DNA from: Octopus sinensis
Taxonomy: Eukaryota
NCBI RefSeq assembly: GCF_006345805.1
Contig: NC_043000.1
Coordinates: 143,778,001-143,842,000, forward strand
Reading direction: 5' to 3'
Length of the DNA stretch: 64,000 nt
Shown: positions 1 to 64,000 of the stretch, in pieces
How the letters are laid out: each line of letters opens with the position of its first letter
Position numbering within the stretch: the stretch's first letter is position 1
Notes under the pieces: model-generated
Seen by the model: the letters and a program-made list of their open reading frames with translations, nothing else
Database searches by the model: none
What the model was told of the DNA's origin: nothing
Position numbers and translations under genes: made by a program

Positions 1-87
1 TAAAACGAAACTTTAAATACCCTTCAGCCTGTTAGTTAACTAACTTTCTTAGCAATGTTGAAATTCCGTTCTTGAACACACTGGGAT

Positions 88-106
88 ATCTCTCTCTCTC
101 TCTCTC

Positions 107-167
<61 letters not shown>
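88..167. repeat. (CT)n-(TA)n microsatellite
   Basis: Direct read; representative of dozens of (TA)n/(CA)n tracts in the window. Confidence 0.95.
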
Positions 168-169
<2 letters not shown>

Positions 170-170
<1 letters not shown>

Positions 171-1130
171 CGATGCAAGCCAATCCTTTTACTAAATATG
201 TGTAGCAGCAAATTGAACAGAAAAAAATTACGAATAAACTCTATGCAAATGCCATTTTGCATACGGTCAGCAAGTGTCATTCTGTCTTTTTGTATACTCA
301 GTTTAGTACACTCCAATTCAAAATGCTTCTTGTTCAGTTAGATTAGCATAGACACCTGTCTAGTGTCAATAGACGATGTACGTATACAATGGTTGAATCT
401 TGTTTTCGCCTTTTACGTTTCATTCTTTTCTGTTCAGAAGAAATCGTCTACGATTCTGTCAGGAGAAAGATGATCTCCATGTGATTTAATATGACAAAGG
501 TACGCCGTAGATATGAAAGTGTCCCTACCATTACATCAAGACATATGGGGCTTGGTACAACACCATGAAATTCCTTGAATCCCTGTCCATTGGTCCAAAG
601 TGTTTAAAAGACCTACCTGTAATATACTTAAATACAGTTTATGGATACAAATTTTGAAATGGGTGATCTGACTTTGCATACATTAACCGGAATTAGCTGT
701 AGAAACAAAATATTGGTGACATGGGCACGCTCCTCAGTAAGGTATTTCATTGGTATTTTCGATATGTGGCCATATCTAAAGTAACTTGGGTAATTTTTGC
801 CTGAAAGTCGTGAAATGACCGTCTACGAATAGATATTTTGGTACATACAAACACGTTATTCAATGATTACCTTTGAGATTTATTGCTTGTCATGTCGAAA
901 ATGACTTGCGAATGACTAAATGGGTTATAAGATTTCATTTTAATTATTAAATACCACGTTATCATAATGTACACCTTCTTTTACAACATCACCTGCAATT
1001 CTGCGCTTCTGTAAATCAATTATTCAAATGTCTGCGTGATAGCAACTTTATACCTATACCTATCAACAAATGAATTCCCAGTTTCCAATTATTTACTGCT
1101 AGCATTAAAGATTCACAAGGAATCCTTGAC
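170..1130 (-). pseudogene. Highly decayed Penelope-like reverse transcriptase relic (tentative)
   Basis: Minus-strand fragments in the expected order across frameshifts: SVPMSP (cf. G.PMGSP), WTNGQGFKEFH (cf. W......L..F after the RT DD motif), LDVMV (cf. FLDV). No open frame. Confidence 0.3.
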
Positions 1131-1536
1131 GTTAAGAATTTAAAAGTGGAAAAGTTTAATGATTCGTGAGAGTTCTTTTCAGGTACAAAGCAGTGACTTT
1201 GTACGACACAGAACAGTTTCAGTAGATCTGTTTCTTCAAGTACTTAATAAGTTTCAAGTTGTTAAAATATATATTTCTGGCTAGAGGCATCAATACAAAA
1301 TATTTGAAGCTGGATTGTTGCTCTCTCTGTAATTTATTAAAATATCGAAATCAGTTTTTGAAATTTCTTTTCTGCTTTTTACTTCGTATCAGTATAGAAT
1401 ATAGTTTCCATTATCTAGGTTGCTTAAACACTCTGTATGTAGTCGTGAAAATCAAGAGCCGATGCTTAACATTGCTGGCACCCAATAGTTCTCTGCTCCT
1501 TAAGTGTCCATACAACGCGCTCTCGTGTGTATTTGT

Positions 1537-1720
1537 GTGGACGCGCGTTACTTGGTGGTTAGAGTGATACTTTTATGTTCTTGAGGAAAGCATTTCATTT
1601 CAAGTTGGTCTAGTCCACACAACTTGCAAAAATGAGGAATCCTGTGACAGAGAAGGGTCCCATCCGCAGGGGTGGGGCGTAAGGCAGAGAATCCAGGAAA
1701 TTCGTCTTAAGAATCAGTAG
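1537..1720 (+). mobile_element. Decayed tRNA-derived SINE (family C)
   Basis: Eroded box-A-like head GTGGACGCGCGTTACTTGGTGGTTAG; shares AAAGCATTTCATTTCA.GTT with the copy at 9586. Confidence 0.5.
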
Positions 1721-1848
1721 CTCGAATTGCCGAATAGTGGTTTTATTTCTAATATAATATATATTTATACTGTGAAATTTGATTTAATCTTAAATCTAAT
1801 TTTCTCTGTTTATTTTGATTTACTCCCTAATATTATTATTATTATCAT

Positions 1849-1893
<45 letters not shown>

Positions 1894-1902
1894 ATATATT
1901 TA

Positions 1903-1934
<32 letters not shown>

Positions 1935-4385
1935 GTGTGGGTGTGGGTGTGGGTGGAGGAGAAGAGAGAGAGAGAGAGTTTTTGTCTTGGGATATGCAAC
2001 ATCATCTTACACATAGCCGTCTCTGATACATAACAATAGGTTCCCCATTGTACACATATCTCCGGTTTTTGTTAATCTATTATTCGCTGAAAACAAGATC
2101 TTTTTAACATTAATATTGTAACAAATATATGCGAGTACTTTAATCTGAATTGGATGTTGAGTATTTTCTTTATGGGTTCGTTTCGTATTTAATTGAATTC
2201 GTATTCGATTCTATTTCACGCCAGTAGTGTTTCGGGTCAATGAATTTTAAAGGTAGAACAGGTTTTAAGGGTAAAGCAGAAGCTTTGCGGAGTCAGTTTG
2301 TACCTGTCACTCAATTCAACAGACACACGTGAGCCTGAACTATCTTTAGAGAAATTCATTTGCTGTAACCAGTATATGTCTTCAGTCTGTACATTTTTGT
2401 GACGTCTGTGCAACCCATTCTCCGCGGACGATTTTTCAATATCCACTTACTTCATTCATGCGTATTTTCCTTTCTTCTCTGACAAAGCCACACATACCTG
2501 CATGTGCGAACACAAACACACACACATAAATACACACCAAAAATCCTACAGACACGCTCAAACACATAAAAACCACACACTCATGCAAACACACATGCAC
2601 AAAATACATATGCAGAACACACATAATAACACTTTTATATTTCCTTAGCATTTGAATTTCTGCTCTGTCCATAAATTTGAAAAAACAAAAGCTTTTTTTT
2701 TCTTTTCTGGTAAATAGCCGGCATGTTAGTTCAGATAAGAAATATCAATATATGAAATATGTCTTTTGAACTTGAGTTTCTCTTGTAGAAAAATCTCCAC
2801 TCACAAACTTGTTGAAGCCTTTGTAAAATGTCCTAGAAAAAAGTTTTATAAGCATAGCGCAATAGATATTTAGTGTTTGAAGCTGTCTTTATCAGTTATG
2901 ATTCTGCCGTTGAATATGTGAAGTCGTAGCATATAGAAACGGATACATTAGTTACTACTTGTAATATATAGACATTATAGGTCTTTCATTTGAATATATT
3001 TAAAACCAAGGAATTATAAATTGACATTGTCATTCGTTCTCTATTCTTAATCGTAGCAAATTTCCTTTACTTTTGCATGCAATTGACTTTGTAACAACCT
3101 GGTATACATCCATAATCCAAGCTTTGTATATTTATGATCTTCTGCATATGACGAAATTTCATTTTCAAACTTTCTTGGTGAATAGGCAATTTATAGTAGG
3201 TGTCAGTTTTCCCACTTATATACTGGCGTTCCCTTTAGATGAGAGTCTCATCGTTTAAGAAGCATTTCTTTTCGCTTCAGATTACTGACAGTCTTCAGAA
3301 AGTCATGCATTATCCAGTTACTATTATATATTCGTTTAACTCAAATACTTATAAACTTGTAATAATAGATACACTTTATTTAAAAATACTGAAAAGTAAT
3401 CGATTGTACAGATAAATTTATTCACATACTAAGCTCAATGTAAGAAATAATTTACCTACAGAATTATATTTTCTGTTGAAAGGATATCTATATAATTGAG
3501 ATGTACATGCACGTTCACATTCCATATTTACATTCTCTTCCCAGAAAATATGTACACTTGCATCGAGTCAAAGTAATATATGTAGAGGCATTTTGCAAAT
3601 AATTAGAATGATTATTGAAAAGACGCCAAATATGTTTCACTGAGGTCAGTATTGTAGTTTCCGAACATAGTGAAATACTACTACTGATTTAGCTTTGAGA
3701 ATTGTGTGCAGTAAAAGTGCTGATCATGCAGAGATTGATACTGTTGGTCTTCTTGCTTAGTTCCAAGCCAGTACTCATCAACTCATTCGATGAATTCTGA
3801 TTTCAATAGATAAAGACGAAAAATGGAAAACTGTGACGCATGAAATATTTGTCGGTAATAGCTTGCGGAACGAACAAGTACCAGATAATCGCATATTGGC
3901 GCGCCTGTGTTAGGTCAGTCAAACTGTAGATGCTTTCAAGATTCAGATTTAAAATTTCTTATGAAAAGTAAAACATACTGAGGATGTTACATTATCAAAT
4001 TAGTATTTTATTTGAGACCTCGCTTTGTTTCGCTAAAAGAAACTGAGTAGTCCGTCTCTATGTTAACTATCATGGCTGACGTAGTCCTAGATACACAAGT
4101 GCGGAGAGAAATACGGCATAGATTTATGTGGAAAGTCTTTCATCCTATGTTTGGATGCATAATGTGCACCATGTGAGCTCACTTATTGATGGTCAACTAA
4201 ATACGATTACAACAATACAGTAGATGTAACTGAAAGTGAGAGGTTGGACTAGTCTGCATGTTTTATTACAGACTTAGTAGGCAATACTGTCTCTCAACTG
4301 TAATATTCTACAATGAATTACACATCATTTGCTTTATATTAGAAACGGTTGGCACGAAATTGATATTTTCTGTCTAGCTCACAGT

Positions 4386-4522
4386 AAATCTTAATTAAAG
4401 TCATTGAACGATTATATATATAATTATTGGCGTGTAGTGTAAGAATGATTATACGGGCATAAAAATATACTTCTTCAAAATTTCACTCTAGATTTAAATT
4501 AGATAGAAATGACCGCGAAAGA
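4386..4522 (+). repeat. Left arm of ~137-bp long-range inverted repeat (partner 9867-10003)
   Basis: AAATCTTAATTAAAGTCATTGAACG...GACCGCGAAAGA is the reverse complement of 9867-10003 with only a few mismatches. Confidence 0.9.
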
Positions 4523-5409
4523 CTGAGTGAACTACACTCTTGTTCCTCGGTTGAAAATCCGTTTTGTATTTAATTATATCAGAAAACCAACAATCTCTTG
4601 TCAAACGTCGAGCGATTTATGTGAAATAATTTACTTTGATGTTGTTGTTGTCGAGTTTAGCCCTATTGAAGCATACTGATAAAAATGCTCTGGTAGCAAA
4701 TCTGTATTTTATATCTAGTACTACGTTGGCCAGTGTGCCCTTTACGGTTTAAAAACGTATAATACGATTTTTGAAAGTTTAACAGCTATTATTGGGAAGT
4801 CAAAAGATTACGTATTAGATTCCTGTTTGATGTATTATTGTTCATGACAGCGACAATGTTTGGTATTGTCATTGATAATAGTGGTACTAATGGAGATGAT
4901 GAAAATTTATAAAAAGGTGGTGTAGATTTTTCTCTAATATTGAGGTATAAGCTTATTCTAAGGAGCTTCTACAATTCTAGAATTTTGATAAAATTTATAT
5001 CGTGACCTCATTTGGAATTACCCAGATTAAATTATGTACATGTGGTTTATGTTCGCATGAACAAAAAATATTTTCTAAGTATCGTTTTGATAACATCAAT
5101 CATACAGTAAATGAGCGTATTCTTTTAATTCTTTGAGTCATATGATTGCGTCCGTAGTGGAGAAGCACAAATGTCAATTTAATTACTGACATTGCACGAT
5201 AAGTATTTCTATTGTTGTTAGTGACTGACTGAGATTGGTGAAGGATATTTGGACGATTGTTGACATATTACCCTTTTGAAAGTAAATGTACACGCACTAA
5301 AAAATTATGACCACGGAATATATTCAGCAACGCCTGCTGCAGGCAAAAAATCGTAAATTAAGCAATAGAACTCATTCATTCATATCATTGGTATTCTCTC
5401 TTTCTCTTT

Positions 5410-5786
5410 ACTCTCTTTTACTTGTTTCAGTCATTTTACTTGTTTCACCACCTTTAGTCGAGCAAATTCTTTATAAGCCTAGTACTTATTCTATCGGTCT
5501 CTTTTGCCGAACCGCTAAGTTACGGGGACGTAAACACACCAGTATCGGTTGTCAAGCAATGCTAGGGGGACAAACGCACACACACACATACATATATATA
5601 CATATATATATATACATATATACGACAGACTTCTTTCAGTTTCCGTCTACCAAATCCACTCACAAGGCATTGGTCGGCCCGGGGTTATAGCAGAAGACAC
5701 TTGCCCAAGATGCCATGCAGTGGGACTGAATCCGGAACCATGTGGTTGGTTAGCAAGCTACTTACCACACAGCCAATCCTGCGCCT
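5410..5786 (-). mobile_element. tRNA-derived SINE family A (octopus-type, internal (CA)n(TA)n)
   Basis: Minus-strand head AGGCGCAGGATTGGCTGTGTGGTAAG...GGTTCCGGATTCAGTCCC (box A/B-like) then CTTGGGCAAGTGTCTT (CORE-like); colinear with copies at 12597, 24447, 29361, 47757. Confidence 0.9.
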
Positions 5787-5805
5787 ATTGTGATTTTAAA
5801 AAAAT

Positions 5806-5893
<88 letters not shown>

Positions 5894-6310
5894 ATATATA
5901 CATATATATTACAGATTCTTCCCTAGTGAGGATGCAAGAACAAAATGGTAATATAAATTAGAATTAAGTAAACCTTGAATGAGGAGAATAGTACTTTCTG
6001 ATATTTGCCAGTTGTGTGACGACTGAATATTTCATGTTTTTGTTTTTGGGGACCTCATCAGTGAAGGAGACAGACACGCTCGTTATTATATATTATAAAT
6101 ATTTATGTCACTACAAAACATCACACGATCTATATCGAAAAAGGAGGGATCCTCTTAGAAATACCATGCAGTTCTTCGTCCCTCAAGTTTAAAAATGTAA
6201 CAAGAGCTTAAGATAATGTAGATTTAGCTACAATGCGTGTGTAAAACAAATTTCATTTAGGTTTGTATGCATTTCATAAGATATCTTTTCAGTATTTAGA
6301 ATAGGGTGAC

Positions 6311-6367
6311 ATCTATCTATCTATTTATTTATCTATCTGTTTGTCTGTCTGAGTGTTTGTCTGTCTG

Positions 6368-6457
<90 letters not shown>
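6311..6457. repeat. (TATC)n/(TGTC)n tetranucleotide microsatellite
   Basis: Direct read. Confidence 0.95.
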
Positions 6458-7157
6458 GATTCATATATATCATACAGCATGATAAAATAATATTAACTAT
6501 AGTTAAAGTTTGATTCCGATTTCTATGGACATCACCATCTCATTCCAATTATACAGCACTGTGATGAAGCAGGTGAAGATGATTTAGAGTGTACATATTT
6601 GGATGCAGAACAGCTAAAAGAAAAGAGAAATAACATCTCCAGCTTGGGAGCCTTTTATAACACAGGTGTGTGAAAAAAATTGGTTTCACATCTATTTGGC
6701 GAAATGGATCACTTCTACGCACTGATTTCAAAAATTACAAAGAAATTATTTTATCACGTAGTTTCTTCACGTACCCGATTATTGCGTTTTATCATTATGA
6801 CCGAATTTGACTGCTGTCTTTTATTGTTATTATTAATTGTTCTATTTAAATATACAGTAAAAGTATAATTAACAGTCATACTTTAAAAAAGAATGCATCT
6901 GGCAACATTTGGACACCTTTAGGTTCACAGACACTTGCCTGCATCAATGTAGCTTCAGTCAAACACAAGCACTACAGGGAGAAAAACACGCTTTACTAAG
7001 TCATTTATATAACCTACCTACATTGTTTTATTGAATTATACGTTACATTCCAAATCTTCTCTTATGATATGGTGTATACATTTAGATAGTAAATCAAATG
7101 TATGCTATTCAAAAAGCCCCCCTTTCCTTACAGACTTCCACATCAATTCAACCAAGA

Positions 7158-7555
7158 AAGGCTTCTAGAAGATGTGCAGCTATCTCGAATGATTTCATTA
7201 AATTTATGGCGAGTTTATGCATGACAAATGCGAGAGATATATTACTGAATTTGGCAAAAATCTTACTATATCTACTTTGATGTGAAATCAGAGGCCAGCA
7301 TCAGAAGTGGAATCCTCATAAGCCCTGCTCAATTAGTGTTGGATACATGAAACAATGGATGAATTGTACAAAAGGTTTTTTTCGTTTGAGAGTTACAATT
7401 AAATGGTGAGAGCAGAAGAAACACTTTTGCTCATGTAAATTGCGGGGAACAATTCTAAAAGTGGGAAACACATTGTTTATCAAAATATCTCAACTGCATT
7501 GCAATCTGTTGCACATGGACCTGACGTTTCTGTCATATCACCAACAGAAAACTTT
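7158..7555 (+). pseudogene. Decayed N-terminus of a Chapaev3-like (CMC) DNA transposase
   Basis: Frameshifted translation KASRRC...IYGEF...ITEFGK/SYYIYFDVK/GQHQKWNPHKPC...MKQW...W*EQKKH/IAGNNSKSGKHIVYQNISTALQSVAHGPDV resembles the recalled CYICGE..YFG..DQDK.WAPH..C..WRE.KNH..YPN..SA..PV.H pattern. Confidence 0.6.
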
Positions 7556-8342
7556 CAAGACGTACTCTTGAGTTTTGAATTAGATTTCAGAAAAAGCAAT
7601 AAAACCTTGTAGTTTAAAATGAGCATTAAAGATAATTTCCTACATGCTAACTACTGCTGGAGGTTGCAACGTGAATATTTATCCAATGATATATTTTTAG
7701 GCACTGAACCTAAAATAAATACATGGAGCCTTTGCTAAAATATTACCTTTCAGTTGCATTTGTGCCATTTTAATAGGCTAAATAATATATCAAATTCATT
7801 TCTATTACTTTGCCTTCGTCTTTACCCACAAATTATGACATATTCTACTATTAAATTGTAAGAAAAATGTAAAGTAATGGGAAAGGGATTTTTTTTTTTT
7901 TTCATATTTGGAATTCGCATCAGAACAATATATAGAGTAACTACAGTTCCTTAAAGCATGTTTAAACAAATCCATTTCGAAGGCCTGTGCAATTAGCCTG
8001 ATTTTCTGTGACTTTGGATTAGAACCTGACGGCTTCACCAAAATCCGTGAAATGTTTAGAACACTTGCATTAAAATCTACCAGCCTTCGTTGTGTAGTCC
8101 TTAGTAGTAATATCATATTTGACTAAATATAGACAATGCACCCAGAAAAGTCTCAATAGAGTACTACCGTGTATTACAATAAAGGAATTACGACCTCATT
8201 GATTCTACCAAAATTAAAAATTACTCACCACTGAATACTATCACTTAATGCAGTGCATGATTGATATTGTAGGAATTCTAGATAATTATTGATTGTGTTC
8301 GTTATGATGTTCATTTATATTTGAAATAATGGGGAAATACGT

Positions 8343-8385
<43 letters not shown>

Positions 8386-8439
8386 TATGAGTTCAAAATT
8401 CAAGTCTATAAAGAAATATAATTTCACTAATGAATATTA

Positions 8440-8620
8440 CTTCATTTTAATTTGGCCAAAGTACTAATTTCGAGTATATGGGTTAGAGTCGATCGATTAT
8501 ACTTCAATATAATATTGGTATTTATATCTACAACATTGGAATATTGACATTAAAATCACATATTAGCGTATATTTAAAATCAGCTGATTGAAATCAAATG
8601 ATATTAGCTGCTCTATTATA
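8440..8620 (-). mobile_element. Very decayed SINE family D
   Basis: TTTGGCCAAAG...GGGTTAGAGTCGATCGATT...TGGTATTTAT is colinear with the copies at 20548 and 29053. Confidence 0.4.
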
Positions 8621-9585
8621 TTAATCAAATTACTATACTTTTAACCACATAAAGTAAATATCTACACTGGCAATTCAGTTGGACAGTTATGAAGTTGGGA
8701 ATTGCCTTGTGACATTTAATTACAGCTTTTATAAGTTTCAGTGTAGTTTGCAATTCATGTGTAAAAATATCAGGGCCGCTAAAATTAAAATACATTTCAA
8801 GTACTGGAGTCTATAGCATCAAATATCCATCGTTTCCTAAACGAGTATGGACCATGCGCCTAAAATGGATCTTATTGTTGTTGATACTGTGCAAAGCTAT
8901 TATACGCTACTGTAGTTAACAAGGAAGCGGCATTGGAGTTTGGTGACAAGAAACCTTCATGTATCTCAAGAAAATATCTCTGAATATTCTTGCAGAATAT
9001 ACGACAGCACATTTCTCCAGGTGGATATTGCGTCTTTGAATTCCAATACTCTTCAGCCTCTTCGGTAGAAAGAATATTTATTACAATTGGCTTACAATAT
9101 CTCCTCGCTGCACACAACATAATTTTTCAAACCCGAAATCACTTCGGGTTTAATGATCACCTACCTGCTTCCTTTCCTGACCGCTAGAACTTGTTGATTT
9201 TACTTTTAGTGTGGTACGTGTTGTCCACAGGGAACAGCTTTATAGCGCTTTCCTATGTTAGATATATTTTTATCCAGTTTTGAAAATGGAGAATGAAATT
9301 ATACCTAACATTTAATCCTTACATATATTTTTGTTCGAGTAACTTTTTAGTCCTAGTTTCGTACTCTCTACAGACTTTTTTCATTTTCTTCTATTTACCT
9401 ATCGTCTTCGAACACCCCTAGGGATTCGTTTCCCACATTATTTCCCAGCGCTCTAATAATATAATCTGTGATAATTTTATAACATCAAATTACGGTAACA
9501 GTCTTTATTATTAATCAGAGAGAAACAAAAGAGAACAAAAAGAGATCATGACGTTGTAAAGAGGACTATAAATTAAATTTATATA

Positions 9586-9866
9586 AGGTGAGGGTGCATG
9601 GCCTAGTTGTCGAGGAGTTGTATTCACGACCGCAAAGACGTGGGTTTCACTGGTTGGTGGTTTTCTGAAGGCAAAGCATTTCATTTCACGTTCCTCTACA
9701 ATCAGTTGGGCATCTGATCTGTGACACACTATGCACCTATACAGGTATTGTCGGTTTGAAGGAGCGAGTGAGCTAATGTATATCGCAAATATTTGATCAG
9801 CACTGCTGTTTGTTCAGTAAGAAACCGCAGAACCTTACTACTTTTTTCGGACGTGAGGGACGTGAT
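9586..9866 (+). mobile_element. Decayed tRNA-derived SINE (family C)
   Basis: Head GAGGGTGCATGGCCTAGTTG...CACGACCGCAAAGACGTGGGTTTC, then GCAAAGCATTTCATTTCACGTT as at 1537. Confidence 0.55.
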
Positions 9867-10003
9867 TCTTTCGCGGTCATTACTATCTAATTTAAATCTA
9901 GAGTAAAATGTTGAGTAAGTATATTTTTATGCCCGTATAATCATTATTACACTACACACCAATAAATATATATATAATCGTTCAATGACTTTAATTAAGA
10001 TTT
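9867..10003 (-). repeat. Right arm of ~137-bp long-range inverted repeat (partner 4386-4522)
   Basis: Reverse complement of 4386-4522. Confidence 0.9.
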
Positions 10004-10139
10004 GATATAAATAGCTACATATTAATTGCTGGTTGGGATATATACCTATAAACACATACACTACACATCCATACACCACACACATACACACAGATGCGAG
10101 CGGATATATACATATACCGAATATGCATACATATATATA

Positions 10140-10293
10140 TACGGGGATGCTGAAAAGTTCCTTGCTCTAAGATTGTCGTGAAGGGCCTGGTTGGAGACCG
10201 AACCTTTTGAGTTCGTTTACAAGGCATAGGAAATCTGAATCCTTCTGCATTATCTTTTACCTAAAGCCGGAAACTTTACAGCACCGCCTCGCA
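10140..10293 (+). mobile_element. Mariner-type MITE
   Basis: Degenerate TIRs TACGGGGATGCTGAAAAGTTCC / GGAAACTTTACAGCACCGCCTCGCA; related to 15442-15655. Confidence 0.7.
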
Positions 10294-10941
10294 TAATGAG
10301 TAAGAATATGACACATAGCGTACATAGTTATAGAATGATTATTATATAACAAAGTGATGTACTTATACACATGCGTGTATACATATGCAAGGACATAATA
10401 GATAATTTTATGTACTTGATGATATACTGGTGCACATTATAAAATAACAACCATTTCTTCAGATACTATTGTTAAGGATGTCCCTTTCACATTTCCCACT
10501 TTACTAACTAACAGCACTTAAGATTATTTAAAAGACATTTCTTGAAATGGAAATACATGCCTAAGCATGCAAGCAAAGCGTTAATTACATATGAGTGATT
10601 AAGTACAACGCAGCATTGGCTCGGCTGTTAACACTACTTAAACGAGATAATTAATATTAGAGGAAGTGAATGAAAATACAAATGCAGCGAAAGATTTACA
10701 ACGCGCTCTCGAGCTTGTGTGCGTGTATCTCTGTATGTATGCATGTGTGTATATATGTATCGATCTATATTCAAATATATACATATCTGTATTGTATATA
10801 TATATGTACGTATTTGTTTTTGTTATGCTTCTATATATAGTGGACCATGTAATGTACATATTTTAAAGATGTATGATTTTTGCTGCTGCCGCTGTTGCTA
10901 CTTTTCGTTTTGGTAGTGTTGTTGCTGTTAATAGCTGTACT

Positions 10942-11320
10942 GTGGAGGCGCAATGGCCCAGTGGTTAGGGCAGCGGACTCGCGATCATAGGATCGCGGTT
11001 TCGATTCCCAGACCGGGCGTTGTGAGTGTTTATTGGGCGAAAACACCTAAAAAGCTCCACGAGGTTCCGGCAGGGGATGGTGGTGATCCCTGCTGTACTA
11101 TTTCACCACAACTTTCTCTCACTCTTACTTCCTGTTTCTGTTGTACCTGTATTTCAAAGGCGCTCTCTGTTTCACGCTGAATATCCCCGAGAACTACGTT
11201 GAGGATGCACGTGTCTGTGGAGTGCTCAGCCACTTACACGTTAATTTCACGAGCAGGGTGTTCCGTTGATTCGGATCAACCGGAGCCCTCATCGTCGTAA
11301 CCGACGGAGTGCTTCTATCC
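10942..11320 (+). mobile_element. Full-length tRNA-derived SINE family B with 12-bp target-site duplication
   Basis: Box A TGGCCCAGTGG and box-B-like GGTTTCGATTCC; flanked by the perfect direct repeat AATAGCTGTACT at 10930-10941 and 11321-11332. Confidence 0.93.
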
Positions 11321-12596
11321 AATAGCTGTACTATCGTTAATCTTGCTCCTGTTATTTGTACCAAGAATAATACTACTTACTTCTAATATCGTTGTCTCAA
11401 TTACGATGCTGTTAAATGACAGCACGAACGCTATATCTTGGAAATGAATGCGAGTCGGTTTAAATACCTTACCTCATTTACTTAGTATATATGGTTGGTT
11501 CACGTACCTCTAAGTTCTTTTTTGTCTTTTGACCATGTGGGATCAATAGAAGATGTAAAAATAATCAACTGCTATACGAATACAACGGCTGCACAGCTTT
11601 ACTTGTCATCCGACTCAGAAAATTTTGATTGTCCCAGTGTTAATATGTAACCTGAGAACTAATAAAAATTTTCGGAGATGGATGTTGGTTAGAGATGTGC
11701 CGGCGTATTAATGTAGTAGCTGAATGCCTTTAATAGCGAAATGACTTAAATTGTAGAATGTGGGACTATATAGTGTGTAATACAGTAGCATAAATCTGTT
11801 ACCACATACTCCCATTTTCTTTTTTGTAAATACCGCAAAAACTATTGATATGAATACTAATCGAAATATCTAAGGTTTGCCATTATATGTATGATGGGCA
11901 GACAACAGACCAAAATATTGATTCTGGTACAAGTACTTTATTATTACCAACTCAACAGATTGAAAGGAAAAGTTAACAGGAAGGACATATGGTAGGACAA
12001 ACAAATGATATTTGATATTGTCTGTATGCTAATATAAATTTAGGAAAATAATAGATTATAAATGAGAACATTAAATAATGGTAAGAACCGGTTGTATATG
12101 TCATGAATTATAATAAATGAACCCTAAACAGGAATAAATATGACAATGATAAAATTTCCATAAATATTCAACATAAGGAAGTAATGAGAAGCAAAAATAT
12201 AAAATTGAGATTAACTGAAAATATCGAAATGCCGCGTTATAAGACTTGCCAAGACGCGCAAAGGGACGACACCGAACTGCACGCAAGCTGGCAGTGTCTA
12301 AGCGTTGCTGATTTGTGGTGGTATATCTACGGCAACTGTCGCGTGTAGAAACATATCTGGTTATCGGCTGAGTGTATCGTGAGAGTCATCTCTCCAATCG
12401 TCAAGAAAGATGACACTCAGTGTCTCTGTGAAGTGGTTATGACGATAAGTTAGTGGTGGGAGAAATTGAAAGGACTGAAGTTAAATTTCTCTTCGGTCAG
12501 GCACTCGTCAACATTTTTAAGGTTCCACAGGAAAACGATACTGCATGCAGATAGTGATGTTCCCTCCTCCTGCATTATCCATGTGTTCGCATATAT

Positions 12597-12789
12597 ACTC
12601 TTTACTCTTTTCTCTTTTACTTGTTTCAGTCATTTGGGTTTAGTCGAGCAAATCGACCCCGAGACTTATTCCTTGTAAGCCCAGTACTTATTCTATCGGT
12701 CTCTTTTGCCGAACCACTAAGTGACAGGGACGTAAACACACCAGCGTCAGTTGTCAAGCAATGCTAGGGGGACAAACACAGACACACAA

Positions 12790-12820
<31 letters not shown>

Positions 12821-12991
12821 CATATATACGACAGGCTTCTTTCAGTTTCCGTCTACCAAATCCACTCATAAGGAATTGGTCGGCCCGGGGCTATAGCAGA
12901 AGACACTTGCCCAAGATGCCACGCAGTGGGACTGAACCCGGAACCATGTGGTTGGTTAGCAAGTTACTTACCACACAGCCACTCCTGCGCC
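12597..12991 (-). mobile_element. SINE family A
   Basis: Near-colinear with 5410-5786 and 29361-29722. Confidence 0.9.
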
Positions 12992-13452
12992 AGTCTATAT
13001 TTTATATACGTTCTTCATCTCATTTACCCTCTCTTCTGCCTTTCTTCCCCTAGTATTGTATGTAAAATTCTAAGGAGTCAATATAATCTTCCTCTAAATT
13101 GATGCACGTGTGACAAATAGAAAACATCATCCCACATCATAATCATCATCATCAATATTATTTGTACGTATGCACAATAATAAGTTTATGCCAACATAAC
13201 TATATATGCCTTTATATATGTCTGCGAGTGAAAATTTTGTTTTCACTATAATATTTCTATTTTTCAATTTAACATTTAAATAATCACATTTTGTTGACAA
13301 TAATGTTGTGTGCGAATGAATTCCTGCCATGCTATGGTGTGTCGACAAAAAGTTTGTGCATTCATATATGTGTGCGTGTATATATACATATATATATATA
13401 TACATAACACACACACTCTCATTGATACATGCACATATATGCACAAGCAAAA

Positions 13453-13454
<2 letters not shown>

Positions 13455-13536
<82 letters not shown>

Positions 13537-13585
13537 ATATATATATAATATATATATAAATATAAATATATATTATATATATATA

Positions 13586-13625
<40 letters not shown>

Positions 13626-13645
13626 TATATATATAAATATATATT

Positions 13646-13695
<50 letters not shown>

Positions 13696-13733
13696 AACAT
13701 ATATATATTTATATAAATATATATATATAAATA

Positions 13734-13770
<37 letters not shown>

Positions 13771-13810
13771 CGTATGTATGCATATACAGAGAGAGAGAGA
13801 GAGAGAGACA
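13455..13810. repeat. Long degenerate (TA)n tract followed by (GA)n
   Basis: Direct read. Confidence 0.9.
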
Positions 13811-14476
13811 GAGGTGGGGAAAGTCGATTTGTGTGCTTGTATGACTTGACGTAGGAAATTCCTCTCCGTTCTAATATGCAATTGTTTCAATGTAGATTTT
13901 AAATAATCAAATTTTGATGTCTACGTAGGGAGTGAATAAATTCTTGCCACGTCGTAGCCTAACGTAAAGAGAAGTGTAGATCGAGTCTCAGTCTAGTCTA
14001 TAAAGCTTACCAAAACCGAACAAGACATGCTGGACTTTCTCCAAACAAAAGTGCCAGACGTGATTAGAGTTCTCAAAATTCTAATTTACAATGAGATGTA
14101 CTGCGTGCATTTGTTTTCGGTACTGATCTTGTAAAGTCTTCATACACACAGGAACAAGCATACATACAGGAACAGCGATGGAGACAAGCATACGTATTGA
14201 TACATTTATAACTATGAACGGAAACACATATTAGCATACACCCCTAAGCACACACGTACTCCTACACACATATGGATATAAGTTTATACATGTGTGTGTC
14301 TCTCTGTATATATATGTATGAATATATATATATATTTATTTATTTATACATATATGTATAAATATATATATAAATACACATATAAGTATATATATATATA
14401 TATATATTATATATATTATATATATATATAAACACACATATAAGTATATATATAATATATATAAACACACATATAC

Positions 14477-14522
<46 letters not shown>

Positions 14523-15441
14523 GCCAATGTTTCTAAGACAAGAGCATATAAGTGTGCTTGTGTGTGTATGTGTGTTTGTCTTTATGTTCAGTCTATATTA
14601 AAAACAATTCTACATTAATCTGATGGGCTACTCTGTACTTTTATATTGCACAAATTTATGTTTGTTAGGAATAAATATTATTAAGAGTGACTTCAAAGGT
14701 GCGGCCAGTTAAGGTATTGTCGAACGGCAATGCTCTGAATCTGATCTTGGCATCATAAAGTGTCTTTCGAGTTAAAATCTTCCGCGGGCGTATGGCTTTG
14801 TGTGAAGTGGAAATTAAGTTTTAGGCTGGGAGGATAGGAACAGGTATTTTAGAGCTTTTTGTCTTTGTTAAATTTCGCGTTACGCTATTGTTTAGAGTTT
14901 ATTCTTATATGTAGAATTTTTTAAGTAGGTGTGAAAAATTTGGTGTGTCCCTTTAGATTTGTACGTATGCGTTTTACCAGTGTATTAGTTTTTTGCTATT
15001 ATTCACTTTAATACCTTATTCTGACAATGTAAATGTCAAACGTTCAAAGTTTAGCCCAGCTTTTAAAAACTTAGTAATTGGATATGTGAAAATTTTGTAA
15101 CGTACGTTTTTACGGGTTCACAAAAGAATGTAAGTAGTTGGCACTTATAGAACATTACATACCTACAGAGAAACAAACAGACGGATATCCTTTACACCGG
15201 CCTATACCTGCTTGTGATCATCAATGCACAAGCTTAGCAAATTCCTATACTAATAGCGCAAAACCATCCTCGGCTTAAACCCCACCAAAATATATGAATA
15301 ACAACAGTAACTAGTAAAGAAACTGGCCTGCTACGACGTAGCATCTACTTACATTCTCTTGATTACACCTAAAAGGTCGCTATATATATATGTTTAAAAA
15401 TTATGTGTGTGTGTGTATGTGTATGTGCGTGTGTGTGTGTG

Positions 15442-15655
15442 TATAAGAAGATGTGCTGAAAGTTTTGGGTTTTAAGGTTATTGTGAAAGACCTAGTTGGA
15501 GGCCCAAACTTCGGAGTTCTTTTAGAGGACGGTTACAATGAGCGTGGAAATCTGAGAGATTTGAGAGGCGAATGTTTTATATAAAATCATAATTAAGTGA
15601 CCCTCCTATATTTCCTTTTATCGAAAAGCCAGTGGCTTTTCACCACACCCTCGTA
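15442..15655 (+). mobile_element. Mariner-type MITE / internally deleted mariner
   Basis: Ends GTGCTGAAAGTTTTGGG / AAAGCCAGTGGCTTTTCACCACACCCTCGTA; internal CCTAGTTGGAGGCCC shared with the copy at 10140. Confidence 0.65.
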
Positions 15656-15817
15656 TATACATATAAGGTTTTGATGTGGGTGTGTGATACAACATAGAGT
15701 AAGTTTATGTGGTTAACTTATGTTTCTCAACTACATTGGTTAGGACTCAATTCAGCAGCACAGCCATTACAAGTCCCGTTTCCAATAACAGCGAATCCAC
15801 TAATTTCTTTTAGTTAG

Positions 15818-16160
15818 AAAGCAAAAAGCAAAAAGCAAGACATGGAGTTATGTACAGGGTGGTGTTCCTGTAAAGAGTTCAAGCCACTTGTGGTCAAGGG
15901 AGACTTTGAACCGAGTGGTCGTCATTATCTTCACTATCTCGTCCGGCCGCTTATTCCACGGATCCGCAACCCGGACGGAGAAAGCCCCTTTCCTTCGATT
16001 GAGATGAAATCGTCGCAGATAGAGCTTTTCGGAGTGACCCTGCAGCTGACGCTCTGGAGCAGGAGTGAAGAACAGCTCTTTCGAGAGTTTACACATTCCG
16101 TTTATGATGTTGTGAGCAAGAATGAGATCGCCACGGCGTCGTAGTTTTAAATTATATTAT
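15818..16160 (-). mobile_element. 5'-truncated CR1/L2-group LINE 3' end (ORF2 C-terminus plus tail)
   Basis: Minus-strand LRRRGDLILAHNIING...LQGHSEKLYLRRFHLNRRKGAFSVRVADPWNKRPDEIV...FKVSLD, typical of the CR1/L2 ORF2 end; followed by a (TTTTTGC)n tail. Confidence 0.85.
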
Positions 16161-17306
16161 TTAAAGACAAACTGTAGATTTCGGAGACAAGGATCCAGTA
16201 TTGACGACAAACAAAGTAATCAAACAGTTTAAGTGCCCAGACATGTTTCGCATTGTCTTCGGACATGGAATTATATAAAACAATTTTAATCTGTTAAGAA
16301 CATTGTTTTAATTCATCCGTACATATGACCATATATGAGTTGGAGTTGATGTAAAGTTGCCAGTAGACATAGCAATCATTTATTTGTCAACACATTTCAT
16401 TCTGCCACCCGTAAATAACTTACTGCTATATGTTAAAAGTAATCATCCAAAACGCTAGATGTTCTTATCTGTCTAAGATTGGGTTAACTATAACTATTAT
16501 ATACTTCTATAAATGAAACATTTAAGCTTTATGGTTATACTATTTCAGTTATTTACTTTCGTTTGTCTGCTAGTATTTTTTTAATCTTTCTCTCATTATT
16601 TACCTTTGCATTTGTTTTGCAATAGCAGCTCACCCCGCTCTCAGTATCTTTTTGTTTTTACTGTCTGTATCACACTTTTATAAATTCTGTTTTCGTGTAT
16701 CCTTCTCTATGAATATAGACTCTCTATCATAGTTTTCCTGACAAGGTCCGTTTCACAAATTTTCCGTCTGAGACTTAATTGTCTCAGCCTCTGCTCTTAT
16801 GAAGATATTTTCCTCATTTCCATTACGCTTCATATTCAAAGACCTCCACGTTTCTATTTCGACCCATTTCAATATATCCACTTACCTGTGTCTATCAAAA
16901 TTTTTTTAGTAGAGTTTCCAGCTTCCTACGTTCTAAACTTTTCCCTTCACTTTTGTTTTTGCATTGTTATTCTGCTGTTCATTCTATATTATTATTTTCT
17001 TTTATTTCTGTCTTGTCTGTGATATTCTTATTGTAACTTCTCAACCACGCTTCGATGACTTCTTTTAATTAGCATTACTTCTGTTTTCTACTTTTTTTTT
17101 ATTTTGCAGCCACAATGTTGATTATCATCTCTTTATTTGTTGTATTTATGTTTCGTCTAATTTTATATTATTCATTCTCTCGTGAGGAAAATGCAGTTCG
17201 AAATGTCACAAAATATTTGTATGTCAATAAACTGTATTGTTTACACACACACACACACACACACACCACACACACACCACCACACACACACACCACACAT
17301 ACATAC

Positions 17307-17349
<43 letters not shown>

Positions 17350-17376
17350 TTATGTATTATAATATATATATATATA

Positions 17377-17489
<113 letters not shown>

Positions 17490-17499
17490 TACTATATAT

Positions 17500-17554
<55 letters not shown>

Positions 17555-17561
17555 TATGGGG

Positions 17562-17795
17562 GTGGAGGCGCAATGGCCCAGTGGTTTGGGCAGCGGACTC
17601 GAGGTTTCAATTACCAGACATGGGTTGTCAGTGTTTATTGAGCGAAAACACCTAAAACTCCACGAGGGTCCGGCAGGGGGTGGTGGCGATACCTGCTGTA
17701 CTCTTTCGCCACAAATTTCACTCTTTCTGCTCGCATTGTGACCAGCGATGTTTAACAACATCTGATAGCCTGGTCGGTCACGGTGACCACGGTGA
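17562..17795 (+). mobile_element. SINE family B, alternative-tail variant, internally deleted
   Basis: Same head as 10942; tail CGCATTGTGACCAGCGATG...GGTCGGTCACGGTGA shared with 59493. Confidence 0.85.
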
Positions 17796-17902
17796 TATAT
17801 ATATATATAATAAGTGTGTGTGCGAGGCTGTGTATGTGAATTCATCAGTGTGTGTGTGTGTTTGTATTTGTGTATAAGTATGTATTACGCAAATCACTGT
17901 GC

Positions 17903-18036
<134 letters not shown>

Positions 18037-18222
18037 TATATCGTATATATATATATATATTTTTTTGATAATTGATAATTTTCTGAATAATTCTGAGATT
18101 GAATCGGCAGTATATATTTACTGTTGATAAGTTTGGCGCGAATACGTCAGTCTTGAAAATTTTAAGTCAGATATCCCGTAGGCTTCGATACAGACGCCTC
18201 GTGTATATTGTCTCTCCCAGGT

Positions 18223-18318
18223 CTTTACTGATGAAGTGTAACCTATGGTAGATTGGCTTAATTTAATTTAATTAAGCTAATTTAATCATTAATGACACAG
18301 AACGTGCTACGTCTAAAG
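18223..18318 (+). ncRNA. Type I hammerhead ribozyme, copy 1 (one A missing from GAAA)
   Basis: CTTTA-CTGATGA-A-GTGT...ACAC-A-GAA-CGT-GCT-ACG-TC-TAAAG. Confidence 0.6.
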
Positions 18319-18691
18319 GATGAATTAGGGTAAATGTTTTTAAATTTTCACCTAATTTCTGAATTAATAATACTTGGCGGTGGAGTTATGGCTGCTCTTT
18401 CTGGTGGACGAGTGACCTGTTGGGGTCACTCCTAAATCGTTATATTTATATATTTGTCGATGACTATTTTCTCTTTTTCACCAGGCCGCTGTGGTTGCGA
18501 TAAATTTCTATTGAATTTTTTGCTACCCTAAATTGACTAATTGATAATTTTCTGAATAATTCTGAGATTGAATCGGCAGTATATATTTACTGTTGATAAG
18601 TTTGGCGCGAATACGTCAGTCTTGAAAATTTTAAGTCAGATATCCCGTAGGCTTCGATACAGACGCTCGTGTATATTTGTCTCTCCCAGGT

Positions 18692-18788
18692 CTTTACTGA
18701 TGAAGTGTAACCTATGGTAGATTGGCTTAATTTAATTTAATTAAGCTAATTTAATCATTATGACACAGAAACGTTGCTACGTCTAAAG
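18692..18788 (+). ncRNA. Type I hammerhead ribozyme, copy 2 (complete core)
   Basis: Stem I CTTTA/TAAAG; CTGATGA; long stem II GTGT...AGATTGGCTTAATT/AATTAAGCTAATTT...ACAC; GAAA; stem III ACGT-TGCT-ACGT; predicted GUC cleavage after 18783. Confidence 0.85.
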
Positions 18789-19160
18789 ATGAATTAGGGT
18801 AAATGTTTTTAAATTTTCACCTAATTTCTGAATTAATAATACTTGGCGGTGTGAGTTATGGCTGCTCTTTCTGGTGGACGAGTGACCTGTTGGGGTCACT
18901 CCTAAATCGTTATATTTATATATTTAGTCGATGACTAATTTCTCTTTTTCACCAGGCCGCTGGTTGCGATAAATTTCTATTGAATTTTTTGCTACCCTAA
19001 ATTGACTAATTGATAATTTTCTGAATAATTCTGAGATTGAATCGGCAGTATATATTTACTGTTGATAAGTTTGGCGCGAATACGTCAGTCTTGAAAATTT
19101 TAAGTCAGATATCCCGTAGGCTTCGATACAGACGCCTCGTGTATATTTGTCTCTCCCAGG

Positions 19161-19257
19161 TTTTACTGATGAAGTGTAACCTATGGTAGATTGGCTTAAT
19201 TTAATTTAATTAAGCTATTTAATCATTAATGACACAGAAACGTTGCTACGTCTAAAG
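19161..19257 (+). ncRNA. Type I hammerhead ribozyme, copy 3 (complete core)
   Basis: TTTTA-CTGATGA-A-GTGT...ACAC-A-GAAA-CGT-TGCT-ACG-TC-TAAAG; predicted cleavage after 19252. Confidence 0.8.
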
Positions 19258-19388
19258 GATGATTAGGGTAATGTTTTTAAATTTTCACCTAATTTCTGAA
19301 TTAATAATACTTGGGGTGTGAGTTATGGCTGCTCTTTCTGGTGGACGAGTGACCTGTTGGGGTCACTCCTAAATCGTTATATATATAT

Positions 19389-19445
<57 letters not shown>

Positions 19446-19490
19446 TCGTTATCGTATATCGTATATAATATTATATATAATATATATATA

Positions 19491-19716
19491 ATACCGGAGT
19501 AAACACATAATGTGAAACAAGGTGGGAAAAAAGAGTACTCAAATACCAGTGGTAGAGTAATATGCTTTATTTTAGCAGCAGAAAATTCAACAAATCTGTT
19601 ACTCGAGTTTCTCGTTGCCGTTCATCAGACAGTTTCTAGCAAAAACTGTCTGATGAACGGCAACGATAAACTCAGAGTAACAGATTTTGTTGAATTTTCT
19701 GCTGCTTAAAATAAAG
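19491..19716. mobile_element. Palindromic mini-element with back-to-back minimal hammerheads
   Basis: 19565-19716 is a near-perfect inverted repeat centred near 19638; a homologous copy lies in opposite orientation at 43653-43866. Confidence 0.8.
19596..19632 (-). ncRNA. Minimal type I hammerhead motif (complete core)
   Basis: Minus strand CTGT-CTGATGA-ACGGCAACGA-GAAA-CTCGAG-TA-ACAG with palindromic stem III; the plus-strand mirror (19646-19683) has GAAA changed to TAAA. Confidence 0.75.
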
Positions 19717-19801
19717 TATATATATATATATATATATATATCTATATCTATATATATATAATATATACATATATATATATCGTATATCGTATATATATAT
19801 C

Positions 19802-19836
<35 letters not shown>

Positions 19837-20547
19837 ATATATATATATATATAATATATAATATTATAAATACGTTCCTTGATGCGAGTGTAGGGAGTTT
19901 TTAAGCTTCTAGCTGTAGGGCAGGTATAGAGAACAAAACATAGACTGTAGGGGATAAGATACAATAAAAGTAACATCGACAGTAACAACGTTTTACCAAT
20001 ATAACAGTTTGGAGGAAATAGTTTCTAAATAGCTAGGTTACAGTTAGCACCTAAAGATGCTAAAAATATGAATAAAAATCCAAATTGGAGTGAAACAGGT
20101 AAAATGCACGCTGTATATGGTTCTTAGCTTGCTGAACTAAGAAACATATGCTCAAAGTATCTAATCATTAGGCTGAGGTTACTTTAATGAAATGAAGAGT
20201 CAGCCACAACACAATAATAGAAATTCTGAGTGACAATTAACCTTAAAGACGAGGGTATATAATTTGAATCATGCCCCAGATATTTTTCCTAAACATCAAT
20301 ATGAAATCACACCGATCCCGAAAAGGTAAGGAGCTGTAACTCCCTTCAAATGAATCTGAGTGTGTTAGAACCTTAACTTAAGAGATAAACATATGATATC
20401 TTTTGTTCGGGATTTGGAAAATGATGGGCTATGCTCAAGGATTTTTGTGGGCCAGTGAGATCTCATATAGAGTAGACTAGTTTGTTTCCCTTACGGACTC
20501 ACTTCACTGTATAATGAATCAATTATCAAAGTTAACGTGTTTGTATA

Positions 20548-20739
20548 TTGATTTCAAATTTTGACACGAAGCCATTTTTTGGGAAAGGGTAAGGTGATTG
20601 CATCAATTTCAATGCAAAACTGGTACATATTTTATGAATTACGACATGCTTGGTGCAATTTGAACTCAACGTACAAACGAATGAGATGCCGCGAGGCATT
20701 TTGCCCGGCACAGTAGCGATTCTGACAAATCATCGCCTT
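20548..20739 (-). mobile_element. Decayed SINE family D (tRNA head, Nin/Deu-like central region)
   Basis: ...ACTGGTACATATTTTAT...AATTTGAACTCAACGTA...GGCATTTTGCCCGGC...GATTCTG...TCGCCTT; colinear with 29053 and 55876. Confidence 0.65.
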
Positions 20740-20777
20740 TCATGTGCATGTAATTTGTTTTTTAAATCAGCTTTTGT

Positions 20778-21010
20778 CTTTTGATTGTTTTAGTCATTAG
20801 ATTTCGACCATCTTGTTGCACTGCTTTGAAGAAGTTTTAATTTAATGAATCGCACCCGTTACTTTCTTTAAACTTCGTACTTATTCTCCCCGTCGCTTTT
20901 ACCGATCCGCTAATGTACGGAGTCACAGAGATCTAAACACAACAACACAGGTTGTCAAGTGGTGGGATGGGGGAAAACACAGGCAGAAAGACACTCCCGC
21001 CTCACACATA
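20778..21010 (-). mobile_element. Decayed 3' half of SINE family A
   Basis: TTGTTTTAGTCATT...GTACTTATTCT...CCGATCCGCTAA...GGTTGTCAAG colinear with family A. Confidence 0.6.
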
Positions 21011-22359
21011 TATATTAGCATTTAATAAATCGTAAGGCCTACACCTGGTATTTTCCCGGTAAGGCTTGTTCATTGGCTTAGTGTTCGCTGAGTATGTTAT
21101 TAATGAAAGAAGGCAGATGGAAGATATATAAATCTTTGTCGATCATTAAAATATTTTCGTCCTATTTCGCATCAATGCCTAGCAGGTAGGTATAAAGTAC
21201 AGTTGGTTTAGGTGTACCCCTCTGTGTAGATCAGTCTCATCAGGTGATCTCAGTTGTTTCACACCTTATTTCTTAATGGTTACGTCTTGGTCTTCGTATA
21301 TAGAAATAGCAAGTTAAGGAAAACAGCTTCATTCTTATAGAAGGTTCATAAGAAATATGAGAAACAAAAAGAACGAGTACAGCAAAAAATTATTACATTT
21401 TTTCGCTCTATTGAGACTAAATTTGTAGATACCTCATCGATGTGTGCATATTACACCCATGCAATAATTCATACATTTAGTAGTACACATTTTGAATTTC
21501 CGTTCTCTCAATCACTTTGTGTATTTTAACTGTCCTCTTAATATCACAAGATTTCTACTTTGAAATCGTTTTACAATTTTAAACGCACATATTTACGTAG
21601 CATATAAGGAGGATAGAGACATTCTACTAATTAATGAGTTACGAGAAACAAATTATATCACAATGATTTAGTTGCTAAAAAATCTAACAGTGGCTGCAGC
21701 TATGTGTAGAATATAAACTCCATTGATCCCCTAGCAATGAAGTGAAAACTGAATTCAAATAAATTTGGTATTAATTAAAAATGATATTTAATGCACCATT
21801 AAAATATCGTAAATACAGAGACGGTCATACACAAATCATTATCAAATACATGGAGATGTGTGATAGAATAATTTATTCAACATGATGTCTGCGTCTCCAT
21901 GAGATTTATACTCTATTTATGGCGTATTTATTGATTTAGTTTTTTACAAAATACCTCACAAAAATACACTTTCCATAATCTCATAAACGAGAATGAAAAG
22001 AGATTACCATAATAGTGTAAAAAAAGTCACAGAAAAATGGCAAAACACAAAGATTCGCACTTATACAAACACGTATACATTCATATATACATAAATAAAT
22101 AATATATAAATCAACATGAATAGATATGTAATACATATATGTATATTTAATATATACATACGTATACATATACATGCATATACGTATATATATATATACA
22201 TATATGCATATATATATACGTATATATATATATATATACGACGTATATATATATATATATAAATATATATATACATGCATATACGTATATATATAGATAG
22301 ATAGATATATAGATATATTTACATGCACATGTATGTAAGTATAAGTTCATTAATATATG

Positions 22360-22390
<31 letters not shown>

Positions 22391-24446
22391 ATGCATATAA
22401 TCATTGTCACGCGGTCGAGTCTTTCAGTGTTGATGAATAAATGAAGGATATTTTCTGCATGCCCACTTTTTTTTCTGAGATATTGTAAATCCATTATATA
22501 GGAAATAAAATATAGTATTTGATATTTAGTTCTGGCAAATAATTCATATCGATACATGCATGAACAGGATTTCATTTTGTTAATATTTTTTTCAAAAATG
22601 TCAGAATGCTGGAATGTGTATGTTAAGTTGGTGACAGCTGTTTCGTTGTACTTTGGATACAACAATAAACCTCAGGGAGTTGAAACAGCAACAATTAACA
22701 ACATAAAGCTACTCGGTGATAGTAATTTTCAATTATCAGGAAAATAGCTTGCGGGTTTCATATTAAATATCAGTGTCAGAATTTCAATTGTATATCTCTG
22801 TTGTCAATTATGGGAAAACTATGTAACAAATAACAAAGTTTCTTTGTATGATTAGAAATTTATCACAGAAAGCAGATATTTGGCTAAGGGAGAGTAATAT
22901 TTCAAGCATATAAAAAAGCAAAAATTTTTTTATGCCACATACCAGAGCACTCGTTGAAAAAGAGTTTCAAGGTGATCTGAATTTTAGACACCATTTAACA
23001 GATATGCGTGTTGGTCTTTGCCTAACACTGATTGGTTTAAAACATAGAGCAACAATATGAAGCAGAGATCTTCAAATATTCCTATCATTGTTCATGTGAA
23101 AGCAGCTTGTCAGCACTGCATGCCATGCAATAAAGTATGTTGCACTTTAGTGGGAAAAAAGTTGCTATGTTGATGTTCACGAATCGTATAAATCATAGAC
23201 AATAATCCCCGGGTAGTCTCACCTATTCCAAAATGAAATTTTTAAGAGCTGAAGTTAAGACTGTTGCTTTTATGTGACTGTGAGGAAAGCCTAATGTTAT
23301 CAAAACAATCAAATGTACTCTGTGGCAATGTCTCTAAGTTAGTATCTTGGAAATTTATACGTGTGATAATCTTGAGTATAATTTCCGGGCATGGTTATGA
23401 AAATGGGGACTCATAACTAAAAGGTATGATGGTACGCTTTGTTGGCCAGTAAAGATCAACAATCAAAAACACAACATAAAACCCATAAATATTCATGGGA
23501 TTTAAAAATTCTAGGAAACAAGAAAACAAGAATAGAAGAAACTCATTGAACGATCTTCATGTACATAAGCACACTTCAAATTTGCGTTCACCTATGCAAG
23601 AAAGGTATTCACTTGTACCATATATATGTGCGTTTGTGTGTATCTGTGTGTGTCTGTGTGTGAGCGCGTGAGCATATGTAGTTCCGCTTGTGTGTATACG
23701 TATACATATAATATACACGTTTACACACATACTTGTGTTCAATGTGTATATGAATATATTTATATTAAACATGTATCTGTGTGTGTGTGTGTGCGTGTGT
23801 GTGTTTGTGTGTGTGTGTGTGCGTGCGTGTGTGCGTGCGTGTGTGTGTGTGCGTCTGTGTGCGCGCGTGTGTGTATGTGCGCGCGTGTGTGTGTGCGTGC
23901 GTGTGTGTGTGTGTAGATTGTATTTTACGAATGGATTGAAAATGAAGTGCACTCACAATTTTCTTGCGGCAATAAAGTCAATCAATGATGATAAAGTAGC
24001 CAAATCAACGGAACTTACCTGAAAGAGAAAAGAAATACAATAAATTCAGGATGACAGAAATATCTTCAAAAAATGCTACATATTTCTACATTAATTAAAG
24101 TTTCAAAATTATATGCTTGTAAGATGAATATGATATTTCATATTTCTTAAAATATCTTCATTCGTATTAATATGACATAAGTTGAGCATTTTTCAATAGC
24201 TATATATTCACAATATACATATTTACACATTTATAAACTTACATGCTAATTTACATACATCATACGTATGTGTGCATTCGGGTGTGAGTGTGTCTACATA
24301 CTCGTGTGTGTGAATAGATATGTGTAGATTGTTAAACAACCTTGCTTGAGGACATTGGGTGTAATATATTTTGTAAACAGTGACCAGTGACCAAAATCTC
24401 TATAGAAATAGGACAAGGTATCTTCAGATAATATATATATTCGTCT

Positions 24447-24931
24447 ATTCTTTTATTTCTTTCATTCATCTAAAACTGTCCATGCTGGGGCGTCACTTTT
24501 TGTCAAAGAAATCGACCCCAGGACTTTTTTTTTGTAAGCCGAACACTAAATCGATCGGTCTGTTTTGCCGAACTACCAAGTAACAGGGATGTAAACACAC
24601 CAACATCGGTTGTCAAGCGATGCTGGGGGCTCAAACTCAAGCAAACGCACGCATACATACGCACATACACATATATGTGATGGGCTTCTTTCATTTTCTA
24701 TCTACCAAATCCACTCACAAGGTATTGGTCGGCCTGAAGCTATAGCAAAAGACATGCGCCCAATGTGCCATGTGGATTGACTGAAACCGGAACCATGTGG
24801 TTGGGGAGCAACCTTATTTCCACTCAGCCAGGCCTGGCGCCTTGAGGTGATGTTTTCTACTATAGCTTCGGACGAAAGAAAGCCTTGTGGATGGATTTGG
24901 TAGAAGAAAGCTGAAAGAAGCCTATCGTATA
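24447..24931. mobile_element. SINE family A (minus, 24447-24842) abutting an inverted fragment of the same family (plus, ~24840-24931)
   Basis: TCTACCAAATCCACTCACAAGG (~24700) versus CCTTGTGGATGGATTTGGTAGA (~24885). Confidence 0.8.
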
Positions 24932-25043
24932 ATATATATATATTATAATATATAAAATATTATTAGAGACAAACACTATTGCAAAAACAAACAAGGAAAG
25001 ACTAATCAATACATACAATTTTAATAAATAGTAAAAAAAAACG

Positions 25044-25088
25044 CCACTACAATCGTTTAATTGTCTTGATCGACAATCTTTCAGGTGG
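25044..25088 (-). ncRNA. Decayed type I hammerhead motif in a short element nested in (TA)n
   Basis: CCAC-CTGAAAGA-TTGTC-GATCAA-GACAA-TTAAA-CGATTG-TA-GTGG: stems I and II intact, two core changes. Confidence 0.55.
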
Positions 25089-25835
25089 ACTTCAATAATT
25101 AAGTGTCAAATTAAAATCGATTTAACCTAAATCTGATTTTTTCCCTGTAAATTTGGATTTATTCCCCTATATTTATTATTGATCTATAGATATATACAAT
25201 ATATATATATATATCTATATATAACATATTGGCATATATATATATTGTTATATATATATATAACTATATGCCTTAATATATTATATCTAAAGATTATCAT
25301 ATATATCATGCATATATATATTATTTATATATATATAAATATGCATATATATATAGATAAAGATATATATATGCAGATGTGTTATCTATATATATAGATA
25401 TAATAGATATATTAATATAGTCCATTGTATATAAATATATATATATAATATATATATATATATATGTAATCAAATATAAATATATATATATATATATATT
25501 AGGTATATATATAAGCTATATATATATATATATTATATATATTAGCGATATATATAAGTGGAACAATTAAGGATAATTCTTAATAAGGGATCTTAACATA
25601 GAAATTAGCGGGGTGTAGCTAGCGTGAAAACCTCATAAAAGAAAAAGAATTCGAACATAATTTTTTTCTTTTGAACCCAAAATTAATATATCTATATTAT
25701 AGAGGGCATTAAAACACAATTACACATTAAATGCTCACAACGTGAGGCATTGATTGTAATAATGCCTCTATACAATATAGATATTATATACTATATATAT
25801 ATATATGTATATATATACTATATATGTATCTATAT

Positions 25836-25880
<45 letters not shown>

Positions 25881-25926
25881 ATATATATATATATGTATAG
25901 ATATATATATATATATATTATATATA

Positions 25927-25997
<71 letters not shown>

Positions 25998-26205
25998 TAG
26001 TCAATCCAAACATGAACAAGTAAGAAAAGAAACAACAACAAGGATGATGTGGAATAAGTACAGTGTTATTGGACGCTCAGGAAAGGAAAGAAAAGAAAGA
26101 GGATTTCACGTTTCGAGCGGAGATCTTCATCAGAAATATAGAAAACGTCCAAAGAAGGGAAGACGGAGAATGAAAAATCGCCAACTATACACACGCGCTC
26201 ACACA
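25998..26205 (-). mobile_element. Short (TA)n-associated element with minimal hammerhead motif (26103-26137)
   Basis: ATTT-CTGATGA-A-GATCTCCGCTC-GAAA-CGT-G-AAAT; homologous to 63080-63277 (shared TTTCCTGAGCGTCCAATAA). Confidence 0.7.
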
Positions 26206-26264
26206 CAACACAACACACACACACACACCACACACATCACACAACATATAATATATTTATATAT

Positions 26265-26295
<31 letters not shown>

Positions 26296-29052
26296 GAAAA
26301 ATATGGGTGTTTAGTTCACTGGTGATCTACACGACTAGGTACGCTGAGTAAGTGCTGTAATGGATTAGCCGGTCTCCAAGGTTATAACATACACGGGAGT
26401 TATGGAAACATTATAAATTTCCCATATTGGGATATATAATTGTTAAAGAGAACAACAAAGTGAATTCAAGACAAATATCTCCAGTCATATACATTATTAT
26501 TATTGGAAAAGCTCAAAGTCTTGTAGATGTTCCTGCGATATACCAAAGTATGTGACATTCAGTCATCGGAATGTAATACTAGAGTGGAATATGGTTACCG
26601 AATCTTGATTTGAATTACTTCATCAGATGGTGCTATTAAGTTAGTCATGGCGTGGACCTAAACTAACCGAAACCTATCAAGGTATGAAAGTATCAGAGTA
26701 TATATACATACACACTTATATATATACATACATATATATATATATAATATATATAAAACCTGGATAAAAAGTAGATATGTTTCGACCAAAGATTGGTCCA
26801 GGGCATGTTCTAACTTAATAGCACCACCTGATAGGATTATCTAAATACATATATATTATTACAATATATATATATGTATATAATATATATATATATATAA
26901 TATATTATATATATATATATATATCTATATATTATATTATATATATATATATATATTGTATCTATATATATATGATATATATATTATATGATATAATATA
27001 ATTACATATACACACACGCACACATAAATATTATACTTTTATAAGTGTGTGAGTGAGGAGCAGTTGCAGATGTTAACGAACTGTATAAAAAGTATCAATT
27101 TGAAGCCTGACCGAATATGTGAATTTAGTTACATGTACCCAAACACACTTGCATGTGCTTATACATTTTCCTTGTTTGCTCTGTTCTAATATGCATTGAG
27201 TCTATTAACAAGCTCAAATCTCCTCACCGTAATAAATGAAGAATTCTGGTTTCCCCATCTGTTTCTGCTACAGTATTACCGATGTGTCTAAAGGTGAAAC
27301 GGATTAATTAATTTGTGATTTTGTAATTATATCTCCAACAATGATGCATGTTCTCATGGGAGACACTTCGCTTCTTAGCAAAATCTTTATCCTTACAATA
27401 CTAGGTTAAAACTCCTCAAACGCATACATAATTGACAGTTGACTAGGAAGTGGTAGTGGAATAGCAAGCTGTGTGTATCTGGCATTAGAGCTGAAAGCTC
27501 TTTTAAGTGTGAGTGATGGTTACGTTTCTGCTTCTGTTAGGGGTTACGGCTGGCGATGGTGCTCTTGTAAGGATTTTCATTTAAGTACGGTTTAAGTCAA
27601 TATATTAATCTAGTGACATTTTGTTGTAACTCATTTCGTTTGAATAAAATCCACATTTACATCTATCTCTAGTAATATCCATAAATATCAATATCAACAT
27701 CCGCGTCTCTAGAAAGATGAGAATTACAATCTGATTCATTCTCTGCAACTCTCAAATATACATACATTATCGTTTACTAAGTTTCCAACTATCTCTTCTT
27801 TTACAAGAAATCTTCTTGCTTTTGATCAGCATTGCAAATACATTTGTTCTCTTCTTTACTGCTTTCATTCCAACTTCTTTATTTAGATACATTACCGAAC
27901 ATTTCTTCCAAATCCCCAAAGGTTTGCCTACCACCATCCCACTAGCTACCAATTCCTTAGAAATGTTCAGTACTTTTGCAGAATTTAATCCGAAATGACG
28001 GAAAGAAAAGAAGCATCTCATAAGAGTAAACTGTTTATCCCAGCTTAATCTCGAAAACGTCACTGATAAATTCACATGATATAAATATATACAATAAAAT
28101 ATAAATATTTGAAATGAGCAAATAAAGAAGGGAATAAAATTAAGTAGAGTATTTTAACTTTAGAAAAAAGTTTCCTCAAATAAAAATAATTAAAAAAGTA
28201 AGCAAACACGATTGGCATTTTGTTTTACTTTTTCCTTATCAATGTTTGTTTTAAAATTTTTATTGTTATTTCTTTCCCGTTTCGTTTATAATATTCTCTT
28301 TTTATAGACAGAACTCTTCAACTTTTGTTCCCTTGATACACAAGTGTACAAAGGTTAAGTAAGGTTATTGACAGATGGAACTTCATTATTAATTTATCAT
28401 TTTCAATATAATGTTCTTTTTTTTTCCAGATATTTGTTTATCGTAAGTTGTATGTGGCGAAATTTCAAGACAACCGATCGAAGCATCATGAGGTGTTTAG
28501 TAACATCAATGCATGCTCTTAGTGCAGGTCACTCTATTTAAGGATCTCCATTTCCTTGATGAAGAAAATAGCACCAGTGAAACACTGGTGTCGAACGTAT
28601 TGACGAAGATCTTCCCATCAAAATTGCTGACCGAGTTAGAAACCAATTCGGTCGGTACAGTATTGGACTTGAGGTAAACATTTGTCTTGCGGTATTTCCC
28701 CCAACTCTGTACACTGGGAATCCAAGTCTCTCGGATGTTAATTTCTCCGTTCATGCATTCTCGACCGTTTATATAAAGTATTAGTCAAGAACTGTGGCCT
28801 GCATTATCCCCTCCTCAGTATGTCATGCATTGTGTGCACATAAAAATATAAACAATTATTAATTAAGTTAGATAACAGTAATGTCTGTAGAATATCACAT
28901 TAAAGATTTATAGTATTTTTTATGTTGATTTCCCTATCTGAGTTGAAATGGGTTTTCTTCATATTTTATGACTAATTAACAACTATTAAAATAAATGACT
29001 ATGACTCTTAAAATTGGTAGGCTTGTATTGTAGTTCGACGATATTAATGTTA

Positions 29053-29245
29053 CTTTCAAATTCTGTCACAAGTCCAGCAAATTCAGGGTTGGGGGTAACA
29101 CATTTACACTGATCCTAGTACTCACTTCAGCTGGTACTTATTTTATCGGCCTCGGAATATTAAAACAGCAAAGACAACTTCTGCAGAATTTGAACACATA
29201 ATGTAAAAAGCGGACGAGTTACCACAAAGCGTTTTGCTACCTTAG
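29053..29245 (-). mobile_element. Decayed SINE family D
   Basis: GTCACAAGTCCAGCAA...CTGGTACTTATTTTATCGGCCTCGGAA...GAATTTGAAC. Confidence 0.65.
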
Positions 29246-29360
29246 TCGTTATTCATATAATCACTTATCAAACAGAACACGCAGAGAAACACACATATAT
29301 ACAATACCGCACACGCATAAGCAATGGTACACGTGGAGATAACTGAACATGCATATATAT

Positions 29361-29719
29361 ACTCTTTTTACTTGTTTCAGTCATTTGACTGCGGCCATGC
29401 TGGAGCACCGCCTTTAGTCGAGTAAATCGACCCCAGGACTTATTCTTTGTAAGCCTAGTACTTATTTTATCGGTCTATTTTGCAGAACCGCTAAGTGACG
29501 GTAATAAACACAGACACACAAACATACACACACACACATATATATATATATACATATATACGACAGGCTTCTTTGAGTTTCCGTCTACCAAATCCACTCA
29601 CAAGGCATTGGTCGGCCCGGGGCTATAGCAGAAGACACTTGCCCAAGGTGCCACGCAGTGGGACTGAACCCGGAACCGTGTGGTTGGTAAGCAAGCTACT
29701 TACCACACGGCCACTCCTG

Positions 29720-29722
<3 letters not shown>
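29361..29722 (-). mobile_element. SINE family A with a short internal deletion
   Basis: Very similar to the 12597 copy but lacks the GGACGTAAACACACC...GGGGGAC block. Confidence 0.9.
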
Positions 29723-29778
<56 letters not shown>

Positions 29779-30001
29779 GATATTTTATGTGTGTATGTGT
29801 TCGCACGAGGATATGTGTGCATGAGTGTGTGTGTGTGTATGTGTGATGTTTATGAGTGAGTATGCATGTGCATTTACAAACGTGAGAAAAGAAATACCCA
29901 ATAAAATATTCTCGAATAAGTAAAACTGATATATGTCTCTCTTTCATTCATAAGTGTACATGTGTGTGCATGTGTGTGTGTGTATGTATTTATGTATGTG
30001 T

Positions 30002-30048
<47 letters not shown>

Positions 30049-30637
30049 CGGGTGTATAATTGACGATTTACGCTGTACAACCGATACGAATGAGATCTGT
30101 GTAGAAAGAGGCAAAAATTACATTCAGACACAATTTTAAGGTAATTTTTTTCAAGGTAATTCGCTACAGTTCTTCATATAACCACTTGCGTTCTTCTGTA
30201 GATTTATGCATACAAATATACATGTGCACATAGACTTATAAATCCATACCGACATACGTGTGTAACATGTTTGCACTTACACGTCTGTATATATATGAAT
30301 GCAGTTCGTTCAAGTTGCTATATGTAATTTTTATGTACTTGCCTTGCGTGTGTATATGTGTGCTCATGCGCGAACTCTGAGTTTTCACACGTGTGATGTA
30401 TTAGTGCAAGAAAGAAGAAAATAAGAACAATTAAGCAGCTAGTGAATGGCTTTCTGCTCTTATACTTGTCAAGAACACGCTTTCGTCTAAAAGCTTTTTC
30501 TAATCTATTTCCTCGGAACTGGTTCTTTTTCAAATCCCACCACTCACAGGAATATTCGAAATATATTATTATCAATCTATCACAAATGATTGCACACTAT
30601 CTATTGATATATGATATTGCAGAGAAAGAGCTACTGC

Positions 30638-30638
<1 letters not shown>

Positions 30639-30701
<63 letters not shown>

Positions 30702-30791
30702 TATTATTATTATTATTATTACTATTATTATCATCATCATCAGTATTATTATTATTATTACTATTATTATTATTAGTAGTAGTAGTAGTAT

Positions 30792-30872
<81 letters not shown>

Positions 30873-30900
30873 GAGGAGGAGGAGGAGGAGGAGGAGGAGG
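30639..30900. repeat. Compound trinucleotide microsatellite (TAT)n-(AGT)n-(AGG)n
   Basis: Direct read. Confidence 0.95.
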
Positions 30901-32628
30901 ACGATGGAGGTGGTGTTGGGATGGTGTTGTTAGTAAAAACATTCAGCTTTGTCCATTCTATGCAGAATAATAATGTCTTATGAAATTATCCGTATGTTTC
31001 ACTTAACCAACTGTGCATCATGCAGACAGATTTCTATAAATTTTAGCGATCAGAAATAGGTCATGTTACTGGAGATCTACTTTTATATATCGTGTAATGC
31101 TTCTAAATCAGAAATACACACGAACAGGCAATGAAAAAAATACAAAGAAATGAATTATACTTTTATAGACGAAAGGTTAATAATATTCACGGAAAATATG
31201 TTAACCCGCTATTGAAACGCTACTTTCACCGATATTTTTATCAGGTCAAGCGGCAATTCTCGCTTAAATTACACCTCACTAATATAAAAAAGACCTCGCT
31301 AGAATGCATTGTTTAAGAGACAACTGCCTGGAAAATGCATCAGAATTGTCACAGCTTGAATGCCTTTGATCATAGGAATGATCATTGGAATTGTGATGTA
31401 ACAACACGAACATATAAAAAAAGAGTAAATCTAAATAATTGTTTACGAGACTGTTTATATACTTGCTCTAAACTAGCTTTCTGATAAAACATACTAAGCA
31501 TTTCTGATATCTCTGCTATTTCGTTCACCTCACTTCGGTTTTTTGCGTTGTAGATAAATTACTGACGACTAACGATATTTGTCATCTTTTGTTGTGGGGA
31601 GTTACGTTAACGATAGCATTCTGGTATTTTTAAAGTGTAAGCCGTGAAGTACCTAAAATTATTGTGTAGAGTCATCAAATCTACAGCAAAATTTTGTTTT
31701 TAATGTGTTGCACATTCTATGCAACGCTATCTTACGACACCTAGTTCTTGCAAACAAGTGTAAAACACACTAACCGTATCATCTTGGACCGACTGACATC
31801 CTTACAGGTGGGTATTTATCTGCGATCATTTTCACGCTCTTAAATTATTGTTATGCCATCCAAGGAGGCACTTCAAATACCATGTTATGGAGTATGTGCT
31901 TACAAGTGGAACAAGTGAAAGCTACAAAACTAACCATATTTTACTGACCGTACTTCGTTTGTAGTTGCTAAATTATTTTCTTCTACGTCTGTTGATAAAT
32001 CAAACTTAAAACCCTCTCAAACGAAATTATCATAATCCGAATGATCACTAAATCGTATTTATTTTGTTTCTAAAAGAAATTACGTAGCAGTACATAAGGG
32101 AAATGTGCATTGCTAGTGACAGAACAATATGCATTAAACTCACTATCAAATACATCCACGTCAACGTCAATAATGAGAAAAGCTGGATGACTCTTATGTC
32201 CTAAGAAACCTGTGTTCTTTGTCTGTGAGTACATTGCAAGTAAACAAGCAAGAGGTAGCACGTGGAAAAGAAAGCAAACATTGTAAATTTGCTGTTTTTG
32301 CTTTTATATTTTACATTCCAATACAAATCATTAGGTTATGAATCGGAAACTTAAAAAGACCATATCAAAAACACTCAGCACAAATTGTTCCAATATAGGT
32401 TAAGCTTCAGTAGATAGAACGAAAATGGTCAGTGTTAAGTATGAAATAGAGAGGGAATGTAATGTTCTATACATTTAGTTGATACTATTTGATTCTCGAA
32501 GATGTATAGCTGCGAGATATGCTGCTTTTACTTCAAAAATACACATATTAAATATCATTTCCTTGATATACATATAAATATACTTACACATATATATGTA
32601 TGTGCATGTGTGTATGTGTGTATGTGTG

Positions 32629-32667
<39 letters not shown>

Positions 32668-32671
32668 ACAT

Positions 32672-32810
32672 ATGCGGAAGTTGGCGGTGTGTTAAGAAGC
32701 TTGCTTCCCGACGTGACACCTTCGATGAGGTCATTCAGCAATAGCCTCTAGCCTAACAAAGCTTTTGGAGTGACGGAAAATGAAAGAAGCCCGTCTTATA
32801 TATATGTATA
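32672..32810 (+). mobile_element. Decayed 5' part of SINE family A
   Basis: GTGTGTTAAGAAGCTTGCTTCCC...GACGGAAAATGAAAGAAGCCCGTC. Confidence 0.6.
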
Positions 32811-34229
32811 TATATGTGTGTGTGTGTCCATGTGTGAGTGTGTGTGTCTGTGTGTCTGTGTGTCTGTGATTGTGTGCTTTTATATATGTGTGCACTATAT
32901 GTGCTTGCATATGTGTGTGTGTACCTCTGTATCACTCTGTGTGCATGTCTGAGTGTGTGTGTGTGTGTGTGTGTGTATGTTTTGCAACTCTGTACCGTGT
33001 TTGTATGTATGTATGTGCATCTCCATATGTGTGGACGTGTGTCTCCATATGTGTCCTTGTGTGAATTATATAACGTCATGTGTTTCAGTCCTCATTTGTG
33101 TATGTGTGCTTCTCTGTTCATATAACCTTTGTACCGTCTGTATCCTGATCTATTTACTTTCATATCCATATGCATACATACATCGATGTACATAACAGCC
33201 CACTAACAAATCTATTCTACCTGTGTAAACTGGGCATGGGGCTATTTTACGATATCTACTATGTATATTTCCTATTTAGTATTGGGGAAGTTTCATTTAT
33301 GAGGGCGTACACGTGTATTTGTCTGAGTGTTAGGTCCTTTGGGTGCTTGGATAAGATGCAGATATGAAGTTGACCCAGGGTGCCTCCATGTTGGTATGGC
33401 AGATTGTTTATATATATATATATATATAAACAATCTATGTGGTGGCGTATGTGTGTGTATTTGACACACACAAACACATACACAGGCACGTACTTTATTT
33501 TTGATGCAGCATATTGTAATATGACGTAGCAGATTGTTACATATAAGGCAAGCAATTGTCATTATTTCACACACGTCTTGCTACTTGGGAGTAGATCTGT
33601 CACATAAAGCATTTTTGCGTGCCTGGTACGTTAATTTAGAATAAATGCACCACTATATATAGATGAATATAATAATAATATAATATAATCATCGAGAATT
33701 TGTTGCTATTTCTAAGGTCTGATAATATTGCCACATAGATTCCTCATGGAAGCGGTTCATTGTGAAATACTGTCCTCTTTATATATTTATACACTTAATT
33801 ACCTTTCTAAAATCTTTTTTCATTTTATTTCAAAAGTTCTCAGTAAGAAAATGTGTCTGGAACATAGACTTGTGAGAAATCAGCTAGCTGTTAGTTTCCT
33901 GCAAATTGTACAGCCGTATATTTGATTTGCTCGATTCAGAATATATGCAGACTTTCAATCCTAAACACCATCTATACATGTGAAAGCCACGTAATTATGG
34001 ATGTTCGGAAATCTTTTAGCCGGTCTCTAGGATTAAAAATGTAGGTATTGCATCTCTTGCTCAGGTTTACCGAAATGGAAGCATTGATCGTATTCCTTCT
34101 CCCTTTTGCTTGGTCTCCTGTTCAGCTCGTTTCTGTGTTGAGAAACGACGAAATTCTTTCCGTGGCCTCGTCTCGGCAAAACTACTTACTTTATACTAAC
34201 CTAGATTGTGGAGGATGTAGAAAATAGAG

Positions 34230-34530
34230 AATACCAAACGAGTTCCCTATGGATACCGTATTTATTACGAGTGGCTTGTATACGGTATCCATAGGGAATG
34301 AGTTTGGTATTTTATTTATTACACACGAATAAACGACCATATTTTATTAAACCCAATAACTAAATTCTTCACGTTTAGTTGTAACTTATTAAATGACAAA
34401 AGTAGTGCCATCACCGTGACCTCAGGTCATCACCATGGATTGACCAATCAGAAGCAGCGCTCGCAGTATCTGACATATGTTTAGTTACCAAAAATATCTC
34501 AAAGTGTTCTCACTCACATGTGTGTAATAA
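34230..34530. mobile_element. Putative non-autonomous DNA element with hairpin and short inverted repeats
   Basis: Hairpin AATACCAAAC..TTCCCTATGGATACCGTA / TACGGTATCCATAGGGAA..GTTTGGTATT (34230-34311) and TTATTACACAC / GTGTGTAATAA (34316, 34520). Confidence 0.5.
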
Positions 34531-35964
34531 TATATAGTAATAAACTGGTTTAAGACATTAGGTGTGGCTATCAATATCAGTAGAAATTATTTTCTACTTG
34601 GAAAAGAAATGACTATTTAATGACATAATGAATGACTTAAATTTACTGCCAGCTAGCGTTTGACTTACTAAGGGTTAAAGAAAAAAAAAAGAATGTAAGA
34701 CAATTATAATGTACTTAATTTCTGTGGGCTAACATGAACAAGAGTAACAAAACTGAGTTATTTTCAGTGAAGACCAAATGAAATATATTTCCCGAAAAAT
34801 CTATTTAACAGGAAATGTAAAACCACATTTTGTATGAAAATGTATGATTTCACCAGGTCTAATATTGAAAGGTTGGAAAATAAGAGATAGTCATGACCCA
34901 CATATACAATAGCTTGGCGTGAGATTTGATCCACAGACGATTTGTGTCAACATGTATTGTATGCAATAAGCGATTAAATCCAAAGAATCGTTGACGTGGC
35001 CAGCAACACGCCCTGAAATCTGACAAGTGACAGAGACTAATATCAGCACTACAATATAAGACCACACAGACAGACAGACACACACACACACACACACACA
35101 CATACACACACAAACACGTGCGCACGTACACAAGCATGCATAGACAAATAGTTATTTAAATCGATAGATAGATAGTTACATACATACATACGTTCATAAT
35201 GTATAGATACATACATACAAAGATAAAACTGAGAGCAGAAGGGGGATACCTTTCAGTTAATTTAAACAATGAAAAGTTAATTTAGCAGCAGACAATGTTT
35301 TGAACATATGCAATGCACTATTTTCATATTCAGGAATTGATTTTTCTATAAAGTGTTATGTTTTATTAAAGTTGTAACACGTTGTTGTGTTAATAAAAAA
35401 ACGCATATTTATCATCGATTTTGTTCTTCTATTCTTTACCAATATTTAATTTACAATACAAAAAAGAACTATTTAAAGAAAATAATCAATCAAGCTCTTC
35501 AGCTTGTTGAATAACGTTAGTGAATTCGTGACGTTTTATTCAAAGACATTTCCCTGTTTGCAGTCTCCTCTGAATCAGTTTGTGAGAACCAGTACACTCA
35601 TTCACCATTTCTATCATCATTACATATGCGATTGTATTCATATTGTTAGCTGTAAAATTTATCTTTCATATGCATTCACTATGCTAATTAGAATTTATGC
35701 GTGCAAATACAATATATGTATCTGCGTGTCTATGTGTGTATAATATATTCGTAAAAAATACATATGTACGCAACAGAACAGCAAACGCTTGTTTCATCTA
35801 ATATATATAATGCGTTATTCGTCGGAATTGCTAGAGGAATATACAAGGATGGCCCTATGCATTGTTTCGTGTATCAGCGTGTTTAAAATTATGTATAAAA
35901 TGCCGATAAAATTTGAAAGGTGTATTCAGAGATAGCATTTAGAAACATTGACATACCTTTTGCC

Positions 35965-36228
35965 TTAAGTTTGCTTCGGTCTTTTGAGTGCGGCCATAAT
36001 GGGACATCCCTTAGAAGGGTTTGGTCCGAAAACTAAATACTAACACTTATAATATCGGTTTCTTTTCGTAGATTATGGGGAAGTAAACAGACCAACACTG
36101 GCTATCAAGCAGTGTGACAGACAAATACACACATGCACAAACACTGACACACACAAACACATATATACACGAAGAGCTTCTTTCAGTCTCCCTCTATAAG
36201 ATCGACTTCAAAGTCTTTTGTCGGTATA
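35965..36228 (-). mobile_element. Decayed SINE family A
   Basis: TGCGGCCAT...TATCGGTTTCTTT...GTAAACAGACCAACACTGGCTATCAAGC...GCTTCTTTCAGT. Confidence 0.6.
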
Positions 36229-36721
36229 TACTTGTAATAAATTATGATAGTTGTATGGCTGTCAATGAAGGAATATTTCCCCCAAAATATATTTCACTCT
36301 GTCACTCTTCATCATCAATATTCAATATACTTGAACAGGTACTTTACTGTACTCAGTTGGAATATATATAATATTGAGGCACGGTTCAGCTGCTAATAGA
36401 CCAAGAATGACGCAAACAAAAGTGTTGCCTTAAATCTTAAGGCGAGCTAGTAAACATATGAAAAGATTTCAAAATGCATCTGTGTATTATCTATTGTCTC
36501 AAAATAACGTGTAAAATTTATATGAAAGTATATATCTAGGCATCAGTTTCTGTACTAATAGATATAAATTACTCGGCTTATAGCTTCTCTGAAATATCAT
36601 TTTCTCTGCTTTACACGAAGATAAGCATTATAGTGCTACATTTTTCCCCCTTAAATTGTAGGCTATGAAGCAAGCACATTCACAATTAAAGAAGTATATC
36701 AATATAACACCACAGCATACA

Positions 36722-36784
<63 letters not shown>

Positions 36785-36831
36785 GTGTGTGTGTGTGTAT
36801 GTGTGTGTGTATATGTATATCTGCCGTAGTG

Positions 36832-36867
<36 letters not shown>

Positions 36868-37473
36868 CATATTACCAACAGAAATTATTATTCTCTTTCG
36901 CATCTCAGACAAGTAAACACATTGATTCAAAGTTTAGAAGCAGATAAGTAAAACTGATATAAAAGGAGTATAGGTTTTGTAATGCTTTATCTAGAACAAT
37001 ATTATTCATGTATTACTAATAATCTACCACGTAATTTATTTCTTCATCCAAGACACTGTATTATTCGTTTAACAAAACACTATCTAAATTGATATGTTAA
37101 AGGTAAAAACAACATTGAACTGAGATAAATATTATAATCTGTATTAAATTGTCTAACCAATCCACTGTTTTACTCGTGTTTATCTAGTGTTTTCAGAAAA
37201 ATATATTTGAATGTAAAAGTAATAGAGAAACATGTTGCATTTCCTCGTGCATATTCTCATGTGTTCCATTGCACCTACACCCATACACACATGTGGCACA
37301 CAGAAACGCGAGCGCGCACACATACACATACACACAAACACGTATGCATTTACATATATATTATAAATATTTGTATATAAAGCCAGTATTTATAATATGG
37401 AAACTTGTTGCTTTCATGATCAGTATAGTAATTTTTATAATTATTAAGAATTGTAAAATAGTACCATTAGATA

Positions 37474-37505
<32 letters not shown>

Positions 37506-37646
37506 TAGTAGTAGTAGTAGTAGTAGTAATAGTAGTAGTAGTAGTAGCGGTGACAGTGGTAGTAGTAGTAGTAGAAGTAGTGGTGGTGGTGGTGGTGATG
37601 GTGGTGGTGGTAGTAGTAGTAGTGGTGGTAGCGGTGGTGGTGGTGA

Positions 37647-37695
<49 letters not shown>
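37474..37695. repeat. (AGT)n/(GGT)n microsatellite
   Basis: Direct read. Confidence 0.95.
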
Positions 37696-37696
<1 letters not shown>

Positions 37697-38490
37697 AATC
37701 GAATTGTGCCACCCTTGTATATTCCTCTAACAACTCCGACGATTAAAGCATTAGTCATCCCGAAAATATATTTGATGGGACTTGCCGAAAATGTCGCAGA
37801 ATTGGATGGAATCCAGAAACATGTGGCTGCGAAACGAACTTTTTACCTATAGAATACATTGCATATGTTGACTAAAGAAATTATACGCGACATCATTTTC
37901 TTAATATTTTGTGTCTTGGAGATTTGGGAATTAAAGAATTGCGAAATAGATCAACCGAATTCTTTTGTTTCTTACTATCATTTATTTCATTTTCTTTTAT
38001 ATTTTTCTGATACGTCAATATCCGTAATACGTCAGTGCTTTGATTAGTTAATATCCGTATTTCGATACTGGTACGTCGATCTTCTAGAAATGGAGGAGAC
38101 ACCTCGGAAATTGAATATGATTACCTACCTAAACTTAAATTTGAATAAATGTTTAGAAAACGATTTGTGTTTTGGCAGGCCTAACATATTTTTTCCACAT
38201 CAAAAGATTTCAAGATTGAAATAGTCGGCAAGTAATGAGGGAGAATGTTCGAGAAACTATGCAACATAATTTGAATAATTCTTGCGTAGTTTATAAAGCC
38301 AGTCAGTTACACAAATACCAAAAGAAACATATATATATACACACATTTATATAAGCATATAAATATATGCACACACATACATCTATGTATAATATACGTG
38401 TATATGCGCACAGCTATACATATAGAAAGGCATATATACGCACACATACATACATATGGAAATAAATATGCAAATATATACAGTATAAGC

Positions 38491-38556
<66 letters not shown>

Positions 38557-40053
38557 TACATACACATACACAAACGCGTACGCATGCACACATATATGCA
38601 GATATATACGCATTTACAGTTACACATATACATACATAAACACTCAGTATACATGGCCATTTTAATATGTGCGTGTATGTTCATGGTCATATGTGTGTGT
38701 TTATATGTAACAGCAAAGATCTGGCGGTTGCGTCAATGCAAATTGTATGACGAAGATCATTCAGTCTAGGTATACTTTACGTCATAATGAATGGTCACTG
38801 CACTTATAAAAGAATTTCTCTTGCTCGGGCTATCAGAAGTTAAATGAAATGTAATGCCAGCATGAATGAGTGGGAAGAAACAAGCTACACTCGAAATCTC
38901 TTTGACACCTACCTCGCTCCATTATAACTTTGGTGGATGTTTGATGGTTTCATGGTGTTGCTTGTCAGTCACCTGACATTTGCTTTATGCACTAAGAATG
39001 TAGCAATACTGCCACAAACTGACACAAACCCACACATGCTTACATATATATTTATATATAACTAACACGGAATTTGGTTGAAATAGTGTAAGAAAGTGTT
39101 TAGTAAGCTAGGGTTATGAAGTGGGTAGGTGACGAAAAGTTATTGAACAAATATTTATAATTCTATAGCTCATTTAATAGAGATCATCGCAGTACTTAAC
39201 TGTTTTTGTACATGCATCATAGCCATCGATTCACGGAGGTTGAGGATGATACGATGTTAGAACAAAGTTAGTATGAACATTCTTCAGCTGTTTACATTGT
39301 CCATGCAACAAAATAAAGAAACTAGTACCACGCGAATTTCTGATTTGAAAGATATCTATTCGGAGCTTGTTAAGCGATAACTCATATTGCAAAGCAATTC
39401 TTCATAGCTTCCAGCATGTAAAACCACGTAGCGCAAAAGTATCAAGAAAGGACAAAAAAAAAACATACTAAATCACATGGTCAAGCACAATTACGTTTCA
39501 GAGGCTCATCTCGAAGCTAAATATGCGGATTTCAAGCGAAGAAGTAGTTCAGCTGAAACAATGAACAAAACCATGAGAAAGTAGGTTATTAGTATTCCTG
39601 ATACTTCATTATATACCTTTCAGTAATCATCAATCAATCAAATCGATATGTGTCGTCTAATGGAATGAGGGTTAACCAAAATCAGCTATATGTACTTCGT
39701 TACTACGTTATAGATCGGGTCTACATTGACGCTTGGTAGACTGCATTTTACGGGATTAGGTGTTTAACGTAACCAAACAATTTTAGCACTAATTGCTATG
39801 GAAATTTGACGTGGATGGAGCGACAACTTACTATGTATATAGAAATATATAAGTACACACAATACACAAAGATATACATAAATACTTGCACTCACATGCA
39901 CACACAGACAGAGTACTACACCGTTAACGTCTGACGTTATGCGGTTACACACACAAATATATGTTACAAAACAAACCACCAAACGCTTACATGCTTATCG
40001 ATATGTGTATGCCAATATGTATATACGCACATTTATACAAATATATAATGAAG

Positions 40054-40086
<33 letters not shown>

Positions 40087-42725
40087 CGAGCGAAATAGAG
40101 AGATACATATATTAATAAATAGCTGAATACACAGGTAGACAACACGAAAGCATATGCATAGTGTTTACATGTGTGCGTCTGTCTGTGAGTACGTGTGTGT
40201 GTATGTGTGTGTTTGTGTGTGGTAATTAGTGTCGAAAAGAACGTGTGCAATAAATTGCTGTCATGAAATGGGCACCTTTGAAGAAATTGTGAAATACTTA
40301 GAAATGAACGTAAGAGAAGCTAAACGATTGCAACCATGTAAATTGCAGATGAAAGTAACATACACGTTAAAAGAAAAGGGATGCAAAGGAGAAGATGATA
40401 TTAATATTATGTTTTTCATTTGGTACTGAATTATGCAATTGGATGGGAGTACATATATAGGCCATCAGCTAAAATATAGTTAATTATCGAAGGTTATAAA
40501 AACTGAAGCATGAGATAAGAGACAGATATGCGTACACGATATATGCAAATATGGCAGTACACATAATGAAACACATTAACCTATATACAGTTATCTTACG
40601 AGAGAAAAAAGTGCTGAGTAGGAAGATTGCATCTTATCTTCTGTAGCCTACCTACAGTGGAGGATAGGATAGACAAATAAAGATAGATAAGGACAGGATG
40701 TTAAAAAGCGAAAGAGAGATGATAGAATGATTAAATCGTACAAAGATGATAGAAATTTGGAGATAGAGAGCGGGAGTAAAAAGAGAGAGAGAGAAGGGGA
40801 ACGGGAGATAGAAATGGGTGAAGGATTCGGGAAGGTATATGTAATAGTAGCTGACGAGATATATGAACTTCAACAAGTTATAACCACCTTAGCTAATTCG
40901 TAGCTTCATATTAACCCTGCCTGCAATACGACTAAGCTCATGTGTCAGTGAACATATCCTCATTTATCCATGCATTGCATTGATAACATTATTAGATGTA
41001 TATTTCAATTTTAAGATATTGATGGTTGATTTTAACTATATTTGGTTGCTATATGTACTATGTTCAGCGATAGCTCAGAGGTTTCATATTTGTGTGATGT
41101 CACACTTATTGACGACGTGTGTCATGTCACATTTATTGTCGACGCGCCGTATATACACGCACAAAATACATGTTAAAACACACACAAACTCTAACATACA
41201 CACAACACACTCACACACGCCTACACATACATATATGTGAACTTTAGGTTAATTATAATATGTTTGTGACATATTTTAATTTTCGAAAAGCAAATTTACT
41301 GCATTTAATGTTGAGGAAAAAATTCAGTTATGGTAAAAGGTGTAAAAACACCATATGTATAACAGGAAACATTAATGGCCTTGCTAAATCTTTGACGATG
41401 ATTATAAGCTATTGGAACAGCAAAATGTACAGAAGATCATTATATTAGCAGTAACATAACTTGGGAGAAAGAAAGAATTTCTTCAAGTGTATTAATGTGT
41501 GTTCCCGAGTGCATTTATGCGTGTCAGTGTTTTAAAGTTTAATCCTGTATCACAATATGTGCATATGCGTAAAATTAAATGTATTACATTTAATTAAAGA
41601 ATACATCGTAGGAAGACCAACAGCACATACACTCCCTTATTATATGCAAGCGAAATAATTACTAATATGGGTGACTCATTGAAACAGTGAACACAGGAGG
41701 CAAGCAAACCATATTTGTTAGGACAAAAATTTAATGATAATTAGGTTATATATTTGTATATAATGGGGCTCATACACTTATATACTACACAAACAAGCAA
41801 ATACATGCTATGATGAAAATACAAATGTGTTCTTATAAGTTATATTTCTAAATATACAATCGAGATTTCTACGATATGATACCTTCATCTTCTAAAGGAA
41901 GTAATGTTGGCGTGTTAGCTCCCATGTTTACTTAGCGCACGAGCAATACGTTTCATTTAGACATCATTGAAAGAACTGATATTTCCTAACTCTTACATTT
42001 ATTAAGCAGCGTGTAAACATCTGACTTTCTGCGTCCACGTTGGCTGTTCATTTATCTGTGAGACCTGTGTACTTTGTATGTGTGTTCATTTTATTATTCC
42101 GTAGTGCCATGACAAGTCCTTCATCAGTAATTGTCTAATTGGATGGGTAAATTGTTGAGTACTTCTCTACTGTCCACAGCAATTTTGATGACAAAACATG
42201 ATCCAGCTACCATGTGCCTCAATCGTTTTGCGAATGTAAATGTCATTCATTATGTATATACAAATTTAGAAGGAAATTCACACATATATGGACATGTATC
42301 TAATCTATACACTTGTATTTCCACACACACAGACACACATACACACACACACATATAATCGCATACATGTACTATATGTGTGTACGTAAGTATGTATGCA
42401 TGTGTCCACCTACCTACCTCACCTGCCTAACTAATGTATCTTTCTATCTATCAAGGTTTCTATGTATATCAACTTTTATTTGTATATATTATTCCTTGTT
42501 ATATTAACCATAAATCCATTACGTCACACTGTGCAATGCTTGATGATGCTTTTACTTTAACACATATAGTATATATGTGCATTTGCGAATGTGTATATAT
42601 ATATATGTGTGTGTGTGTGTATGTATATATATACATATATATATATATATGTGTATATATATATATATACATACATACAGATATACATACATACATACAT
42701 ACATACAACATACATACATACATAT

Positions 42726-42757
<32 letters not shown>

Positions 42758-42888
42758 AAATTCGATTATCAGCGCGCCAAAAGTAGAGGCATTCGAAAGA
42801 TACATCCGAACGTAATAGGTTGTACTTTTTGCATGCGGGACTCCGGTACCGTTTTTCATCTAGTACAGCATATTATGCTCATAACAAA

Positions 42889-42948
42889 CTACGCTGATGA
42901 AGTTACAGATATCCTTGTGATATTAATAGCTGAAACTGCAGTACGTAG
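42889..42948 (+). ncRNA. Type I hammerhead ribozyme (complete core)
   Basis: CTACG-CTGATGA-AGTTA...GATATC/GATATT...TAGCT-GAAA-CTGCAG-TA-CGTAG; stem I CTACG/CGTAG; palindromic stem III ACTGCAGT; predicted GUA cleavage after 42943. Confidence 0.85.
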
Positions 42949-43386
42949 GTAATTATTCCATTTAGTATTTTTCTTTTGTCTCATCCATTGCTTTAGGTCG
43001 TGCTGAATTTATTTTATTTGAGAACAAAATCTTTGTGGAGAATGGCGATTTGACGTCTATATCTAGCATGTGACTGTCCACCTTTTCGTGTTCAGTCCTT
43101 AATTGGTATATATAAATATTTTAATCTTCGGATTCTTTTAATGTGCTAGACCACTGGTTTTAATTGACTAATATCAATTTCTACCCTTAATTTTAAATAT
43201 GAAATATATGTTCTCAAACGATAAATTGACTGCTGCTAATTTATTACTGCAGGCTAGTTTTCGATATCAGCGCGCCAAAAGTAGAGGCATTCGAAAGATA
43301 CATCCGAACGTAATAGGTTGTACTTTTTGCATGCGGGACTCCGGTACCGTTTTTCATCTAGTACAGCATATTATGCTCATAACAAA

Positions 43387-43445
43387 CTACGCTGATGAAG
43401 TTACAGATATCTTGTGATATTAATAGCTGAAACTGCAGTACGTAG
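43387..43445 (+). ncRNA. Type I hammerhead ribozyme (complete core), second copy
   Basis: Same motif; predicted cleavage after 43440. Confidence 0.85.
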
Positions 43446-43652
43446 GTAATTATTCCATTTAGTATTTTTTTCTTTTGTCTCATCCATTGCTTTAGGTCGT
43501 GCTGAATTTATTTTATTTGAGAACAAAATCTTGTGGAGAATGGCGATTTGACGTCTATATCTAGCATGTGACTGTCCACCTTTTCGTGTTCAGTCCTTAA
43601 TTGGTATATATATATATATAATATATATATATATATTATATATATATATATA

Positions 43653-43866
43653 CTTTATTAATAAACTGCAAAGACATCACAAACTATCACACAGAATTTC
43701 ACATTTCCTTTCGTCGGATATTTTGTTTGAGGAAACCAAACCTGTCCAACGAACGGGAACGTGAAACTCTGAGTAACCGTTTCTGTGATGTCTTTACAGC
43801 TTTCTTAACGCATATTACTCTACCTCCGGTACTCTAGTACTATTTTTCCACCTTGTTTCACATTTG
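43653..43866. mobile_element. Decayed palindromic double-hammerhead mini-element (homologue of 19491-19716, inverted)
   Basis: GCATATTACTCTACC...CCACCTTGTTTCACATT is the reverse complement of 19509-19565; contains CTGT-CCAACGA-ACGGGAACGT-GAAA-CTCTGAG-TA-ACCG. Confidence 0.7.
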
Positions 43867-46542
43867 TAGACACACACACACACACACACACACATACACA
43901 CACATTATATATTGTGTTCTTGCGTGTGTGAACGTGTGCCTCATGCACACACTTACAGACACAGCGTGTACGCACGTGGGCATATTTTTTGGTGTGTGTA
44001 TAATTGCCGGATATTCACTGGTGTATTTAAATTATTGACTGAAACGGAAATCAGAAAATTGCGGTGTATGATAAGATCTATCCCGCTTTGGAGTTTGAAC
44101 GGCAATAAAATAGACTGGCATACACACACACACACACTTGGTGAGTGAGGAAATAGAATAAAAAGACATGGAAGAGATTGAAAAAGTTAAAAATATTAAA
44201 CCAAACTAAGCGTAACGTAAATAATTGACAGCAAATCCTGAAGAAATTGAAGCAATGAGAATAAGTAAGAGTGAAAATGTTAAAATGAGAATAGATAAAG
44301 AAATAAAACTTAACTGGAAATTGAGCATTGATATAATAAATGGTTTTCTGAAAAACGCAACTTAATGAATGAAAAATATATGAGTTGGAAATATGGGGGA
44401 ACAAGAAAGAAAGGGGAGATATATGTAATGAGTCGTATAGCTATTGAATTGAAAATAAATAAATTGTAAAGAAATACATTTTTAAAAAAGATAGACAAAG
44501 TGAGAGTTATAGCAAGAGAGAAAGTTAAAGAAAATGTGAGAGTGTATGATAGAAAGAGAATATGAGGGAGATACGAATAGGAGTGGTGTGAAAAAGAAAA
44601 CGAGGGAGAGAGTGAGAGGGAGGCAATAATAAATGATCAGACATACAATATAGTGAACAAGAGATATATCTCGGGAATAGGAGAAGAGATTCGATTATAA
44701 TGAGAACGAAAATCGAAATCAATAAAGGAAGCTATGCTGCCAGAGAATAGATTCGTTAGAGGTTTGACGAAATGGTTGGAAACAATAAAACATATTGGCT
44801 TCCAGCACGATAGATCGGCTCCATGGGAAGGAGCAGAACACTCATTCTATGCATGTATGGTTAGCGTTATGATGGGGTTTTTATACTCACAATTGCGCGC
44901 ACGTACACGCATGCGTGTGCGTTTGTATGTGTGTGTGTGAGTATGTGAAACGGGAGTTTTTGTCTATTGATCTGTATACACATACATATGTATATATATA
45001 CGTATGTACATGTATTTATGTATGAATGCATGTATGTACAAATGCTTATAGGCTTCTCATCTTGTAGACAAAATGTTTCTTATCAGATATATTATCAATA
45101 TTATGTACGTTGACAGTCTTCCTTTGTGCAAGCTAACATTGTCATTAATAGGTCTAAATGCGTGGCTGTATTCCCGAAAAAAGATATCTTCCACCTACAC
45201 AAAATTCGTTCATTGCGTTATCGATTTATTTGCTAAGGTGCCCAACAATATTCATTCCTTCATAGATAATTTCTCTGTCACATTCCTAAACTTCCTGCAC
45301 ATATAGTTCCTCCTCGGGAAAACTGCTCAGCAGCAATTTTTAAATCCATCCTTAAATAAAGTATTCAAAAAATTCAATTTCTACACTTATGATGCATACA
45401 AACATGCACATCACCCTAAGGATAGATGACTAATGGAAATGCAGGTCAAATAACTACTAATGCTTGGGCTGTCAAACCATCAAACACTTTTACTTATAGC
45501 TAGTCGGAGGCTAAGAACAGCAACTATAGCGTTTTGAAGGTTCTTTGAGAGATTTGAGTGAGAGAGAGATAGAGAGACAGACATACTGATATGAAAAAAG
45601 TCAGAGACAAAGGGACAGAGAGAGAGAGAAAGAGAGAGATGATGATGATGATGATGAGGAGGAGGAGGAGGAAACTCTGGTACATGACATATTCTCTGAT
45701 CGGAGATTAGACCCATAAGTGTGGGGCACGACTTGGATATACTTGATTAAAATATGTAATATTATTACAGTAATTTACTCTTTTTTCAGTAAAGGCATTT
45801 GGAGATGTAGTATGACCAAGAGAGAAATTATTGTGCTATGGTGATGCACGTATAAGTGATATATTTCCTTATATGCACAACAGTTCAGTAAATTATAAAT
45901 ATTAGGATGCAAAATCACCTGCGTATCTAAGTTTAAGTTATATTACTAGGAGAAAGGGCAACTACATATAGAAACTCAATTCTTGATTCATTCTGTGTTA
46001 CATTAAAATGGACAGCGTCAATAAAAATCGTTGTATTCAATACCGCATCTATCCAAGCGTCTGAATAGCGTACTATGAAAATCATTGCTACTGTCTATTT
46101 CACACTATGAAACAGTAATAAATTCAATTCATACTCGAAGCATCACATCACAAAAGGTATGAGTAATATTCAAGAAGGATTTATAAATAACCGATAGCTG
46201 CTTCCGGTGCAAGTTAATCAAATGCTTGGTCAGTGAGAGTCAACAAAGGATTCAGGAAAATTCAAATATTATTCAATTCGATAGCTCCATTGAATATGAT
46301 CACTTTATGCTTAACCATGTACTAATTTGTTTGCGTTCATTTTTCATTTTATTTTTTTTTGTTATCTATTTTCACCGTTTCATAATTTCATTTTCTACTC
46401 TAAAATGTTTACACTTGTGATCAATTGATGATATCTTGTATCATGCACCTACGGATCATCAATATATAGAGTTTGCACATAAGTGGGTATACAAACATAC
46501 CACACATACCGGTCACAACTAAATTCGTATAAATACGAATAA

Positions 46543-46591
<49 letters not shown>

Positions 46592-46661
46592 CATACATAT
46601 ATATATATTTATGTATATATGTATATATGTGTGTGTATGTATGTATGTATACACACACACT

Positions 46662-46697
<36 letters not shown>

Positions 46698-47339
46698 CAT
46701 ATGCGGGCGTGTGAGATTGTGTGTGTTGCTGCTGTGTGTCTATGTGTGTATGCACTTGTGCATACGCGTGATCGCATTTAAAAATGCACATTATCTTAAC
46801 GATATGCACATAAGCTGCAGTACTAAAGAGTTATATGGATTTTCATTTTATTGTCAGCTCGCCCTCAAAAGTGTAGAAACAAAAGAGACCTTAACAATTT
46901 AAAAGGAATTATGATACCTGCAGTGAACAACTGATTAGCATAAAACTCTAACTTATGATTCGACTGCCAGAAGAGGTGTATGTTTCCGCTTATGTTTCGT
47001 ATGTATGTGTGTATATACGAGTTGTTGCACATATGCATAAACATGTATTATACATATACGCCGAAAATTTTGTTATTTACCTTAAGGGTACCTCTCACAT
47101 TGGCACATGGTGCATAGAAGAACTCATATTTATATCGTTGGCAGACGAGAATCGACTGCTATGGTGGACGGGATTGAGAGATAACGTGATTTCTAGCTGC
47201 CTGGTCTCTTCTGTGGGAGATATCCGCTACGTAATACCCGGCAGGCTTACCTGAAAATATTTAATACTAACAGAAATAATATTAACGCCAAAAGACTGTC
47301 CTTATGTCCAACGAAACGGGAATGTTTCCGTAGACCACC

Positions 47340-47658
47340 GAATACGGTCTTATTTATATTGAAAGGACCTCTCATACAGACAATACTGCTTCATTCAGTA
47401 TGTTGTAAAATGTCCGATGCATATTTACAATTCAGTGCCTAAAAAACCATAAAAATTACATATAGCGTTGACAGTGAGATTAGGTTGTTATAGCTCACCC
47501 GGACATCTGCCACTGATGGGAATAAACGGGTCGAAATCATGTGAACTGGCAGTTCTCGTGCCCATAGCAGACGATATCCGTCAAACAGAGATATAAATAT
47601 GCTTTATGCACTCTGCATCCATATGAGAGGTCCTCTCAAGTTAAATGACGTAGTATTC
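47340..47658. mobile_element. Element with ~35-bp inverted termini enclosing a decayed hammerhead-like motif (47507-47552)
   Basis: TTGAAAGGACCTCTCATA / TATGAGAGGTCCTCTCAA; internal CTGCCA-CTGATGG-G...C-GAAA-TCATGTGA-AC-TGGCAG. Confidence 0.5.
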
Positions 47659-47756
47659 ATTGTTCTATAAAAACATCGATATTGAGCTGGATATAAAAAT
47701 ATGGTTGCACGCGCACGAACACATGCATTTACACACACGCACAAACATATTTAATA

Positions 47757-47981
47757 TTTGTTTCAGCCATTTGACTGCAGTCATGCTGGGTCATCTCCTT
47801 GAGTGGACTTAGTCGAAGATACGGACCCCAGGACGTATTCTTTGTAAGCCTAATACTTATTCAATTGATCTCTTTCACCGAATCGCTAAGTTACGGGAAC
47901 TTAACACATTACTGGTTGTCAAGCGATGGTGGAGGGGGACAAACATATACAAATACTCACACTAACAGATACACACTCACT

Positions 47982-48017
<36 letters not shown>

Positions 48018-48177
48018 AGATAGGCTTCTTTAAGTTTCTGTCTACCAATTCCACTCACAAAGCTGTGGTCGGTCCGAGAGTAAAATACAAGAAACTTGCC
48101 GAATGTACCACTGAAACTCTACCCGGAATCATGTGGTTGGGAAGCAGGCTTCTTACAACATAGCCACGCCTACGCCT
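47757..48177 (-). mobile_element. SINE family A (diverged)
   Basis: Colinear with the 29361 copy. Confidence 0.8.
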
Positions 48178-48750
48178 ACATATGTATGTGTGAGTATATG
48201 TGTGTGTGTGTGTATGCCTGTATTTAAGTATGTATGTGTGCACGCATTTTGTTATGAAACACAAACAGACATTAGTGATTCTCACCACTAATAAAATGTA
48301 CTCTCAATATAAAACTGGCTGAGTTTGTGCCACATCTTTTAATACACATCCGTGACACATTGCTTACTTTCTTCTCTCACCTTTGCTGTGTACAGTGTCC
48401 CGACGCTAATAACTACACATCATCGTTCCCTCTAAGTCAGCCCTCTGGAATTTCATGTACCCTCATATATGGTATGCAGAATTAAACTTACAAAGTTTCA
48501 AAAGGTTTAGTAATATCATCGGTCTCACAGTTTTGGAGGGTATTACCCATTAATTAATGAATACATATAACTATCGCAATACATACACACACATACATAT
48601 AGGCATATGTCCGTATAAACAAATACACACACACACGCTCGAACGCCCGCATATTTATATAGATATACTTGCGCAAACAACGTTTTAGTATCTATCGATC
48701 TATCTATCTATCTATCCCTTTAGTTTTCTGAATATCTATTTATCTCTCTT

Positions 48751-48782
<32 letters not shown>

Positions 48783-49434
48783 CAAATCTTTTTGTGTGCA
48801 TGCGTGTGTGCCTGTGTATATTTCATATATATATATATATAACATATATGCTAATATATAATTTTAATTATACGCATATATGTATTTGTATATGCGTGGC
48901 CTATACACATGTATCTATCAACCTATCTATACCTCTCTCATTTTCTCTCGTTCTCTCTCTTCCTCTCTCTCTGTTTATATATATACATACAGATACCTAT
49001 GTGAATATGCCTGCGTGTGTGTATGTATGTGCACATATTTAAGTACAATAGATTAGGGCTTATATACAATTGATACAGTAAATACAGTTAACTGATAAAT
49101 CAATGGAAATTTGACTCACAAATTCTAGGTTCTAGATTGATTGATGGAATCAATTTCGTAAAATGATAAATATATAGAAGCATCAACAATCAATAATCCA
49201 GGAACTTGAAGAATTGCGATAGGGATATAATACCAAACTTGACCACCTGTGTCTGTTCTTGTGAGATTAAATTTGAGGAGCGAAAAATCACAATTAGTAT
49301 TATAAAAGAACTGAAAGTTATAAAATGTCTATGAAATTCTATCTGTATGTATAAGGGTATTGGCGCGTTATGTACAAAGGTGGAAATGGGAAGTAAATAA
49401 AAAACAATTTAAGGAGTGTTTCAATAAAAGATTA

Positions 49435-49815
49435 AGTAATTAAACCTGGGTAGAATGTTAAGATAAGTAATGTACGAATAAAGAATGTGGAGGATAAACA
49501 GTAAAATAAAATTATAATAATATTAAATTAAATTAATTGCGTGAAAGAGAATTCAATTATGACTCACTGTAAGTGGTTTCGGTTGTTTGGAACGACTCGG
49601 AATAAAAGAAGTGTATGAAGTTTATTATATTCTACATGTTCTAGGTTTGTAGAAGCCTTGAGAATTTGAGGACCTTTCTTTACATAGGAGAGGGTTTCGA
49701 TTTTTACATTTAGTAGTATATATAAAATATTTTGGGTAAAATTTGAAATGTTTCTGGTAGGTACTCCAACTTTAATGCCATTTTTATTTTGAATAAGTAG
49801 TTGATATTTTTACCC
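49435..49815 (-). pseudogene. Possible decayed GIY-YIG/C-terminal region of a Penelope-like ORF
   Basis: Minus-strand TQNILYILL...SYVRK...FSRL and a downstream LTFYPGL resemble N.IY...YIG.T and the L.T..P.GLN end; weak. Confidence 0.25.
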
Positions 49816-50149
49816 TCAAAACTACAAAGATAATCGTTACAGGTTCCTAAAATATATAAGTCAGCTGAGAATTGGAACACTTAAACCACATATGGTCAAC
49901 ATCATTCCTGAAATATACCTGAAATATACCTCATCACCTGGCTTGCTGCACAACTAAAAATAGATTTAAGACAATTTCAAATTATGCTTGCCATTTAGAA
50001 AGTCCCGCGGCCAGCATTTTCCTATGACTGAATTAAACTAATACAACTTATTCTATTAAACTAATACAACATATTACTCTGGACAAGTTTTGTCAAGAGT
50101 AAAGTGTATGCCATCCAAAGCAATTCATGTCTATTTGCATGCGAATTAA

Positions 50150-50345
50150 GGAGATGATGATAGAAAATGTTTTGTTTCCTCATCGTTGACACCTGACTTC
50201 ATTCACATTTAGACTCATCGTGCTCGGCGGCTTCAGACTTTTTTAAATTTTCGTTTCCTTCACAGAAAACGTCCACCAATGTCACTTGTGTCGAAAACGT
50301 ATAATTTGCAATCTACCGTACTTGAAATTGTTTCTTGCCCAACAT
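50150..50345 (-). pseudogene. Decayed mariner transposase N-terminus
   Basis: MLGKKQF.../HWW/FCEGNENL resembles the mariner start MLDKKQIR...VQWWFKKFCKGDESL. Confidence 0.5.
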
Positions 50346-50844
50346 GTATCCCTGTCCGTTTACAGAACCACTGAAATTACATTAGGCCAATTATTACCAA
50401 AGATACACTTTCACTCTCCTAAAATGGTTTGGCATACAGTTTGTTCCATACTGACCCGTTTTACCATTCCCTTTCGAAGGATTTGCTTAACACGTTATAT
50501 GTTACCATTCTCCACGTTCATGACTTCAAAAGATGCTTGTATATATGTAGTATGTATGCATGTATGTATATATGTATGTATGTATGTATGTATGTAGTGT
50601 GTATGCATGTATGTATATATGTATGTATGTATGTATGTATACACACAAGCACAAACGCACACATTTGTTTGTCTTTCTGTGAAAGGAACGTTATTACTTT
50701 TAAGCTACTGTACAAATAACAACTGTGCATCTACTGAAGGTGTGTGATTGTCGAGTTTATTGCGAAGTTCACGTTGACTGAAACTGCAGAATATGTATAA
50801 AAACATGAAACATTTGTATGCATGCATGTATTTGTCTGCGTGTA

Positions 50845-50910
<66 letters not shown>

Positions 50911-50943
50911 ATAGGGAGAGAGGAGGGTGGAAAAGAAAAGGAA

Positions 50944-50986
<43 letters not shown>

Positions 50987-51610
50987 TATGTATGATATAA
51001 CGTATAAGTATAATTTTGTAAGCAAATATATATGCTCTCATCTTTGCTAAATTTCGTCTAATAGAAATATTCATTCGCACATTCATTGTACCATATTTAC
51101 ATACGTTGGTTTATATATATATATAAAATATGCACAAATAGAAGAATGAATATATGTACATGTACGCACATATAATACATGTATTCACGTGTTCACATAC
51201 ATAAATCCTTATCTGCTGTGTACCCATCGTTTACACTTTATCGATTTTCTGTTCAATTCCGTCATCTATTTTCAGCCATCAACGATTATTTCTTTTGTTC
51301 ATGTTTGTGTTGTTTGCTTTTTATTATACACTTATTTTCTTATGTTATCTACTTACACGTTATGATTCTGTGTGTGTGTGTGTGTGTTTGATTTTTTTTG
51401 TTTTTGTTTTTTAACTGAGTTATTTATTTCCAGAAGTCTTACTATTTACGGACTTCGTAGGAGAAATAGGCTGAGGGAGGCTTAGTAACATAGATATACA
51501 TACACATATACATACGCACACACGCAAAAATAGTGATACATAAGTACACACACATACACACACACACGTACGTATATATATATGTATGTGTGAGTGTGAG
51601 TGTGTGTGTG

Positions 51611-51648
<38 letters not shown>

Positions 51649-51660
51649 TATATATATGTA

Positions 51661-51745
<85 letters not shown>

Positions 51746-52433
51746 TACACACACACATACATATATACATACATAGATGCATCCATACATACATACATGC
51801 ATACTTATCTATGCGTATATCAACATAATATTGTGATTTTGAATACGAAAACACAACAAATAGAAACTATAGCTAGCGTACTAAATTTTTTCTTATCCGC
51901 AGGCTTATTGCCTCTGCGTAAGATGGGCTTCTAGAATTTAGAAATGTTTTTAATTTCTTTTGCATTATATGTTGTTTATTTTGCTTTTGTCTTTCTATAC
52001 AATATTCTTGTATAAGAAACCCAAAATGTTGAAGAATATCGCTTTAATAATATTTACTTAACTTTATACATCAATACTTTACCATATGTTTATAGTGTAT
52101 TTATTTATCTATTTATTGTATTTCGCTTCGTATTCTTATTTGTATGCTTGTATTTCAGAGAGAATGGTGATGTTTCAGGTGCTGTAAGGAAGGAATTTTC
52201 ATAAAAGACTGCGGATATATATGTGCGGAGTGGTGCTGAGTTTCTCAAAGAAGTACGCTGTTGTATGTGTGACGTGTTAGATGTTATCGTCCGATAATGA
52301 TTGTGTCAAACAATTCAACACGGAAATACATATAACGACATACACAAATAAGAACGTTTTGAATTTACAAAAATACGCTGAGTGTAATACTTGAACAAAC
52401 ATATTCACATATAAGCACACACACATATTTATA

Positions 52434-52517
<84 letters not shown>

Positions 52518-52638
52518 GTGTGTGTGTGTGTGTGTATATGCATATACATACAAGCATCTCTCTCACAATTTCTGTTTCTCTCTGTCTAGGTGTTTGCCTC
52601 TCGCTCTCTATCTCTACCTCTCTCTCTTTACCTCTCTG

Positions 52639-52674
<36 letters not shown>

Positions 52675-54382
52675 CATATATATTGATAGAAAGATAGATA
52701 GATATGTTGACGTGTGTGTATTTGTGTGTTTTAAGCATGTGTGTGTGCATGCGTGTGCGCGTTTGTGCATGTATATCCTCCATTCAGTTTTCTTCCATTC
52801 CTTCAAAATTAGTAAAGAATATATTGAAGAAATGATAAGATTTTCCTCAAATTATTTCAAGAGATGTGGTCATCGTTATAACCACTGAGTCGGTTTCAAT
52901 TCACGGTTAAAAACGTGCAGTATTACTAAAGGAGATAATGTTCTTAGGGAAGGAATCATCATTCAGCACTGTGAATATATTTTAATCTAATTTCAGATTT
53001 ACTACTTTGAAAAATGTTCAGGACAATGGAAAACATTTTTCGTAACAATTTTGATGCTAAGAAAATGATTACATACACAAATGTCAACACACAACTACAC
53101 ACACCTGCATACAAAAACATTTGTTTCAGAAACTTTGTGTATGCATGTGTATAAATGTAGCTTTGTTTCAGTACCAATCCTCCCGAATCTTTTAAAATGT
53201 AGACAACAATTGAATGAAAGACTTCTTATCTTAATTAAATTATAAAAAAAAAACTTTTCTTTGATGTAACAATCCTACGAAGTTGCCTAAAATTAATCTG
53301 TATATAAAAGTATTATTTATCCACTAAACTCTTCTGCAGTTCATGGAAGATTGCGCATCTATAATTGGTCAAATGAACACCAATTTGATAAGTTCAATAC
53401 TCATCGCCAGCATGATATCAGAGCCGGAAACACCGGGACTCTACTCTAAATATGTACTGTAAAATAACTTCCAAGTGCAATCCGTTGCACACAATCCAGT
53501 GAAATGTATTATTTTGAAAATGTTGTGACCCTGTCTGCGTGGAAGACTATTTACTGGTACGTTCTGAGCTTGTTGTTCGTCACCTGTGTTAAAATGGCCG
53601 TCAAAACATTTTAAATAATCAAATCTTGATCTCAATCCGATTCATATATGCATTACACCCAAGGGAATTTTTGTTACATTTTTACAGACACGAGGGAAAT
53701 TTAAATAGCACCGATCGATAACGCCCCTTACTATTGTCAACTTACATTGTTTAATGAAGTGTTAACATGGCTTACGCATTTATATATTCGAGGCTTTATT
53801 ACTGCATCTGGCAATTAACAACTGTTGACTTGCAATCATGTTTTTTTTAAACATATCTCTTATAGTTCAAAATAATAATGTTATATGCATTTCTCTGTCG
53901 TCATACATAACAGAAATCATGATGGTAGAAATATATTAAAGAGATTATGCACGAAAAAGGTTACAGAAAACGATCAGTAATCGGGCTGCAGTAATGGATG
54001 AACGTTTAGAACCTTAGCAAGAATAATTCCTCCTATAGAATGTAGCCATCCTATATTTCATATTGACGAGATACAGACAAGTGTATATGTACACATTTTT
54101 TCGGCCCTATTTTTTCCTTTAATGAAGCATTGGCATCCGATACGGCAATATGATTACCTTTCTTTTTAAAGTTAATCTACTAGAATTTGTATTACATTTC
54201 TTTCTTTACTTCTTTATAATACATTTTACTGCATATATACATATATATGTTCGCATACATACACACAGACACACACAAACAAACATACAATCAAAAACAC
54301 ATATATACATGCACACACATTTACATACCTGCATTATTACTATATACACACACAAATACATATATACATGCACACACACACA

Positions 54383-54459
<77 letters not shown>

Positions 54460-55875
54460 GTCTCTTTAAATACTTTTAATGCAGTTTTCAGTGTTGCGTT
54501 ATTTTTGTTAGTATAGAGATATCTGGTTTGTAATAATCTAGCTCTAAATGTTATCAAAATTATCAATATCAAATTAATGTGATAGAGTTTTGATATATTT
54601 AACTGATTTTTTAAATTAAATTTATACATTATAGACTAATTATTTAAGTAGTTAGAAGACTACATAAAATGTCTATTACTAGATCCACTTTCGAGTTTGA
54701 AAATCAAATAATAAATAGTCTATAGAAATCTTAGTGCACGGTATCATCTAATAAGTTTTATATGTAGTAAGACCGCTACATAGCAACGCTATATATATAA
54801 ATAATGCAAATAATACAAATCTAGAAGTAGATTGCATAGATTTATAACAGTAAGCTTTTCTCCTGGATCTGCAGGAAAATATTTAGTAAAGGCATCATTT
54901 TCTGATAAAATGCTAAAATATGAAAACAATTGCAAATGGGAATCATAGCTGAAAACAGAGATTCAGCTTGAAAATTAAATACAATTTTCAGTGTATTTAT
55001 TAACACACAATTTCAATTTCGCTAATTTTTCCCCCTTTTACGCAATGCATTTTATTATTCCGCTCCTTGCAAATTGTGATATTGTGCCGCAATATTTCTT
55101 TTGTAAATGCCATATTGAAAAGGCAATACTGAGTCACGGTCTTGGCTTGACCCGACGTTACATATTTATCTATGGTGAAAATAAACCTAGATTAATCTTA
55201 CATCTTCAAAATATATGGCAGGTGCTTGTTTAATACAAACTTATATTCGTAAGGAAGTGAAATAATTAGAATAGAAGATTTCTAATTGAAGCAAACAAAA
55301 GTAAATGAATTAGAAAACAAAATTCCTTATAGAAAGAGGAATAACTGAGAAATGAATGAAAGTATGGTTGTTCTATTGTCAAGTTATGCGCACTCAACTG
55401 ATTGCCTTTGTAGTAGGGAAACAAATCAATGCAATTTATTCGAACTCGAATTAAGAAAAGATTTATAACAAAATCAAGAAATAATAATTTACATGTTAGT
55501 CTCACTGGTATTCTCAGTAAAATTTGTCCCGTATTCTCGACATATATTTTGAAGGAAAAATAGAGAAGTCAATGATAGCCTAATAAAGTTTTAAAAGATT
55601 TTTCATGGTTTGAAATGTTTTAAATGAATTTTCGTTTCTGGTTCCATTTATTGAGACTAATGTAGATCCTAACTACTACAATTCCATAGACAAATAATAT
55701 ATTCACATATATGAACTCATCGGACTCGCTCAAACATCAGCGAGTTTGCATTAACTCTAGTGTTAATATTTTTGGAGTTATTGACCCTGAAGTGATAAAA
55801 GCAAAAAATAATTTCGCCAAAGACCGAATAATAATATAGAAAACACTCGGCAAAAATAAATAGTATAATAATTAT

Positions 55876-56050
55876 ATTTCCTACTATAGGCACGAGACCT
55901 GGAATTTTGTGGCAGAGGCTTAATCGAATATATCGAACTCAGGGTTTTAACGGAGGGACATTGAAAAGGACTGTCAGCCTTGGCGAATTTTGAACTGAAA
56001 ACGTACTGTAGGATTAGATGCTGTTAATAATTCTGTCAGATCACCGCCTT
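55876..56050 (-). mobile_element. Decayed SINE family D
   Basis: CTACTATAGGCACGAGACCTG...CCTTGGCGAATTTTGAACT...TTCTGTCAGATCACCGCCTT. Confidence 0.6.
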
Positions 56051-56103
56051 GGTGATGATAATGGATGATGAAGAGGAGGAGGAACAGGAGGAGGAGGGGA
56101 CGT

Positions 56104-56135
<32 letters not shown>

Positions 56136-56771
56136 TTGATAATGATGATGACGGTAGTAATAATAATATCAATAATAATAACAATAGATAATTATAATAT
56201 AAAGAGCTCTCTCGAGAGGGAAACAGGGAGAGAGAGAGAGAGAGGGTGTTGGGTGTTAAAGCGGGTAACTTCTGCAACTAGCATATGTGTTTTGTATCGA
56301 AATGTTGTTGCTTTTAAAATGCATCGAAATACCGTTTCACTTCAACATACAAACGTCTGCAAATTCTCTACACTCTCTTACTATTAACGTCGCCGACAAC
56401 CGCAACTTTAATTTCCACGTGCTTCCGAGTATATCGGCGATAAAGAGTTGATTCCATGAATTATATATTTTCATTAGAAAACTTTTGCTTGTATAATGAG
56501 GACATCAAGATAATCGAGATAAGTACTTCGATCTAATGTTTATTTTTGAGTATATTTGGAGGAATTATATTATATTGTCGTGAGGGATATTAACGTATGT
56601 GAATGTATACGTTAAAGACAAATATATTTACATAGATAAATATATAAGTTTATAAGTGTGCATGCAAAGATTACTTTGACAGTGACGTTCACTCTTTCAA
56701 TTTTCGTTTTAAAGATTCAAATTATCCCGTATGACTGTGTCTTGCAATTTTGTATGAATTTAAACACATAA

Positions 56772-56837
<66 letters not shown>

Positions 56838-59446
56838 GTGTGTGTATGTATATATATGTATGTATGATTGTATGTATATATATATATATGTATGTTTATG
56901 TATGTATGCATGTATACATACATGTATATACATATATGTCTGTGGTAAGTGTATGTGTATGATTGTGTTTACGTATATACATGTCTTTATAATCATTTTT
57001 AACACGGAATTATTTATTTTAGTAGTATAGCTGTTTTTTGTCAAGTGTTATTCGATATGTCTCGTCTAAATGCTTGCCATCATCTGAAGTAAAGCCAATT
57101 ACAAATCAAGTCACGCAAAGTCTCCCTTTTACATTGACATCTGTGATTGCTTTTGCTTGGAAAACTGTCAAATTTACTGGGAATCGATCCAAGCAATAAT
57201 TGCTAAGTCTCCAAGATCATGACAATGGCAAGACAAAAGAAAATACAACAAAAAATTTTAATGAATGGTACGTAAGAATGGAATTAAAATAAGAGCTAAA
57301 GCAAAAATAAAATAAACAATGAAATCGTACGATGAAAAAATATATTATTAAATAATTATTATTAGAATTATAGTCATTGTAAATATCTTTAACTAGCATT
57401 AATGGCTTTATGAATATAACCATTTTACGAGTAATTGTAAATGAAGGCTTAAACAGATAGGAAAGATTGCATGTTTATTGGGTGTTTATTCTGGTAAATA
57501 TCTCTTGTTTTTAAATCTCGATTGGATATTGATTTTCTTTGATAAGTTTAACGAAATTCTGATTGATTAATTAATGTGTTGGTTTCCATTGAATGATAGA
57601 ATGATCGAGTAATTAGTTATTTGAATGTCATTGATTAAATAAGTTGATTGTTGATTAAAGACGGTGTTTGATTTTTTACATGCTTTTGAATGTCTAGGTG
57701 GTGATTGGTTTTCTTGATTAATGATATATTAATTGATTTAATTAAATGACAAATCGCTTGGAATCGAAGTCATATTTAATATCATAATACGTAAAAGAGA
57801 CTCAAATCTATGGGCCATTTCTTCAAAAGCTATATTGTAATAATTTGCACAAATGGTTATTAACAGAATTTTAGAGTATCCGTACGAAATGGGCTGTGAA
57901 AACATTCTCGTTTCACTAAAGATTGAATAGAAACCACTAATTTAAAACAGTACATCGTATTGCAAATTCTAGAAAGGAGGAAAGGGATAACTTTACACTA
58001 GAGATTCATTACTGTCATGAATTTTAAGTAATGAACCGCGTAATGTAAATAGAATTGTAAATGTGTCCCATCCAGTTAAATTTCATAATAACCCCAGAAG
58101 GCTACAATGATAATAATAAAGGTTTTGACAGCTCAGCCACTTTTTCAAATCCCAAGTTTATAAGCATGAATATATTTGCTACACAACTTCAACACATTTC
58201 ACAAAATTCAGAAAGAAAGTATCTCTATTTTTTTTAAATGCGTCCCTAGGGCATTAGGGAAGACTATTCGATTCTGAGTCGATATTGTTCTGTTAATACT
58301 CTTCACTGTAAAGTTATTTGCAAATCGAAAACCACTGCAATTTCAGGAGAACAATGACATATAAATACAAATAACGATTTTAGATGTCAAGGCATTCATG
58401 CCTTTCCTTAAACCACTGGTATTTAAAGCTAATATATATAGCTAATTGAAATGTACTGTACATCAAATGTCACCTCAGGCAATAATAGAAATAGCTGTTT
58501 AAATTTTCAGAAAAAAATGCGTTGCAACTGAAAGGATAAATATCACAGTTTAATAGCAAAAGAACGTTGAAAGAAATATTGTTAAGAATCAGCATTTGAA
58601 CTGCCAAAAACTAAAAACTATGCAAAGCAGTAGACAGACACCTCGTGGCAAAAGACAAGAAAATTAATACAATGTTTAAGAAAGGTTTTCCGATATTGTA
58701 TGTTGGAATTCCAGCTATGTTATGAAGGTGAGATGTATTCAGACTTAACTTTGGCAACGTGATATGCCAATATGTTTGCCGGAACGAAAGTTCAACTTTT
58801 ACAATTCTGAATACTTCATGTGTGGTCATTATATTTATTTTATTTTACTATACGTATTTTTTAGCTTAATTCATTACTTTTTTTTTTTTCTTTCATAATG
58901 ATTAGTTTAAGATTTTGAAAATAATTTGTGTTTTTTTGTTGTTGACTACTGACCTTTTCGTTACAAAAGCCTCAATACACGAAGCCGAACAGTTCGTGTA
59001 AAAATGAGATGTATTAAAATGAATCTGCAACGTGCGTATGATATGTGACTGTTAATGATTTCGAAACTCTAATGAAAATACCGATACAACCGTAGCAAGT
59101 AACGCCACCACCAACGCCAAGAACGCCAACAAAACTAGCAGCATCTCACTAATGCCGCTATAGGTTAAAAAATACTACCAATGAAAGTAGTAACTATTTC
59201 TTTCGATTTTAATAATAACAATGATAATACTTGAATACTCATATGCTTTTTTAAATAGCAACTAAAAGGAAACTAGATTGGCTACGCCCTGCCTTCATAG
59301 ACAGATGCCCAACTGAATAGATTATTTTCCCCGTTCACTTTCTGTAAATGTCCGTATGCACATGAACATAGTTTATTTGAGTATCTACGCGTGTATGCGT
59401 GTGTGTATGCATATACATAGATACATACATACATACATACATACAC

Positions 59447-59492
<46 letters not shown>

Positions 59493-59496
<4 letters not shown>

Positions 59497-59792
59497 AGGC
59501 GCAATGGCCCAGTGATTAAGGCAGCGGACTCGCGGTCGTAGGATCGCGGTTTCGATTCCCAGACCGGGCCTTGTGAGTGTTTATTGAGCAAAAACACCTA
59601 AAAGCTCCACGTGCTCCGGCAGGGGGGGGGGTGATCCCTGCTGTACTCTTCCACCACTCTTTCTCTCACTCTTTCTTCTGTTGGCCTGCTCGCTTAGCCA
59701 GCGGGGTGGCGTCATTTGAAGGCTAAAACAATGCGAACGCATTGTGACCAGCGATGTGTAACAGCATCTGATGGTCTGGTCGGTTACGTGAT

Positions 59793-59799
<7 letters not shown>
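59493..59799 (+). mobile_element. SINE family B, alternative-tail variant, near full length
   Basis: Head nearly identical to 10942; tail ends CACGTGA then (TA)n; inserted after (TG)n. Confidence 0.9.
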
Positions 59800-59841
<42 letters not shown>

Positions 59842-60924
59842 CATACATAAGGAAAGGCAGAGAGATAAAAAACAGCTAGTCAGTAATATAAATAGATATA
59901 TTGATAGATAGGGATGGAAATACAGATTTATATACACATACATATATTCATATAGGCGTGTGTATGTGTGCATGTGTCCGAGAAAGAGTGCGTGGGAGCG
60001 CAAAATTTTGTTCTTAATAGGAAGTAAAGAAATCTAGAAATATTCATTGCGATATATTGCGACTGAATCAAAGGTGTTTTTAAAATCATTTTCGCTTTCA
60101 GAAAAGTTTTCAGATAATCACCTTCGGAAAATAAATAGCCTACGTTTAAATCTTAAACATTTTACTTACTAATATTACATTTTCAATAGAAACACGAGAT
60201 GAATTTTATAAATGTATGTAATTATGTACATACTACACATATAAATTCCATAAAATTCTTGGTAATAGCACTATGTATCCGTACGAAATGGGCTGTGAAT
60301 TTGCAAAGATGTTACAACAGCAGTCAAAATGTAGTACTTGATATGTATGCACAGTGCTTCCATACCCAACAGACATAAATTTCTCTTTTCTCTTCTCTGA
60401 GATAAGAGAAACAAGTAACCTTTGAAGTAACTGATCCACTTTAATGCGGATTGGCTATATAAACAATTATTGTGTATAAAAACGTATTGTGATCTCATTC
60501 AATTCCTGTCTTTTTTCCCGTATATTTTACACGGTCTGTACAAGATATTTCTATGCTATATGTTTCAGTAGTTATGGTATATTATGTATATATATTACAT
60601 ATGTGACACCATACAGTATGTGCCAAACTTACGCTTTACTGTTGAAACAAGATCAAGTTGGGGTACGTTATAACATAGATCTGCTGAATCTGGTGTGGTA
60701 TATATATATATAAATAACAAAAAGAATATCTAAAGGTGATTAGAAATACGAGAATAAGAATACACACGTTGGTATGTGTGCATCTATTCATCTAAAGAAT
60801 CTCAGATGGAATGTGCTACGAATCATTACTCTACAATAGGCAAGGTTTGGAAAATAAGCGTCAGTTTTCACTCTTTCTCCGCAAAACCTGGTGTTTTTAG
60901 GTATATATGTATGTATGTATGTAC

Positions 60925-61047
60925 GTGTCTTGTATTATAGCCCGGGCGGGCCAAAGCCTTATGAGTAGATTTGGTAGACGGAAACTGAAAGATACCCGTT
61001 ATGGGTGTCTGTCTGTCTGTCTGCCTGCCTCTCTCTCTCTCTCTCTG

Positions 61048-61078
<31 letters not shown>

Positions 61079-61300
61079 GGAGAGAGAGAGATGAGCGAGA
61101 GAGAGAGAGGAGCGAGAGAGAGAGAGATGTATGTATTTATGTGTGTATCTGTGTTTCCCCCTACATCGTAATCGCTTGACAATCGATGCCGGTATGTTTA
61201 TGTACACGTAACTTACGGCTTTGGTATGTGACACCAATAGAGTAACTGCTCGGTTTACAAAGACTAATTCCCAGGGAAGATTTCTTCGACTAAAACTCTT
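60925..61300 (+). mobile_element. Decayed SINE family A with expanded internal microsatellite
   Basis: CCAAAGCCTT...GATTTGGTAGACGGAAACTGAAAGA...CGCTTGACAATCGATGCCGG...CGTAACTT. Confidence 0.75.
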
Positions 61301-61410
61301 TGTGTAAGTGTGTATTCACACACACACATACAAGCACACTCACACACACATAGACATATATATGTATGCATATATATATATATATATATTATATATATTA
61401 TATATATATA

Positions 61411-61453
<43 letters not shown>

Positions 61454-61902
61454 AATATGTATATGATTTGAGTGATGCTCCTTCAGTTTACAACATTATA
61501 GATATTTACATAACATTTTTGCATGTAGAAGGGCATCAACATAGATGAAAGGTTTGTTAATGATGACTCTACAAGACACGCACATGCAAACTAATTTAAA
61601 TATGTATTTGCGCACCCCTAGTCGCACCTGTGTGTGTGTATGTGTGTGTCTGTGTGTGTGTGCTAAAATCATCTCCAGTGGCTGCTTTCATGCATTTTAC
61701 TGTTTTGATACATGCAAAATTATACACCTTACGAGGATTCTCTTTGAAGTTGCTGCCACAGCGGACAATTTATTGACATAAAGAAACTATTACTCAAATA
61801 GTGCATGTCATTTTCACATCGCCAAACACATATACAACGGAAAGGCATATAAATATACATATATCTGTGCAAGTGCATATACATTATCTGTTTGTATGTA
61901 TG

Positions 61903-61986
<84 letters not shown>

Positions 61987-61990
61987 TAGA

Positions 61991-63276
61991 TAGATAGATA
62001 GATAAATAAATAGATAGGTAGATAGATACATATATATTCATAAATATATAAACAAATATATGAATATGAATACACATATATATATATATACGTATATATT
62101 ATTGCGTGCTTGTGTGTGTGCACGCTTACACAAGCACAGGTATCAGAATACACACGCGTACATACATAGAACGGTAGAAAGGTAGAAGGAGGGGGAAACT
62201 AAAGATGAAAGTAATAATTAATTAAGGGAAATGATATATTAAAGATTGTATGTTGGGGTGGTTAGAGACAAATCTATTCCTGAGTACACAAACACACAAT
62301 CACATGAATATGTATACGTGTATACACACACATATGTATAAGTGTATATACGCACATTCACATACAAATATATTTACATATATCCGAAACTAATAAAATG
62401 CAGGAGGTTGGTATGCATTATGCAAAAGTTTCTATAGAATATTTATAAGGGAGATGTTAATTGTTAATTAATAAGGATGCTGTCGATACTAGACGAATTA
62501 CTAAGTGCAAATTATCATTCCATATTCAATTACATGTATATTTACTGCTCGTCTGCTAATGCATACCGCTGATTATATAGCCAGATCATAGTAATTTTTA
62601 CGTAATATCTCCATAGGCAAAGTATTTGTCAAAACACAGAATGCATATGAACGAGTAACATTGTCTAATACACATACACACACATACACACTCATCACCT
62701 ATGTAAAATTTTGCTAAACTAATTTACAAAAGTACGTAAATATACCATTGAAATTTCATGTTCGACGAGAATGGAAAAATACAATATATCTATAACTATA
62801 TATCTATATCTTCATATATATATATATGTATGTGCGTGTGTATACATATATATATGCACATACGACACGCACGCACACACATACATACACGTACACACAC
62901 AAATGAACCCACACATACATCCCATGCACACAACACACAATTATACATACACGCACACAATTATAGATACATGTATACACACATACGCACGTACAAGTAC
63001 ACACGCACACATACCTCGTTTGCACTCTCCTGTCTTTGAAAGAACTTTTCTTCACCCATTTCCTTCCGGTCATTCAAAATGTGACCGTGTGTGTAGCGTT
63101 GGCGATATTTTCCCTCTGTCTTCCCTTCTCTGGATCTTTCCTTCTCCTATGTTTCAAACGAAGAGCTCGGCTCGAAACGTTAAACCCTCCTTCTTTCCTG
63201 AGCGTCCAATAATACTATATTTGTTGCACGTCCTCGCGTTGTTGTGTTTTTTGTGCTTTCTTGTTTGGATTAACTT

Positions 63277-63312
<36 letters not shown>

Positions 63313-64000
63313 ATATATAGATAGATAGATAAATAAATAGATAGGTAGATAGATACATATATATTCATAAATATATAAACAAATATATGAATATGAATAC
63401 ACATATATATATATATACGTATATATTATTGCGTGCTTGTGTGTGTGCACGCTTACACAAGCACAGGTATCAGAATACACACGCGTACATACATAGAACG
63501 GTAGAAAGGTAGAAGGAGGGGGAAACTAAAGATGAAAGTAATAATTAATTAAGGGAAATGATATATTAAAGATTGTATGTTGGGGTGGTTAGAGACAAAT
63601 CTATTCCTGAGTACACAAACACACAATCACATGAATATGTATACGTGTATACACACACATATGTATAAGTGTATATACGCACATTCACATACAAATATAT
63701 TTACATATATCCGAAACTAATAAAATGCAGGAGGTTGGTATGCATTATGCAAAAGTTTCTATAGAATATTTATAAGGGAGATGTTAATTGTTAATTAATA
63801 AGGATGCTGTCGATACTAGACGAATTACTAAGTGCAATTATCATTCCATATTCAATTACATGTATATTTACTGCTCGTCTGCTAATGCATACCGCTGATT
63901 ATATAGCCAGATCATAGTAATTTTTACGTATATCTCCATAGGCAAAGTATTTGTCAAAACACAGAATGCATATGAACGAGTAACATTGTCTAATACACAT
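61991..64000 (+). repeat. 1327-bp tandem duplication (second copy starts 63318 and runs off the window)
   Basis: For example ATTGCGTGCTTG at 62101 and 63428; differences seen are single-base indels. Confidence 0.9.
63080..63277 (+). mobile_element. Short (TA)n-tailed element with decayed minimal hammerhead (63151-63185)
   Basis: GTTT-CAAACGA-A-GAGCTCGGCTC-GAAA-CGT-T-AAAC; homologue of 25998-26205. Confidence 0.65.

Follow-up and report, generated by a model that had tools for sequence, protein, structure and literature searches.

Metazoan non-LTR retrozymes (Cervera and de la Pena 2020, PMC7229834; Li, Clavereau and Pollet 2026, bioRxiv 10.64898/2026.07.22.740005) are non-coding tandem repeats with less than 50% GC and one type I hammerhead per unit. 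In the accessible text of both papers, self-cleavage and circles are demonstrated, circular RNA is proposed as the template, and Penelope-like elements (PLEs) are proposed as the source of the mobilising enzyme. Endonuclease-bearing PLEs, according to the accessible sections of PMC3846280 and PMC8557442, show 5' truncation, partial tandems, an inverted 5'-truncated copy, a tail on one end only, a hammerhead near the 3' end, and (TA)n or AT-rich targets. For one PLE studied in vitro, Poseidon PAc of the green anole (Frangieh et al. 2024, PMC11167929, as excerpted), two internal reverse transcriptase (RT) start sites bound the tail, both strands of an AT-rich target are cut and extended, the starts are unrelated to the ribozyme cut, and a dimer is predicted. 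How retrozymes are copied into DNA, and how the inverted repeats and tail of PLEs originate, are treated as open in the available parts of PMC7229834, PMC8557442 and PMC11167929.

The window analyzed here (the whole stretch of 64,000 nt from Octopus sinensis, contig NC_043000.1) contains arrays of two families, F1 and F2, which, like those retrozymes, are non-coding tandem repeats with a type I hammerhead motif in each unit and less than 50% GC (about 34% by base counts). Their units of 469-500 nt lie above the 150-450 nt given in the accessible text of PMC7229834 and within the 51-972 nt given in that of 10.64898/2026.07.22.740005. F1 and F2 are known from DNA sequence alone, unlike those published retrozymes; end maps, inverted arms and (TA)n junctions are given here for F1/F2 and do not appear in the accessible text of either paper. 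F1 and F2 also share the insertion features of endonuclease-bearing PLEs listed above, but they consist of the terminal repeat only, with no ORF, their tail measures 88-95 nt compared with 30-40 nt, and their arms reach 10 units, unlike the PLEs of PMC3846280 and PMC8557442 as far as those texts go. Since the element class and the two-site footprint were already known, the gain of this study is mechanistic detail.

Two hammerhead arrays in the window

Array 1 (family F1, plus strand, 18065..19382) consists of 2.8 head-to-tail units of 469 nt, and array 2 (family F2, plus strand, 42761..43612) of 1.7 head-to-tail units of about 498 nt. Both are single-armed, and both have their 3' end at a position termed site A. 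A (TA)n microsatellite (17903..18060) lies 5' of array 1 and a TA-rich one (42594..42757) 5' of array 2. At the 3' junction of array 1 (19368..19490, plus strand), the array follows its own unit through TATAT at 19378-19382 and then passes into (TA)n; the 3' junction of array 2 (43597..43652, plus strand) likewise combines site A with (TA)n.

Every unit carries a type I hammerhead motif, as judged by motif and fold. In the second unit of array 1 it occupies 18690..18790 (core CUGAUGA at 18697, predicted cut after 18783), and the other cores of this array lie at 18228 (with a 2-nt gap) and 19166. The F2 motif is found at 42888..42950 (core at 42894, predicted cut after 42943), with a second copy whose core is at 43392; all of them are on the plus strand. 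Helices II and III show compensatory changes across subfamilies, and the palindromic helix III of F2 suggests that cleavage would take place as a dimer. The predicted cuts fall at unit positions 251 (F1) and 176 (F2), and the array ends follow 130 and 172 nt downstream of them. Rfam returned no family at the gathering score, nor any hammerhead at E<=5, and its miRNA-like matches were rejected as hairpins of inverted elements. There is no ORF of at least 90 aa inside either array; two low-complexity frames begin in the flanking microsatellites and run into the arrays. A plant LTR retrozyme (type III hammerheads in LTRs, PBS/PPT, 4-bp TSD) was rejected on the type I topology and the tandem layout. 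No RNA record was listed for these units; sequence contigs of four runs contain tandem junctions and related variants, and are uninformative on strand, ends and expression.

Internal copies of the end sites can be read within the arrays, all on the plus strand. F1 site A (18431..18453) comprises CCTAAAT at 18431-18437 and TATAT at 18441-18445, which is the modal junction, followed by a second, rarely used TATATAT at 18447-18453. A second site, B, lies at 18527..18541 (CCTAAAT motif, junction AT at 18540-18541) and again at 18996-19010. The F1 tail, approximately 95 nt from site A to site B, spans 18908..19010 and includes a small ACCAG/CTGGT hairpin. A tail fold as a common feature was rejected, the z score against shuffles being -2.0 in F1 and 0.1 in F2. 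In F2, site A (43097..43114) comprises CCTTAAT at 43097-43103 and TATATATA at 43107-43114, and site B (43185..43209) comprises CCTTAAT at 43185-43191 and the junction ATAT at 43197-43200; an ATATAT in the same region (43204-43209) is unused. The earlier note on this DNA had read array 1 as stopping at 19382, where the unit itself continues as TATATTTATATA (18441-18452), and array 2 as stopping at 43612 with a match to the internal run at 43107-43114; it had also placed the hammerheads on the plus strand and the array ends away from the ribozyme cut. Re-reading gave the same result on each point. The (TA)n tract of array 1 also contains a member of a comparison family, F3, a short two-armed hammerhead element (19495..19720) with a long arm on the minus strand carrying a tail of about 70 nt and a short arm on the plus strand.

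End sites and arm pairing across the genome

The main sample was made up of the best-scoring 79 places of 935 and 1339 candidates and is biased to young, long arrays. L077, L089 and L090, which duplicate L076, and L137, which duplicates L103, were excluded from the counts, leaving 75 non-redundant loci. Outer 3' ends fell at fixed sites in 122 of 127 cases, and each family has two such sites, site B being located 88-95 nt downstream of site A (F1: 33 A and 29 B of 64 ends; F2: 34 A and 26 B of 63). The fixed 3' end claimed by the earlier note is upheld as to its fixity and has to be replaced by two sites per family as to its number. Two back-to-back arms were found in 52 of the 75 loci, an inverted 5'-truncated copy adjoining the 5' end. 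All 48 classifiable two-armed insertions pair one end at A with one at B (26/26 in F1, binomial p=1.5e-8; 22/22 in F2, p=2.4e-7). When 20 extra loci were chosen by end B alone, the inverted arm ended at A in 18 and at B in none, and all 18 two-armed loci of that set were A+B. Single arms ended at A in 16 of 23 loci and at B in 6. Both window arrays belong to this minority form (23/75 loci), and among their ends only site A is visible in the window.

The flanks and the opposite ends behaved largely as the earlier note had expected. (TA)4 or longer adjoined 124 of 127 outer 3' ends, compared with 10% of background windows, and was present on both sides in 67 of 75 loci (background 10% per window). 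The 5' ends scatter and are not distinguishable from uniform (KS p=0.64 and 0.08), and no pile-up at the ribozyme cut was seen (1 of 123 ends within 5 nt, 2.8 expected). Arms span 0.1-10.4 units, so the 1.7-2.8 turns inferred from the window do not hold in general. A long target-site duplication, hinted at by the flanks of array 1, was not evident by eye in the part of the flanks inspected and was dropped.

Breaks of the assembly in microsatellites, or DNA-level satellite spread by recombination between TA runs, might produce similar junctions: the assembly contains many 1-nt indels, and the unit's own UA run offers (TA)n a possible partner for recombination. However, there are no gaps at the arrays (N occurs in one of 138 stored sequences, about 660 nt outside its array), site B ends lack a run for recombination, and exact genomic matches to end B plus (TA)n number 285, while the reversed control gives 0. 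Nor would either process be expected to yield scattered 5' ends or a strict pairing of A with B. This explanation, already contradicted by the data, deserves almost no credence. Neither random 3' ends nor assembly breaks, the two outcomes that the earlier note had named as counting against it, were borne out in the 75 loci.

The relationship between the two arms was also analyzed, with L068 additionally left out of the variant comparison and two complex F2 loci left out of the arm-length and inner-junction tests. Sequence distance is 0.56-0.59% between arms, 0.42-0.65% within an arm and 1.75-2.0% between insertions, and 15 private variants span both arms. Both arms of an insertion have the same template sequence, and the arms cross the ribozyme cut site many times. 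Private variants include 10 A>G and 6 T>C changes, which is no significant excess (p=0.45 and 0.07), and hence there is no editing footprint of an RNA step. Shared private variants would also be expected if only one cDNA were RNA-templated and the inverted arm were a snap-back DNA copy of it, a self-priming fold-back proposed for PLEs in 2013 (PMC3846280, accessible text), and F3 copies have one common palindromic inner junction, a feature for which the query selected them. However, mirror-symmetric inner junctions in F1 and F2 (7 of 46, compared with 5.8 by chance) do not favour such an origin of the inversion. The lengths of the two arms show no correlation, and the longer one may be the A arm (14 loci) or the B arm (29 loci, by more than 190 nt); 21 of 46 inner junctions show an overlap of 1-8 nt. 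We therefore consider fold-back improbable; F1 and F2 favour two separately primed arms.

Base pairing and sequence context at the junctions

According to the earlier note, annealing of nicked (TA)n to the UA run of the unit would prime reverse transcription and give a fixed 3' end. The UA run at site A is indeed longer than most positions offer: the modal overlap with (TA)n is 5 nt in F1 (38 of 65 scored ends; 14 more overlap by 7-9 nt) and 8 nt in F2 (25 of 39), with null P of about 0.03 and 0.009, respectively ('odd' rows, mostly misfiled internal copies, were left out of this scoring). Moreover, two autonomous PLE families also end on UA runs, and some copies from subfamilies with a mutated run have their junction displaced by 3-6 nt, at the A/T pair that follows. 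However, annealing predicts neither a second site nor A+B pairing, and the modal overlap at site B is only 2 nt (F1) and 4 nt (F2). Runs of equal or greater length are unused: none of the 127 outer ends falls at the 7-nt TATATAT at position 48 of unit 1 or at the 6-nt ATATAT located 7 nt past F2 site B. Site A is also used where the run is missing. In F1 subfamilies with a mutated run, six ends are still at site A, with an overlap of 1-2 nt where the own-locus reference could be scored. In 20 loci of an older F2 subfamily (L336, a false regex match, excluded), all 14 matched internal copies of site A read TATGT, and eight arms still end there. In F3, the junction base of the internal copy is C in each of the 30 loci and is retained in no short arm. 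Possible pairing at site A is 0-3 nt in the older F2 subfamily and in F3. In addition, PAc starts in an AC-rich stem-loop without homology to the cut DNA (PMC11167929, as excerpted), compared with 5-8 nt of possible pairing at site A of F1/F2. Because of the short overlap at site B, the unused equal runs and the run-less subfamilies ending at A, UA annealing as the sole cause is already largely refuted, and we regard it as improbable.

What precedes the junctions is similar at all four sites. CCTAAAT is found at both F1 sites and CCTTAAT at both F2 sites, and the modal junction windows of the four sites overlap at +6 to +8 after CCTWAAT, a motif that was chosen after the fact and that F1 and F2 tails may share by common ancestry. 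It has decayed to CCTCTAAATT and CCCTTATTTAATT in the older F2 subfamily, and F3 is without it; as a strict signal, CCTWAAT was weakened by the older F2 subfamily and dropped.

It is possible, though we doubt it, that the two strands are primed in different ways: within a window set by the protein, base pairing would be the main determinant at site A, and site B would depend on protein positioning alone. In both F1 and F2, site A consistently has the longer overlap, and single arms are more frequent at A. On the other hand, arms of the older F2 subfamily and of F3 end at site A with no more than 3 nt of pairing, and A and B are preceded by the same motif. As site A lies on a UA run, pairing is likely to fine-tune this site, and the presence of such runs at site A in F1, F2 and two autonomous families means that pairing may weigh more at A. 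Overall, the UA run helps at most, and base pairing is likely a minor aid in site choice.

A proposed two-site priming model and candidate enzymes

We consider it probable that F1 and F2 are non-autonomous Penelope-type elements, for which a borrowed RT/GIY-YIG protein starts at two protein-positioned RNA sites, one for each nicked strand. The endonuclease would nick both strands of a (TA)n tract, and the two DNA 3' ends would prime on an uncut multimeric or circular RNA, one at each of the sites A and B. Each RT would start a few nucleotides downstream of a CC(U/A)-AAUU-like element and proceed over a variable distance, and the two cDNAs would be joined 5' to 5' via short microhomology. It is likely that 1-8 neighbouring U/A bases pair with the (TA)n primer and thereby tune the register rather than the choice of site. 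Little or no cDNA from one strand would leave a single arm, as in both window arrays. L1 twin priming is comparable in that both target strands prime and an inverted arm is joined via microhomology; its second start is variable and internal and its arms do not overlap, whereas F1/F2 have two fixed starts, and one arm repeats the sequence of the other.

The PLE-type motor suggested by the earlier note agrees with this architecture, which matches the tail and inverted 5'-truncated copy of PLEs (PMC8557442, PMC3846280) and the two RT starts of PAc (PMC11167929), as far as those texts are accessible. The extracted results on PAc report no start-site difference between strands, whereas F1/F2 insertions use A once and B once. 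A more tentative extension is that a PLE dimer holds one ribozyme RNA circle via two like motifs about 90 nt apart, so that rolling-circle RT would proceed simultaneously from both nicked (TA)n strands, with A for one and B for the other. The head-to-head array would then be the direct product, the PLE tail would reflect the spacing of protomer binding sites, and young families may have gained UA runs at site A as pairing raises success. We found no published description of strict A+B pairing or of the F1/F2 families, subscription journals and supplements aside.

F1 and F2 provide many young insertions with natural variants, and they tie retrozymes to PLE chemistry via junctions instead of co-occurrence. 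Site A, site B and the mutant subfamilies are defined RNA substrates for the existing in vitro PLE assay.

The search for autonomous PLE ORFs attached to the units, proposed in the earlier note, revealed none as a normal neighbour. F1 and F2 themselves were rejected as autonomous PLEs, having no RT plus GIY-YIG ORF within the element. No autonomous PLE with homology to F1/F2 came up among 50 GIY-YIG loci (150 of the 5029 GIY-YIG candidates having been scored), and the same holds for 30 loci from the L100 family and 20 from the older F2 subfamily. The 780-aa family of L172, its relative L170 and the L100 family were rejected as parents for having no sequence in common with F1 or F2, and every locus with the end-B or tail pattern belonged to a non-coding subfamily. 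A junction census of 1.57 Mb of genomic DNA revealed no coding family with the motif. In Xenopus, pLTR homology to an autonomous PLE is reported for 21 of 57 families (10.64898/2026.07.22.740005, accessible text), in contrast to none found for F1/F2. One locus among 77, L100, contains a fusion of one F2 arm to a 5'-truncated RT-CxxC-GIY-YIG element within one TA-flanked insertion; this single case could also have originated by insertion or recombination. In the copies examined, the L100 family has one end site, on a UA run. Intact RT plus GIY-YIG frames of 774-780 aa are present in the genome, and one intact family has two ends of its own, about 35 nt apart, in (TA)n.

Hammerhead arrays and the ends of their genomic copies

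The two arrays reported in the earlier note are present as described, both on the + strand between TA microsatellites: array 1 (18065-19382; family F1) comprises 2.8 copies of a 469-nt unit, and array 2 (42761-43612; family F2) 1.7 copies of a unit of about 498 nt. By motif reading, a type I hammerhead motif is present in every unit, on the + strand; Rfam made no call for these hammerheads, but subfamilies differ by compensatory changes in helices II and III. Predicted cleavage falls 130 nt (array 1) and 172 nt (array 2) upstream of the array ends, which, as the note had claimed, do not coincide with it. No protein coding was found in either array. Such tandem repeats with a type I hammerhead correspond to the non-LTR retrozymes described in PMC7229834.

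Among the 935 and 1339 candidate places that we obtained from the species' own genome (2.7 Gb), the best 39 and 40, respectively, were scored. The 77 fetched loci and the two window arrays, less four duplicates, gave 75 loci, a sample biased to young, long arrays. The predicted pile-up of 3' ends holds, but at two sites per family (122 of 127 outer 3' ends): site A, the one described originally (33 ends in F1, 34 in F2), and site B (29 and 26 ends), which lies downstream of A by about 95 nt in F1 and 88 nt in F2. The expected microsatellite flanks are also found, (TA)4 or longer adjoining 124 of 127 outer 3' ends, compared with 10% of background windows, and both flanks at 67 of 75 loci. The 5' ends are scattered, as anticipated (KS p 0.64 and 0.08), and only one of the 123 maps to within 5 nt of the predicted ribozyme cut. 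Assembly breaks as the source of the ends are rejected because no assembly gap touches an array in the census sample. The end footprint of F1 and F2 is real and strong.

Paired end sites and the UA run

In 52 of 75 insertions, two arms (runs of head-to-tail units) are joined 5' to 5' with their 3' ends outward; both window arrays belong to the single-armed minority. Wherever both ends could be classed, one was A and the other B (26/26 F1 and 22/22 F2 insertions), while 16 of the 23 single arms end at A and 6 at B. To counter the length bias, a second sample was drawn with the end-B pattern as query (285 genomic matches, versus 0 for the reversed control), taking the first 10 F1 and 10 F2 loci of the match list; an inverted arm ended at A in 18/20 and at B in 0/20.

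The earlier note attributed the ends to nicked (TA)n annealing to a UA run in the RNA. Site A does sit on such a run, but site B hardly does, since the modal element/(TA)n overlaps are 5 nt (F1) and 8 nt (F2) at A and 2 nt and 4 nt at B, values reached by 0.03, 0.009, 0.25 and 0.057 of random positions, respectively. A UA run is not sufficient to fix an end, because no end uses either the 7-nt TATATAT of F1 (position 48) or the 6-nt ATATAT located just beyond site B of F2. Nor is it necessary for ending at site A: in F1 subfamilies with a mutated run, six ends remain there, and in an older F2 subfamily (20 loci) all 14 matched internal copies of site A read TATGT, yet 8 arms still end there. 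The same follows from F3 (window 19495-19720; 30 loci), a short two-armed third hammerhead family, in which a C occupies the junction of the internal copy; had annealing been perfect further 3', this C would have been retained, yet it is missing from all short arms. Annealing to the run thus accounts for no more than fine adjustment of the register, and this at only one of the two sites.

The modal junction windows at the four sites of F1 and F2 share positions +6 to +8 downstream of CCTWAAT, whose variant is identical at both sites within each family. This motif is a lead, unproven as a signal, since it was selected post hoc, is less strict in the older F2 subfamily and is absent from F3. That F2-related subfamily (L318-L337; 65-87% identity) is more abundant, its tail pattern (the stretch between A and B) giving 1438 matches, F2 included; its hammerhead core often looks decayed, and both end sites are the same as in F2.

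Template and candidate enzyme

Unit divergence between arms of one insertion (0.56-0.59%) is similar to that within one arm (0.42-0.65%) and below that between insertions (1.75-2.0%); of the private variants, 32 are present in every unit that covers the position (15 of these spanning both arms) and only 7 in some of the units. Both arms of an insertion therefore copy one template sequence. A simple fold-back origin is rejected: mirror symmetry of inner junctions is near chance (7/46 vs 5.8 expected), arm lengths within an insertion are uncorrelated, either arm may be the longer, and 21/46 inner junctions have overlaps of 1-8 nt. Since arms of up to 10 units run through the cut site time after time, their template was either circular or an uncut multimer, and the data are compatible with both. 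No editing footprint was found among the private variants of units. In three loci (L110, L130, L086), arms make short internal jumps back into the site-A region, which suggests repeated re-priming or template jumps.

GIY-YIG frames are numerous in the genome (147 matches among the best 150 of 5029 candidates, which were scored) and include intact RT + GIY-YIG frames of 774-780 aa. One young Penelope-like element (PLE) family (L172 2174-6960, L176, L169) has a 780-aa RT/GIY-YIG frame preceded by a 479-aa frame with no Pfam family, several copies 99% identical, a variant hammerhead core (U3/A8, our own reading) and two end sites in (TA)n bounding a tail of about 35 nt. A second family, presumably Neptune-like because its linker is of the CxxC kind, has a single end site in the copies examined, and this lies on a UA run. 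At L100 (G000:C3:41857500-41865500, 3856-5729, - strand), a 5'-truncated RT-CxxC-GIY-YIG copy of this second family continues in frame into an F2 arm ending at site B, a fusion within one insertion whose outer ends both lie in (TA)n; this single case is possibly a template switch. No sequence in common with F1 or F2 was found in these families (50 GIY-YIG loci and 30 loci of the L100 family compared). A PLE-type enzyme, as originally proposed, is the likely motor.

PLEs are described as having a tail on one end, an inverted truncated copy and a (TA)n bias (PMC3846280, PMC8557442), and non-LTR retrozymes are argued to be non-autonomous PLEs (2026 preprint, bioRxiv 10.64898/2026.07.22.740005). 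In vitro, one PLE has two RT start sites bounding a tail, extends both strands and uses a start site without homology to the cut DNA (PMC11167929). Neither strict A + B pairing nor F1/F2 was found described in the open-access literature searched. F1 and F2 are a new pair of families in a known element class, to which mechanistic detail is added.

Other repeats in the window

F3 shares its (TA)n tract with array 1. Its entire layout, with an identical palindromic inner junction, occurs at at least 40 query-selected genomic places, in contrast to F1/F2. A decayed two-armed relative of F3 (43655-43860; 73% identity) directly follows the (TA)n of array 2. The interruption TCGTATATCGTATA recurs in the microsatellites before array 1 (17990-18060), after it (19383-19475) and after F3 (19717-19800), as though two rounds of duplication had each copied 70-90 nt of target; no such general rule was evident by eye in the flanks of other loci. 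Additional CUGAUGA...GAAA motifs occur at 26133 (-) and 21243 (-), the former resembling a minimal hammerhead from some other PLE-derived repeat. Two families of SINE-like short interspersed repeats, often adjoining TA runs, were listed in two groups (5398-5870, 12598-13008, 24433-24842, 29353-29783 and 47755-48187; 10941-11136, 17562-17809 and 59411-59813). Near the window end, a 727-nt direct duplication with 99.3% identity (61949-62675 and 63277-64000) is either a recent tandem duplication or an assembly duplicate.

Follow-up and report, generated by a model that had tools for sequence, protein, structure and literature searches.

Metazoan non-LTR retrozymes, of which the mussel Rtz Mg353 and the axolotl Rtz331/353 are examples, have been described as non-coding, AT-rich tandems of hammerhead ribozyme (HHR) units with a self-paired monomer RNA (PMC7229834). 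They measure 170-400 nt, their expression and circles were shown, and they co-occur with Penelope-like elements (PLEs), which the same article calls 'a strong candidate' for the movers of animal retrozymes. The PLE-derived retrozymes of Xenopus and other vertebrates are likewise tandem HHR units (51-972 bp there), proposed to be non-autonomous partners of PLEs on the basis of pLTR homology (24/57 families) and co-occurrence (Li, Clavereau, Pollet, bioRxiv 10.64898/2026.07.22.740005). Among the EN+ PLEs, the Hydra clade (Craig et al. 2021, PMC8557442) and Poseidon PAc (Frangieh et al. 2024, PMC11167929) leave partial tandems with an inverted 5'-truncated arm and a tail at one end, and have an HHR upstream of their 3' ends; for the Hydra elements targeting of (TA)n was also described (PMC8557442). 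In vitro, a PLE protein was found to cut and extend both target strands, reverse transcription starting from two internal sites that define the tail, and this two-site start was called a signature unique to PLEs (PMC11167929). Non-autonomous PLEs of Chlamys, e.g. MRC1, form multi-copy head-to-tail insertions that are moved by a PLE (PMC8557442). The insertion anatomy of the family reported here bears on what moves the animal retrozymes, and on whether circles are the real intermediates.

The repeat at 42761..43604 (+) of the window, i.e. the whole 64-kb stretch of DNA that was analysed, is a non-LTR retrozyme, a kind of element already known. It belongs to a family, A1, of tandem type I HHR units (dimers to multimers) that are dispersed, non-coding and low in GC, with a highly self-paired monomer; the non-coding, AT-rich tandems, the self-paired monomer and the co-occurrence with PLEs are as in the mussel and axolotl elements. 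Stem III, of 2 bp with a palindromic loop, matches that of amphibian HHRs whose cleavage works best in the dimer (PMC7229834). The A1 units (497-513 nt) are longer than the ~170-400 nt of the class, which was not taken as excluding A1 because this size lies within the range of the vertebrate families (bioRxiv 10.64898/2026.07.22.740005). Expression and circles were shown for the retrozymes of PMC7229834 and are predicted from sequence for A1 (~505 nt); and whereas the vertebrate retrozymes were tied to PLEs by pLTR homology and co-occurrence, the tie in A1, where no alignable pLTR was found, is the anatomy of the insertions. A1 shares with the EN+ PLEs the partial tandems, the inverted 5'-truncated arm, the one-end tail, the HHR upstream of the 3' ends and the (TA)n target, but it is devoid of RT and endonuclease, its tail is ~90 nt against 30-40 bp published, and, unlike PAc, which starts without target homology (PMC11167929), it has TA-like bases overlapping both start sites. 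It resembles the Chlamys elements in its multi-copy head-to-tail insertions, apparently moved by a PLE; unlike A1, elements of the MRC1 type are described as similar to their autonomous partner at the 3' end and mostly without canonical HHRs (PMC8557442). The words 'tail', 'inverted', 'truncat', 'microsatellite', 'octopus' and 'cephalopod' do not occur in the text of PMC7229834, nor does 'tail' in that of bioRxiv 10.64898/2026.07.22.740005, where molluscs were outside the sample. In a literature search that covered mainly openly available papers, nothing was found on cephalopod retrozymes or on tail or inversion signatures in retrozymes.

Our main reading, to which we assign a probability of roughly 0.6, is that the window carries a copy, truncated at its 5' end, of a dispersed tandem HHR repeat that is non-coding and likely self-cut, circularised and copied into (TA)n by a PLE enzyme. 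That A1 is a PLE-mobilised retrozyme, by whatever template, is very probable. The new evidence is the insertion anatomy. For the in vitro assay published for a PLE it provides a concrete RNA with two predicted starting points, a motif that may be recognised and an intact enzyme as candidate, and the PLE mechanism can be read in the ends of young insertions of three retrozyme families and of autonomous Hydra elements of the same genome.

At the locus itself, a (TA)n-rich run at 42594..42757, recognized by repeat annotation and sequence, forms the 5' side of the insertion target. The insertion comprises 1.7 units, is 5'-truncated at unit position ~317 and has a 'short' 3' end. It is followed by a (TA)n run at 43605..43652, the presumed priming target, of which the first 8 bases, TATATATA, to 43612, are compatible with element and target alike. 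A scan of both strands of the window, with stem II of at most 90 nt, gave only two hits, at 42889..42948 and 43387..43445 (+). Both are complete type I HHR motifs with the layout CTACG-CTGATGA-stem II-GAAA-CTGCAG-TA-CGTAG, that is, with the core CUGANGA / GAAA / UH and three stems of which stem I is open. In the first, the core CUGAUGA occupies 42894-42900 and GAAA 42932-42935, and the palindrome ACUGCAGU at 42935-42942 precedes a predicted cut after A42943; in the second, the core lies at 43392-43398, GAAA at 43429-43432 and the palindrome at 43432-43439, with the predicted cut after A43440. Stem III, ACTGCAGT, is a perfect 8-nt palindrome in the window copy. Alignment of 42761-43114 with 43260-43612 gave 351 columns with no substitution and 5 gap columns. 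Scan and self-alignment agree with the initial annotation, which had described two HHR motifs in a repeat of 1.7 units with (TA)n on both sides; in its RNA ends, '42944/43440', a new 5' end is paired with a 3' end.

The predicted cut-to-cut monomer (42944..43440, +) thus spans 497 nt here, against ~505 nt in other copies, where units of 504-513 nt were found among the first 14 of 48 listed. Public contigs have extra single bases at several homopolymers relative to the window copy, and the value of 497 nt is therefore probably too low through sequencing indels. The monomer is strongly self-paired: its linear MFE is -128.2 kcal/mol (z -4.27, 0/100 shuffles as stable), and folded as a circle it has a z of -3.95. 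Rfam returned no hammerhead match for the window motifs, either at the gathering score or up to E=5, and its weak miRNA-like hits sit on neighbouring repeats, not on the unit. The only frame of at least 150 aa that touches the copy is a microsatellite read-through, GC is 0.337 in the 2-kb bin containing the copy, and tblastn with PLE proteins found no match in the window, so that the RT plus GIY-YIG frames of an autonomous PLE are absent from it. Pieces of the family occur as assembled contigs in public runs presumed to be RNA; from such contigs, which may derive from DNA, neither strand nor ends nor circularity can be read.

The window copy is a member of a young, dispersed family in a 2.72-Gb genome that is rich in microsatellites. 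The 3' half of the HHR gave 173 exact 20-mer matches genome-wide, against 0 for the reversed control, and the unit gave 1340 first-look candidates, the best 40 of which, when scored, made up 174 matches. Such counts bear out the earlier expectation of an abundant system. There are two sister families: A2, 83% alike, with 807 matches of one 20-mer and arrays of up to 17 units, and B, 72% alike. In an HHR alignment of 10 chosen sequences from 4 subfamilies, whose kinship inflates such counts, 96.5% of the cells were paired and 8/17 pairs showed two-sided change, of which stem I and stem III contributed two each; the covariation score was reached by 0/500 shuffles, and slid controls gave 0-1 pairs. 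For whole units (6 A1, up to 6 A2 and 4 B), 23/123 pairs of the consensus of the three subfamilies were compensatory, compared with 2-7 in slid controls. Judged by this covariation, the HHR stems of A1 are apparently under structural selection, and the proposed identity of the motifs as HHRs is strengthened by the sister families. The palindrome is not kept throughout: A2, the closest sister, has an imperfect 11-nt stem III. In two adjacent A2 units (L232-L234, G000:C1:46297000-46300800) the core GAAA has changed to GTAA, which would block cleavage.

A further family, with a 469-bp unit, lies in the same window at 18065-19388. The absence of an obvious alignment between the two units, remarked on before, was confirmed by blastn. 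The conclusion then drawn, that these are two independent families, holds only as far as this lack of alignment goes; in its pattern of two 3' ends, its target, its palindromic stem III and its tail motif the 469-bp family matches A1. Its two fixed 3' ends are ~90-100 nt apart, its targets are (TA)n and its inversions are of the S+T type described below. It has 931 candidates in the genome, and in most copies stem III is a 12-nt palindrome. Unrelated inverted, TA-flanked repeats were seen at five other loci (L066 6960-7630, L214 1364-1429, L067 7151-8571, L065 7286-8228 and L201 1019-1036), several of them with HHR motifs and two with a CCACTGG tail, and more such families exist in the genome.

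Inside one A1 HHR just 2 pairs of stem III are possible, and for the isolated motif an alternative fold (-12.7 kcal/mol) is more stable than the active form (-7.8 kcal/mol). For the 852-nt window transcript the double hammerhead was calculated at -226.1 and two single hammerheads at -216.4 kcal/mol, i.e. 9.7 in favour of the double form; the free MFE of this transcript, -227.6 kcal/mol, already includes the 8-bp duplex joining both palindromes. In the monomer circle the active HHR fold lies 4.9 kcal/mol above the MFE. These energies favour, as a prediction, the suggestion of the initial annotation that cleavage proceeds in dimers through the palindrome, and suggest that paired hammerheads are likely to cut the A1 RNA. 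The predicted dimer fold agrees with the behaviour described for HHRs with a short palindromic helix III (PMC4209133; PMC7229834). The palindromic stem III is not special to A1, being present also in HHRs of PLE loci of the same genome. In bioRxiv 10.64898/2026.07.22.740005, 8/9 predicted Xenopus retrozymes failed to cleave in vitro, and this was counted against our explanation of A1. It had also been supposed that the 1.7-mer is the minimal template for one monomer. Two HHRs are indeed needed to free one monomer, but nothing distinguishes the length: A1 arms are 36 to 2693 nt long and their 5' ends are scattered, so that 1.7 units is not borne out as a meaningful minimum and the window copy is simply 5'-truncated.

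The ends of A1 were mapped in 39 insertions, which are the best-scoring of the 1340 candidates (40 scored loci less L137, a duplicate of L100; pieces below 88% identity were left out), and short copies are under-sampled because of this choice. Sixty of the 63 outer 3' ends lay at one of two fixed sites, S, ~164 nt past the cut site, and T, ~255 nt past it, both followed by (TA)n. In the window unit the short end falls after G43106 and the tail end near 43198; the 'tail' between them (43107..43198, +) is internal in this unit, and a long-range helix is predicted around the short-end site (43062..43150, +), where TCTAGCATG at 43062-43070 would pair with TGTGCTAGA at 43142-43150. From S to T the A1 tail measures 93 nt, outside the published PLE range of 30-40 bp. 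The 15 single-orientation insertions ended at S (10), at T (4) or elsewhere (1). Of the 39 insertions 24 were inverted head-to-head, and these combined S with T in 22 cases and S with another end in 2, S+S and T+T never occurring. The 63 5' ends were scattered in a manner compatible with a uniform distribution (KS p 0.14); none lay 5 nt or less from the cut, against 1.4 expected, and 54/60 S or T arms crossed it. Junctions fall inside (TA)n, as found by a target-site duplication look-up, and flanks differ from locus to locus. Read by eye, the S+T rule also held in 11/11 inverted insertions of A2, plus 2 further ones, in 5/5 of the 469-bp family and in 7/8 of the autonomous Hydra family H2. In A2, at loci picked by pattern, the short arms start at unit positions 7 to 108 and none at 1.

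With two fixed 3' ends, 5' truncation, an inverted 5'-truncated arm and a microsatellite target, the ends of A1 bear the 'tail' signature of PLEs, which the first reading of the locus had missed. From this family anatomy it follows that the window copy is a one-arm, S-ended, 5'-truncated insertion. The strict rule of one short and one tailed end constrains two-strand integration by PLEs.

The route we propose would begin with a multi-unit A1 transcript, in which adjacent HHRs are predicted to pair via their palindromes and cut. A lone HHR is predicted to adopt an inactive fold that is ~5 kcal/mol more stable, by which a circle would be protected. The circle would be closed by a host ligase, as published for other retrozymes. 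A PLE RT/GIY-YIG protein would then, as the insertion anatomy suggests, nick both (TA)n strands and make cDNA from two fixed internal sites ~90 nt apart, one per strand, running past the cut for a variable number of laps. The insertions show the outcome: either a single arm, or a head-to-head pair in which one arm has the short end and the other the tailed one.

Whether the template was a circle was judged from the variants within insertions. In A1, substitutions per site amounted to 0.0067 for units of one arm, 0.0065 for opposite arms and 0.0197 for different insertions; with TA-run positions left out, 123 minority variants were fixed in a whole insertion, 124 were confined to one unit and 14 occurred in some units only. 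Fourteen fixed variants were private to one insertion, and 5 of these span both arms. This sharing of variants by units and opposite arms fits laps round one RNA circle that served both arms, and a cut linear monomer is not indicated as template because no 5' end lies near the cut and most arms cross it. We consider a circular RNA template probable. In the 17-unit A2 array L315 (G000:C1:190067500-190077400, 472-9131) the variants come back about every 5 units. This higher-order repeat could stem from laps round a circle of five units or from duplication of blocks; it cannot arise from a single monomer circle, so that a multi-unit template or later block duplication is needed there.

Alternatively, the same PLE enzyme and start sites could have used an uncut linear multi-unit transcript, without the need for a circle; the HHR would then be a passenger or have a later role. 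In vitro, PLE insertion took place without HHR cleavage and unprocessed RNA was the main substrate; HHR mutants of the anole PLE inserted normally and no reads ended at the cut (PMC11167929). Cleavage being dispensable in that assay, the result counts against a pure monomer-circle route. A homogeneous source array would also produce units that share variants, and the periodic variants of A2 and the GTAA in two adjacent units point to multi-unit templates or later duplication. However, daughters of a linear transcript can never be longer than their source, yet arrays of 17 units exist while every insertion is 5'-truncated; the 14 private fixed variants against 124 single-unit ones argue for a one-unit bottleneck; and cleavage seems to be selected because the HHR stems covary across families that are 72-83% alike. 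An uncut template appears unlikely to us for these reasons. Still less probable is the model proposed in bioRxiv 10.64898/2026.07.22.740005, in which a solo PLE terminal repeat is inserted once per site and grows as a minisatellite by unequal crossing-over. It agrees with the 5-unit pattern of L315 as a block duplication, but it does not account for head-to-head arms that are as close in variants as the units of one arm, for fixed 3' sites combined with fractional arrays and scattered 5' ends, or for the rarity in A1 of variants shared by some units (14 against 123 fixed), and an autonomous PLE with the A1 repeat as terminus was not found among the sampled PLE loci. An assembly artefact or a chance likeness to a ribozyme might be suspected from the indel noise in the window copy and from the failure to find a public contig across the whole locus; the 173 exact genome-wide matches, the different flanks at each locus, the HHR covariation and the presence of family words in public runs under three organism labels make this highly implausible.

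PLEs with RT plus GIY-YIG frames and young Hydra-type families are present in the same genome. No autonomous PLE aligned significantly with the A1 unit among the PLE loci sampled. A profile of the A1 tail gave a best E of 3.2 against 72 loci (one family-A neighbour aside), and A1 gave a best E of 0.00077 against the GIY-YIG loci, on an orphan fragment that lies 4 kb away from the nearest PLE frame and in opposite orientation to it, of 1.3 against Hydra-1 copies and of 5.3 against young Hydra families. A 24-mer of the published element Hydra-1_Obim had 8 genome matches at up to 2 mismatches, with translations that look like the published protein by eye, and on this ground an octopus is the probable host; the Hydra-1 copies are decayed and 80-86% alike. 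A by-eye likeness of A1 to the repeat beside L063 was not significant, and that repeat lies past the PLE's own 3' end. A loose-end motif from run X16 had 0 matches in this genome.

The young family H3, of the Hydra clade, has the RWK and DKT/EKT motifs as defined for Hydra and open frames of 727-728 codons that are 98.8-99.2% alike in 4 copies. Its terminal repeat carries an HHR and has two ends 71 nt apart at (TA)n, and its tail has 4029 exact matches in the genome. The tails of H3 (TACCACTGGTA), A1 (GACCACTGGTT; window 43149..43159, +, core CCACTGG, a possible small hairpin), B (AGCCACTGGTT), A2 (GACCACTGGTC, 56/57) and the 469-bp family (GGCCGCTGGTT, 134/134) share the motif CC(A/G)CTGG, which had been spotted among the retrozymes before H3 was found. 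The chance of the motif was put at 0.002 by shuffling and at ~0.005 per 71 nt from its window frequency, and it is present in 1/4 PLE tails examined. Its flanking bases can pair in every case, and a hairpin appears in the MFE of the isolated tail only for H3 and the 469-bp family; its distance from the short end differs between H3 and A1 (12 against 45 nt). Since the link between H3 and A1 is one 7-nt motif, it is a lead and not an identification. H3 may tentatively be named as the driver of A1, at somewhat less than even odds.

Another PLE of the genome, i.e. the Neptune-like L063 type, the family joined to L134 or Hydra H2, is a rather less likely driver. All three are present and end at (TA)n, open frames occur in the L063 type (781 codons) and in H2 (717 codons), both with two-site ends, and in L134 the RT/EN frame of the third family joins the 5' side of an A1 array through an overlap of 3 nt. 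Tails measure 62-74 nt in three Hydra families (H3 71, H2 74) and 39 nt in the L063 type, but those of the L063 type and H2 lack CC(A/G)CTGG; the L134 fusion is one of 39 loci and may be a target deletion, and the fused family's own 3' end is unlike the A1 unit. It is doubtful that the whole of a more specific scheme applies, in which a Hydra-clade dimeric RT/endonuclease would prime both (TA)n strands at two fixed points of one RNA circle, via a small CC-RCU-GG hairpin common to the parasite and the intact H3 element, and a palindrome-gated ribozyme would cut multimers only and spare the circle. If this scheme were true, A1-type families would be direct genomic proof of retrozyme circles retrotransposed by a Hydra-clade Penelope enzyme. 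A system by which circular-RNA multimers are written into (TA)n sites would be of potential interest as a tool.

Some further features of the PLEs were noted. Outside the A1 unit, a decayed H3-like terminal repeat piece with an HHR remnant and a tail lies at 43738..43865 (+) of the window (78% over 131 nt), and a short inverted H3 terminal-repeat insertion, 97% alike, is found at 19493-19721 in a TA run by the 469-bp array. Four young H3 copies (L298-L301) have F or S in place of the second cysteine of the CxCX5C linker, which L308 retains. Other PLE families (L062, L064, L067, L068, L047; L140-L168; L295-L297) carry HHR-like motifs with variant cores, namely TTGATAA (U3-A8 type), TTGAAGA and CCGAAGA, and a stem III that is palindromic or nearly so. 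In L134 the 5'-truncated PLE RT/endonuclease frame runs into the A1 array at 2956-4880, the whole lying between (TA)n, a possible template switch. The Neptune-like PLE of L063 has a 1.7-kb direct repeat (484-2153 and 6417-8091) including the (TA)n end and flanking repeats, which suggests that the 3' flank was carried along; it also has a separate upstream frame of 479 codons.
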